DNA from: Candidatus Electrothrix sp. GW3-4 | GTDB lineage: Bacteria > Desulfobacterota > Desulfobulbia > Desulfobulbales > Desulfobulbaceae | NCBI RefSeq assembly: GCF_037902255.1 | Contig: NZ_CP147990.1 | Span: 3,270,001-3,302,000 of the forward strand | Length of the DNA: 32,000 bases | Reading direction: 5' to 3' | Part shown: in pieces, positions 1 through 32,000 of the stretch | Numbering within the stretch: the first letter of the stretch is position 1 | How the letters are laid out: every line of letters starts with the position of its first letter | Notes under the pieces: model-generated | Seen by the model: the letters and a program-made list of their open reading frames with translations, nothing else | Database searches by the model: none | What the model was told of the DNA's origin: nothing | Translations under genes and position numbers: made by a program

Positions 1-917
1 TGCGAGTAGCCAACCCCATATACGACGTTGTTTTTAAATTCCTGCTGGGCGACATGCGCATCGCCAGGCTGATCCTCTCCAAAATCCTTGATCAGGAAAT
101 CGAAACCCTGGAGTTCAAGCCCACCGAGTTCAGAAAGAAGATAGGCCTGAATCTCACCGTCTTCCGCATCGACTTCTCCGCTGTGATCCTCCAGGAGGAC
201 GGCAGCCGCAAGCTGGTTCTGATCGAAATCCAGAAGGCCAAGCTGCCCACCGATATCATGCGCTTCCGCAAATATCTCGGCGGGCAATATCAAGACCCGA
301 ACAACGTCTACCCTACAGACGACGGCGCAGGCGAGAACGCCCTGCCCATCATCTGCATTTACTTCCTCGGACATCCTCTGGAACATACCGAGAGCCCGGT
401 GGTTAAGGTGCAACGCAGCTCTGTCGACGCAGCTACTCAGGAAGAATTGGCACATAAAGAAGAATTCATCGAAAGCCTCACCCACGACAGCTACATCATC
501 CAAATCCCCCTACTCAGAGAAAAGCGGCGAAACAATCTGGAGATCCTTCTCAGCATCTTTGACCAGAGCCGGCAGGCGTCGGACAGTCGGCATTTCCTCA
601 ATCTGAACGAGGAGGATTATCCCGAAGAATTCCGCATCGTCATTCGCCGCCTGCTCAAGGCCGCAGTGGAAGAAGATGTCTGCGACACAATGGATCTGGA
701 GGACGATATCCTTGATGAACTGGAGTCTCTGGAGCGGACTATCATTAAGAAAGATCAGGTCATTAAGGAAATACTTGCTGAGAAAGATGAAGCTCTGGAA
801 GAAAACGCCAAAGCTTTGGCGAAAAAGGATGAAGCCTTAGCCAGGGCCATACAGGCCCTTATCGATTCCGGGATGACGGAAGCTGAAGCGAAAAGCCGCC
901 TTGGCTTACCCTCCTGA
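1..917 (+). CDS. PD-(D/E)XK nuclease-family transposase-like protein (Rpn/YhgA-like); the 5' end runs off the window
   Basis: The frame of ORF 54..917 stays open back to base 3 (RVANPIYDVVFKFLLGD precedes the listed Met). An N-terminal PIYDxxFK motif and a D..(n)..LIEIQKAK core are typical of this family. The C-terminus is Ala/Glu/Lys-rich and coiled-coil-like. Confidence 0.65.
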   Translation, partial: RVANPIYDVVFKFLLGDMRIARLILSKILDQEIETLEFKPTEFRKKIGLNLTVFRIDFSAVILQEDGSRKLVLIEIQKAKLPTDIMRFRKYLGGQYQDPNNVYPTDDGAGENALPIICIYFLGHPLEHTESPVVKVQRSSVDAATQEELAHKEEFIESLTHDSYIIQIPLLREKRRNNLEILLSIFDQSRQASDSRHFLNLNEEDYPEEFRIVIRRLLKAAVEEDVCDTMDLEDDILDELESLERTIIKKDQVIKEILAEKDEALEENAKALAKKDEALARAIQALIDSGMTEAEAKSRLGLPS

Positions 918-1051
918 AATAAAGAATCGGCAATTAACTATATACTGTTGGCTGATGCGTCTCCTTTCAGAGCCTTAATTCGACCTCAATGATTCGCGAT
1001 AGAACTTCACCCCACATTGACAAACCCCACTCTGTGGTTACCTTATCATGT

Positions 1052-1121
1052 AAAGGCGGCTGAAAAGTTATTCCTCCAAGAAGACCAAACAAGCATCTGA
1101 TCCCATATTTCAGCCGCCTTT
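1052..1121. repeat. Perfect 14-bp inverted repeat (aaaggcggctgaaa / tttcagccgccttt) separated by 42 nt
   Basis: The arms at 1052-1065 and 1108-1121 are exact reverse complements. The repeat lies in non-coding DNA between the transposase-like gene and a binding-protein gene remnant. Confidence 0.6.
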
Positions 1122-1173
1122 ATCTCCTCTTCTCTCATCCCGCAAAAGACACGCTATTTTTTCACGCCCCAGC

Positions 1174-1360
1174 TCAGGAAGCATCAGCTGCCGGATAAAG
1201 AAGCGCAAATACCTTCTTGATCCCTTCCAGCATACCCAGCGTAGGCCGTGACACCAGCTTCTCATCAATCAGAAAGACCTGATTTCCTTGAACAGCCTTG
1301 ATTATCTGAAAGTTCGGTTCCTTACGGATCATCTCCGTGCGGAATCGGTTAAAGGAGGTT
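1174..1360 (-). pseudogene. 3'-terminal remnant of a BtuF/FecB-like periplasmic binding protein gene, paralogous to 5939..6868
   Basis: The minus-strand translation FNRFRTEMIRKEPNFQIIKAVQGNQVFLIDEKLVSRPTLGMLEGIKKVFALLYPAADAS* aligns with the C-terminus of the intact gene (AEIIRNEPGFQVIKAVQENQVFLVDEKLVSRPTLGLLEGIRRVLDILYP). No upstream coding continuation, start codon or signal peptide is present. Confidence 0.65.
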
Positions 1361-1454
1361 GACCCGAATGAACTGACGCCGAGGCAGGCGCAGGATCTAC
1401 GCTATGAGCTGGCAGGTCTTTTAGAACAAGAAGAATAAAAAGGCGGGAGTAGAA

Positions 1455-1490
1455 GAATGAAGCGAATACTCTCATGCATCCGCTTCATTC
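1455..1490 (-). terminator. Possible terminator hairpin after the small-protein gene 1512..1886
   Basis: A perfect 10-bp inverted repeat (gaatgaagcg / cgcttcattc) with a 16-nt loop sits about 20 nt past the stop codon. The T-run is not immediately adjacent, so support is weak. Confidence 0.3.
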
Positions 1491-1511
1491 AATGCTGGAA
1501 GAGCATATCTC

Positions 1512-1886
1512 CTATTGAAACTCAGTTGGGGCAAAGACGTGAACCAGCCCATCAAGATTGGTCGGATCTGAAAGTGACTGCATGAGCTCAGGCATAATAG
1601 CACCCTGCATCACAGGGATCATGATAGCCTGCATAGGAAGTTGCTCCCCTACCGGGGCTGTGGTGTCAACAGTAGATTGGGTTGCCATCACACTTGTTCT
1701 CACGTTATTCCTCATAGTAACGACGTCCGGGCTACCAACAACGGTACTCACAGGATCCGCAATCAGGGGATCCGTTGCAGATATAGGCGGTTGAATGAAC
1801 GCTGCTGCTGCCTGATTAACAAAGGCCGTATACGAGAGCACCATCAGTAATAATCCACAATATATCATTTTTTTCATCTGTAACAT
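1512..1886 (-). CDS. Small secreted Met-rich protein, subfamily 2 (S/TDPxI N-terminus, DG...APxxF tail)
   Basis: An A-tract plus GGAGG Shine-Dalgarno precedes the ATG. The signal peptide is MLQMKKMIYCGLLLMVLSYTAFVNQAAA. The mature region carries PPISATDPLIADPVSTVV, then a Met-rich core (MQAIMIPVMQGAIMPELMQ), then the tail SDPTNLDGLVHVFAPTEFQ. It is paralogous to 13240..13614, 16277..16672 and 17035..17385. Confidence 0.8.
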   Translation of the reverse strand: MLQMKKMIYCGLLLMVLSYTAFVNQAAAAFIQPPISATDPLIADPVSTVVGSPDVVTMRNNVRTSVMATQSTVDTTAPVGEQLPMQAIMIPVMQGAIMPELMQSLSDPTNLDGLVHVFAPTEFQ

Positions 1887-1940
1887 TTTTTCCTCCTTTT
1901 TTTTATTGATTAATAAGACCCTACATATTTCAGCGCAGTA

Positions 1941-2348
1941 TCATTGAAACAACTCTGCATCTGAGGGTGCAATACGTACCGCCATTCCATCCGGGTTATT
2001 GGGGTCAGAAAAACTCATCTTCTGAACAACTTCAGCATTAAGAAGTGTCATCATCGTTCCCCCGACCGTCCATCTCGCAAAGCTTTTTATATCTTCCCGT
2101 AATGGATTAGCTGTACTAAAGATATTAGCCGATGTATCTGCCAGGACCTCCGCCCTCTTGGCAATTTTAATATCCTTCACCTCTTGCCTTGCCTTCAAGT
2201 CTTCAATTTGCGTTGGTGTTAAAATATCATGAATTGAAGTCGGCAGAACAAGCTCTGCTGCCCTTACTTTACTGGCAATTCCCAACACTCCCAAAAACGC
2301 AAGCATAAGCCCCGCCTGCCGAAGAAGTACCTTTTTCTTGCGTATCAT
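1941..2348 (-). CDS. Small secreted protein, subfamily 1 (LPxSIHD + LTxxQ-like motif, with DG...IAP tail)
   Basis: I moved the start to the internal Met (MIRKKK), which is preceded by AAAAAAGGTGG. A signal peptide is followed by AELVLPTSIHDILTPTQIEDLK. The C-terminus is SDPNNPDGMAVRIAPSDAELFQ. Confidence 0.8.
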   Translation of the reverse strand: MIRKKKVLLRQAGLMLAFLGVLGIASKVRAAELVLPTSIHDILTPTQIEDLKARQEVKDIKIAKRAEVLADTSANIFSTANPLREDIKSFARWTVGGTMMTLLNAEVVQKMSFSDPNNPDGMAVRIAPSDAELFQ

Positions 2349-2447
2349 CACGCCACCTTTTTTATAATTATTCCTCACTGTCAAAGACTCTCTAACCTTG
2401 TCCTCACCCAAAATAGAGCGAGGTCCAGAGGCATCCTTGCTAACACG

Positions 2448-2801
2448 TTAGGATCCAGCACCAGCATCAGACAACTCACGCATCTTCTCTTTTGGTTGCG
2501 TCTGTTTCCTGACAGCTTCTTGTACGGCATTAACTATAGAGCGGCGGTTCATCGTCCCCATCATAGCCGAAGACCTGACAACAGCCTGATCACTCATTGC
2601 CTGCTTTCTCATCTCACGCTGAATCTCCCGAACAGCAAGATTCTCTCTAATCTCAGCAAGCTGATCCGATGTCAAGATTTCATGAATAGAGGTTGGAAGA
2701 TTTAACCTCGTTGCTTTAGCATGATCGACAAGCCCCATACAAAAAAAGAATACGGCCACGAACAGCCCAGCTCTCAGTCCTCCTTTCTTTCTCCTTAACA
2801 T
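2448..2801 (-). CDS. Small secreted protein, subfamily 1, tail-less variant
   Basis: I moved the start to MLRRKK, which is preceded by AAGGAGGGGGA. A signal peptide is followed by TRLNLPTSIHEILTSDQLAEIR. The protein ends ...ELSDAGAGS and lacks the DG..IAPxxF tail. It lies 26 nt downstream of collagen-like gene A. Confidence 0.75.
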   Translation of the reverse strand: MLRRKKGGLRAGLFVAVFFFCMGLVDHAKATRLNLPTSIHEILTSDQLAEIRENLAVREIQREMRKQAMSDQAVVRSSAMMGTMNRRSIVNAVQEAVRKQTQPKEKMRELSDAGAGS

Positions 2802-2827
2802 TCCCCCTCCTTTTTCATAAGCTACAA

Positions 2828-4438
2828 TTATCCTCCGCAATTATACGGCTCACATATTATTTTTCCTGCCGGATTAATCCCCTTCATGAACTCTCCTTCT
2901 GGACAAATCTGGCCTTGTTGGGTCTTTGGTAATGATAAAGGCTCGGGAGAAACACCTGATGATGTACCTCCTGCATCTTCCGGCTCTTTGTTCGGGTTCT
3001 GTGAGATATTAACATTACCTGGAGCCCCCTGGTCTCCGGGGTCGCCTTTATCGCCCTTGTCTCCCTTTTCACCCTGAGGACCTTGGACGCCAGGATCACC
3101 TTTGTCACCCTTGTCCCCTTTTTCTCCCTGCGGGCCTTGCTGTCCCATAGGACCTCGTGGACCAATGGGTCCCTGTAGTCCTCGAACCCCCTGAAGACCT
3201 TGGACGCCAGGATCACCTTTATCACCCTTGTCCCCCTTCTCTCCTTGAGGACCTTGAGCTCCGGTATCACCTTTATCGCCCTTGTCTCCCTTTTCACCCT
3301 GAGGGCCTTGGACGCCAGGGTCTCCCTTATCACCCTTGTCGCCTTTTTCACCCTGAGGACCTTGGACGCCAGGATCACCTTTATCGCCCTTGTCGCCTTT
3401 TTCACCCTGAGGACCTTGGACGCCAGGATCACCTTTATCGCCCTTGTCGCCTTTTTCACCCTGAGGACCTTGGACGCCAGGATCACCTTTAGCGCCCTTG
3501 TCGCCTTTTTCACCCTGAGGACCTTGGACGCCAGGATCACCTTTATCGCCCTTGTCGCCTTTTTCACCCTGAGGACCTTGGACGCCAGGATCACCTTTAT
3601 CGCCCTTGTCGCCTTTTTCACCCTGAGGACCTTGGACGCCAGGATCACCTTTATCGCCCTTGTCGCCTTTTTCACCCTGAGGACCTTGGACGCCAGGATC
3701 ACCTTTATCGCCCTTGTCGCCTTGAGGGCCTTGCGCTCCGGTATCACCTTTACTCGCCATTAAATCCCAACATCCCAGCGGAGTTGAGTCTTCAGCAGGA
3801 GAAGAACCCGCGATTGACTGGCAGCAGGTGTTTATATAAGAGCTTCCGTCGTATTGAACCATATTGCCAGAAAGATATACCTTGCTGGAACTCCATTGCC
3901 CTTTCCAGGAAAAATCCGTTTTCTCACATCCCCCCCCAGAGCTCGTCCCCAATCCATCCGAACAAACCTCAGCATAGGCAACAATATATACGGTATCCCC
4001 TAACAACGATGAAACATTGATCTCATATCTATCTTCATCAGCATCCACTAACTCTTCATGACTCTTGCCATATTGGCCAGGTGCTGCGTTAGAGATCTTC
4101 TTCTCCCCAACGTAGAGAGCGGTTTGACTCATCACCGTTCCAGCAAAGGTAAAAAAGGAGACCGTAACGAGTTCATCAAGATAGGTAATATGGAGCTTAC
4201 CTACCTGGCGCCCCTTACTGGTATCGTTTTTTGCTGCTCCTGCATAGATTGGTGTCTCGACTTCTTCACCATCTTTAATGGTAATCTGCCATCCCCATCG
4301 TTCTGTCTCGAGGAAGTCGTCGAGCTCCTCAGGACCAAAGGCGAATGCAGCCTCACAGCTTTCTTTTTGTCCAGATTGGACCGTGACCGGTACCAACAAA
4401 AGTAATGAAAAGAGTAATGCAGCAATCCTAATTTTCAT
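2828..4438 (-). CDS. Secreted collagen-like (Gly-X-Y triple-helix repeat) protein A
   Basis: I moved the start to [22 protein letters not shown], a signal peptide. The N-terminal region is about 210 aa and contains Cys (WGWQ..PIYAGA..LYVG..APGQYG). It ends in a CBM5/12-like pattern, W-x5-Y-x2-G-x2-V-x-Y-x-G-x2-Y. About 81 uninterrupted Gly-X-Y triplets follow, with the unit [19 protein letters not shown] 62-aa tail contains [20 protein letters not shown]. Confidence 0.9.
3017..3748 (-). repeat. Coding tandem repeat with 54-bp period (18 aa, 6 Gly-X-Y); about 10 near-identical units at 3196-3748 plus diverged units at 3017-3195
   Basis: The unit gaccttggacgccaggatcacctttatcgcccttgtcgcctttttcaccctgag recurs in register at 3196, 3250, 3304, 3358, 3412, 3466, 3520, 3574, 3628 and 3682. 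Several copies are identical or differ by 1-2 nt. Confidence 0.95.
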
Positions 4439-5112
4439 TTTTGTGTCCCCTTTTCCTTTTCCCCATTCCATACCCTTTATTTACCCTTTTTCACCATTAG
4501 GTTTTTAAGGTACAGCCAAATTAAAAAAAAGTACAGATAGAATCTATAAAAAAATACAGAAGAAAAAAATATTAAGGACTTACAGCGCGACTCTTCTTTC
4601 TGACAGATAAAAAAAGTGAACAATAACCAGGCAAAAGCTGGTTGCATAAAAAATGGCTGGCTGCGAAAGACTGCTGATGAAAGCAGATATTTTTTTGGTA
4701 ATTACACTATAATACAAACCCTACATTGTAGTATTTACCGAGAAACTGTTGCATTTTTGAAACAACTCCCCCAACTGACCGCCAGGTCTTGACAAAACCA
4801 ATAGCTTAAGATTAACTTACGCACTGTTAAGAATTTCAGCATTCCCGACCCAAAAAAAACGTCGTCGCCCTGTTCAGGCAGCGTAACTGTGCAGATTATT
4901 GAGAATATGGCCGAGCACGGCATCTCGAAGGAGTTGTTGCTAAGGGCATAAAAAAAACGTTTCGCATACACGTCCGCTCTTTTTCTGAGACGGTTAAAGG
5001 CCCCTTTGGCGATATCCTTTTATTCCAGCGCTTGCGGCCCCGTCAGGGAAACAAATCCTCTACTCAGTAACCACCCATTATCCTTAAAAAAGAATCAATC
5101 AGGTAATGATAT

Positions 5113-5829
5113 ATGAAAAAAGGACTATTGATTACATTGTTATGTCTCACAGCAACTTCTGTCTGGGCAAAAGGCGGATGGATTACGGACCCAACAACAA
5201 AATGTCAGGTTTGGGATCCCGACCCTACTCCTAACCAGTCATTGACCTGGAACGGAGAGTGCAAAAATGGAAAAGCAAACGGCGAGGGCATTGCCAAGTG
5301 GCATGAGGGGAATAAAGTAGTCACGAGTATACAAGGAGTCATGAAAGATGGGCGTTGTCAGGGAGAATGCGTTGCGCTTGCCATCTTTGGAAAAAGTACG
5401 TTCAAATATGTTGGTCAGTTAGGAGATAATGACTTACATGGCAAAGGGACCCTTACCTGGCCGGACGGCAACGAGTACTCAGGGGACTGGGTTGAAGGGA
5501 AACGACACGGTACAGGTAAATTTGTCTGGAAAAATGGGACAGAATATATTGGTGACTGGAGAAATGACAAGACTAACGGTAAAGGGACATATACCTGGGT
5601 TGACCGTGACGAAAAAAAATATATTGGTGACGTGAAAGACGATAAGTTTCACGGAAACGGGGTGATGTTTTATGCAAACGGTAATAAATATTCAGGAAGC
5701 TGGGCCAACGGAAAACGGGACGGTAAAGGAACCTATACCTTTAAGGACGGAACTGTCTATAAGGGGATATGGGAAAACGGGAAGAGGATACAGCTTTTTC
5801 CCCGACTACGAGACTTCCTCTTCTGGTAG
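5113..5829 (+). CDS. Secreted MORN-repeat protein A
   Basis: The signal peptide is MKKGLLITLLCLTATSVWA. A Cys-containing N-terminal segment is followed by tandem MORN units (YxGxWxxGKxHGxGxxxWxxG). It is paralogous to 15047..15769. Confidence 0.85.
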   Translation: MKKGLLITLLCLTATSVWAKGGWITDPTTKCQVWDPDPTPNQSLTWNGECKNGKANGEGIAKWHEGNKVVTSIQGVMKDGRCQGECVALAIFGKSTFKYVGQLGDNDLHGKGTLTWPDGNEYSGDWVEGKRHGTGKFVWKNGTEYIGDWRNDKTNGKGTYTWVDRDEKKYIGDVKDDKFHGNGVMFYANGNKYSGSWANGKRDGKGTYTFKDGTVYKGIWENGKRIQLFPRLRDFLFW

Positions 5830-5938
5830 AAAGGCGCTTGAAAAATAACTCCTCCCTCAAAAGAAGAACTGCCCGCCGGGATAAAATGAGCCTTTCTTCC
5901 CGGCGTTAAAACACTGCTCTATCTTCGTGCTGTTGCTC

Positions 5939-6868
5939 TCACTTCCCCTCTTCCCTCTCCTTCTTCTCAGGAGCTATCTGGACGGGGTAGAGGATATCTA
6001 AAACCCTTCTGATTCCCTCAAGCAAGCCCAAAGTTGGTCGCGACACCAGCTTCTCATCAACCAGAAAAACCTGATTTTCCTGTACCGCTTTAATAACCTG
6101 AAACCCAGGCTCATTACGAATTATCTCCGCAGTGACCTTGTTCATCCGCCCTTCCTGAGCCAGAAAAACATCAATCATTTTTGCCTTAGCCAGGATACGC
6201 TCCTTCCCGTACTCCGCAATATTACTCTTGCGTACCTGAACAGCGTCCGCAGCCACGTTAATCCCCCCTGCGGATTCCAGAACAAACATCGCCATAGACT
6301 CCGGGGCAAAGGTCTTCATCCGCTTATGGATGGATTCAAAATAGACCTTTTTCCTCTTTGCAGCAGGAATGCGTTCCACCTGTCGGTTGATCTCCACAAG
6401 CCCGGTCCCGAAGCGGGCAATCATCTGTGAAGCCTCATCCTGGTGCCCGCTCAGGACACCGAGGTTCTCCCAGTATCGGAACATTTCATCCACAGAGGTG
6501 GGTTGCAACGAAACCACTGTCACACCATTCTCCTCTAGACGTTCCACCATTTGCGGATAAGAACGGCTGAGCATGGGACGGATCAGAACAAGATCCGGCT
6601 TCAGGGCCAACAGACGTTCCGGGTCATCCCGAAAACTGAGCGTAGGCAGATCAGGCAGTTGCTTATCACTGCGCCCTACTGCCACAATTTGCTCCCCTGC
6701 CCCCATGTCGATCAGGTTACGGGTATGGGCAGCATACAGAGAAATGATCCGTTGACAGGACTTATTCAGCTGGACCACCTTGCCGTCATTATCAATGATC
6801 GGCTCTCCAAAGGCAGGGACAGCCAGCAGGCAAGAAAACAGGAGAGCAATAAGAATATGTTTCAGCAT
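5939..6868 (-). CDS. ABC transporter periplasmic substrate-binding protein (BtuF/FecB-like, corrinoid/iron-complex type)
   Basis: A signal peptide is present. The motifs RIISLYAAHTRNLIDMGAGEQIVAVG and KPDLVLI are typical of class III binding proteins. It is the last gene of the riboswitch-headed operon. Confidence 0.8.
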   Translation of the reverse strand: MLKHILIALLFSCLLAVPAFGEPIIDNDGKVVQLNKSCQRIISLYAAHTRNLIDMGAGEQIVAVGRSDKQLPDLPTLSFRDDPERLLALKPDLVLIRPMLSRSYPQMVERLEENGVTVVSLQPTSVDEMFRYWENLGVLSGHQDEASQMIARFGTGLVEINRQVERIPAAKRKKVYFESIHKRMKTFAPESMAMFVLESAGGINVAADAVQVRKSNIAEYGKERILAKAKMIDVFLAQEGRMNKVTAEIIRNEPGFQVIKAVQENQVFLVDEKLVSRPTLGLLEGIRRVLDILYPVQIAPEKKEREEGK

Positions 6869-7050
6869 TTTTTCCTCTTGGTTTTATGGGCAAGGTTGTA
6901 TACCCGAGGTCTGGCCTCAGGCTGATATATTCCGCCTTTTCAGGGCGGCCTCCGTAACAAAGAACCCTGAAAGGGTTCAACATGACCAGCTCAGGGAAAC
7001 ACCCTGAGTATAAAATGGAAATTATAGCGTTTCGGGTTTCGACTCCTCAA

Positions 7051-7854
7051 TCATGCAGCTGGCAGCCTGTAACTTACCTGATAGCAAGCGGAAAAGCTTT
7101 CCTTCCGCACCTGCGCTTCCACGCCATAGACCTCCTCTATGACCTCAGGACGCAGTACCTCCTCAGTCGGCCCTTGGCAGATAATCCGCCCGTTTTTCAA
7201 AAAAATTAATTCATCACAGAAATATGCTGCCAGATTGAGGTCATGAATTGCAGCAACCACGGTCAGGCCCTGCTCCACAACCCGATGACGAATCAGGGCC
7301 AGGATGGACAGGGAATGATAAATATCCAGATTCGAGGTGGCCTCATCAAGGAGCAGCACCTCCGGGTCCTGGACCAGGGCCCGAGCCACAGCGACCCGCT
7401 GCTTTTCCCCACCAGACAGCCGGGTTACCGAACGAGCCGCAAATCCGGCCACGCCCATTTCCTCCATCACCGCATCAACCAAGGCATGCCCCTGTTCAGT
7501 CAGGGAGGAGAATCGACCGAGATGGGGATGACGCCCCATCTCCACCACTTCCCGCACAGAGAAACCAAAGCGAACCTGGAAATCCTGGGGCACCAAAGCA
7601 ACCCGTTTGGCCAGTTCCCGCGCCTGCCATTGTTTGAGCAGGGTTTCGCGATAGCTGATTTCCCCTTTCTCTGCGACAGCCAGACCACAGAGCAGATCAA
7701 GCAGAGTGGTCTTGCCGCTGCCGTTCGGCCCGAGGATACCGTAACATTTCCCGGCAGACAGGGTAAGATCTATTCCGGCTAAGACGGGCTGATCCTTGTA
7801 GGAGAACGCGACCTGCTCCAACTGCCAGAGGATATCAGAAGCAATTCTATCCAC
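7051..7854 (-). CDS. ABC transporter ATP-binding protein (BtuD/FecE/HmuV-like)
   Basis: It has Walker A GPNGSGKTTLL, the ABC signature LSGGEKQRV and Walker B LLLDEATSNLD. Its start overlaps the stop of the permease gene. Confidence 0.9.
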   Translation of the reverse strand: MDRIASDILWQLEQVAFSYKDQPVLAGIDLTLSAGKCYGILGPNGSGKTTLLDLLCGLAVAEKGEISYRETLLKQWQARELAKRVALVPQDFQVRFGFSVREVVEMGRHPHLGRFSSLTEQGHALVDAVMEEMGVAGFAARSVTRLSGGEKQRVAVARALVQDPEVLLLDEATSNLDIYHSLSILALIRHRVVEQGLTVVAAIHDLNLAAYFCDELIFLKNGRIICQGPTEEVLRPEVIEEVYGVEAQVRKESFSACYQVSYRLPAA

Positions 7855-8903
7855 TAGCCATTTTCCTGCTGTCGTTTTTTAAAGATATAAGCAAAGAACG
7901 GTCCACCGATAAGGGCGGTCAAAACCCCGATGGGAACCTCTGCCGGGAGCACAGCCCTGGTAACGGTATCGGCCAGGAGCAGAAGCAGCCCCCCACCCAA
8001 TGTGGAGAGAATGATCAGCTGGCGATTATCCGGGCCGATAAGATGGCGAAGGAGATGAGGGACAATCAAACCAACAAAACCGATAATTCCCGAGACCGAG
8101 ACACAGAGCGCCGTCATCAGGGAACAGGTGACAAGAAGAATCCAGCGCAGACGCACCGTATTCACGCCAAGGGTAGCGGCTGCCCTTTCTCCAGTGGCCA
8201 TGATATTCAAATCGCGGCTGTAGAACAGGCAAACCGCCATGCCGATCAGGGCCACAGGCAAGAGAAGGAGGATATTCTGGCGGGAAATTCCGGAAAGGGA
8301 GCCCATGAGCCAGAAAATAATAATACCGACTTGCTCGTCAGCAATAAATTTCAGAAACCCGATGGCTGCGGACAGGATAGCCGCCACAATCACTCCAGAC
8401 AGGATCAGACTGGTTGAAGAAAGCCGTCGGTCTTCAGAGGCAAGGGCCAAGACCGTAAACAGGGTCCCGATACTGCCCAAAAAGGCAAAGATCGGCACAG
8501 AAAGCGTTGACGGCAGAGCCAGCCCAACCACCTGGAGGACAATGACCAGGGAGGCTCCAAAGGCCGCACCTGAGGAAATCCCCAGAGTGTAGGGGTCTGC
8601 CAGCGGATTAAGGAGAATAGCCTGAAACACCGTGCCGCAGAGGGCCAGCATCCCCCCGACCAGCACTGCCGCCAAGATGCGGGGCAGACGCACATCCATA
8701 ACCACTGCCGTAACCACCGGATCAAATCCGGCATCCTTGCCGCTGAAAGAAAAAGCATGTCCGATGAGCTGCAAAACAGTTGCTGCGGGGATCTGCATAA
8801 ACCCCATAGTGGCTGACACAACCACAGCAACAAGCAGGAGGAGACACATGCCTCCCCCTGCTGCCCAAGAGAATCCTGACCGTGCAACCATTGATATCCG
8901 CAT
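7854..8903 (-). CDS. ABC transporter permease, FecCD/BtuC family
   Basis: The protein is polytopic and hydrophobic with FecCD-type motifs (DPYTLGISSGAAFGA, GIIGFVGLIVPHLLR). It is tightly packed between cbiK and the ATPase gene. Confidence 0.85.
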   Translation of the reverse strand: MRISMVARSGFSWAAGGGMCLLLLVAVVVSATMGFMQIPAATVLQLIGHAFSFSGKDAGFDPVVTAVVMDVRLPRILAAVLVGGMLALCGTVFQAILLNPLADPYTLGISSGAAFGASLVIVLQVVGLALPSTLSVPIFAFLGSIGTLFTVLALASEDRRLSSTSLILSGVIVAAILSAAIGFLKFIADEQVGIIIFWLMGSLSGISRQNILLLLPVALIGMAVCLFYSRDLNIMATGERAAATLGVNTVRLRWILLVTCSLMTALCVSVSGIIGFVGLIVPHLLRHLIGPDNRQLIILSTLGGGLLLLLADTVTRAVLPAEVPIGVLTALIGGPFFAYIFKKRQQENG

Positions 8904-8905
8904 CT

Positions 8906-9898
8906 TTATTTCATCACAATTTCCGCATCTGCGGTGGCATCACTGGCATGCCGGACAAAGATCTCCGCAAAGGCATCCAGCTCACCAAGCCCTCTCTTCA
9001 CCGGGACAACTTCGAAGCCTTCCTTTTCCAGAATCATCTGCCAGGACGGTTCCTCTGGATCGGTGCCAGCCATATCATTCATGGCGTGATCTCCGGCCAC
9101 GACCATGCAGGGCTTGAGCATCACCTTTTTCACGCCGCGCATTTTCAGCTTATCAATCACATCCTCAAGCGAAGGAAAGCCCTCTACATTACCGATCAGG
9201 GTGGTCACCTCAGGGTAGAGCTCCCGCATCCGGTCGGCAAGCTCAAGGTAGGCCCCTCCAGAGGGAAAATGCGCATTACCGTGTCCCATGTAGACCAGGG
9301 CTGCCCTTTCCTTGGCTGCCAGCTCGGCATCCGCAGCCAGAGCCTCTGCCGCAGCTGTGATATCTTCGGCATAGGGATGTTTCAAACCGTAGGTACCCAA
9401 GGCAGGGCGCCCGAGCACGACCTTATGAAAAGGTTTATATTTTTCTTTTTTTACCGTACCGAGATGCATCAGACTCTCCACATAGGTGCCGAGGTCAAGA
9501 AATTCTTCGCCCATAGCGATGTGGGTGGGCTGAATGACTATGGTGTCGTAGCCGATGTTTTGCAGGTCGGCAATGGTGGCCAGTACGGTTTTCACATGTA
9601 GGACATCTTCCGGGATTTCTGGATGCGCCTTGCTATAGGCGGGGTCCTCAGCCCGTCCCTGCCATTTCTTGCGGATGATATTGGAGGTGAAGGCAATTTT
9701 CACCGGGGTCTCCGGGTACTTCTCCATCATCTTGGTGCGGATATTCAGCAATCCTTGCAGAGCAGGCTCGACTGTTGTGCCGAACATGGCCAAAACAATG
9801 GCGTTTTTATGCTTCACCTTCCATCCCTCACTTGCCAGAGGAGCTTTTGCGCTGCACAGCAGCACGATCATAGCCAGAAACAACGAACGTAACTTCAT
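8906..9898 (-). CDS. cbiK: Sirohydrochlorin cobaltochelatase CbiK-type protein with an N-terminal signal peptide (periplasmic form)
   Basis: I moved the start to MKLRSLFLAMIVLLCSAKAPLAS, which is preceded by AGGGAG. The CbiK signatures are YMGHGNAHFPSGGAY and LKPCMVVAGDHAMNDMAG. Confidence 0.8.
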   Translation of the reverse strand: MKLRSLFLAMIVLLCSAKAPLASEGWKVKHKNAIVLAMFGTTVEPALQGLLNIRTKMMEKYPETPVKIAFTSNIIRKKWQGRAEDPAYSKAHPEIPEDVLHVKTVLATIADLQNIGYDTIVIQPTHIAMGEEFLDLGTYVESLMHLGTVKKEKYKPFHKVVLGRPALGTYGLKHPYAEDITAAAEALAADAELAAKERAALVYMGHGNAHFPSGGAYLELADRMRELYPEVTTLIGNVEGFPSLEDVIDKLKMRGVKKVMLKPCMVVAGDHAMNDMAGTDPEEPSWQMILEKEGFEVVPVKRGLGELDAFAEIFVRHASDATADAEIVMK

Positions 9899-9949
9899 GG
9901 GAATCTCCCTATCTTGTGCTGATCCGGGAGTTTTGATAGCATCAGCCAT

Positions 9950-9986
9950 AAAAAAACCCGGACCAATTAAAAAATTGATCCGGGAT
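9950..9986 (-). terminator. Intrinsic terminator forming the expression platform of the cobalamin riboswitch
   Basis: Read on the minus strand, the sequence is CCCGGATCAATTttttAATTGGTCCGGG followed by TTTTTTT. It lies between the aptamer and the cbiK start. Confidence 0.75.
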
Positions 9987-10019
9987 ATCCCTTCTGTACC
10001 CAGATAACGTCCATGCGGT

Positions 10020-10196
10020 TCAGGCCTTTGCCGAGGTTACTGAACATCTTTTTCAGGCAGGTTTTCTGACTTCCGGCTCTTTCTCCCCTGCGCCTTCCCG
10101 CCTGTTACAGACAGTGACATTATGCAGGTTCGTCCCCGGTTACAGCGGCGGGCCCGTCCCGGATTCACACCGGGTTCCCTTTTCATCCGACCATAT
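10020..10196 (-). promoter_or_regulatory. Cobalamin (B12) riboswitch aptamer
   Basis: Read on the minus strand, the core is AAAAGGGAACCCGGTGTGAATCCGGGACGGGCCCGCCGCTGTAACCGGGGACGAA. A B12-box-like GCCGGAAGTCAGAAAACCTGCC lies at 10056-10077. It sits upstream of the cbiK/ABC transporter operon. Confidence 0.85.
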
Positions 10197-10345
10197 AGTT
10201 ATATGTAACGGACACCTGAAAACAGACAATACTGTAGTCAAGGTAAGCAACGAAGTCAAGGAGGGAATGGTCATCACACCGCCCGATAAGGTCAGAAAAG
10301 GTATTTCCATCCTATCCCTCCGCACCTTATGATTTTTTTATATTC

Positions 10346-10708
10346 TCATTGATCCAGTTGAATGCAGCTGTGAGGCAATGCAGTGCTAATAATAATGGGC
10401 GTTGACTCAACTCTGGCCAGCTGCTTATATTTTTCCTCCTTGTCTTTGAAGCAGGATGACATTACAGGCGCCAATAATTGCCCTACAATGACATCAATAA
10501 GTTCACTTTGCTTCTCTGATCCACACTTCACTCCGAGTGCCTGCAGATCCTGTTGCATTCCCTCTCCCGTATCGGACCTCACAAGACGTCCTGTTTCCTC
10601 ATAGACACATTTTTCTTCTGATGCAGTTATATTCCCGGCCTGGGCATTAACAGTGATTAATAAAGTACAAAAAAACAAGAATATTGTGGGCTTTAAAAAA
10701 AAATGCAT
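10346..10708 (-). CDS. Small secreted Cys-containing hypothetical protein
   Basis: GAGGAG precedes the ATG. The signal peptide is MHFFLKPTIFLFFCTLLITVNAQA. The mature part contains four Cys. I recognise no family. Confidence 0.6.
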   Translation of the reverse strand: MHFFLKPTIFLFFCTLLITVNAQAGNITASEEKCVYEETGRLVRSDTGEGMQQDLQALGVKCGSEKQSELIDVIVGQLLAPVMSSCFKDKEEKYKQLARVESTPIIISTALPHSCIQLDQ

Positions 10709-10737
10709 TTTGCTCTCCTCAGCTGATTTGTTTTTTT

Positions 10738-10828
10738 ATAAACTCCCATCCCGACCCAGCGGACCGGGACAACAAAACATGAAAGGAGGAAAGCCTGGTC
10801 GGCTTCGCCAACCATTTTTACATAAATT
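10738..10828 (-). repeat. Structured intergenic repeat, copy E1 (5' of gene 10346..10708)
   Basis: Read on the minus strand: TTATGTAAAAA-[TGGTTGGCgaaGCCGACCA]-..CCTTTCATGTTTTGTTGTCCCGGTCCGCTGGGTCGGGATGGGAG. It shares its flanks and its second hairpin with copies at 15838, 16729 and 21708. Confidence 0.7.
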
Positions 10829-11046
10829 ACACCTTCAACATACTTATTTATCGAAGACTTCTCTCCTTATCGCCATTTTCCAACGCCTTTGAGCACCGCG
10901 TTTCACGTCCCTCTTGAACTTAGCGCCCTTCGGGCGGGTTTTTGATCCCTCAACATACTCACGACTTGAAACAGAGAATACCTAAGAAAACAAAAACATG
11001 AATAATATCAAGATGGGAAAATGAACATTCCTATACTATCAAGTTA

Positions 11047-11430
11047 TCAGAAAGGGCCAGGTGCTATCTTGACCGGCATTCCATCCGGGGATGCCGGATC
11101 AGCCAAGGCCTGCATCTGCACAGCCATGTGTTCGTTTCGAGTCTGGCTACTTATCGCAGCGCCTATCTTCAATCCAACCTCCTGGTTTACAAGCCCTATC
11201 AAGGGCCTATTTTGGGCTTGTTCGGTCATGACATCCCCCCGTATGCCATTCTTTATATCACTGAGCTCCTGGCTATTCTTTATTTGATCAACTTGCTCCG
11301 CACTCAGGAGGTCGTGAATTGAACCAGGAAGACTTATATCAATGGCCTTGGCGTTATCTGCTGAGCCTATGCAGGTAGCCAGTGTAATCAGTAGCGCTGC
11401 CCTTATAAGGATTACTTTTTTTACTTTCAT
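11047..11430 (-). CDS. Small secreted protein, subfamily 1 (with DG..IAP tail)
   Basis: AAAAAGGGAGG precedes the ATG. A signal peptide is followed by IDISLPGSIHDLLSAEQVDQIK. The C-terminus is ADPASPDGMPVKIAPGPF. It lies 68 nt downstream of collagen-like gene B. Confidence 0.8.
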   Translation of the reverse strand: MKVKKVILIRAALLITLATCIGSADNAKAIDISLPGSIHDLLSAEQVDQIKNSQELSDIKNGIRGDVMTEQAQNRPLIGLVNQEVGLKIGAAISSQTRNEHMAVQMQALADPASPDGMPVKIAPGPF

Positions 11431-11498
11431 CGTCTTTTCCTCCCTTTTTAATGAAACATTTCAAGCTGCCTTTTTAGCCCTTTCTCCAGAGCTCCCTT

Positions 11499-12917
11499 TC
11501 AACTCTGATCGGGCGCCGCTGTCACGGGTTCACATATAAGCCTGCCAGCAGAGTCTATCCCCCTGACCCACTCTCCTTCAGGGCATAGTTGTCCCTTTGG
11601 AAGAGGGAGGGGACTCAAGCCGCCCCCTGAAGCTGGATCCAGCTCTTGTGGATTGACCTTATCTTTTCCAATGGTATCAAACCGTTCTCCTTTTGCCCCT
11701 TGGGCTCCGGGATCGCCTTTTTCACCTTGAGGCCCCTGGATGCCAGGCTCCCCCTTATCACCCTTGTCCCCTTTTTCTCCTTGAGGGCCTATAGGTCCCC
11801 TGGGGCCAACAGGGCCTATGCGGCCTATAGGTCCTATTTTTCCTTGTATCCCCTGATCACCCTTTTCTCCTTTCGGCCCCTGAGCTCCGGCATCACCTTT
11901 ATCACCCTTGTCCCCTTTTTCTCCTTGAGGACCCTGGGCTCCGCCATCACCTTTATCACCCTTGTCCCCTTTTTCTCCTTGAGGACCCTGGGCTCCGGCA
12001 TCACCTTTATCACCCTTGTCCCCTTTTTCTCCTTGAGGACCCTGGGCTCCGGCATCACCTTTATCACCCTTATCCCCTTTTTCTCCTTGAGGACCCTGGA
12101 CGCCAGCATCACCTTTATCACCCTTGTCCCCTTTTTCTCCTTGAGGACCCTGGACGCCAGCATCACCTTTATCACCCTTGTCCCCTTTTTCTCCTTGAAG
12201 ACCCTGGACGCCAGCATCACCTTTACTCACCATGAGATCCCAGCATCCCTGAGGACCAAGATCATCTTGAGGAGGAACTCCCTGCATTGATTCGCAACAG
12301 GTATTTATATATGCGCTGCCATCATGTTGTACCATATTTCCAGCGAGATAAACCTCACCAGGACCCCATACCCCTCCCCAGGAGAAATCGATTTCTTCGC
12401 ATTCGTTTCCTGATTTAACTCCCGGTTCTTCTTTTACGCATACCTCTGCATAAGCAACAAGATACAAAGTCCCACCTGCATAAGAGGAGACATCAAATTC
12501 GTAGTTATCCTCATCAGTATTGAACAGGTCCTTATGGCTATTGCCGTACTGACCAGGTGCAGCAGTTGAAACATATCGGTCCCCCACATAGAGATGCGTT
12601 GCACTGAGAACATAATCGTTAAACAGGGCATAGGAGACCGTCAGCGTATTGTTCTGGTAGGAAACATGAAGGTCACCAACATGGGTAGCCTTATCAAGGC
12701 TGTTCCCCCCGGCACCTGCATAGATCGGCGTGTCATAATTATCGTTTTCTTTAAGGGTAAGCTGCCATCCCCATTTCTTTGTATCAAGAATCGAACTGAG
12801 TTCATCAGCGCCATAAGCGTAGGCACCTTCGCAGGATCCTGCCTCTCGGGAGTGGGCATTTACCGACGACAATAGCAAAAAAGCTAATAGCAGCAATCGG
12901 ATATTATTCTTTTTCAT
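11499..12917 (-). CDS. Secreted collagen-like (Gly-X-Y) protein B, paralog of 2828..4438
   Basis: I moved the start to MKKNNIRLLLLAFLLLSSVNAHS, which is preceded by GGGAGG. The architecture matches protein A, and the Cys positions and the WGWQ/PIYAGAG/LYVG/APGQYG motifs are conserved. The same CBM5/12-like pattern is present. About 60 Gly-X-Y triplets follow, with the unit [16 protein letters not shown](V/A)Q. The tail contains CPEGEWVRGIDSAGRLICEP. Confidence 0.9.
   Translation of the reverse strand: MKKNNIRLLLLAFLLLSSVNAHSREAGSCEGAYAYGADELSSILDTKKWGWQLTLKENDNYDTPIYAGAGGNSLDKATHVGDLHVSYQNNTLTVSYALFNDYVLSATHLYVGDRYVSTAAPGQYGNSHKDLFNTDEDNYEFDVSSYAGGTLYLVAYAEVCVKEEPGVKSGNECEEIDFSWGGVWGPGEVYLAGNMVQHDGSAYINTCCESMQGVPPQDDLGPQGCWDLMVSKGDAGVQGLQGEKGDKGDKGDAGVQGPQGEKGDKGDKGDAGVQGPQGEKGDKGDKGDAGAQGPQGEKGDKGDKGDAGAQGPQGEKGDKGDKGDGGAQGPQGEKGDKGDKGDAGAQGPKGEKGDQGIQGKIGPIGRIGPVGPRGPIGPQGEKGDKGDKGEPGIQGPQGEKGDPGAQGAKGERFDTIGKDKVNPQELDPASGGGLSPLPLPKGQLCPEGEWVRGIDSAGRLICEPVTAAPDQS
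11682..12221 (-). repeat. Coding 54-bp tandem repeat of collagen-like gene B (near-identical units at 11876-12221)
   Basis: The unit gaccctgggctccggcatcacctttatcacccttgtcccctttttctccttgag recurs in register at 11876, 11930, 11984, 12038, 12092 and 12146. Confidence 0.95.
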
Positions 12918-13239
12918 GATAATCCTCCCTGGTAATGGCGAAAGTAGCAACCCGGCTGTCTCTCGCATTGAGACCCGTGGCTTTCCGGCACCACCTCGCG
13001 GCGGTTGTGGTTTTATGTAATCTTTCTGAGTCGAACTCCTCCAATCGGCTCTGACCAGGAAAGACTGACTGTTTTTTAGAAACAGATGTTACAAATACTC
13101 TTTACAAATATTCAGCTATAATGACTCATTATATCATTGGCTATCCTCAAGGCGGGGCAAGAGGAATCACCGCATCCCTTCCGCAATGACTCCTCTCCGT
13201 ATAAATGTCGGTTTTAAACACGCCTTGGTGAAACCTGCC

Positions 13240-13614
13240 TTATTGTGTAAAAACCGGTGGGGCAAGCAAGGCAACCATGCCATCCGGATTATTCCGGTCA
13301 GAAAGCGTAGCCATCATCTGATCCTGAACCTGGGACTTGATCTGATCCTGCATGATCGTCGTCATCATGGGTTCCAGCACAGGTCGCATGGGTTTTGCGG
13401 CGCTCTGGGTATCAATAACCTGATCTCTCATACTATTCTTCATATCAACGACCTGGCCATTGCCCACTACTTGACTCACTGCATCCTGAATCAACGGGTC
13501 ACTTGAGGACACAGGAATACCGATATCTATCGCCAGCACCTGATTCGCCGGAATTGCAATAAGGGAAAACAACAGGACAATTTTAACAGCCGTTATTTTT
13601 TTGATACGTAACAT
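13240..13614 (-). CDS. Small secreted Met-rich protein, subfamily 2
   Basis: I moved the start to MLRIKK, which is preceded by AAGGAGG. A signal peptide is followed by IDIGIPVSSSDPLIQDAVSQVV. The Met-rich core is PMRPVLEPMMTTIMQDQIKSQVQDQMMATL, and the tail is SDRNNPDGMVALLAPPVFTQ. Confidence 0.8.
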   Translation of the reverse strand: MLRIKKITAVKIVLLFSLIAIPANQVLAIDIGIPVSSSDPLIQDAVSQVVGNGQVVDMKNSMRDQVIDTQSAAKPMRPVLEPMMTTIMQDQIKSQVQDQMMATLSDRNNPDGMVALLAPPVFTQ

Positions 13615-13736
13615 GGTGAATCCTCCTTTTTTCATTGTAAGCAGTAATTGCTCACTTCTTTCTTGCGGTCTCCTACCGCCTTCAAACATTGGTACTTTCT
13701 CTTATTTCAAACAGAGACTCGCCATCTTGTCCGGCA

Positions 13737-14093
13737 TCACTCCTGGTTGTCCGGATCAGATGCCGCACCCATTTGCGCCGTTCCATTGCCAATCTGAAAA
13801 CGTCCACTGACTTCTTTATCAACCACACCTCCAAGGACACCGCTCATAACCATCTTTGCGGCTGGCTTTTTGGCGACCTGCTCAGTTATCACCTGCCCCC
13901 TCATGCCGTTCCGTATCGCCAGGAGAGCAGGATCGGCCTTGACCGTTTCAATCTGCTCGGAGGTCAATACATCATGAATGGAAGATGGGAGAGTAATCTC
14001 CAATGCCCAGGCCTTACCTGTCAAACCTATGCATACAGACAATGCGCTCAACAACGCTGTCTTCGCAAATATATTCTTTTTTACCTGCAACAT
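13737..14093 (-). CDS. Small secreted protein, subfamily 1, tail-less variant
   Basis: AAAAAAAGGAGG precedes the ATG. A signal peptide is followed by LEITLPSSIHDVLTSEQIETVK. The protein ends ...AASDPDNQE and lacks the DG..IAPxxF tail. Confidence 0.75.
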   Translation of the reverse strand: MLQVKKNIFAKTALLSALSVCIGLTGKAWALEITLPSSIHDVLTSEQIETVKADPALLAIRNGMRGQVITEQVAKKPAAKMVMSGVLGGVVDKEVSGRFQIGNGTAQMGAASDPDNQE

Positions 14094-14213
14094 ATTATCC
14101 TCCTTTTTTTAGGTGACATCTCAAGCCCCTTTTACGTTACTCTCGTTACAAAATATCGCCTCACCTCTTCAGAATAAGAACCATTCCTTAATAATAACTT
14201 TATTATTATTAAA

Positions 14214-14228
14214 TGTCACATTGTGACA
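14214..14228. promoter_or_regulatory. Perfect 15-bp palindrome TGTCACA-T-TGTGACA, a candidate operator
   Basis: The palindrome is exact and lies about 120 nt upstream of the first gene (13737..14093) of the locus-B gene string, inside an AT-rich region. An extra TGTCA half-site follows 3 nt downstream. Confidence 0.35.
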
Positions 14229-15046
14229 CCTGTCAAGGGCTTTCAATATTTTTCAACCCTTAAACAAAAAAATAGTTATCACGCATCTATTCGAAACAAC
14301 TAATATAAAAAGAAGCAATAAAAACAGGTTCATTCAAGGTAAAGTTTATTATATAATAAATAATCATATAAAAATTCCTCACTATACCCGGTCACGATTA
14401 TGCGACGAACAAAACTAATGGCAGCGCAGTGCCCATTGTCATGACGGATAAAAATGCCGCTGACCAGCGCACCGGCAAAAAAACATTTAGAAAAAACGCT
14501 TACGTTCAGGGGAGTGAGATTATCCCGAAGCCGAGGCGTAGGCCCTGCCTGTCGATTCAGGAAAACAGCGCATGCAGTGGTATATTATTCAGAAGCATCT
14601 GAAAGAGGCCAAACCATGCTAACCTTGTGAGTTAATCGTGTGGATGGATACTGGAAGCAGCTGGTATTGGGAGAGTATGGGCAGGACAGCATAAGCAACT
14701 TATGCTGTTAACCGTACGTTTCTGCACAAGCTTATCAAACTTTTATTTCTTTTGGATTCTGTGCATTATTTCGGATACTATAATTTAAAAGTCGACCTGA
14801 CAGCCAAGCAGTACAGTTACTGCTACATCTGGCTTCTGTTTAAAACAGGAAGGGAAAAATCATTTTATAGCGCAGTCAAATTTATTCCTCCTCTTATCTA
14901 GAGGAGAATAACGGTATCTGTATGAGAAAAGAGTTGCTGGAAGAACCCAGCCAAAAAACTTTTGCTCTCCAGATAGGGCAAGATTGCAACTCTGTTGTTC
15001 CGCTATCCAAAAACCGTATCGATAATACTTAGCGAGGAGAGACGCC

Positions 15047-15769
15047 ATGCGAATAATACTTGTAATATTAACACTTTTATCCCTTCCAGCACCGTCCACC
15101 TATGCACAAGGAGAGTGGGTTATTGACCAAGAGACTCAATGTCAGGTGTGGGATTCTGACCCAAAGCGGAACCAGTCTATAACGTGGTCTGGGAAATGCC
15201 AAAACGGCAAAGCTCATGGTGAGGGCGTTGCGAGCTGGCACGAGGGAAACAAAGTGGTTGCCAGCATAAAAGGAAACATGAAAGAAGGTCGTTGCCAAAG
15301 TGAAGATTGCCTTGTGACAATTGCAGCAGGAAACAAAGAAGTAAAATATATCGGCCAACTCAAGGATAACGACCTACATGGTAAGGGAACATTAACCTGG
15401 CCCGATGGTAACGAATATTCAGGTGACTGGCTTAAGGGAAAGAGACATGGCAAGGGCAAGTTTACCTGGAAGAACGGTACGGAATACAATGGCGATTGGC
15501 AAGATGATAAAAGTACCGGTAAAGGGACATTTATTTGGGTTGACCGTGATGAAAAAAAATATATTGGTGAAGTGAAGGACGGTAATTTTCACGGAAATGG
15601 CGTCATGTTATACACAAACGGCGATAAATATTCAGGAAGCTGGGCTGACGGCAAGCGACACGGCAAGGGAAACTACACCTTCAAAGATGGTACTACCTAC
15701 AAAGGAATATGGGAGAACGACAAGAGGATACAGCTGTTTCCTCGGTTAAGAGATTTTCTGTTTTTGTGA
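15047..15769 (+). CDS. Secreted MORN-repeat protein B, paralog of 5113..5829
   Basis: GAGGAGAG precedes the ATG. The signal peptide is MRIILVILTLLSLPAPSTYA. The repeat layout matches protein A, and the C-terminal tail RIQLFPRLRDFLF is identical. Confidence 0.85.
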   Translation: MRIILVILTLLSLPAPSTYAQGEWVIDQETQCQVWDSDPKRNQSITWSGKCQNGKAHGEGVASWHEGNKVVASIKGNMKEGRCQSEDCLVTIAAGNKEVKYIGQLKDNDLHGKGTLTWPDGNEYSGDWLKGKRHGKGKFTWKNGTEYNGDWQDDKSTGKGTFIWVDRDEKKYIGEVKDGNFHGNGVMLYTNGDKYSGSWADGKRHGKGNYTFKDGTTYKGIWENDKRIQLFPRLRDFLFL

Positions 15770-15837
15770 GTCGGATTCAACAACTACCAGAGCAGGATAG
15801 CAAGGTATTACGGGGCCAAAAGCGCGGCTAACGCGAC

Positions 15838-15923
15838 GGTCCCGTTCCAGCGGACTGGGACAACCAAAGATGAAAGGTGGTCGAGCGATTTACATCGCCT
15901 CACCCGGCACGTTCATATAACGG
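15838..15923 (-). repeat. Structured intergenic repeat, copy E3 (orphan; no gene follows it)
   Basis: Read on the minus strand: TTATATGAACG-[hairpin GAGGCGATgtaaATCGCTC]-CACCTTTCATCTTTGGTTGTCCCAGTCCGCTGGAACGGGAC. This is followed at 15815-15837 by CGCGttagcCGCG plus CTTTTGG. Confidence 0.6.
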
Positions 15924-16201
15924 AGTCAAACCTTGAGCCATCAAGACTTTTGGCTCTTTAAAATGCAATGGAAAGATCTCGTCCGAATCCAGCCGAAATA
16001 TATTTTAAGGGGCTCCTTGAGACTGACCAAGTCTCCAATCCTCCCGGATCTGTATTTTTTTTCAGGATACACCCTACTCGTTTCCGGGAATAACTGCGCT
16101 ATGTAAGGAAGCTGCGAATGGGTGAAAAGAGGAGGGGGAGCATAGAAGCTACAGAAGAATAAGGCCACACCCGTGGAAGTGCGCTTTTAGTCTTCCTGAA
16201 T

Positions 16202-16256
16202 AAAAAAAGGGGGACATCGACAAAGCCCTTAACGGTCAGCGAGATTCCCCTTTTTT
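16202..16256 (-). terminator. Probable intrinsic terminator after gene 16277..16672
   Basis: Read on the minus strand: GGGGAATCTCG...CGATGTCCCCC followed by TTTTTTT. An A-run on the other side gives it a bidirectional look. The loop is large and the stem imperfect. Confidence 0.45.
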
Positions 16257-16276
16257 ATTCTTGTTTTTGCGCTGTA

Positions 16277-16672
16277 TCAATCAAATGTCGGTGCTATCAT
16301 ATTAGGTATTCCTTCTGGACTCGCAGCATCCTGCATTGCGGCCATTTGCGTTTTTCTCGTCTTATCTCGCGTCTCCTGCCGTACCCTTGTGCTGACCACT
16401 TCACTAATTGCGTCTCCCATAGGACGAAGCAAAGGAAGTCGCTTGGCCTGCTCTTCTTTTATCCTATCCCTTGTTTGACGCATTATCGCCTTCACATCAA
16501 TACCATTCATATCAACATCAGTCTTAACGCTGTCCACAACCCCCTGAATTTCCGGATCATCAGATGGTAGAGGAATATTGATATTCTGCGCCTGTGCAGC
16601 ATTAACACCTGCAACAGCAGCCAAGGAAATAGCCAAGGCTAGATTCATTGATATTTTTTTTAAGTGCAGCAT
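16277..16672 (-). CDS. Small secreted protein, subfamily 2 (diverged, charged core)
   Basis: I moved the start to MLHLKK, which is preceded by AAAAAAAAAGGAG. A signal peptide is followed by NINIPLPSDDPEIQGVVDSVK. The tail is DAASPEGIPNMIAPTFD. The upstream part of the listed ORF (16673-16807) is covered by repeat E4. Confidence 0.75.
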   Translation of the reverse strand: MLHLKKISMNLALAISLAAVAGVNAAQAQNINIPLPSDDPEIQGVVDSVKTDVDMNGIDVKAIMRQTRDRIKEEQAKRLPLLRPMGDAISEVVSTRVRQETRDKTRKTQMAAMQDAASPEGIPNMIAPTFD

Positions 16673-16728
16673 AGTCTCATCTCCTTTTTTTTTCGATAGT
16701 ACTAACCAACTCGCTTTTTCTTGATAAC

Positions 16729-16814
16729 ACTCATCCCTTCCCTTGGGGAGGGACAACAAAGCATGAAAGGTGCTCAGACGATCCCAAGGAGTCGTCGGTA
16801 CTTTCATATAAAAT
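16729..16814 (-). repeat. Structured intergenic repeat, copy E4 (5' of gene 16277..16672)
   Basis: Read on the minus strand: TTATATGAAAG-TACC[GACGActccttgggaTCGTC]TGAGCA-CCTTTCATGCTTTGTTGTCCCTCCCCAAGGGAAGGGATGAG. Confidence 0.7.
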
Positions 16815-16920
16815 TATCCGCTTTAAAAATTCTTCTGGAGTTACTACTCATCGACAGAAACAAGGCCAATGAATAAAAGATATTTTTATAAAATGACTGA
16901 TCAGAAGTATCTCTTTTTTC

Positions 16921-16964
16921 TCAAAAACATTTACACGGGAGACCAACAGGACCTCCCGTGTAAA
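16921..16964 (-). terminator. Intrinsic terminator after gene 17035..17385
   Basis: A perfect 12-bp stem (TTTACACGGGAG / CTCCCGTGTAAA, arms at 16930-16941 and 16953-16964) is followed on the minus strand by TGTTTTTGA. Confidence 0.75.
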
Positions 16965-17034
16965 CTTTCGCAACAGATTAAATAAAGAAAAAAGTGCAAG
17001 CTTCACACCTTTTTCTTACAGGATCCCCTACAGC

Positions 17035-17385
17035 CTAGAAAGGAGGAGGAGCGATAGATCCCGGAATACCACCATTGGGGTTTTTCAGAGCGCCCATTTG
17101 GGTATTCATGATTTTATTCTTCATCATCGGCTGCATCTTTGCCATAACCTGATCGATCAGCGGCATATTAGCAGACATGTCAGTGATGACATTAGCTCGG
17201 GTGGCATTCATCATGTCTTTTACCATCGCGTCAGTCCTGACAGTAGATACTACCTGCTGAATCTCCGAATCACCGGTGGGAATGGGGATTTCCACAGCCT
17301 GAACATTGCTCACTGTGTACGCAGAAGCAGCCAAAGTAAGCATCAGCGCGACTTTCACTGTTCCTGATTTCATTTTTTGCAGCAT
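17035..17385 (-). CDS. Small secreted Met-rich protein, subfamily 2
   Basis: AAGGAGGAAG precedes the ATG. A signal peptide is followed by VEIPIPTGDSEIQQVVSTVR. The core is very Met-rich (MVKDMMNATRANVITDMSANMPLIDQVMAKMQPMMKNKIMNTQM). The tail is NPNGGIPGSIAPPPF. Confidence 0.8.
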   Translation of the reverse strand: MLQKMKSGTVKVALMLTLAASAYTVSNVQAVEIPIPTGDSEIQQVVSTVRTDAMVKDMMNATRANVITDMSANMPLIDQVMAKMQPMMKNKIMNTQMGALKNPNGGIPGSIAPPPF

Positions 17386-17901
17386 TTTCTTCCTCCTTGT
17401 CTTTTTCTAGAATAGAAAGTTACTCAATAACCTTCCCTCTATAATAAAAGATTATTGAGGGCTTGTAAAATTTTTTTACCGAATCTGCTTTTTATCTCAC
17501 CCACCTTCATTTTATCCCATCAGACAACGAGATAAAAAGCGGTGTCTTTGAAAGAGCAGCCAGAAATACCCATGCAATCCTCGCAAAAAGGAGAATCTTC
17601 TCCTGCCTACCACTTTGTAAAGTCCTCACCTGCGCTCGACAACACGACCGAAATCATCTGGTCCGGGAAGCTGTTGAAAAGCCCCTGGGAGGAATGCTAG
17701 TAGTACTTGCATTCATTAATTCTGAATCTTGTCAAAAGAGGTACGGAATGTCGGTTATACAGTTCGCCCCTCGCACTGCACTGTTTCCCTTAGCAAGCAA
17801 TAGTTTTTTTTGCACAACCACTACCCCCTCACAAAACAGCTTGATATAAAATATATAATTACCAACAACCTACCTGCTGCAACGGGATACATTATTTTTT
17901 T

Positions 17902-17929
17902 TTGCAGTAAGAGCAATTACTAGTATAAT
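17902..17929 (+). promoter_or_regulatory. Candidate sigma70-type promoter upstream of glgP
   Basis: TTGCAG, a 16-nt spacer and a perfect TATAAT lie about 190 nt upstream of the glgP start. This is sequence pattern only. Confidence 0.3.
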
Positions 17930-18117
17930 GCAAGAGGCATGAAATACGCCAGTAACCGATTGTGATTTTTTAGACTATCAATCCACCACCTGTCTTCGTA
18001 TCTCCTGGGAACCAGGAAAAGGCCATTTATCTTGGCAGTCATTTTGGGGCAGTACAGGCTCCAGGCCCACAAAAACGGCGTGCATAGTACCAGAAGTATA
18101 ACTACAGAGAGATCCTT

Positions 18118-20643
18118 ATGAGTTCAGTTCCAGAAAAGGACCAACGAAAGAAGCGCATCAATGAGCTTAAGCGAGCTTTTGCCTATAACCTGTTTTACAG
18201 ACAGGGCGTCAGCACAAGAACAGCGACCCTGAACGACTATTATCTTGCCCTCTCCTATACCCTGCGGGATCGAATGCAGCATCTTTTTGTCAACTCTGTT
18301 GAAACCCTGCAGGAAAAGGAGCCCAAAATCGTCTGCTACCTCTCAGCAGAGTTTCTCACAGGCCCCCATCTGCACAATAATCTGGTTAACCTCGGGCTGT
18401 ACGAAGATTTTGCCCAAGCTACGGAGGAGAGTGGTCTTGATCTCAAGGCTATTATCGATCATGAGGAAGAGCCTGGCCTCGGGAATGGAGGACTTGGACG
18501 GCTGGCAGCCTGCTACCTCGACTCCCTTTCCTCCCTGGAAATACCAGCCATTGGCTACGGTATTCGTTATGAGTACGGCATGTTTGACCAAGAGATTGTC
18601 AACGGCTGGCAAAAAGAACTCAGCGACCGCTGGTTGCATCCCGGCAACCCCTGGGAGATAAAAAAACCGGTTATGGCCTGTGAGGTTAGCTTTGGGGGAC
18701 ATACAGAGATATATCATACAGAAAAAGGTATTCGCCGGATTCGTTGGCGACCTGCACGGGTCATCACCGGGGTTCCCTATGATATCCCCATTCCTGGCTA
18801 TAAAGTCAACACGGTAAACTACCTGCGTCTTTGGAGCGCTGAGTCACACTCATCCTTTGATTTTGCCGATTTTAACACCGGAGATTATTACGGGGCCGTG
18901 GAAGATAAAATCCAGGCAGAGACGGTCACCAAGGTACTCTATCCCAATGACGAGCAGTTTCAGGGCAAAAAGCTGCGCCTGGAACAGCAGTTTTTCCTCG
19001 TTTCCTGCTCATTACAGGATATGATCCGCCTGCATCTTTTTCGGCACGACAACCTGCTCAACTTTCACGAATATTTCCAAGGACAACTCAATGACACCCA
19101 CCCGGCAGTTGCTGTACCTGAGTTGATGCGGCTCTTAACGGATGTGCATCTCTACGACTGGGATGTTTCTTGGGATATTACCAAAAAGACCCTTAGCTAC
19201 ACAAATCACACCCTCCTGCCTGAGGCGATGGAAAAATGGTCTTTGGCTCTGTTTGGCAGCCTGTTACCACGCCATCTGGAAATTATCTTTGAGCTGAATC
19301 GTCGTTTTCTTGACGAAGTCCGGATCAGATATCCCGGTGACGATGCACGGCTACAACGGATGTCCGTCATTGATGAGACGGAGCCACGATCTGTTCGCAT
19401 GGTCAATCTTGCCTGTATGGGGGCCAAGACCATTAACGGAGTTGCAGCTATGCACACAGACCTTCTCCGGAGACATACCCTGACAGACTGGGATGACATG
19501 TATCCCGAAAAAATCCGTAACGTTACCAACGGGGTTACCCCACGTCGCTGGATAGCGGTCAGCAACCCTCGTCTTACCCGATTGATCACCGAAGCCATCG
19601 GTGAACGATGGATGACAGATCTGGATGAACTTTGCAGACTGGAAAAACTCGCTGAGGATGCACCCTTTTTAGATGCCTGGCGACGGGTTAAGGAAGAAAA
19701 TAAACAGGATTTTTCAGCACTGATTAAATCTTGCGATAATATCAACGTTGATTACAGAGCCCTCTTTGATGTCCAGGTCAAGAGAATTCACGAATACAAA
19801 CGACAGCACCTCAACATCTTACACATCATCACCCTGTACACTCGGATTAAGACTGATCCCAATCTTGAAATAACCCCTCGTCTTTTTGTCTTTGGCGGTA
19901 AAGCAGCGCCTGGTTATTTCATGGCCAAGCGAATCATCAAGCTCATCACCTCGGTAGCCAACGTGGTGAATAACGACCCCGCAGTACGCGACCAACTCAA
20001 GGTTTTCTTTATACCAAATTATAATGTAAAGATAGGCCATATTGTCTATCCCATGGCCAACCTCTCTGAGCAGATTTCACTCGCCGGGATGGAGGCCTCT
20101 GGTACAGGCAATATGAAATTTGCCATGAACGGAGCCTTGACCATAGGAACCCTTGACGGAGCCAATGTAGAAATCCGGAAGGAGGTAGGAGAAGAAAACT
20201 TTTTTCTGTTCGGTCTCAATGTCGAGGAGGTCATGGAGCTGCGTAAAGCCGGTTACAGCCCGCTGGACTATTATCATCATAACGAATCGTTGCGAGCAGT
20301 CATCGATCTGATCGACTCAGGAATTTTCAGCTCCGGTGACAGGGAGCTATTCAAACCGATTATCGATAGCCTCCTTCACGAGGATCCGTACATGCTTTTT
20401 GCCGACTATCAGGATTATATCGACTGCCAGGATCGCGTCAGCCACCTGTATGCAGATGACAATCTCTGGACCAAAATGTCGATTCTGAGCACCGCTCGAA
20501 TGGGAAAATTTTCTTCAGATCGCTCGATAAAAGAATACTGCCGAAAAGTGTGGGATATCCACCCCTGCCCTGTTAAACTGAAATGGCAGGAATTACCTGA
20601 GGACGGGGTACTCTTTCACCCAGAAGAAACTGAGGAAAAATAA
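18118..20643 (+). CDS. glgP: Glycogen/maltodextrin phosphorylase
   Basis: The protein is 841 aa. It carries the pyridoxal-phosphate site signature EASGTGNMKFAMNGALTIGTLDGANVE and N-terminal GLGNGGLGRLAACYLDS. Confidence 0.95.
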   Translation: MSSVPEKDQRKKRINELKRAFAYNLFYRQGVSTRTATLNDYYLALSYTLRDRMQHLFVNSVETLQEKEPKIVCYLSAEFLTGPHLHNNLVNLGLYEDFAQATEESGLDLKAIIDHEEEPGLGNGGLGRLAACYLDSLSSLEIPAIGYGIRYEYGMFDQEIVNGWQKELSDRWLHPGNPWEIKKPVMACEVSFGGHTEIYHTEKGIRRIRWRPARVITGVPYDIPIPGYKVNTVNYLRLWSAESHSSFDFADFNTGDYYGAVEDKIQAETVTKVLYPNDEQFQGKKLRLEQQFFLVSCSLQDMIRLHLFRHDNLLNFHEYFQGQLNDTHPAVAVPELMRLLTDVHLYDWDVSWDITKKTLSYTNHTLLPEAMEKWSLALFGSLLPRHLEIIFELNRRFLDEVRIRYPGDDARLQRMSVIDETEPRSVRMVNLACMGAKTINGVAAMHTDLLRRHTLTDWDDMYPEKIRNVTNGVTPRRWIAVSNPRLTRLITEAIGERWMTDLDELCRLEKLAEDAPFLDAWRRVKEENKQDFSALIKSCDNINVDYRALFDVQVKRIHEYKRQHLNILHIITLYTRIKTDPNLEITPRLFVFGGKAAPGYFMAKRIIKLITSVANVVNNDPAVRDQLKVFFIPNYNVKIGHIVYPMANLSEQISLAGMEASGTGNMKFAMNGALTIGTLDGANVEIRKEVGEENFFLFGLNVEEVMELRKAGYSPLDYYHHNESLRAVIDLIDSGIFSSGDRELFKPIIDSLLHEDPYMLFADYQDYIDCQDRVSHLYADDNLWTKMSILSTARMGKFSSDRSIKEYCRKVWDIHPCPVKLKWQELPEDGVLFHPEETEEK

Positions 20644-20680
20644 GGGGAGAGGCTGCTCCCCACACCAGCACAAACGGTAT

Positions 20681-21706
20681 TTAGCGATCCCGACGCAGAA
20701 TATATCCGGCAAGTTGCTCTAGCACAGCCAAACTTTCCTGGTGCTCTTTGTGAGCAAAACAAGATAATGCGGCCAGCCCCTCTTCTATTTCCTGACAAGC
20801 CCTTTGACGGGAAAAGGCAAAGCTCTCAGCTGCCCTCATGAGCTGGCGTGCCCTCGCGCATCCATCGCTGTCTCTCGGTGTATGTTCTACGGCCGTTATC
20901 AACTCTGCCCTCTCTGCGTCCGAGGCATGAGCAAGGGCATGAATCAGGGGAAGGGTCATCTTCCCCTCGATAAAATCATTGCCCACCACCTTACCAGTCG
21001 CCTGCTCGTCTCCCAGATAGTCAAGGAGATCATCAACAATCTGAAAGGCGATACCAATCTTTTCCCCGTACCGGGCCAAGGCACTCTGCTGCGTTGGATT
21101 GGCGTGGCCGTACAAGGCACCTATTTCACAGGTAGCGCTCATCAGGCGTGCAGTCTTACGCAGCACTACGGAACGGTACTGCTCTTCGGTCACAGCTGAA
21201 TTTGCTGCGTAACGCAGCTGAAGGAATTCACCATCCACCATGGACTGGGTTGCATTGCACACTATATCCAGCCCCTGTTGACCAGCTAAGGTGCCAATAA
21301 GATGCATACAGCGGGCATGAAGCCAGTCACCGGCAAGGATGGCAGCAGCCATCCCATACTTTTTTACGACCGATTCCTTGCCGCGCCGGTTTTCAGCATG
21401 ATCAATCACGTCATCATGAATCAGGGATCCTGCATGCAAATACTCAAAAGTCGCCGCCAACAGGTAAAGGTTATCATCATCCCTTCCACAGACCCTTGAA
21501 CTCAAAATCGCCAAGACAGGACGCAGCCTTTTCCCCCCCTTAAGCAGAGAATATTTCAGCACCTCAAGGAGCAGCGGATCATTATCGGAAAGCGCTGATT
21601 CCAGGTCCAGCAGCACTGCCTCCTCAGTTCGTGCTGCATGCCGCTGTATCACTTCAAGCAGAAAGGCTTTACCAACATCTGCTGGAACTGTCTTTTTTTC
21701 TTTCAA
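20681..21706 (-). CDS. Polyprenyl diphosphate synthase (IspB-like long-chain trans-prenyltransferase)
   Basis: Two Asp-rich motifs are present: LIHDDVIDHAENRRG and FQIVDDLLDY. The ORF track gives a TTG start, and a GGGAG supplied by repeat E2 lies 6 nt upstream. Confidence 0.85.
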   Translation of the reverse strand: MKEKKTVPADVGKAFLLEVIQRHAARTEEAVLLDLESALSDNDPLLLEVLKYSLLKGGKRLRPVLAILSSRVCGRDDDNLYLLAATFEYLHAGSLIHDDVIDHAENRRGKESVVKKYGMAAAILAGDWLHARCMHLIGTLAGQQGLDIVCNATQSMVDGEFLQLRYAANSAVTEEQYRSVVLRKTARLMSATCEIGALYGHANPTQQSALARYGEKIGIAFQIVDDLLDYLGDEQATGKVVGNDFIEGKMTLPLIHALAHASDAERAELITAVEHTPRDSDGCARARQLMRAAESFAFSRQRACQEIEEGLAALSCFAHKEHQESLAVLEQLAGYILRRDR

Positions 21707-21707
21707 A

Positions 21708-21800
21708 ATAAACTCCCATCCCGACCGAGCGGGCCGGGACTACAAAAAATGAAAATTCATCGGGTGACTCAAATGAGTCACCCAATACTTTCATATGAAT
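21708..21800 (-). repeat. Structured intergenic repeat, copy E2 (directly 5' of the polyprenyl synthase gene)
   Basis: Read on the minus strand: TTCATATGAAAG-TATT[GGGTGACTCatttGAGTCACCC]GATGAA-TTTTCATTTTTTGTAGTCCCGGCCCGCTCGGTCGGGATGGGAG, then TTTATT and the TTG start. Confidence 0.75.
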
Positions 21801-21827
21801 TACTCTCTTGTATCTTAAGCAGAACGA

Positions 21828-23852
21828 TTAGGCCCTGTTAAAAAAATCTTCAACATCCCGGACAGCTCTGCTCAGCGGAGCGTCAGGTAAACTCGCCCGA
21901 AAACGTCGCCCATAAAACTTACTGAATAAACGGGCATCCAGGATTGCCATGACCCCCTGATCAGTTGCGCGACGCATAAGCCGCCCTACCCCCTGCCGAA
22001 GAGTGAGGATCGCCCTTGGGATCTGAAATTCCATAAAGGGGTTACCGCCTGCGGCCTTGATTTTCTCCATGCGGGCCATAATAACAGGATCACTGGGGAC
22101 TTCAAACGGCAATTTATCAATAATGACCAGACTCAGAGACTCTCCAGGGACATCAACACCTTCCCAAAAACTGGCAACCGCAAAAAGAACAGAATCTGTC
22201 TCTTCAGCAAAACGATCCAGTAACTGGGAGCGTGAGCAGGTTCCTTGACGCAGCAGAGGATAGGGGAGTTCATCTTGCAGACTATACCAAGCCAGTTCTA
22301 GGGCCCGAAATGAGGTGAACAACACCAGGGCCCGCCCTCTGGAACAGGTAATAAGCTGCGATATCTCCAGGTGTAATGCGCTTCTGTACTCAGGATCCGT
22401 TGGCTCAGGGAAATGATCGCCTGGAATGTAGAGCAGACTCCGCTTTTGATACTCAAAGGGGGAGGAGAAAGAATAGGTTTCCGTCCCTTCAGGTATCCCA
22501 AGCCGTTGACAAAAATAGCCAAACCCTCCTCCTCCACCATCCGTCCTCAGGGTTGCGGAGGTAAACAGACAATGCTCTGCCCCGGCAAACAAGGTGGTCC
22601 TGAGCTCATCAGCGACATCAATAGGCGTGGCAGAGAGGGTAAGGTTTTTTTCTGTTCGCTCAACCCATTGAATATAATTGCTCTGTTCTGCCTGCTCATT
22701 TTTTGAGAGCAAGGGCGAGGTGATTTGCTCGAGATGCTGCGCAATATCCAGACTCCGCTGTCCATAATGCCCCCACGGCTCATCCTGCTCCTTTGCCTTG
22801 TCCAGCTGATCAGCAAGCGAGTTCAAAGCGATCATCAGAGTATCTCGCGTTTTTTTCAACTCTGGATATTCTTCAAAAAGACCAATCAGGGGAAAACGCC
22901 CTTTTTGAACAGGAAACATGGCGGCAAATTGTTCGTTCAGACCTGAGAGCGCTCTGGCTGCAGATAAAATATGTGCAGACAGAGTGCTCATTTTGCCACC
23001 ACCTTTTTTGAGCATACTTTGCTCGATATCTGCGACAAGATCGACAACCTGGTATTTAGAAAAAGAAAAACCAAAAAAGTTTCCAGCCACGTTTTCCAGA
23101 TGGTGTGCTTCATCTATAATGAGTGATTGGTAGCGGGGAAGGACCTCGCCAAAGCCATTTTTTCGGACAGCCAGATCGGAAAAGAGCAAATGATGGTTGA
23201 CAACTAAGAGCTGACAGGAAGCAGCTAATCGACGAAGGCGGTTCAGATAGCAGGCAGTTGCCGAGGGACAGTCTGCGCCAAGGCAAAAGTACGGCAGGCA
23301 ACAAACCTTCTGCCATAACAAGGAACTCCCTGCGATTCCTGGCAATTCAGCGCGATCAGCAACGACTGTTCTCTGCAACCACTCTTTCAATATGTCGTAT
23401 AAGACCTTGCCTTCTTTTTTCTTTTCCCCTGTCAGATCCTGGAAAATGTTCTGCTGAGCCTGGCTATCTAACTGGTGCCACCGATAAAGACAGAGGTAAT
23501 TTTGTCGCCCCTTAACCGTCATTGCGGTCAGGTCAGGCGCAATATGCTGCTGGATAAAGGGAACTTCTCTTTTGAGGATCTGATCTTGCAGATTACGGGT
23601 ATTGGTGGAGACAACAACCCTTCGGCCGCTGAGAACAGACGGAATAAGATAGGCAAGCGTTTTTCCGAGCCCTGTTCCTGCTTCCACTATCAGGCAGTGT
23701 GCCAGGGGGCTGTCCTGATCTGAACGCTCCCCCTTTCCCTCTTGCTCCAAGAGAGCAACAACGGCCTCTGCCATCTCCAGCTGCCCCGGACGTGACTCAT
23801 AACTCGGAAGGTGCTCGGCAAGGAGACCGGTATCTGCAAAAAAAATTTTCAT
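21828..23852 (-). CDS. dinG: DinG/XPD-family ATP-dependent DNA helicase (Fe-S type)
   Basis: I moved the start to MKIFFADTGLL. The Walker A motif is EAGTGLGKTLAYL and the DEAH box is IIDEAHHLEN. The Cys cluster (CLYRW ... CCLPYFCLGADCPSATAC) is consistent with a 4Fe-4S domain. Confidence 0.85.
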   Translation of the reverse strand: MKIFFADTGLLAEHLPSYESRPGQLEMAEAVVALLEQEGKGERSDQDSPLAHCLIVEAGTGLGKTLAYLIPSVLSGRRVVVSTNTRNLQDQILKREVPFIQQHIAPDLTAMTVKGRQNYLCLYRWHQLDSQAQQNIFQDLTGEKKKEGKVLYDILKEWLQRTVVADRAELPGIAGSSLLWQKVCCLPYFCLGADCPSATACYLNRLRRLAASCQLLVVNHHLLFSDLAVRKNGFGEVLPRYQSLIIDEAHHLENVAGNFFGFSFSKYQVVDLVADIEQSMLKKGGGKMSTLSAHILSAARALSGLNEQFAAMFPVQKGRFPLIGLFEEYPELKKTRDTLMIALNSLADQLDKAKEQDEPWGHYGQRSLDIAQHLEQITSPLLSKNEQAEQSNYIQWVERTEKNLTLSATPIDVADELRTTLFAGAEHCLFTSATLRTDGGGGGFGYFCQRLGIPEGTETYSFSSPFEYQKRSLLYIPGDHFPEPTDPEYRSALHLEISQLITCSRGRALVLFTSFRALELAWYSLQDELPYPLLRQGTCSRSQLLDRFAEETDSVLFAVASFWEGVDVPGESLSLVIIDKLPFEVPSDPVIMARMEKIKAAGGNPFMEFQIPRAILTLRQGVGRLMRRATDQGVMAILDARLFSKFYGRRFRASLPDAPLSRAVRDVEDFFNRA

Positions 23853-24267
23853 GTATCCAGTGAACTGATAGTGAGGTCGCCTCTGACAGCGGAAGGTACA
23901 GCCAGCCTGTTTCTCCAGCACAATCTTTACCACGTCGAGCCCTGTCGAGCAATCCGAGATTCCCTCTCTGCTCTCGCCCCTGGTTCTTTTTCAGGGCAAA
24001 GGAATATAATTTACGGTATAAACAAGAAGAGACTTGCGTTTTCGGACAAGAAGCATATCAACAGTCTTCTTTTGAGAGGTCCTCGAAAGAATGGAGTCAC
24101 CGTTGCAACCTTGCAACACATCACTATTTTCGACTTCTCGCTATTTCGACAGATAAGACGATACCGTTCCCCGTCCTCTTCCGAAAGATCTTCCGAAAGA
24201 AGCGCAGAGGAAAAATTGCTTCTTAACCAAGCTGAACTGTTCTGTCTACAAAACAAACTACTCACGA

Positions 24268-26097
24268 TTGATCATGTCGGATACTGAACTGAGATTACCC
24301 CCTGTTTCTCTAGACGATAATGAATTTTTGGAAGGTAATGAGGTCATCCTTGCCGTTGATGATTATCAGGCTGTTGTTGTGCTGCTCCAAAAATTTCTCC
24401 AGCAGCGTGGACTGAAGACCTTGACAGCAGCCTCGGCGCAGGAGTTCCGTCAGATACTGAACAAAGTACCCATCGCCCTGATCCTCCTTGACATTAACCT
24501 CCCTGACGGTGACGGGACCCAGCTCATCTCCGAGGTAAAGGAGGCCAGCCCCACTACAGCCATCATCATGCTTTCAGCGGCCACAGATCTCCATACCGCC
24601 TTAGAGTGTCTTCGCCACGGGGCAGATGATTATCTCACCAAACCGGTCCAGCTCGCCACCTTCTGGGAGACCGTACGTAAGGTCCTTGAGAAAAGAAGAT
24701 TACAGATTAATAATCGTCGCTATCAGCAGCAACTTGAGCAGGCACATTTTCGCATCCAGCTGCTCCATGAGTTGGCTATGAAGATGAACACCGCCTATCT
24801 TGGCATGACGGCGCTGGAGGAAATACTGCAGGCGATCCTGGTCGGTATTACGGCTGAGGAGGGGTTAAAATTCAATCGTGCCTTCCTGGCCCTGTTTAAT
24901 ACAACAGGAACCGTCCTAGAGGGAAGACTGGCTGTCGGGCCAGGGTGCCGCGAAGATGCGGTTCGCATCTGGCAGGAAATGAGCAGCAGGGCCATGTGCT
25001 TTCGCGACATTATTGACTCTATTAAGGGACATGATTTCCATGAGGACAGCGAAGTCAACAAGATCGTTCGGGCCTTACGCATTCCCTCAGAAAATAAAGA
25101 CCATCTCCTGATTCGGGCTGCAATGGAGCGCAAAACCATCCATGTCTCCCACGGTCAGTGCGAATATCCTGTCCCTGTGGACCTCATGGGACTGCTCCAG
25201 GAGGATAGCTTTGTGGTGGTTCCCCTTTACTCTTCAAGCCGCTCACTCGGGGTCATTATTGCGGATCATTTTGTCACAGGAAAAGAAATTGACTCTCCAT
25301 TGATCCATGCCCTGGAAAGCTTTGCCAGTCAGGCAAGCCTCGCCATTGAGCATTGTCGGCTCTACACCGATATGGAGGAGAAAATAAGGGAGCTTGAGCT
25401 TGTTACCCATGAGCTTGAAGCCAATAAGGATCTTCTCGTTGAATCAGAGCGCTATTCTGCGCTCGGTCAAGTTGCGGCCCAGCTTGCCCATAATATCCGC
25501 AACCCAATCACTTCCATCGGGGGCACAGCGAGACTCCTCAGCCGTAAGACAACAGATCCGCAGCAGTTAAAGTTTTTAGACATGATGGCCATAGAGGTCA
25601 CACGTATTGAACAGACCCTGGAAGACCTGTTCAACTTTGTCGATACCTCACCGGTGAAAAAAGAACCGACTCTCGTTTATCCGCTCATTATTAAAACGCT
25701 GATGCTTTTTTATAACACTATGGAAAAACAGGGTATCAAGTACCAGGCGCTTGTGCCGGAACAACTCACCTGTGCGTTTGATCCCGGTCAGATACGTAAG
25801 GTGCTTGTGCATCTTGTCCGTAATGCGGTTGAAGCAATGGAGAATGGGGGGAATTTACAAGTTGAGGTAACGACGGATAAAGAATATATCCACATCGCCG
25901 TCCGGGACAGTGGAATGGGGATTGCCGCAGCTGATTTACAAAGGGTTTCAGATCCTTTCTATACAACCAAAGTTGCCGGGACAGGGGTAGGGTTAGCCCT
26001 TGTCGAACGCATTGTCAATGACCATCAGGGCATGCTTCATATTCGTTGCCGAGACAGCGGAGGTACAGAGGTCATAGTGACTTTACCACGCTTTTAA
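24268..26097 (+). CDS. Hybrid sensor: receiver (REC) - GAF-like - histidine kinase, with no transmembrane segment
   Basis: The REC domain contains ILAVDD...ILLDINLPDGDG...DYLTKP. The H-box is AAQLAHNIRNPITSIGG. The ATPase N, G1 and G2 boxes are NAVEAM, RDSGMGI and GTGVGLALVERIV. Confidence 0.85.
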   Translation: MIMSDTELRLPPVSLDDNEFLEGNEVILAVDDYQAVVVLLQKFLQQRGLKTLTAASAQEFRQILNKVPIALILLDINLPDGDGTQLISEVKEASPTTAIIMLSAATDLHTALECLRHGADDYLTKPVQLATFWETVRKVLEKRRLQINNRRYQQQLEQAHFRIQLLHELAMKMNTAYLGMTALEEILQAILVGITAEEGLKFNRAFLALFNTTGTVLEGRLAVGPGCREDAVRIWQEMSSRAMCFRDIIDSIKGHDFHEDSEVNKIVRALRIPSENKDHLLIRAAMERKTIHVSHGQCEYPVPVDLMGLLQEDSFVVVPLYSSSRSLGVIIADHFVTGKEIDSPLIHALESFASQASLAIEHCRLYTDMEEKIRELELVTHELEANKDLLVESERYSALGQVAAQLAHNIRNPITSIGGTARLLSRKTTDPQQLKFLDMMAIEVTRIEQTLEDLFNFVDTSPVKKEPTLVYPLIIKTLMLFYNTMEKQGIKYQALVPEQLTCAFDPGQIRKVLVHLVRNAVEAMENGGNLQVEVTTDKEYIHIAVRDSGMGIAAADLQRVSDPFYTTKVAGTGVGLALVERIVNDHQGMLHIRCRDSGGTEVIVTLPRF

Positions 26098-26111
26098 CAG
26101 GCCAGCTGAAA

Positions 26112-26147
26112 CAAAAAAAAACGAGCCCTCAAAAGGACTCGTTTTTG
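26112..26147. terminator. Bidirectional intrinsic terminator between the convergent kinase and porin genes
   Basis: The sequence is AAAAAAAAA-ACGAGCCCTcaaaAGGACTCGT-TTTT, with the stem at 26121-26142. An A-run lies on one side and a T-run on the other. Confidence 0.75.
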
Positions 26148-26185
26148 CTCATAGTGCTACTCTAGGAGATCTAGAAGTATATCTC

Positions 26186-27463
26186 TTAGAAGGCAACATT
26201 CATACGCAGAACCTGACCAATGTAGGCATCTTCCAATTCATCAGGGGCACCGTCATTATAGGTCGGCGCCAAGTAACCAAGCTTGTATTCAAAGCTGGTG
26301 CTCTCAGAAACTGCATAGTTCAGGACACCGGAGACCTCAATGGCACTATCAAGTTCTCCAGCAGCAACACTGTCATCTTCATAGTCGTAGGAGGCATAGA
26401 GCAGGTTGCCCTGGGCGCTGAAACGGTCACTGATGTTGTGCATCAACACCAATGCACCGAACATCAAGTCACCCTTGCTATTGCCTACTTTCTCAACAAC
26501 AGTGGCGGATGTATTACCACCGACCATGACGAAACCAAAGTTACGGTCAGCCAGGAAGCCATCCTGGGTCATACCGGCAAGAATAACCGGGGTGATGGCA
26601 GGGGTTTTGAAGGCCGCCTGGACATAGCCGCCGATGCCATCGTCTTCTGTACCTTGCCAATCAGCAGCCTTGTACGCAACTTCAGCGGTAAGCCCTACAT
26701 TGCCAACGCTACCGGTCAGGTTTACAGTGCCGTCAAATCCTGAATGATCACCCCTCGGTGTTGCAGGCACAACAACCTCAGCCCCATCAACAATCTCAGT
26801 TGTTTCATCTGTAGCCCATTCTCTCGCATCGTCATTATAACGGAGGAAGGCCTTCACGGTCCAGGCATCGTTGATCTTCAGAACTGGCACGAGACCGTAC
26901 TGCATATAATCATTATCATCCCAGTTATCAATACTTGTGCTATCTTCATCCACGACACCAACAAAGGGTACCAGCTTCAGATTGCCAGCTTTATAGATAA
27001 GCTGAACACGTGTAGGACGAATATCCCAAGAATAGAACGTTGTAAAGTTCAAGGGAATCCGACCAGCTCTCAGAGTCATCGTATCGGACAGGGGCACCTT
27101 GAAATAGGCATAATCTGTAGACACGCCCCATTGAGCATCACCACTTCCGTCCCAAATCACATCATCATTATATCCTGCATCATCGAAATAGAGACGGGCA
27201 TGCACAGAGGCACCGCCCTTGGCTACGGCGTCAAAATTCAGGCCGACACGGGATTCGAAATAATCACTGTAGCCGTCTGCCCCCCCGTCATCAGGATAAA
27301 CACGATAGTAATCGTTCCATCCAACATAAGTAACGCGAGCATCTCCGCTGATGCTAACACCTGTGGTCTCTTCAGGAGCCTCTCCCGCGTTTCCAGCAGA
27401 TGCTGCTGAAACCATTGAGCCAGCTAACATCAACGCTGCACCGGCAACAAGTACTTTTTTCAT
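26186..27463 (-). CDS. Outer-membrane beta-barrel porin-like protein
   Basis: I moved the start to MKKVLVAGAALMLAGSMVSAASA, with AAAGGAG 6 nt upstream. The sequence shows an alternating amphipathic, Gly/Tyr/Asp-rich pattern. The C-terminus ...VLRMNVAF ends in Phe, as is typical of OMP sorting signals. Confidence 0.65.
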   Translation of the reverse strand: MKKVLVAGAALMLAGSMVSAASAGNAGEAPEETTGVSISGDARVTYVGWNDYYRVYPDDGGADGYSDYFESRVGLNFDAVAKGGASVHARLYFDDAGYNDDVIWDGSGDAQWGVSTDYAYFKVPLSDTMTLRAGRIPLNFTTFYSWDIRPTRVQLIYKAGNLKLVPFVGVVDEDSTSIDNWDDNDYMQYGLVPVLKINDAWTVKAFLRYNDDAREWATDETTEIVDGAEVVVPATPRGDHSGFDGTVNLTGSVGNVGLTAEVAYKAADWQGTEDDGIGGYVQAAFKTPAITPVILAGMTQDGFLADRNFGFVMVGGNTSATVVEKVGNSKGDLMFGALVLMHNISDRFSAQGNLLYASYDYEDDSVAAGELDSAIEVSGVLNYAVSESTSFEYKLGYLAPTYNDGAPDELEDAYIGQVLRMNVAF

Positions 27464-27869
27464 ATCCATCTCCTTTGACTTTTTGTAATAGGGTCTTGAT
27501 TTCGTTGCCATGCAACGTATTCACTAATTTTTTTATTTACAGCAACATCTCTACTGTAGATTCAAAATATGATACTTTAAAAAAACAGTCAAGAATATTT
27601 TATAGCTGTACAATTTTTTTCACGTCCCTTTATTTTCTCCACAGGACCAACCAAGCCAGCAGCCATACCAATTAACATTTTAATATAAATAAACAAACAG
27701 ATTCCAAATATTCACACACCACCAACTCCTGCAAAAAAAAGTCCGCGCAAAGGATCACAAAAAAATTCCTCTTCTGCTCCTACCAACAGCGGGTTACCAA
27801 GCTCAGCAGCCCGCGCCCCCAAAAAAGAGGGGTAAAGATCACGTGTATTCTTATTATGCAATAAAGTTG

Positions 27870-30194
27870 CTATCCCAACACCTGCTGAAGGGCTTCCTGC
27901 TCCATCGGGGCGTCAAAAACAAAATGGAGTTTGTACTCGTTTCCATCCTCTTCGATCGGATTAATGGACAAAACAACCCCATAGACATTCAATTCAGGAG
28001 GCTTGCCGGCAACAGGAATGGAAATATGCAGTTTGCGCCCAAAGAGGACCCGAATATGTTTCTTCTGGGAGAGGTGGAACTTCATGGCAAGCCCGCCCCG
28101 TGAAATATCCGAGAGCCGCCCTTTAAAGCGCTGTCCCATTGAATTGCCCAAATTATTGATGATCTGAAATTCAATCTTGCGGGCGAGCTGATAGCGCTCA
28201 AAGGCCCTCCGGTTCAAGCCTTTCCGTAAGAGCAGGTCCTGGACATCGTTGGAGCGATTATAGAAGGCACGCAGCTTCGCTTCAAGGCCAGGAAAGGCCT
28301 CCTGCCAGCGAGAAAAGCTGGAGCGTTTAAGAATAGAGATCTTACTTTCCGTCTGAGCGGCCATACTGATGGTCCAGACTGAGGCGTCGAAAAAGTTCTC
28401 TCCGGCAAGGTCACCACCAGCGAGACTCTTCACATAGACTTTTCGCCCATTCTTCTGATAAAAGGTTTTGATCATACCATGGTTGATAAAGAACAGCTCG
28501 TCGTTCTTATCGCCCTGATGGACCAATATCTCATCTGCTTGCAGATCACGATTTTCCAGCTCATGATAAATAGCACTGAACTCCTCAGCAGTCAGTTCAC
28601 GTAAGAGGTTCGACCATATCTCCAGGTAGCCGCGGACCTGGACGCCATTTTTTTCCTGTTCAATCAGCTCGGCAGATTGGATGATCTCTGTCAGCGCATT
28701 AGGGTTGATCTCATTAAAACGCTCCCTGAGCCGCTCTGCATTATAAAAGTCCCTATTATGCACACATTCAACGATCAGATCAAAGAGCTGCGAGGTTGCT
28801 CTGGCCTGATCACCTGCCATTGCGATCTGCACAATACTGGTTTCCCGGGCAGCAACGGGGTTATTTTTCAGAGGGACATTCAGTGCGGCTGCAGTGGCGC
28901 GATGTGCTTTATGCTTCCCGCCATGATTAATATATTGGATCGCCTGTTCCGCAGCCTGAACCAGTTTTTCCCTTGCTCCCCCCCTCTCTTTTTCAGAATC
29001 TGCTGTATCGGCAAGAACCTTTTTCAAGGTTGGAATTGCCTTGACCGAGCCGATTTTCCCCAGGGTTTTGCAGATAGTGGTTCGCAGCTGATACCCAGCC
29101 TTATTCCGGGCATATGCAGCCTCGTCCAGCAAGTCCGCCAAAGGGGCAACAAGGCTGCTGTCCGGTATATCACCGAGCAGGGCCACAACAGGCTCTTTGA
29201 GCTGCCTCGGCACAGAGCGTAATGCCTTGAGAAAGAAGTCTTTCTTTCCCTTTGCCTCAATCTTACTGGCAGCGCGCAAGACCTCACCCTTGACCCGAAG
29301 GTCGTCATGGTCGAGCAGGGAGGTTATGTCAGCAAAGCAGGAAGGGGATCCCAGTTCCCCCAACAACTTGATACTGTTCCTGAGCAGATACCAGTCCGTT
29401 GTCCGATACAACAAGGCCCCTAAACTGCTTTCCGCTACCGGGCCTATGTTTTCAAAGAGCTTGAGCAGGGCATCTGGTTTGCTCCGGCTCTGTTGGAGGC
29501 TTTGCGACGCAATAAGAAAATCCGCCGCTGTTTTGCCAAACAGGACAAGCAGACGGCCAGCATCTTCCCCTTTATTCTTATCGTACAGATATTCGATCAG
29601 CAGGAGCTCCATAAGGGGCTTGGTTGCCAGATCACTGATCAGCTGTTCTGCCTGGTTACGGATCTCTGCACTTGCGACGGTTAAGGCCTTGGGGCCACCA
29701 AAAATCAGCAGGGCCTTGCGAGCTGGTGCATAGCGCCCTATCTCGATCTGATAGGCGGCAAAAATAGAAAGGGCTGTAATAACCTGCCAGACCGTGTCAT
29801 CGTCTTCAGAGGCGATGCTGATCGCCTGGGCAACAGCGGGCAAGAGCTTCTCTATACGCTGCCATTCGCGATGGGCAATCAGGAGTTCCAGGGTATCTGT
29901 TAAGTAACCAACAGCTTCGTTTCGAACTTCCGGTTTATCACCATGCAGCCAGGAGATCAACTGGTCCAACAGGATATCTGCCTGGCGGTCCTTTTTTTCC
30001 ACAATCAGCTCCGAGAGCGTATGGGAAAACATTTTGTCAATACCGCTCGATTCGGGCTGTTGATCCGCAGATGTTGAATTTGGGCTTTGGTCTTGGGAGG
30101 TCTTCATAGGAGTCATGTTCAGCCGTGCAGCAAAATTCTTAGCCGGAATGGAGCGTGACACATTCCCCCGGCCCCGTAGGTTCCCATCAATCAT
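27870..30194 (-). CDS. Multidomain protein: HEAT/PBS-lyase-like repeats - cyclic-nucleotide-binding-like domain - C-terminal PilZ domain
   Basis: HEAT-like units include LLGELGSPSCFADITSLLDHDD and LGKIGSVKAIPTLKKVL. The cNMP-like fold is ILVHQGDKNDELFFINHGMIKTFY...LAGGDLAGENFF. The PilZ motifs are RAFER (RxxxR) and DISRGG (DxSxxG). The true start is uncertain because no clear SD precedes any of the early Met codons. Confidence 0.7.
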   Translation of the reverse strand: MIDGNLRGRGNVSRSIPAKNFAARLNMTPMKTSQDQSPNSTSADQQPESSGIDKMFSHTLSELIVEKKDRQADILLDQLISWLHGDKPEVRNEAVGYLTDTLELLIAHREWQRIEKLLPAVAQAISIASEDDDTVWQVITALSIFAAYQIEIGRYAPARKALLIFGGPKALTVASAEIRNQAEQLISDLATKPLMELLLIEYLYDKNKGEDAGRLLVLFGKTAADFLIASQSLQQSRSKPDALLKLFENIGPVAESSLGALLYRTTDWYLLRNSIKLLGELGSPSCFADITSLLDHDDLRVKGEVLRAASKIEAKGKKDFFLKALRSVPRQLKEPVVALLGDIPDSSLVAPLADLLDEAAYARNKAGYQLRTTICKTLGKIGSVKAIPTLKKVLADTADSEKERGGAREKLVQAAEQAIQYINHGGKHKAHRATAAALNVPLKNNPVAARETSIVQIAMAGDQARATSQLFDLIVECVHNRDFYNAERLRERFNEINPNALTEIIQSAELIEQEKNGVQVRGYLEIWSNLLRELTAEEFSAIYHELENRDLQADEILVHQGDKNDELFFINHGMIKTFYQKNGRKVYVKSLAGGDLAGENFFDASVWTISMAAQTESKISILKRSSFSRWQEAFPGLEAKLRAFYNRSNDVQDLLLRKGLNRRAFERYQLARKIEFQIINNLGNSMGQRFKGRLSDISRGGLAMKFHLSQKKHIRVLFGRKLHISIPVAGKPPELNVYGVVLSINPIEEDGNEYKLHFVFDAPMEQEALQQVLG

Positions 30195-30312
30195 ACCGGA
30201 GCATAGTCAAAAACCACGCAACAGTAAACAGTCAAGACAAAGCTCTCTTTTGATCCGATTATCTCTCGACAGGCCCTATAAGGTAAAAAAAGGCTCATCT
30301 ACAAATATACCA

Positions 30313-30915
30313 TTATTTTCTTTCCTGTAAAGGCGCAATAATATCATGGTGCAAAAGTAAGCTAATGCAGGTATGAAGAGGAAGGCCTACCACATTGGAG
30401 CAGGAGCCGCTGATGGAACGCACCAGAAAGCCGCCCTTTCCCTGGATACCATAGGCCCCTGCTTTATCCAGCGGTTCGCCGGTCTGGATATAGGCGGAGA
30501 GGATGGCATCACTGCATTGAGCAAAGCAGACCTCAGTGGTCTTGCTCAGGCTCTCGCTACAGTCTCCCTGGACACAACACAGGCACAGGCCGGTGATGAC
30601 CTGGTGTTTCTTCCCTTGCAGGCTACGGAGGATCTCCAGGGCATGGCTTGCATCATCGGGCTTGCCAAGAATACGGCCTTCCAGGGTGACCACCGTATCG
30701 GCGCCAATAACCCAGGAGCTGGGGTGCTGCCGGGCAATCAGCTCGGCCTTTTCCCGGGCCATCCGGTGGGCAAAGGCAGCGGGCAGTTCTTTATCCAGGG
30801 GTGTCTCATCAATATCAGCGACCTGGCTCGTAAAGCAGAGACCGAGGTCAATGAGAAACTGTTGCCGCCGGGGGGATGCCGAGGCCAGGATCAGGGGTTT
30901 GCAGGTCTGGAACAT
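30313..30915 (-). CDS. maf: Maf-family nucleoside-triphosphate pyrophosphatase
   Basis: LILASASPRRQQFL, GADTVV and GAYGIQG are the canonical Maf motifs. Confidence 0.9.
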   Translation of the reverse strand: MFQTCKPLILASASPRRQQFLIDLGLCFTSQVADIDETPLDKELPAAFAHRMAREKAELIARQHPSSWVIGADTVVTLEGRILGKPDDASHALEILRSLQGKKHQVITGLCLCCVQGDCSESLSKTTEVCFAQCSDAILSAYIQTGEPLDKAGAYGIQGKGGFLVRSISGSCSNVVGLPLHTCISLLLHHDIIAPLQERK

Positions 30916-31239
30916 AGAAAACCTCCAGTAGTGGTCCAGAAGAACAGGTGCGTTTATTTATCGACTGCTCTTTATAGGCCAAGACGCCCAAAAAGGCAAG
31001 AGTTGACCGCCCTTACCCTCCTTTTCCTGAAGCGCTATCTTACCGGCTTGCGGTTATTTGATAAAGTAATAAGAAAGATTCCTTTCCCGCATTGCACAGC
31101 TTTTCTTGCCGTTAGAGAACAGGGACTCCATACCTGCTTCGGTCGACCTGCCAGCAGACTATTGGCAAGGATTTACTTGTAGGGCAGGACGATACCCGTT
31201 CCGGGCTGAGCAAGGGGGCTCCTGGGACGGTCGCGTTTA

Positions 31240-32000
31240 TCACACATCCTTGTTCAGCCAATCATCAATCAGGGCATTGAGATTCAGGCCCATCCCCGCA
31301 ACATTGGGTTTCAGCTCCGTGCGCTCATTCACCCGGCGCATTAAGGCCTTTAATCGCCCTTCCTCCTTATCCGCCTGCACTGCAACCCGCATCCGCTCCC
31401 CTTCCTGCTCATTATCGGGATGCACCGCAGCAAGGAGATCCTGGACCCTGTAGACCTGCTCCGAATCCTCGGGGATGTATTGCTCCAGGCCCTTTTCCCG
31501 GTAGGTGAGCAGGGTCTGATAGGGCACGCTGCGTCCGGGATCATCCGGCATGGGCACCCGCTCGCTCACCCGCAGACCCTCAAAGCCGGTATTGATCTCC
31601 CGCAGGGAGAGCCAGAGCAAAGCCAGATAGACCTTGCGCTCCTTACCCGTGACCGCGATACGGATACGCCGGGCCTCGTTGTCCGCCCGCACCACGGCAA
31701 CGGCCTCCAGCTGGGGATGGGCCAGCACCACCCCGGTGCGCCAGCGCAGCTTATCCTTGATTTCCCGGTGCCGTTTAACGATGAAGCGGGGCATGACCGA
31801 AGGCGGTAGGAAGTCGGTATAGTGGAGGACAAAGCAAAGCGCACCGTCGTAGGGGAAATCAAACTGCGGCTGCGGCACGGCCAGCAGTTGGGGAATGAGC
31901 ACCTCTTCGCCGGGCAGCTCGTAGCAGAGCTCGAACTTCTTCATCAGCTCGATGATATAGCGGTGATCGGCCCGCCTATATATATAGGGGTCGTCGTCTT
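31240..32000 (-). CDS. C-terminal part of a Roco-type protein (COR domain); the N-terminus lies beyond the window end
   Basis: The frame is open from 31944 to the window edge (..DDDPYIYRRADHRYIIELMKKFELCYEL). The LMxKFELCY motif and the downstream pattern (FVLHYTDFLPPSVMPRFIVKRH) are typical of COR domains that follow Roc GTPases. Confidence 0.6.
   Translation of the reverse strand, partial: DDDPYIYRRADHRYIIELMKKFELCYELPGEEVLIPQLLAVPQPQFDFPYDGALCFVLHYTDFLPPSVMPRFIVKRHREIKDKLRWRTGVVLAHPQLEAVAVVRADNEARRIRIAVTGKERKVYLALLWLSLREINTGFEGLRVSERVPMPDDPGRSVPYQTLLTYREKGLEQYIPEDSEQVYRVQDLLAAVHPDNEQEGERMRVAVQADKEEGRLKALMRRVNERTELKPNVAGMGLNLNALIDDWLNKDV

Follow-up and report, generated by a model that had tools for sequence, protein, structure and literature searches.

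Introduction

Bacterial collagen-like surface proteins, such as Scl1 and Scl2 of Streptococcus, Lcl of Legionella and BclA of Bacillus anthracis, combine a signal peptide with a globular domain outside the collagen part and a charged GXY region that is long and unbroken. BclA filaments attach via small dedicated partner proteins, and in curli-type operons several small secreted accessory proteins are encoded around the fiber subunit. Surface, matrix and adhesion genes are the usual targets of the GEMM-I riboswitch class: GEMM-I and GEMM-Ib regulons include Vc1-gbpA in Vibrio, adhesin and pilin genes in Clostridioides difficile and, with cGAMP as the ligand, extracellular electron-transfer genes in Geobacter. 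Cable bacteria build envelope and sheath structures, the proteins of which are not yet known (PMC12093952, PMC11976967).

Here, we analyze a 32,000-nt stretch of DNA (the window) from Candidatus Electrothrix antwerpensis GW3-4, a marine, filamentous cable bacterium of the Desulfobulbaceae, which bears out an earlier guess of a filamentous Desulfobulbales-type host. We give about even credence to the reading that it encodes a Sec-exported accessory module of the envelope or surface in marine Electrothrix, built around a collagen-like rod and tuned by a second messenger. No protein of such an optional envelope or surface structure has been identified so far in cable bacteria.

Results

The window encodes twelve candidate exported proteins

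The initial annotation counted two collagen-like, eight small paralogous and two MORN genes. All twelve, the small ones falling into subfamilies S1, S2 and S3, are present at the positions given, with starts refined, alongside two riboswitches and one unrelated operon:

1512-1886, minus strand: S2_A, small secreted protein of the S2 subfamily, 124 aa, with C-terminal tail ...SDPTNLDGLVHVFAPTEFQ; last gene of locus A
1941-2348, minus strand: S1t_A, S1 protein (LPTSIHD motif) with a C-terminal tail, 135 aa from MIRKKK
2448-2801, minus strand: S1n_A, tail-less S1 protein, 117 aa from MLRRKK
2828-4438, minus strand: colA, collagen-like protein, 536 aa, with 82 uninterrupted GXY triplets
5113-5829, plus strand: MORN_A, secreted MORN-repeat protein, 238 aa, divergent from colA
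5939-10234, minus strand: cobalamin-riboswitch operon between the two loci, not part of the module
10039-10234, minus strand: cobalamin riboswitch (RF00174, 129 bits)
11047-11430, minus strand: S1t_B, tailed S1 protein, 127 aa, immediately downstream of colB
11499-12917, minus strand: colB, collagen-like protein with the architecture of colA, 472 aa, with 60 uninterrupted GXY triplets
12943-13021, minus strand: GEMM-I (c-di-GMP-I class) riboswitch aptamer in the colB leader (RF01051, 52.8 bits; gathering score 35)
13240-13614, minus strand: S2_B, S2 subfamily, 124 aa from MLRIKK, upstream of the riboswitch in locus B
13737-14093, minus strand: S1n_B, tail-less S1 protein, 118 aa; first gene of locus B
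15047-15769, plus strand: MORN_B, secreted MORN-repeat protein, 240 aa, divergent from locus B
16277-16672, minus strand: S3b, small secreted protein, 131 aa from MLHLKK
17035-17385, minus strand: S3a, small secreted protein, 116 aa, the mature part 13% Met

As had been claimed, all twelve N-termini resemble signal peptides: by a simple feature check, each starts with a basic n-region, continues into a hydrophobic core with a 10-aa mean Kyte-Doolittle value of 2.1-3.3, and has small residues at -3/-1. Orthologue comparisons give dN/dS values of 0.09-0.21 for every module gene (0.14 for MORN_A, 0.18-0.20 for S2_A), which indicates, at the level of sequence, that all are under purifying selection and are not chance ORFs. 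S2_A and WGN25_14525 of Ca. Electrothrix sp. GW3-4 have the same sequence (100% identity), and S2_A is 41% identical to S2_B. Both MORN proteins score far over the Pfam MORN cut-off (117 and 113 bits against 22.5) and share 72% identity.

It had also been stated that no enzyme, secretion ATPase, usher or sortase is encoded nearby. An enzyme and an ABC importer do sit between the loci, but the remainder holds: domain searches across the whole 32 kb found no usher, sortase, secretin or secretion ATPase, and no anchor or assembly machinery was found near the module in the window. The intervening genes encode a signal-peptide CbiK, a FecCD permease, an ABC ATPase and a BtuF-like binding protein (Pfam, NCBIfam). 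We rejected these CbiK/ABC genes as part of the module, since they form an ordinary operon with its own cobalamin riboswitch; the same riboswitch-operon occurs in L001, L005 and L014.

The gene complement recurs as an accessory unit

Locus A reads colA > tail-less S1 > tailed S1 > S2 and locus B reads tail-less S1 > S2 > colB > tailed S1, as first described. That the complement forms a conserved unit was an early proposal, and co-localization is indeed found elsewhere: five other Electrothrix lineages (Ca. E. laxa, the Electrothrix MAG MFD10219, where the evidence on order is a partial contig, and three metagenomic lineages) carry a divergent MORN gene followed by collagen > tail-less S1 > tailed S1 > S2 in that fixed order. 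L007/L013, L008 and L014 have the divergent MORN gene upstream of collagen, the tail-less S1 gene directly follows the collagen gene in every other lineage, and the shuffled order is seen only in locus B of the window. Intergenic gaps in the module are approximately 26-70 nt (S1n_A begins 26 nt past the colA stop codon), and this tight spacing together with strong Shine-Dalgarno sequences suggests co-expression.

The module occupies a variable slot with a visible recombination scar, and collagen, S1, S2 and MORN genes are missing at the locus in the conductive species E. aarhusensis and E. aestuarii. The module is accessory, and is therefore not a universal cable-bacterium structure such as the conductive fibers.

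Collagen-like proteins with an uncharacterized N-domain

The colA and colB products (55% identity) score well above the Pfam Collagen cut-off of 27.2 bits (146.7 and 102.2 bits), confirming their earlier description as collagen-like, and their GXY triplets are rich in charged residues. The true colB start is the ATG at 12917, preceded by the Shine-Dalgarno sequence GGGAGG. The parts of colA are as follows:

colA, N-terminal parts: signal peptide, then an uncharacterized beta-sandwich N-domain, approximately residues 25-160
colA, middle: CBM5/12-like Cys-rich segment, approximately 172-228, then 82 GXY triplets, 231-476
colA, C-terminal part: Pro/Ser-rich linker, then a conserved C-terminal Cys loop

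The N-domain matched no Pfam family and is modeled as a beta-sandwich (core pLDDT 65-86). A suggested CBM_5_12 domain did not reach the Pfam threshold (21 and 16 bits against 26.2). The C-terminal two-cysteine loop is kept in all orthologues. A pattern scan for the collagen N-domain did not recover E. yaqonensis YB6, a heavily sheathed species, which disfavors a simple assignment as a sheath protein.

A GEMM-I riboswitch precedes colB

The GEMM-I aptamer lies 25 nt upstream of the colB start. Alignment with its relatives shows an A where Vc2 has G20, a signature of cGAMP-sensing or bispecific GEMM-Ib riboswitches (PMC6140456). In both Electrothrix and Electronema, such an aptamer precedes every non-collagen relative of the N-domain for which upstream sequence is available: L004/L005/L006 in E. 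aarhusensis, L015 and L021 in Electronema-type contigs and, in part, L019; the relatives' aptamers were also found with a custom covariance model. No GEMM-I aptamer lies upstream of colA or its orthologues, so cyclic-dinucleotide control is not general to the module. The presence of a cyclic-dinucleotide riboswitch in front of one copy makes an optional structure of the cell envelope or surface probable, and the "fiber or matrix" function put forward in the initial annotation becomes more plausible.

The small proteins form an orphan family

All eight small ORFs align as a single family, and the family HMM retrieves 8/8 with E-values of 1e-40 to 1e-50. The S1 motif is LP(T/S/G)SIH(D/E). Conserved features are an N-terminus predicted to be strand-like (I-x-[IL]-P) and, in tailed members, the C-terminus [ND]-P-[DE]-G-x4-[IF]-A-P-x-x-F. 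The structure model, a helical hairpin with strand-like ends, is of low confidence (pLDDT 59.6, pTM 0.24), which makes the hairpin picture weak. Each gene had been said to carry an A-tract plus GGAGG; an A-tract and, after it, a Shine-Dalgarno sequence 5-9 nt before the ATG are present in 8/8, but the latter is GGTGG or GGAG in some. Family searches returned 34 and 46 matches, of which every named one is from Electrothrix; none is assignable to the freshwater genus Electronema. With no match in Pfam, NCBIfam or PHROG, and hence to none of the characterized families that would have spoken against the original proposal, the small proteins are, as far as sequence and named members go, an orphan family known so far only from Electrothrix.

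The proposed tie of the small proteins to collagen stands for S1 and S2, which are never found away from a collagen gene in the loci compared, but not for the third subfamily pair. Every Electrothrix genome sampled has S3a-S3b, even where the locus holds no collagen gene, and the pair has its own promoter-like site and its own terminator, making it a self-contained unit; of all family members, S3b was recovered most widely. This occurrence without any collagen gene points to a collagen-independent role for the family.

An alternative is that the small proteins are general periplasmic helpers, either ATP-independent chaperones like Spy, CpxP and ZraP or methionine-rich metal buffers, the collagen link being secondary. 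S3a-S3b would then serve in metal or corrinoid handling beside the periplasmic CbiK chelatase and ABC importer, whose operon it adjoins in E. aestuarii, E. aarhusensis and GW3-4. The CbiK operon, however, is under its own cobalamin riboswitch, separate from the signals of S3a-S3b, and in E. yaqonensis the pair lies in an unrelated neighborhood. The best PDB matches to the family profile are three Spy entries (motif SIHDIL...VK), but their E-values of 0.31-0.66 are not significant. S1 proteins have an LTxxQ-like motif, yet the LTXXQ/CpxP-Spy link suggested at the outset fails: searches at E up to 1 gave no match of any member to Pfam LTXXQ or Metal_resist, and hhalign of the family profile against E. 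coli Spy gives a probability of 2.5%. Met content is high in mature S3a (13%) and S2_B (10%), with an extremely Met-rich insert in the relative P0046, whereas the family has no Cys and almost no His. Given also the constant association of S1 and S2 genes with collagen, we consider the helper role unlikely.

We think it quite unlikely that the small proteins, and perhaps the collagen rods, are parts of the conductive fibers, the insulating shell, the ridge compartments or the cartwheel junctions. The restriction of named family members to cable bacteria of the genus Electrothrix, the many paralogues with strong translation signals, as for abundant proteins, and the presence of S3a-S3b even in the early-branching YB6 would suit such a role, and the protein components of the fibers are not yet identified (PMC11976967). 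However, Electronema, to which no match could be assigned, has the same fibers, and the conductive species named above lack collagen, S1, S2 and MORN at the locus. The near absence of His, the lack of Cys and the lack of an obvious cofactor-binding motif also argue against it, and a second-messenger riboswitch is a better fit for a surface trait that is optional than for a core structure made constitutively.

That the collagen genes are prophage tail-fiber remnants, with the small ORFs as unrelated cargo or noise, is very improbable: the CBM-plus-collagen part resembles receptor-binding phage tail fibers (phrog_5073, 337 and 176 bits, the former from residue 174; many other tail-fiber PHROGs) and the distant protein matches P0004-P0006 look like phage fiber proteins, but the 32 kb hold no further phage gene, tblastn of colB against 50,697 phage records returned nothing (a search in which the low-complexity filter masks collagen repeats), the module proteins carry signal peptides, which phage tail fibers generally lack, the N-domain is common to chromosomal, riboswitch-controlled genes of cable bacteria, and the chromosomal position is conserved, with purifying selection on the genes. 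At most, the CBM-plus-collagen segment may have been recruited long ago from a phage gene.

Discussion

A possible rod with dedicated partners

In the reading that we prefer, an accessory envelope or surface module, the collagen-like protein would trimerize into a rigid rod of approximately 50-70 nm (60-82 GXY triplets). Its N-terminal end would display three copies of the beta-sandwich domain, plus a CBM5/12-like, probably glycan-binding, segment, and at its C-terminal end the two-cysteine loop could set the register of the trimer or cross-link it. Genes for three dedicated proteins of the orphan family, S1n, S1t and S2, would be co-transcribed with the collagen gene, and these proteins may assemble, anchor or cap the rod as stoichiometric partners; the closest of them is perhaps the tail-less S1, whose gene directly follows that for collagen. 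The secreted MORN protein is the fifth constant component. At least one copy (colB-S1t_B) is presumably gated by the GEMM-I riboswitch, with a cyclic dinucleotide as the putative ligand. The final location may be the periplasm or the cell surface or sheath.

Comparison with known systems

The likeness to curli is one of concept only, small secreted proteins with strong translation signals being encoded beside an extracytoplasmic structural protein; in contrast to curli, the window encodes no CsgG-like channel or other export or assembly component, and the S proteins are predicted to be helical rather than beta-rich and share no sequence similarity. With Spy, CpxP and ZraP, the S family has in common small size, Sec export, predicted helical hairpins and, in S1, the LTxxQ-like motif; Spy is the top PDB sequence match, though non-significant, so that homology is not supported, and neither Spy nor CpxP has the motifs that the family conserves at its N- and C-termini. 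Phage tail-fiber proteins (phrog_5073) share with colA and colB a CBM-like segment followed by collagen repeats, but the cable-bacterial proteins differ in their signal peptides, N-terminal domain, chromosomal non-phage context and cellular regulation.

As in known GEMM-I regulons, a class-I cyclic-dinucleotide aptamer immediately precedes a gene, here colB, whose product is a secreted protein of surface type. The A at the G20 position agrees with the cGAMP-sensing or bispecific subclass of Geobacter, which like our host is electroactive and belongs to the former Deltaproteobacteria. Unlike in these regulons, the regulated family has not previously been linked to this riboswitch, and only one of the two collagen genes carries the aptamer.

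The proteins of the Scl, Lcl and BclA type share with colA and colB the overall architecture outlined above, and the Lcl and Scl models of NCBIfam can be aligned with their GXY repeats. The alignments fall well short of the equivalog cut-offs (166 bits against 500 for Lcl; 137-154 bits against 325 for Scl2/SclB), and colA and colB are therefore not orthologues of these proteins; they also differ in having neither an LPXTG anchor nor a C1q-like C-terminal domain, and an N-domain outside Pfam. Scl, Lcl and BclA are not known to come with this fixed small-protein trio, a MORN partner or the riboswitch. Among described systems, BclA with its small partners may offer the closest analogy to this set of a collagen-like protein and small partner proteins.

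Two collagen-associated loci and a separate S3 pair

The initial annotation had guessed at a filamentous Desulfobulbales-type host, and this guess is borne out: strain GW3-4 is a marine cable bacterium, described as Ca. Electrothrix antwerpensis (PMC11247825). The Candidatus Electrothrix sp. GW3-4 genome is closed, at 4.64 Mb. With start codons refined via Shine-Dalgarno sequences, the genes for two collagen-like proteins (colA and colB), their secreted MORN-repeat proteins and the eight small secreted paralogs (tail-less S1, S1n; tailed S1, S1t; S2; S3a; S3b) are arranged as listed below.

Genes and RNA element of locus A, locus B and the S3 pair, in window positions
2828-4438 (-): colA, collagen-like protein, first in order in locus A
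2448-2801 (-): S1n_A, tail-less S1 protein, after colA
1941-2348 (-): S1t_A, tailed S1 protein, after S1n_A
1512-1886 (-): S2_A, S2 protein, last in locus A; product 100% identical to WGN25_14525
5113-5829 (+): MORN_A, MORN-repeat protein of locus A, divergent
13737-14093 (-): S1n_B, tail-less S1 protein, first in order in locus B
13240-13614 (-): S2_B, S2 protein, after S1n_B
12943-13021 (-): GEMM-I aptamer, between S2_B and colB
11499-12917 (-): colB, collagen-like protein, after the aptamer
11047-11430 (-): S1t_B, tailed S1 protein, after colB
15047-15769 (+): MORN_B, MORN-repeat protein of locus B, divergent
17035-17385 (-): S3a, ahead of S3b
16277-16672 (-): S3b, after S3a

Signal peptides had been proposed for all twelve proteins, and a crude check found signal-peptide-like N-termini in 12 of 12; the proposed A-tract plus GGAGG initiation region likewise holds, with an A-tract and a GGAGG-like site at eight of the eight small genes. 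When orthologs are compared, dN/dS lies between 0.09 and 0.21 for every module component versus 0.03 for glgP. The components are thus real genes that evolve fairly quickly.

Domain composition of the collagen-like and MORN proteins

The collagen and MORN assignments of the initial annotation were confirmed by profile searches, which gave 146.7 (colA) and 102.2 (colB) bits for PF01391 against a cut-off of 27.2, and 117.1 and 113.2 bits for PF02493 against a cut-off of 22.5, with five repeats in each MORN protein. Identity is 55% between colA and colB and 72% between MORN_A and MORN_B. The collagen regions comprise 82 (colA) and 60 (colB) uninterrupted GXY triplets, in which X is often D, E or P and Y is often K or Q; such a charged composition is known from bacterial collagens without hydroxyproline. 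A C-terminal loop, QxCPEGxxxxGIxxAGxxxC, is kept in all collagen orthologs.

Ahead of the repeats, an N-terminal domain (N-domain; residues ~28-160) was modeled as a beta-sandwich with moderate confidence, the remainder of the model being poor, and it has no Pfam family and no significant structural neighbor in the PDB. Residues ~172-228 score 21.0 and 16.2 bits against CBM_5_12 (PF02839), under the gathering threshold of 26.2, and a related protein, P0004, has a precomputed PF02839 match. In a PHROG search, the CBM-like segment and collagen repeats together resemble phage tail-fiber families; the collagen gene therefore seems to join a native N-domain under riboswitch control to a CBM-plus-collagen segment of phage tail-fiber kind.

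An orphan family of small secreted proteins

The eight small proteins can be aligned end to end. They form three groups: S1, with tailed and tail-less members, S2, and S3a/S3b. Paralogs share only 21-41% identity, so the duplication is old. Nothing in Pfam, NCBIfam or PHROGs matches this S family, and when 1.84 billion representatives were searched exhaustively with HMMER, 46 proteins came back at E up to 0.001, all named members being from Electrothrix. Almost all of the 46 are small, at 89-237 aa, and those that are full-length start with signal-peptide-like N-termini; two long proteins, of 1880 and 2990 aa, are also among them. Conserved features are a strand-like I-x-[IL]-P N-terminus directly after the predicted cleavage site and a tail, [ND]-P-[DE]-G-x4-[IF]-A-P-x-x-F, that the tail-less S1 proteins lack. 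The family has no Cys and up to 13% Met. One S3b-like relative from a JGI metagenome contig, P0046 (237 aa), carries a long, extremely methionine-rich insert (e.g., AAMMMNRNTMAPSASMMMNTNTG).

An AlphaFold2 model of a small protein, of low confidence (pLDDT 59.6, pTM 0.24) and therefore too poor for a fold search, has two long helices and unstructured ends. The suggested kinship with LTXXQ/CpxP-Spy proteins is not supported, as Pfam LTXXQ matched none of 28 members at E up to 1. We also rejected Spy/CpxP homology by profile comparison: Spy is the top PDB sequence match but at E = 0.31, and the hhalign probability is 2.5%.

The module recurs as a unit, and the S3 pair stands apart

Related loci were classified with one script from context look-ups and pattern scans. 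The order MORN (divergent), collagen, tail-less S1, tailed S1, S2 is shared without change by another five lineages: L008/L009/L010, L011/L012, L014 (Ca. E. laxa), L017/L018, and the Electrothrix MAG MFD10219 (L007 = L013), whose contig stops within the collagen gene. The earlier claim of a functional unit, which a lack of co-localization in other genomes would have refuted, withstands that check; the only deviating gene order is that of locus B in the window. On contigs of sufficient reach, every S1 or S2 gene had a collagen gene next to it. N-domain pattern scans, genome-wide and metagenomic, returned three loci each, and absence from these scans is weak evidence because the peptide patterns are narrow.

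E. aestuarii, E. aarhusensis and E. yaqonensis YB6 all carry the S3a-S3b pair, and the 10 kb flanking it contain no collagen gene; its neighborhood in YB6 is unrelated. A promoter-like site (TTTACA-17-TATxxT) and a terminator belong to the pair itself. Between S3a and S3b of GW3-4, at 16929-17017 (-), there are two strong terminator-like hairpins with 15-16 bp stems, and a scan of the same position in the related loci L001 and L016 found none; these hairpins could set a higher S3a:S3b expression ratio.

The layout in E. aestuarii and E. aarhusensis is glgP, S3a S3b, a B12 operon, a variable slot and a homolog of orf287. In GW3-4, locus B is an insertion that separates S3b from the B12 riboswitch, locus A fills the variable slot, and orf287 (54-917), 95% identical to L001, is the conserved distal flank. 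Distal to locus A lies a ~150-nt pseudogene fragment of a BtuF-like 3' end (~1190-1340, -), which is 73-78% identical to the intact gene (compared with 5985-6129) and whose C-terminal coding part is, by eye, closer to the E. aarhusensis-type gene than to GW3-4's own copy. The fragment looks like a recombination scar at one end of the locus A block, which suggests that the whole block was gained or exchanged in one piece.

The interposed operon is an ordinary corrinoid uptake unit outside the module. A cobalamin riboswitch at 10039-10234 (-) (RF00174, 129.1 bits versus 31.5) is followed by genes at 5939-9949 (-) for a signal-peptide CbiK, FecCD, an ABC ATPase (ABC_tran) and a BtuF-like binding protein (Peripla_BP_2), the BtuF assignment being a weak match. 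The same riboswitch-operon, with its periplasmic CbiK, is conserved across several Electrothrix species (L001, L005 and L014). We considered and rejected nickel or cofactor handling for conductive fibers via CbiK: the cobalamin riboswitch stands ahead of the operon here and in three other species, and the link is also countered by the S3 pair's own promoter-like site, own terminator and separate location in YB6.

Other genes of the region were also recorded. Between S1t_B and the B12 riboswitch sits an ORF (10346-10708, -) for a 120-aa protein with a signal-peptide-like N-terminus and four cysteines, which matches nothing in Pfam, NCBIfam or PHROG and lacks a homolog in the loci compared. About 10 kb from the S3 pair, a large protein (27870-30194, -) unites HEAT repeats with a cyclic-nucleotide-binding domain and a c-di-GMP receptor domain, PilZ. 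At the window edge, an ORF (31240-31944, -) has a COR-B domain, as in Roc-COR GTPases, and is related to an LRR-Roc-COR gene near the E. aarhusensis-type locus L004.

GEMM-I aptamers precede genes encoding the N-domain

The aptamer ahead of colB matches the full-length GEMM-I model (RF01051) at 52.8 bits versus a gathering score of 35; the colB ATG follows 25 nt past its end, with a GGGAGG Shine-Dalgarno sequence between. A custom covariance model built from three aptamers found matches only upstream of genes encoding the N-domain: colB, the E. aarhusensis-type loci L004/L005/L006, the Electronema-type contigs L015 and L021, and, in part, L019.

N-domain proteins of related loci with a GEMM-I aptamer upstream
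L004, 14935-15489 (-): N-domain-only protein, 184 aa, intact, in the variable slot
L005, 14844-16489 (-): N-domain protein in two ORF fragments ~1 kb apart, in the variable slot
L006, 16512-16946 (-): truncated N-domain protein, in the variable slot
L015, 9334-10447 (+): protein with two tandem N-domains and no collagen region
L021, 526-1668 (+): protein with two tandem N-domains and no collagen region

No aptamer was found upstream of colA in a permissive Rfam search of window positions 1-18200, nor upstream of colA orthologs in a gathering-threshold Rfam search of the related loci together with the custom model. No expression platform or ON/OFF polarity was recognized for the colB riboswitch.

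At the equivalent of Vc2 G20, the window aptamer has A, versus G in other aptamers (L005, L015) and the Rfam consensus; A47 and C92 are retained, as judged by eye with our own mapping of Rfam columns to Vc2 numbering. Among characterized GEMM-I RNAs, G20A alone marks cGAMP-sensing or bispecific riboswitches (PMC6140456). The window aptamer carries the sequence signature of GEMM-Ib, which would place it in this cGAMP-sensing or bispecific subclass. The L015 aptamer is assigned by Rfam to the c-di-GMP-I-GGC variant class.

Interpretation and relation to known systems

The interpretation with the best support is an accessory module of the envelope or surface, exported through Sec. The collagen-like protein is predicted to form a trimeric stalk of 50-70 nm, with heads that probably bind glycans; three dedicated small partners and the MORN protein would accompany this stalk, and part of the module may be under cyclic-dinucleotide control. 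The main weaknesses, which count against it, are the poor small-protein model and the collagen-independent role of S3a-S3b. A role of the small proteins as general chaperones of the periplasm or as metal buffers is less likely, as is membership of the S family in the conductive-fiber machinery. That the collagen genes are a phage remnant, for all their tail-fiber resemblance, is also less likely, and we rejected a prophage origin: PHROG matches are limited to the collagen and MORN genes, and tblastn of colB, its collagen repeats masked by the low-complexity filter, returned no match in phage genomes.

A more specific proposal, which we hold to be improbable, is that the small proteins are subunits of a new self-assembling extracytoplasmic polymer, with an S3 lattice and S1n-mounted collagen stalks. 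Helical-hairpin bodies would be linked head to tail via the strand-like N-terminus and the (N/D)P(D/E)G-x4-(I/F)AP-x-x-F tail. S3a-S3b would form the basal lattice in all Electrothrix, and tail-less S1 would serve as cap or adaptor in strains with the accessory module, mounting the 50-70 nm stalks with their glycan-binding heads. The product would be a cyclic-dinucleotide-controlled coat, an extracellular sheath nanofiber or a ridge/junction scaffold; if true, proteins of a structure peculiar to the envelope of cable bacteria would thereby be identified for the first time.

That envelope comprises conductive periplasmic fibers, ridge compartments and cartwheel junctions, to which certain strains add extracellular sheaths of "undefined nanofibers" (PMC12093952). 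In the cable-bacterium literature searched, no structural protein of fibers, ridges, junctions or sheaths has been identified; recent work leaves the sheath composition undefined (PMC12093952) and the molecular structure of the conductive fibers unresolved. Literature on cable bacteria with collagen, MORN, riboswitch, c-di-GMP or fiber proteomics yielded no description of the module genes, and a full-text search found no paper joining Electrothrix and riboswitches. An accessory envelope or surface module would supply a candidate list: a collagen-like stalk protein that has fixed partners, and an orphan secreted family of multiple paralogs that is known from Electrothrix alone. The GEMM-I aptamers, one with a cGAMP-type A20, would connect a whole cable-bacterium domain family to cyclic-dinucleotide signaling. 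Species that have the module, such as E. antwerpensis GW3-4 and E. laxa, and species that lack it, such as E. aarhusensis and E. aestuarii, also offer a natural experiment in which ultrastructure can be compared. Because GW3-4 is available in clonal culture (PMC11247825), proteomics and imaging would be practicable.

As the initial annotation had stated, no secretion machinery is encoded nearby: a Pfam search of likely-gene long ORFs over the 32 kb found no usher, CsgG, secretin/ATPase or sortase. Chaperone-usher, curli, type IV pilus and sortase-pilus systems differ in this respect, their assembly genes being missing near the window's subunit genes. Unlike the Lcl, Scl1 and Scl2 collagen-like adhesins, colA and colB fall under the NCBIfam equivalog cut-offs (108-166 bits versus 325-500), and their sequences lack the LPXTG anchor of Scl. 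The chance that the small proteins make up a polymer of a truly new kind is modest. Collagen-like surface proteins of bacteria are already a known kind, and so are surface genes controlled by GEMM-I; what is new is a collagen in fixed combination with a MORN protein and an orphan family of small proteins, together with an uncharacterized N-domain family and its tie to a riboswitch in cable bacteria.

Follow-up and report, generated by a model that had tools for sequence, protein, structure and literature searches.

The window analysed here, a 32,000-nucleotide stretch of the genome of Candidatus Electrothrix sp. GW3-4, contains eight open reading frames for small proteins, all on the minus strand. 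A first-pass annotation had described these as paralogs of 116–135 aa falling into two subfamilies, and the reading frames, their ribosome-binding sites and homology bear out the sizes and positions, as well as both subfamily motifs. Subfamily 1 comprises the genes at 1941..2348 (135 aa), 2448..2801 (117 aa), 11047..11430 (127 aa) and 13737..14093 (118 aa), and subfamily 2 those at 1512..1886 (124 aa), 13240..13614 (124 aa), 16277..16672 (131 aa) and 17035..17385 (116 aa); each is referred to below by its first coordinate. An A-rich tract and an AGGAGG-type ribosome-binding site lie 5–9 nt upstream of every chosen start (8/8). NCBI start calls coincide with the chosen starts for three members (P0001, 135 aa; P0077, 127 aa; P0003, 131 aa), and the NCBI call for the 1512 gene (P0002, 121 aa) begins three codons downstream of ours. 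The ML/MI/MK-x-x-KK start previously ascribed to the proteins holds for the family, except that the 17035 product starts with MLQKMK. Pairwise BLASTP of the mature parts, with signal peptides removed, gave E-values as low as 1e-18, and intermediates connect all eight. When all six-frame open reading frames of the window were searched with the family HMM, exactly the eight members were recovered (E 1e-40 to 1e-49), with no ninth. Judged from these sequences, the eight genes are a genuine, previously undescribed family of small exported Met-rich proteins with conserved end motifs, "new" here referring to the protein family itself.

Four of the eight members (the trio 2448, 1941 and 1512, together with 11047) are operonic with genes for collagen-like proteins, both here and in other genomes. 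The secreted collagen-like protein A (2828..4471, minus strand; Pfam Collagen, 1.6e-43) contains about 250 aa of Gly-X-Y repeats, an uncharacterised N-terminal domain and a C-terminal Cys motif; a weak match to CBM_5_12 (3.5e-4) lies below the cut-off. The gene for the tail-less 2448 protein follows 26 nt downstream, together with 1941, which has a long tail (GMAVRIAPSDAELFQ) and encodes a product that matches WGN25_14530 (Ca. Electrothrix sp. GW3-4) at 100% identity, and 1512 (tail DGLVHVFAPTEFQ), which matches WGN25_14525. The secreted collagen-like protein B (11499..12968, minus strand; Pfam Collagen, E 1.3e-29; Gly-X-Y repeats) has an N-terminal domain 53% identical to that of protein A, and its true start is probably Met18, at about 12917. 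The 11047 gene, which encodes a tailed protein, lies 68 nt downstream of gene B, and a gene for an unrelated small secreted Cys-containing protein (10346..10708, minus strand; 120 aa) is conserved downstream of 11047-type genes; the same order of collagen B, family member and 10346-like gene occurs in GCA_024449855.1. In the leader of gene B we found a GEMM-I riboswitch aptamer of the c-di-GMP-I clan (12942..13021, minus strand; RF01051), scoring 52.8 bits against a gathering threshold of 35, while the RF03168 variant model scored 59.3 bits, under its gathering threshold of 65.9. Directly after the aptamer come a ribosome-binding site and, at about 12917, the ATG. A GEMM-I riboswitch likewise precedes a related gene in E. 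aarhusensis; the sequence upstream of collagen-like gene A yielded no riboswitch. Elsewhere in the window lie the tail-less 13737 gene, with a promoter-like site at 14219-14191, and the 13240 gene, encoding a protein with 9.4% Met and the tail NPDGMVALLAPPVFTQ.

The 17035 and 16277 genes form a pair, of which 17035 is the first (mature part with 12.8% Met; tail NPNGGIPGSIAPPPF, with a final Phe) and 16277 the second (tail SPEGIPNMIAPTFD). A sigma-70-type promoter of the 17035 gene (17441..17469, minus strand) reads TTTACA-17-TATTAT and is preceded by an A-tract; across nine genomes the -35 hexamer and the A-tract are invariant and the -10 hexamer is nearly so. The gene is followed by two tandem intrinsic terminators (16929..17017, minus strand) with stems of 15 and 16 pairs, and the stronger, 16-pair hairpin displays compensatory stem changes across orthologous loci. 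The AGGAGG sites, the near-consensus promoter with its invariant A-tract and the compensatory terminator changes can be read as signs of high expression. The pair represents the most conserved members of the family and was found in at least nine Electrothrix genomes without an adjoining collagen gene; in E. aestuarii and strain YB6, the flanks retrieved (≤10 kb) contained none. The first-pass annotation had suggested docking of the small proteins to the collagen head and had raised the question whether homologs always neighbour collagen-like genes. Because the pair occurs without them, the answer is no and the collagen link is at best partial: docking to collagen cannot be general, although half of the members are operonic with such genes. 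In most genomes the pair adjoins an operon for a periplasmic CbiK and a metal-chelate ABC transporter. A functional link between the two is weakened by the operon having its own cobalamin riboswitch in every genome and by the location of the pair elsewhere in YB6. Desulfolithobacter, a relative that is not a cable bacterium, has the CbiK/ABC operon and lacks the small genes. A remnant of an Electronema-type gene adjoins the pair at L008 9046-9174.

Inspection of the sequences revealed, in all eight proteins, a Lys-containing n-region followed by a hydrophobic core and an AxA cleavage site, and in an alignment of 60 sequences the A-x-A columns are some of the best conserved; these features uphold the earlier assignment of Sec-type signal peptides and place all eight, by their predicted leaders, in the Sec/SPase I-exported class. 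In three members a Cys occurs in the hydrophobic region, in LATC, LSVC and FFFC contexts, with the conserved AxA site after it. The mature proteins, of 86–105 residues, are rich in Met, Gln and Pro, acidic to neutral, and contain no Cys, lipobox or transmembrane segment; an Lpp-like lipoprotein was therefore rejected, there being neither a mature Cys nor a match to [LVI][ASTVI][GAS]C. Met makes up 4–13% of the mature part, compared with a background of 2.4% in neighbouring proteins, and His numbers 0–2 per protein. In the 60-sequence alignment the termini are conserved and the centre is variable, and the only Met column conserved family-wide is that of the QM before the tail.

Six of the eight window members carry the tail DPxNPxG..(I/F)APxF, as the first-pass annotation had noted, and homologs from other genomes conserve it. 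Two small corrections apply: the 17035 tail lacks the DP..P part (KNPNGGIPGSIAPPPF), and that of 1941 is longer (IAPSDAELFQ). The window proteins stop 0–2 residues past the motif Phe, and just two of the six tails have this Phe as their final residue. No hydrophobic helix lies past the motif, and a sortase, exosortase or rhombosortase signal was rejected on this ground. The termini had also been described as strand-like, which the hydrophobicity pattern supports at one end. The N-terminal conserved peptide is a β-type h-x-h-P motif immediately after the cleavage site, and the first ~10 mature residues alternate in hydrophobicity with a periodicity of 170–180°, whereas the C-terminal tail has a periodicity of about 80° and no β-type alternation. 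The core, earlier taken to be of low complexity, is instead predicted at low confidence to be helical, its last helix being amphipathic with a periodicity of 90–95°. Two AlphaFold2 runs returned a helical core with coil ends, and the body is accordingly predicted, with low confidence, to be an elongated rod of amphipathic α-helix with conserved, non-helical peptides on either side; the rod is tentative because the models are weak (pLDDT 63–74, pTM 0.24–0.30).

Other Electrothrix species possess separate orthologs of each paralog, every orthogroup with its own tail variant and two of them without a tail, and the eight orthogroups are old. The 17035 orthogroup (nine Electrothrix loci) has a median identity of 85%, with almost invariant Met positions; the 16277 orthogroup is the most widely sampled, with 32 cluster representatives, followed by the 1941 (12) and 1512 (11) orthogroups. 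Orthologs of 2448 (P0033, P0048, P0049 and L004 912-1307) also lack the tail, as does P0040, the ortholog of 13737, so that by sequence comparison the two tail-less members belong to conserved tail-less orthogroups and are not truncated pseudogenes. Values of dN/dS between 0.15 (17035 orthogroup) and 0.19 (16277 orthogroup) indicate that the family is under purifying selection.

To place the family, we searched for it in databases of families, structures and genomes. Pfam-A and NCBIfam gave no family at cut-off, the best E-values (0.004–0.5) being far under the cut-offs and differing between paralogs; a Pfam scan of 60 members found no shared family, PHROGs gave no match, and neither a PDB sequence search nor a Foldseek search of the PDB matched a solved structure. 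A literature search of cable-bacteria papers likewise retrieved no description of it. The view that the whole protein belongs to no named family thus stands, and the two outcomes that the first-pass annotation had named as counting against its proposal, membership of a known family and loss of the motifs in other genomes, were not observed. An exhaustive profile search of 1.84 billion representative proteins returned only 46 relatives, and all named ones are from Electrothrix; a search of 185,579 species genomes with the 16277 orthogroup as query returned six loci of this type, all in Electrothrix. As far as named data go, these searches indicate that the family occurs solely in marine cable bacteria (Candidatus Electrothrix). 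P0056 (2990 aa), which collected ten partial profile matches, is an RTX/VCBS-type repeat adhesin and was set aside as a spurious cumulative match. The Met/Gln-rich secreted proteins of Electronema (L018 cluster) gave an hhalign probability of 87.6% against the family when signal peptides were included, because these drove the score, and 5.9% with mature parts only. The two groups are similar in composition. In a Candidatus Electronema MAG, the genes for such proteins lie directly upstream of a CbiK gene, in a different CbiK context.

We tentatively propose, with somewhat less than even confidence, that the family members are abundant helical subunits acting as linkers or adaptors in an extracytoplasmic assembly specific to Electrothrix, into which they would dock via their terminal peptides. 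This assembly would be periplasmic or lie at the cell surface. The helical body could act as a spacer, or pack into bundles through its Met/Ile-lined face, with the two terminal peptides serving as docking motifs. With these peptides a subunit might join its neighbour head-to-tail, which would make the tail-less paralogs caps, or it might attach to partner proteins, for instance the co-transcribed collagen-like trimers at their globular domains. Envelope, adhesion and matrix genes are typical targets of cyclic-dinucleotide riboswitches, and collagen-like protein B and the 11047 protein may be switched together in this manner. Braun's lipoprotein Lpp offers a partial parallel, as an abundant, short exported helical rod whose ends reach different envelope layers and whose gene has a strong promoter and terminator; the present family differs in having Pro-rich peptides at its ends and no lipobox Cys, C-terminal Lys or heptad-perfect trimeric coiled coil. 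BclA with ExsFA/BxpB of the Bacillus exosporium is another partial parallel, in that small partners could anchor or organise collagen-like filaments, but ExsFA/BxpB are spore proteins without signal peptides and of unrelated sequence, and the link here is operonic only and limited to four of the eight members. Chaperone, metal-buffering or signalling roles would also fit small, fast-evolving exported proteins.

Of these other roles, we consider unlikely that of a periplasmic chaperone or holdase functionally analogous to Skp or Spy, in which flexible, Met-lined helices would bind unfolded clients (collagen-like chains or fibre proteins, for instance) while these are exported and assembled. Small, exported, predicted-helical, Cys-free and Met-rich proteins encoded directly downstream of large secreted collagen-like proteins are consistent with such a role, as is the single LTxxQ-like motif of subfamily 1 (SIHDILTPTQIEDLK). 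Skp, small and strongly basic, is a Sec-exported protein of the periplasm whose long α-helices lie between short terminal β-segments and which oligomerises through its ends. The family shares with Skp/OmpH (PF03938) export and terminal segments flanking a predicted helical body, but it has no sequence or profile match, no predicted β-body or helical hairpin, an acidic to neutral character and eight specialised paralogs. Spy, CpxP and ZraP (PF07813/PF13801) are also small exported helical envelope proteins; they carry two LTXXQ motifs in a helical hairpin, compared with one motif in one subfamily here, and the family has no His/metal site. Membership of the LTXXQ/Spy-CpxP family, suggested by SIHDILTPTQ, was rejected: Pfam LTXXQ or OmpH matched 0 of 60 members, and hhalign gave a probability of 3% against E. 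coli Spy. Eight diverged, specialised orthogroups with conserved terminal peptides exceed the needs of a generic chaperone, and the pair is independent of any collagen gene.

We rate as quite unlikely a periplasmic buffer for soft metals (Cu(I), possibly Ni) or a sacrificial Met-based oxidant scavenger, comparable to SilE/PcoE or Met-rich antioxidant proteins. The elevated Met content, the near-invariant Met positions of the 17035 orthogroup and the proximity of the pair to the CbiK operon in most genomes favour it, as do O2 reduction at the envelope of cable bacteria and their handling of Ni (PMC8238962). SilE and PcoE are similarly small, exported and Met-rich, and a pLDDT of 63–74 is compatible with SilE-like disorder-to-helix behaviour. 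The family nevertheless does not match SilE/PcoE-type metal sponges, since the repeated HxxM/MxxH motifs are absent and His is scarce; nor is there Cys or any other family-wide positional metal motif. Met positions beyond a single column are not conserved across the family, some members contain only about 4% Met, the cbiK operon is a separate unit under its cobalamin riboswitch, and the YB6 pair sits apart from it. Metal binding would also leave the conserved Pro-rich terminal motifs unexplained.

A very unlikely reading places the proteins in the conductive fibres of the periplasm, as part of their matrix or sheath, with the amphipathic Met-rich helices coating or organising nickel-dithiolene nanoribbons. 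It draws on the occurrence of the family in cable bacteria only, its export, signs of high expression, many paralogs and richness in thioether sulfur, and on the Electronema MAG genes just upstream of CbiK. Chlorosome CsmA and its paralogs provide an analogy for this reading only, as several small helical paralogs coating a self-assembled cofactor aggregate; they have no sequence relation to the family and lie on the cytoplasmic side, and no cofactor link is seen here. The fibres are described as strands of protein making up a matrix around Ni/S nanoribbons (10.1101/2025.10.10.681601). Against this, Electronema has the same fibres and no demonstrable homolog (mature-only hhalign as above), the family evolves fast and has few aromatic residues, the window contains no Ni or molybdopterin-type gene link, and the cyclic-dinucleotide riboswitch and the adhesin-type collagen-like linkage point to surface or matrix functions. 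There is a slim chance that the family, perhaps together with the Electronema Met/Gln-rich proteins, constitutes such a matrix or sheath with Met-lined helices wrapping and aligning nickel-bis(dithiolene) nanoribbons, terminal peptides joining subunits head-to-tail along the fibre and tail-less paralogs acting as terminators.

It is highly improbable that the family consists of secreted signalling peptides, toxins of the bacteriocin type or some other diffusible effector: the proteins are small, Sec-exported, multi-paralog, lineage-specific and relatively fast-evolving, but processing, immunity or export genes were not found nearby, dN/dS is well under 1, the eight orthogroups are stable across species and do not show presence/absence polymorphism, and there are no Cys or double-Gly leader features. 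Next to no probability attaches to outer-membrane proteins or substrates with an OMP-type C-terminal β-signal, an option of the first-pass annotation that the conserved Phe at or near the C-terminus would favour; it was rejected on sequence features, since that Phe ends just two of the six window tails, the tail has a periodicity of ~80° and not the alternating 160–180°, the predicted helical body (<105 aa) is too short for a barrel, and two orthogroups have no tail.

Cable bacteria conduct electrons over centimetres via periplasmic fibres, and to our knowledge the protein components of these fibres have yet to be identified. Further layers of their envelope still call for an explanation, among them a surface layer, cartwheel junctions and a sheath. 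Exported, lineage-specific, represented by eight paralog types and equipped with strong-looking expression signals, the proteins described here provide a concrete candidate set for building blocks of the cable-bacterium envelope. Even if they prove unrelated to conduction, they constitute a protein family not described before, and their locus offers a marker of the genus Electrothrix.

The first-pass annotation had proposed an eight-member family of small secreted proteins. All eight open reading frames lie where it placed them, each on the minus strand (members are named by window start: 1512, 1941, 2448, 11047, 13240, 13737, 16277 and 17035), and upstream of every start codon lie an A-rich tract and a Shine-Dalgarno sequence of the AGGAGG type; the NCBI gene calls are concordant with the chosen starts for three members. 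With signal peptides removed, pairwise BLASTP E-values reached 1e-18 and all eight were joined via intermediates. A profile built from them and run against all six-frame ORFs of the window recovered the same eight and no other. The two proposed subfamily motifs and the conserved C-terminal peptide (the tail) were borne out with small deviations only. The eight-member pattern is not due to chance, and the observation as a whole is confirmed.

One member matches WGN25_14530 of the marine cable bacterium Candidatus Electrothrix sp. GW3-4 with 100% identity. An exhaustive HMMER search of 1.84 billion representative proteins with the mature-region profile returned only 46 hits, one of them a repeat adhesin that was discarded as spurious. 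The named hits were all from Electrothrix or 'Desulfobulbus sp. US1/US2', which we take to be cable-bacterium MAGs. A search for the best-conserved orthogroup across 185,579 species, each represented by a single genome, gave six loci, all six in Electrothrix. No match was found in Pfam, NCBIfam or PHROGs, in a profile search of all PDB sequences or by Foldseek against PDB, nor was the family described in the literature searched; the novelty sits at the protein-family level.

All eight proteins have an n-region with Lys, a hydrophobic core and an AxA site, followed by a mature chain of 86–105 aa that lacks Cys and has few aromatic residues. Gln and Pro are elevated in the mature proteins, as is Met, at 4–13% compared with 2.4% in neighbouring proteins. 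Conservation in a 60-sequence alignment was highest in the A-x-A columns, at a Pro located six residues inside the mature chain, at one Arg in mid-chain and in the tail residues D-P-x-N-P-x-G...(I/F)-A-P-x-F. AlphaFold2 models from the family alignment (11047, pLDDT 74, pTM 0.30; 16277, pLDDT 63, pTM 0.24) were both elongated and helical, with coil at the ends and no compact fold, so that a helical body is predicted at low confidence. Hydrophobicity periodicity, averaged over the alignment independently of AlphaFold2, was 170–180° (β-like) in the first ~10 mature residues, 90–95° in the last core segment, consistent with an amphipathic helix, and about 80° (not β-like) in the tail. The proposed interpretation thus stands in part: the strand-like N-terminus holds, while strands at both ends of a low-complexity core give way to a strand-like N-terminal peptide, a helical body and a Pro-rich C-terminal peptide.

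Other Electrothrix genomes contain separate orthologs of each of the eight genes, and the tail is characteristic of the orthogroup: NPEGMPxFIAPKFD in 16277, NPNGG(I/F)PGxIAPPPF in 17035, GLAVRFAPSDxELF in 1941, DGLVHVFAPxEFQ in 1512 and SPDGMPxKIAPGPF in 11047. Orthogroup 2448 is tail-less throughout; 13737, for which a single ortholog (P0040) was found, is tail-less too. In the 17035 group, median dN/dS was 0.15, identity between species is about 85% and almost every Met position is fixed; in the 16277 group, median dN/dS was 0.19 and identity only about 63%, compared with 86–97% for flanking housekeeping proteins. The paralogs are old and specialised, and the stability and differentiation of the eight types speak for a function with several components and against redundancy.

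In the direction of minus-strand transcription, the order is 17035, 16277, a MORN gene (plus strand), 13737, 13240, a riboswitch, collagen-like B, 11047, orf10346, a cobalamin riboswitch, the genes for periplasmic CbiK, FecCD, ATPase and binding protein, a MORN gene (plus strand), collagen-like A, 2448, 1941 and 1512. In seven further Electrothrix loci with enough flank, the 17035–16277 pair is bordered by glycogen phosphorylase and the cbiK operon, and two more contain it with the phosphorylase side only. The pair is an autonomous two-gene unit, because the operon has its own cobalamin riboswitch everywhere, the pair occupies a different neighbourhood in strain YB6, and Desulfolithobacter, presumably the closest non-cable relative, has the operon without the small genes. 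Across nine genomes, the 17035 promoter combines an invariant A-tract with a near-consensus sigma-70 element, in which the -35 is likewise invariant and the -10 almost invariant; tandem terminators follow the gene in all nine, with compensatory stem changes in the stronger hairpin. Judged from sequence, such features mark a monocistronic gene with strong expression. The cobalamin riboswitch (10039–10234, minus strand, 129 bits) lies upstream of the CbiK–FecCD–ABC ATPase–binding-protein operon and has conserved counterparts in six other Electrothrix loci; the operon probably takes up or salvages B12, a corrinoid or some metal chelate. At the window edge, a 287-aa protein with a Glu/Lys-rich C-terminus (54–917, plus strand) had no family match; E. 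aestuarii encodes a 95% identical protein at the matching position.

Inspection upstream of a CbiK gene in the Candidatus Electronema MAG GCA_011391865.1 located, by synteny, five tandem secreted proteins directly adjacent to it (L018 5990–9903). They contain 9–17% Met and 12–18% Gln, the longer ones being also Gly- and Pro-rich, and have no Pfam match. Their profile-profile match to the window family had an hhalign probability of 87.6% with signal peptides and 5.9% without, so homology is unproven. A 43-codon ORF fragment of the Electronema type between glycogen phosphorylase and the pair (L008 9046–9174; also L009 and L010) matched the Electronema Met/Gln-rich profile (E 4.6e-6, low bias) and is probably a pseudogene remnant; its presence beside the pair in one Electrothrix lineage suggests that genes for Met/Gln-rich secreted proteins once adjoined the pair.

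The trio 2448, 1941 and 1512 lies downstream of collagen-like A, with gaps of 26, 99 and 54 nt. US1-type MAGs have the same order of collagen and three small genes, and the closed genome CP130629 has its start, the collagen and first small gene, at the locus edge. Member 11047 follows collagen-like B after 68 nt; in another assembly, too, collagen B is followed by an 11047-like and then an orf10346-like gene. Proximity to collagen-like genes is not general: four of the eight types show it, in operons, and the two most conserved do not. A GEMM-I (c-di-GMP-I clan) aptamer (12942–13021, minus strand) precedes collagen-like B, abutting its ribosome-binding site. It scored 52.8 bits with RF01051, over the gathering score, and 59.3 bits with the 'UAU' variant model, higher but under that model's own cut-off, leaving its ligand class uncertain. 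In E. aarhusensis, a 'GGC' variant precedes a related gene (L015 16977–17057), and a search upstream of collagen-like A found no riboswitch.

At the N-terminus, the collagen-like proteins (A, 2828–4471; B, 11499–12968; both minus strand) share a ~200-aa domain of no known kind, and at the C-terminus a CPEGE...GxxICE motif; both also contain long [15 protein letters not shown] repeats and a segment weakly resembling CBM5/12. One public genome has the repeat region called in the wrong frame (L008 18989–19798). The MORN-repeat proteins (5113–5829 and 15047–15769, plus strand) are secreted paralogs, 72% identical, both ending in FPRLRDFLF(W/L); there is one copy per collagen module, and other Electrothrix genomes also have a copy adjoining the ABC operon. 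A gene remnant at 1192–1353 (minus strand) corresponds to residues 242–295 of the periplasmic binding protein and has 73% nucleotide identity to 5985–6129. It indicates insertion of the MORN–collagen A–trio module through an old segmental duplication, and in E. aestuarii this module is absent from the corresponding site. In CP130629, a group II intron with reverse transcriptase separates the MORN and collagen-like genes (L008 15838–17876). The orf10346 product (10346–10708, minus strand; L017 1273–1650) is a small secreted protein of 120 aa with four Cys; it matched no family, and its position after the 11047-type gene is conserved.

The family is thus exported, conserved and lineage-restricted, has conserved terminal peptides and eight specialised types, carries strong expression signals, and is coupled in part, via operons, to secreted collagen-like proteins and a cyclic-dinucleotide riboswitch. 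A structural role is the leading hypothesis. Tentatively, the proteins may be abundant subunits that act as linkers or adaptors in an extracytoplasmic structure specific to Electrothrix, in which the terminal peptides would dock and the helical body would act as spacer or bundle-former. Speculatively, assembly could be head-to-tail with tail-less types as capping subunits, which would fit the existence of conserved tail-less types. A chaperone function is unlikely, and action as a Met-based metal buffer or oxidant sink is less likely again. The proteins could also form the matrix of the conductive fibres, in which protein strands are described as surrounding Ni/S nanoribbons (10.1101/2025.10.10.681601), but Electronema has the same fibres without a demonstrable homolog, making this improbable. 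Diffusible effectors are very improbable, and an OMP β-signal is barely credible. The interest of the family lies in the organism and in the question of which proteins build its envelope and fibres.

Follow-up and report, generated by a model that had tools for sequence, protein, structure and literature searches.

A collagen-like protein family of cable bacteria with a beta-sandwich and CBM5/12-type head

Gene A, located in a 32,000-nucleotide stretch of DNA (the window) of Candidatus Electrothrix, a cable bacterium of the Desulfobulbaceae, encodes a collagen-like protein. On the best reading of the sequences, the family to which it belongs consists of bacterial collagen-like proteins with a new domain combination. 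A signal peptide is followed by a beta-sandwich N-domain, a CBM5/12-type module, a stalk of 82 Gly-X-Y triplets, a linker and a C-x16-C beta-hairpin (Table 1). The architecture drawn in the initial annotation was right in every part, and its interpretation is partly supported; the adhesin, spacer or tethered-fibre function that it suggested from the sequence is plausible. On balance we lean towards a Sec-exported trimeric fibre of the cable-bacterial envelope or surface, which would serve as adhesin, matrix or spacer.

Domain architecture of the gene A product

The open reading frame of gene A extends over 2828..4471 on the minus strand, and its 536-aa product is translated from the ATG at 4438, with the RBS-like sequence GGAAAAGGGGA upstream. 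A longer start at 4471 was discarded, since the RBS precedes 4438 and homologs begin with MK or MN. Exact-sequence look-up of the protein from both start codons returned no match, and scanning of positions 900-5200 for promoters and terminators gave one promoter-like site against 5.4 expected. The N-terminal signal sequence, with its K/R n-region, hydrophobic core and small residues at -3 and -1, is the sole hydrophobic window in the protein, and the product is probably exported through this predicted Sec-type signal peptide. LPXTG is absent from the protein (the closest string is LPKTQ), and inspection of the sequence found no lipobox. Lipoprotein or sortase anchoring was discarded because these motifs are absent. 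The signal peptide and the lack of LPXTG, lipobox and transmembrane anchor had both been stated in the initial annotation. Cysteines occur at positions 28, 159, 171, 205, 206 and 223 in the head and at 512, 529 and 534 in the tail.

Table 1. Features of gene A, its neighbours and paralog B (window coordinates)
Feature	Position	Strand	Basis or remark
Gene A, coding region	2828..4438	-	536 aa
Signal peptide, residues 1-22	4373..4438	-	Read from sequence; probable signal peptidase I site after VQS
N-domain (beta-sandwich), residues ~27-160	3959..4360	-	AF2 model, Cys pair C28/C159
CBM5/12-type module, residues 171-230; C171, C205, C206, C223	3749..3928	-	Pfam, PDB profile search, Foldseek
Collagen-like stalk, residues 231-476	3011..3748	-	82 uninterrupted Gly-X-Y triplets, mostly an 18-residue unit
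Linker, residues 477-511	2906..3010	-	Pro/Ser/Glu-rich; predicted disordered
C-terminal Cys-loop, residues 512-529, then EPYNCGG and stop	2828..2905	-	AF2 beta-hairpin
Small secreted protein 1	2448..2801	-	Family profile A4, E=5e-41
Small secreted protein 2	1941..2348	-	Small secreted protein family of downstream cassette
Small secreted protein 3	1512..1886	-	Small secreted protein family of downstream cassette
MORN-repeat secreted protein, divergently transcribed	5113..5829	+	Pfam MORN, E=7.7e-35
Paralog B, 472 aa, 60 triplets, gene A-like architecture	11499..12917	-	Head 54% identical to A
GEMM-I cyclic-dinucleotide riboswitch aptamer, paralog B leader	12943..13021	-	Rfam RF01051

The N-domain comprises 135 aa. 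Its AF2 model (mc85433f60607) is all-beta with pLDDT mostly >90, and the Cys pair C28/C159 is at least 90% conserved among 40 aligned domains, in agreement with the beta-rich, Cys-containing head first described. A profile of the head matched 2344 cluster representatives at E<=1e-3; among the top 150, the majority did so by way of the N-domain. Nevertheless, two relatives consisting of the N-domain contained no Pfam family for it, no NCBIfam model covers it, neither the head nor a 40-sequence alignment found a credible relative among PDB sequences, and Foldseek with the two-domain model found no PDB match at E<=1e-3. Foldseek resemblances to MATH/TRAF, ephrin-receptor ligand-binding and LPMO-like sandwiches were weak (TM <=0.29 over the full query), and the N-domain was therefore given no fold family. 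It is thus a widespread module without a Pfam family. Among five relatives scanned, a T9SS sorting tail occurs together with HYR-like domains in one, and PT linkers occur in a second; the cable-bacterial N-domain proteins all start with a signal peptide; these features argue for a probably extracellular character of the domain.

The following module was assigned to CBM5/12 by sequence and by predicted structure. Residues 181-224 align to positions 1-43 of the 44 of Pfam CBM_5_12 (PF02839), at E=3.4e-4 (21.0 bits) with the whole protein and at E=1e-5 (25.9 bits) with the isolated module, 0.3 bits short of the gathering threshold of 26.2, and all 15 family modules match the profile at E<=0.1 (best 6.7e-6). 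The top match in the PDB profile search was the ChiA1 chitin-binding domain 1ED7 (E=0.003). In the AF2 model the module (pLDDT roughly 73-93) adopts the small antiparallel beta-sheet fold met in chitin-binding domains, and Foldseek superposed it on 9fbp_A (MmChi60 chitinase; prob 1.0, rmsd 1.2 A over 45 columns) and on several phage ChiC_BD proteins (rmsd 1.3-2.2 A), so that the CBM-like fold that the initial annotation proposed to look for is present in the prediction. Reciprocally, the family profile retrieves proteins with multiple CBM_5_12 repeats. A word-indexed search of 5.8e9 sequences with the 64-aa CBM profile, which is too short for it, returned nothing at E<=1e-3. As judged from profiles and models, CBM5/12 homology is supported by four independent tests.

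Like 1ED7, Moritella MmChi60 and a Vibrio chitin oligosaccharide deacetylase, the module shows the pattern W-x5-Y-x2-G-x2-V-x-Y-x-G-x2-Y with a terminal Trp on the same small fold. It differs from them by four added cysteines, and it is joined directly to a predicted triple helix, whereas the known CBM5/12 modules are joined to an enzyme. Surface aromatics of CBM5/12, namely the consensus WW and W687 of the ChiA1 domain, stack on chitin. In all 15 family members WW is replaced by CC (or CP), and the position aligned with W687 is Ser, Val, Ile or Ala. The four cysteines co-vary, in that members with a single Cys for CC often lack the first Cys as well. Thus, of the CBM5/12-like motif first reported, homology and fold hold, whereas the Pfam cut-off is just missed and the chitin-contacting aromatics are not conserved; because these aromatics are replaced, the head can be regarded only as putatively glycan-binding.

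The Gly-X-Y run begins at residue 231, directly after CWDLMASK, and contains no interruption. The 81 triplets counted previously reach to GAP, and a further GNV gives 82. The stalk, built mostly of an 18-residue unit, includes one uncharged island, and at the DNA level 12.4 copies of a 54-bp unit stand in tandem. Pfam Collagen (PF01391) matches gene A at 146.8 bits (cut-off 27.2, E=1.5e-43). Among the 246 stalk residues, D (37), E (11), K (35) and R (2) amount to 35%, Pro accounts for 11%, and KGD motifs number 34, confirming the charged triplets noted before. The predicted stalk length is about 70 nm.

Beyond the stalk, the linker has pLDDT <50 in the AF2 tail model and differs in length and sequence between family members, and the Cys-loop is modelled as a beta-hairpin with pLDDT 73-86. 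Of the 13 family members with sequence extending to the stalk end, 12 show the motif C-x2-G-[EDQ]-[FYWI]-x2-G-x4-G-x3-C at 5-36 residues past the collagen run, which bears out the Cys-loop tail (C512/C529) of the initial annotation, and in three family members a GVCTC knot stands immediately at the helix end. Trimerisation domains located right after a collagen helix nucleate and lock triple helices from there. The T4 fibritin foldon and the C-terminal cystine knots of collagens, a short beta-hairpin or Cys cluster past the helix, therefore offer an analogy, which is one of function only and not of shown sequence homology; unlike them, the gene A hairpin is closed by its own disulfide. By this analogy the hairpin may trimerise the chains.

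Family, relatives and genomic setting

The family is defined by an N-domain with terminal Cys pair, a CC-type CBM flush with Gly-X-Y and a C-x16-C hairpin past the stalk. This combination is found in A, B, the E. laxa ortholog, P0006 and P0015 and, with an extra C-terminal N-domain, in P0004, P0007, P0009, P0011 (where CP takes the place of CC), YB6 and Electronema halotolerans. The closest homologs belong to Candidatus Electrothrix sp., E. laxa, Electrothrix YB6, Electronema halotolerans, Electronema TJ and Electronema sp.; named members with the full architecture are all Electrothrix or Electronema, and of the 26 loci confirmed in a search of 185,579 species genomes, only those of cable bacteria have the full head. 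Stalks range from 60 to 291 triplets across paralogs and species, a spread more in keeping with a fibre that projects outwards than with a part of constant dimensions. A literature search found no paper linking collagen-like proteins to cable bacteria, and neither "collagen" nor "MORN" nor "CBM" occurs as an entry in the supplements of two studies (PMC13047784; PMC11976967).

Long uninterrupted Gly-X-Y stalks with non-collagen globular flanks are also known from Scl1/Scl2, Legionella Lcl and Bacillus BclA, and tandem-repeat length polymorphism is common to these proteins and the gene A family. As in other bacterial collagens free of hydroxyproline, charge is high, proline low and Lys-Gly-Asp pairs many. 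Such pairs stabilise triple helices in Scl2 and model peptides. NCBIfam models of Lcl, SclA and SclB align to the repeat region of gene A: Lcl (NF046116) reaches 165.7 bits against a cut-off of 500, over residues 212-387 only, and the Scl1 and Scl2 models (NF038330, NF038329) reach 151.9 against 400 and 137.2 against 325, on the repeats only. Gene A lacks the LPXTG anchor and V-domain of Scl, the C-terminal domain of Lcl and the C1q-like domain of BclA; a Pfam scan gave no BclA_C match, the C-terminus being the 25-residue Cys-hairpin. Compared with Scl, Lcl and BclA, two parts are the cable-bacterial family's own: the head of N-domain and CBM5/12-type module, and the Cys-hairpin at the C-terminus. 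Its host, unlike theirs, is a diderm Desulfobulbaceae filament.

Downstream of gene A, three small secreted proteins are encoded. The listed open reading frame of the first overlaps the collagen stop codon, its likely start being the ATG at 2801. The E. laxa ortholog of gene A is likewise followed by three members of this protein family, whose named members are all from Electrothrix, except for one record labelled Desulfobulbus sp. US2. On the other side, the MORN gene has an equivalent position in E. laxa and Electrothrix MFD10219, and the order CbiK, ABC transporter, MORN and collagen is kept in three Electrothrix genomes. The flank is formed by a CbiK/ABC operon with a cobalamin riboswitch and, in E. 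laxa, also by mutS. The cassette occurs twice within the window and is missing at the syntenic locus in E. aestuarii and in one E. aarhusensis-type genome. Therefore, it is accessory within Electrothrix.

Could gene A be of phage origin and encode a tail fibre, or a protein for receptor binding, that belongs to a prophage, a tailocin or a remnant? Its protein matches many PHROG tail-fibre families (best phrog_5073, E=4.6e-100), the CBM part alone matches phrog_5073 at E=5e-5 and the tail-fibre protein of Escherichia phage JS10 (YP_002922525) with 39% identity over 56 aa, and Foldseek retrieved phage proteins annotated as "collagen triple helix repeat" and ChiC_BD. In both phage fibres and gene A a CBM5/12-type module runs straight into Gly-X-Y through the junction [CY]W-x-L-[ML]-A-S-[KQ]-G (YWALLASQG-AQGEQG in JS10). 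The recurrence of this junction indicates that the module tolerates a position flush with the triple helix. The strong PHROG scores stem from the Gly-X-Y repeats, whereas the N-domain matches no PHROG. Phage fibre proteins stand among virion genes and lack signal peptide, N-domain and Cys-loop; gene A is chromosomal, keeps its synteny beside housekeeping genes in three genomes and encodes a predicted exported protein, whereas virion proteins assembled in the cytoplasm have no need of a Sec signal. Among the neighbouring genes tested, none matches a PHROG family of tail or other virion proteins; the sole PHROG match is that of the MORN protein, to a family of unknown function. Nor does the GC content along the window hint at an island boundary. 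As the initial annotation held, there is no phage context, and the closest homologs are chromosomal cable-bacterial genes and not phage tail fibres in prophages; only the CBM-to-collagen junction has distant kin in phage fibres. A phage-derived fibre, largely refuted by context and signal peptide, was accordingly rejected as hardly credible.

The two paralogs differ in their leaders. The aptamer in the leader of paralog B scores 52.8 bits against Rfam RF01051 (gathering score 35) and carries A at the G20 position, the change characterising cGAMP-binding GEMM-Ib aptamers (PMC6140456). GEMM-I aptamers precede seven of 11 cable-bacterial N-domain genes, that is paralog B and six others; these six keep G20, and four of them are classed as GGC variant by Rfam. 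We know of no validated ligand for GGC-variant GEMM-I aptamers. In 11 N-domain loci of other phyla no GEMM-I aptamer was found. Paralog B and the six aptamer-led genes thereby resemble known GEMM-I regulons, such as Vibrio gbpA and the exoelectrogenesis genes of Geobacter under cGAMP/GEMM-Ib control. Gene A, unlike them, has no aptamer: the Rfam E-value scan of its upstream region was empty, and the RBS alone is conserved in a three-species alignment of the leader. Since gene A lacks a riboswitch, the regulatory argument covers the family and not gene A itself.

Proposed function and competing explanations

In the favoured surface or envelope fibre, three chains would wind together as a triple helix with a length of about 70 nm, held by Lys(Y)-Gly-Asp(X') salt bridges from the 34 KGD motifs and by a GPIGPRGP clamp instead of hydroxyproline. 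The C-terminal hairpin, with an extra Cys534 in paralog A, may register or covalently lock the three chains, and at the far end three copies each of the N-domain and the CBM-type module would make up a multivalent head for binding. Placed in the envelope or on the surface, such a fibre could bind polysaccharide or another surface ligand. The output of the gene family may be tuned by c-di-GMP or cGAMP, and the riboswitch-free gene A may be a constitutive copy. Surface-attached behaviour is generally governed by these two nucleotides. Several observations weigh against this fibre reading: only a Sec signal is found and a route of secretion across the outer membrane is not evident, the chitin-binding aromatics of CBM5/12 are not conserved, gene A itself has no riboswitch, the cable-bacterial literature searched does not mention the protein, and at E<=1e-3 the N-domain resembles no solved structure.

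The first of these leads to a periplasmic strut, in which the CBM5/12-type module would grip GlcNAc-containing peptidoglycan strands and the rod would act as a spacer or a tie, for instance where cells join or alongside the conductive fibres in the shared filament periplasm. Autotransporter barrel, T9SS tail, lipobox and sortase signal are all lacking, the CBM5/12 family binds beta-1,4-GlcNAc polymers, and the neighbouring MORN-repeat and small proteins likewise carry Sec signals. Besides, the periplasm and the cell junctions of cable bacteria contain elaborate structures that still await assignment of their proteins (PMC11976967). Against such a strut, stalk length varies about five-fold among orthologs and paralogs (51 nm at the lower end, about 250 nm at the upper, with still longer stalks in Electronema), which is hard to fit into a compartment of fixed width. 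A universal structural part would not be absent from the syntenic locus of E. aestuarii and the E. aarhusensis-type genome, one N-domain relative of another phylum has a T9SS secretion tail, and the chitin-contact aromatics are not conserved. We consider the strut unlikely, while still deserving attention.

Cable bacteria conduct electrons over centimetres, and their envelope comprises ridges, periplasmic fibres, junction lamellae and a putative surface layer, with almost no structural proteins assigned. The rods might, together with the cable-bacterial small secreted proteins, build such a hallmark structure, switched by cyclic dinucleotides as in Geobacter; surface layer or sheath, junction lamellae and a non-conductive scaffold holding the nickel-containing fibres are the candidate structures. 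This extension of the fibre reading is a bold conjecture to which we give little credence. Being accessory within Electrothrix, the cassette is unlikely to be the conduction machinery itself.

A scaffold for metal or conduction, in which cysteines and the acidic stalk bind Ni or another metal so that the protein forms a part or template of the nickel-containing fibres, appears very unlikely. Each chain has eight conserved cysteines, including the vicinal C205/C206, a CbiK with signal peptide and a FecCD-type transporter adjoin the family locus in three genomes, the small secreted neighbours are Met- and Gln-rich, and protein components of the conductive fibres have not yet been identified (PMC11976967). 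The periplasmic CbiK-type chelatase, the ABC transporter and the Met-rich small proteins would then be metal suppliers. Nevertheless, the Cys pattern fits structural disulfides, as C28/C159 closes the sandwich in relatives of many phyla, the four CBM cysteines vary together and C512/C529 brackets the hairpin. The cobalamin riboswitch of the CbiK operon itself points to corrinoid or cobalt supply, and the cassette is missing at the locus in other conductive Electrothrix species. Furthermore, current models place the nickel of conductive fibres in dithiolene-type complexes and not in Cys-protein sites (10.1101/2025.10.10.681601).

Gene A and its relatives provide a predicted rod-forming protein family whose named members are all from cable bacteria, with its domain grammar, co-encoded small secreted partners and, for paralogs, a cyclic-dinucleotide riboswitch input. 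Beyond cable bacteria, the analysis brings out a large domain family of which no sequence relative turned up in Pfam, NCBIfam or the PDB, and it documents a CBM5/12-to-collagen junction common to the cable-bacterial family and phage fibres. For the organisms themselves, the family offers concrete candidates to be localised with antibodies and sought in the proteomes of sheath or skeleton fractions.

Stalk and C-terminal tail of collagen A

The open reading frame of gene A extends over window 2828..4471 on the minus strand, and its start is likely at 4438. GGAAAAGGGGA lies 5' of this ATG, and homologs of A start at an equivalent MK or MN. The protein (536 aa) bears a hydrophobic signal sequence at its N-terminus, its sole hydrophobic window, and a motif check of the whole sequence revealed neither a lipobox nor LPXTG, only 'LPKTQ'. 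Directly after CWDLMASK, residues 231-476 form a stalk of 82 uninterrupted Gly-X-Y triplets (Pfam Collagen, E=1.5e-43), which is 35% charged and 11% Pro, contains 34 KGD motifs and gives each chain a net charge of -11. In the stalk DNA a 54-bp unit is tandemly repeated 12.4 times, the stalk is dominated by an 18-residue unit, and its length is calculated as ~70 nm at 0.286 nm per residue. Therefore, these sequence, motif and Pfam Collagen checks confirmed every point of the initial annotation's description of these parts, namely a signal peptide, absence of a lipobox, LPXTG or transmembrane anchor, and an uninterrupted, charged Gly-X-Y region immediately after CWDLMASK. In addition, an uncharged Arg/Ile-rich island at residues ~430-453 (window 3080-3150) breaks the charged repeats about three-quarters along the stalk and is kept in A, paralog B, the E. 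laxa ortholog and the related cluster member P0006; it may serve to stabilise the helix as a clamp, or to bind a ligand.

The stalk of A is followed by a linker of ~35 residues, variable among members and disordered by AF2 prediction, and then by the 18-residue Cys-loop noted earlier as the tail, which is indeed predicted to fold as a beta-hairpin (pLDDT 73-86) with one Cys at each end. Among the 13 members whose sequence reaches the stalk end, 12 carry this Cys-hairpin motif 5-36 residues past the collagen run. Three members have an additional 'GVCTC' cluster flush with the helix end, and a third tail Cys of A, C534, is common to P0006 and P0015. Foldon-type hairpins and collagen cystine knots are analogues for registration and locking at collagen C-termini; by analogy, the hairpin may register and lock the chains.

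A two-part head with an unnamed beta-sandwich

Residues 23-231 of A were modelled by AF2 from a 40-sequence alignment (mean pLDDT 89.3), giving two domains with a linker of low confidence between them (residues 164-169). The first, the N-domain (~residues 27-160), is modelled as an all-beta sandwich, in agreement with the beta-rich, Cys-containing domain initially proposed. C28 sits on the first strand and C159 on the last, and at least 90% of the aligned relatives keep this pair. Run against the full library, a profile of the whole head retrieved 2344 cluster representatives at E<=1e-3, of which 980 remain at E<=1e-10, and the N-domain is the matching part for most of the best 150 of the 2344. 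Carriers include Gemmatimonadota, Methylobacter, Bacteriovoracaceae, Myxococcales, Bacteroidota and others; in these groups the domain is usually C-terminal in proteins of ~330 aa. Of five N-domain-containing relatives scanned, one combines HYR-like domains with a T9SS sorting tail, and PT linkers occur in another. No family was found by a Pfam scan of two relatives made up of the N-domain, and searches of the N-domain yielded no match in NCBIfam, no relative among PDB sequences and no Foldseek match to the PDB at E<=1e-3.

Four lines of evidence identify the second head module (residues 171-230) as CBM5/12-type. In isolation it scores 25.9 bits against the Pfam cut-off of 26.2, and all 15 of the 15 family members match CBM_5_12. 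The head profile also draws proteins with 10-31 repeats of the module, and the three scanned match CBM_5_12 (P0013, E=5.5e-65; P0036, 9.2e-58; P0077, 1.7e-31). The best PDB sequence for the module profile is the ChiA1 chitin-binding domain 1ED7 (E=0.003), followed by chitin deacetylase CBM12 domains. Foldseek superposes the module on chitinase MmChi60 (9fbp_A) over 45 columns at rmsd 1.2 A (prob 1.0), bearing out the CBM-like fold expected from structure prediction, and also aligns it to phage 'ChiC_BD' proteins. Nevertheless, it departs from canonical CBM5/12 modules at positions important for ligand contact: where these have the consensus 'WW', the cable-bacterial module has 'CC' (or 'CP'), and ChiA1 W687 is aligned with Ser, Val, Ile or Ala. 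Therefore, of the proposed glycan-binding CBM5/12-like head, the fold and family membership are supported, whereas chitin or glycan binding is putative. Unlike canonical modules, that of A also has two extra bracketing cysteines, C171 and C223; on the simplest reading, two disulfides staple the fold.

Cassettes, riboswitches and lineage

Gene A lies in a non-phage chromosomal context beside genes for secreted proteins. In coding-strand direction, a cobalamin riboswitch is followed by genes for a periplasmic CbiK, a FecCD permease, an ATPase, a binding protein, the divergently transcribed MORN protein, collagen A and three small secreted proteins; this order recurs in E. laxa (ending in mutS) and MFD10219. 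Collagen cassettes flank the CbiK operon on both sides in the window, and the operon position is constant in at least four other Electrothrix genomes. Across the operon, the second cassette comprises collagen B with its riboswitch, a MORN gene and small-protein genes on the riboswitch side and another small-protein gene on the other; two more small-protein genes separate this cassette from glycogen phosphorylase. Each cassette has one MORN-repeat paralog (~238-240 aa). The small secreted proteins, ~95 aa when mature, have an N-terminal LPxSIHDxL, a Met/Gln-rich middle and a C-terminal SDPxNPDGxxxxAP; they had no match in Pfam, NCBIfam or PHROG, and all 34 named-source database clusters are from Electrothrix except one record labelled Desulfobulbus sp. 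US2.

Features of the collagen cassettes and of related loci (window positions unless a locus of a relative, L0xx, is named)
Feature	Position	Strand	Remarks
Cobalamin riboswitch	10039-10234	-	129 bits; precedes signal-peptide-bearing CbiK-type chelatase
CbiK-type chelatase and FecCD/ABC/periplasmic-binding-protein transporter operon	5939-9949	-	
Secreted MORN-repeat protein beside A	5113-5829	+	divergent from A; arrangement kept in E. laxa and MFD10219
Second secreted MORN-repeat protein (B cassette)	15047-15769	+	paralog of the 5113-5829 gene
Small secreted protein paralogs (n=8)	1512-2840, 11047-11430, 13240-14093, 16277-17385	-	
GEMM-I (c-di-GMP-I) aptamer	12943-13021	-	52.8 bits against gathering score 35; 26 nt upstream of ATG of paralog B
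GEMM-I or c-di-GMP-I-GGC variant aptamers	L003 7108-7186, 12252-12330; L011 9758-9832; L016 125-202; L017 9306-9382; L018 500-579		

At the syntenic locus of E. aestuarii and an E. aarhusensis-type genome, only two small-protein genes occur, and MORN and collagen genes are absent. In E. aarhusensis-type loci a secreted 184-aa protein consisting of the N-domain alone adjoins the transporter (L030 14938-15630 (-)), and in L031 this gene is in two fragments (14847-15083 and 16142-16630 (-)), which suggests domain shuffling and decay at this slot. Therefore, the cassette is accessory and recombining, not core to every cable bacterium. Elsewhere in the window, a 774-aa protein (27870-30194 (-)) with HEAT repeats, cyclic-nucleotide-binding and PilZ (c-di-GMP receptor) domains is another cyclic-nucleotide signalling component. 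The sole match of a 234-aa ORF (31240-31944 (-)) is the COR-B domain of ROCO proteins, a full LRR-Roc-COR gene being located near the cassette in E. laxa, and a 287-aa ORF at the cassette border (54-917 (+)) matches no Pfam or PHROGs family.

Relatives of A are under riboswitch control. GEMM-I or variant aptamers occur upstream of 7 of the 11 cable-bacterial N-domain genes examined: B, both YB6 collagen genes, the E. aarhusensis N-domain-collagen gene, and genes for ~338-aa N-domain proteins in E. marina, E. laxa and another Electrothrix. None was found upstream of A and its two orthologs or in 11 loci of other phyla. Such a distribution resembles a cyclic-dinucleotide regulon specific to the lineage. 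The B aptamer, with compensated P1 pairs (C-C with G-G), has an A aligned to G20, a ligand contact of the Vc2 riboswitch, whereas all the other aptamers retain G20. G20A is characteristic of cGAMP-binding, often bispecific GEMM-Ib aptamers of Geobacter (PMC6140456). In the MFE fold of the B leader, which is not statistically distinctive (z = -0.7), the Shine-Dalgarno pairs with the 5' half of aptamer stem P1b; such sequestration without ligand would make an ON switch.

The closest head homologs of A are from Candidatus Electrothrix (71% identical). Across 185,579 species, one genome each, the full two-part head was found in cable bacteria only (Electrothrix sp. MFD10219, E. laxa, Electrothrix YB6 and Electronema halotolerans); further named cluster members are Electrothrix AR3 and AR5, Electronema sp. 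TJ and Electronema sp. They are annotated as 'hypothetical protein' or 'collagen-like protein', and a literature search found no paper mentioning them. Type i members (among them A, B, E. laxa, P0006, P0015) consist of head, stalk and hairpin, to which type ii members (among them P0004, P0007, P0009, P0011, YB6, Electronema halotolerans) add a second N-domain past the hairpin. The YB6 type ii protein has 1287 aa and 291 triplets. The very long Electronema halotolerans member (OW818675, L005 2386-11335) has a head, hundreds of triplets, a hairpin and the second N-domain. An insertion with transposase-like ORFs at ~L005 3598-4601 interrupts its gene, which may thus be a pseudogene or an artefact of assembly.

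Probable role

Three identical chains would form a triple helix stabilised by Lys-Gly-Asp pairs and the conserved uncharged GPIGPRGP island; the C-terminal hairpin would lock the trimer, presenting a trivalent head on a fibre. The most likely role, favoured by a modest degree, is that of an envelope or surface fibre that serves attachment, helps to build a matrix or sheath, or acts as a spacer. Favouring it are the T9SS secretion tail on one N-domain relative elsewhere, stalk lengths from 51 to >250 nm, the accessory nature of the cassette and the cyclic-dinucleotide riboswitches in the family, surface-associated functions being typical targets of such riboswitches. The main rival, a periplasmic strut tethered to peptidoglycan, is clearly less probable and is kept alive by the lack of a recognisable outer-membrane-crossing signal in A. 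A metal-handling or conduction scaffold is improbable.

As for phages, the strong PHROG tail-fibre matches of whole protein A are due to its Gly-X-Y repeats. A real link lies in the CBM-type module flush with collagen, which matches phrog_5073 (E=5e-5) and a fibre protein of Escherichia phage JS10 (YP_002922525, L032 1204-2211), where such a module is set between two collagen segments and the junction 'YWALLASQG-AQG' is almost identical to the cable-bacterial one; this 'tail fiber protein' gene adjoins Hoc-like head-decoration genes. That A itself is a phage fibre is most improbable: as initially proposed, phage context is lacking, a PHROG search of its neighbours giving no tail or other virion family and a single match, that of the MORN protein to a family of unknown function.

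Taken singly, collagen-like proteins, CBM5/12 modules and GEMM-I riboswitches are familiar. New are the combination of parts in A, all named members coming from cable bacteria, the widespread yet unnamed N-domain, the conserved Cys-hairpin past the stalk and the link to a family of small secreted proteins exclusive to cable bacteria. Gene A is not universal within this lineage. Its family, as yet predicted, offers specific and testable candidate components of the envelope structures in an organism that now attracts much interest.
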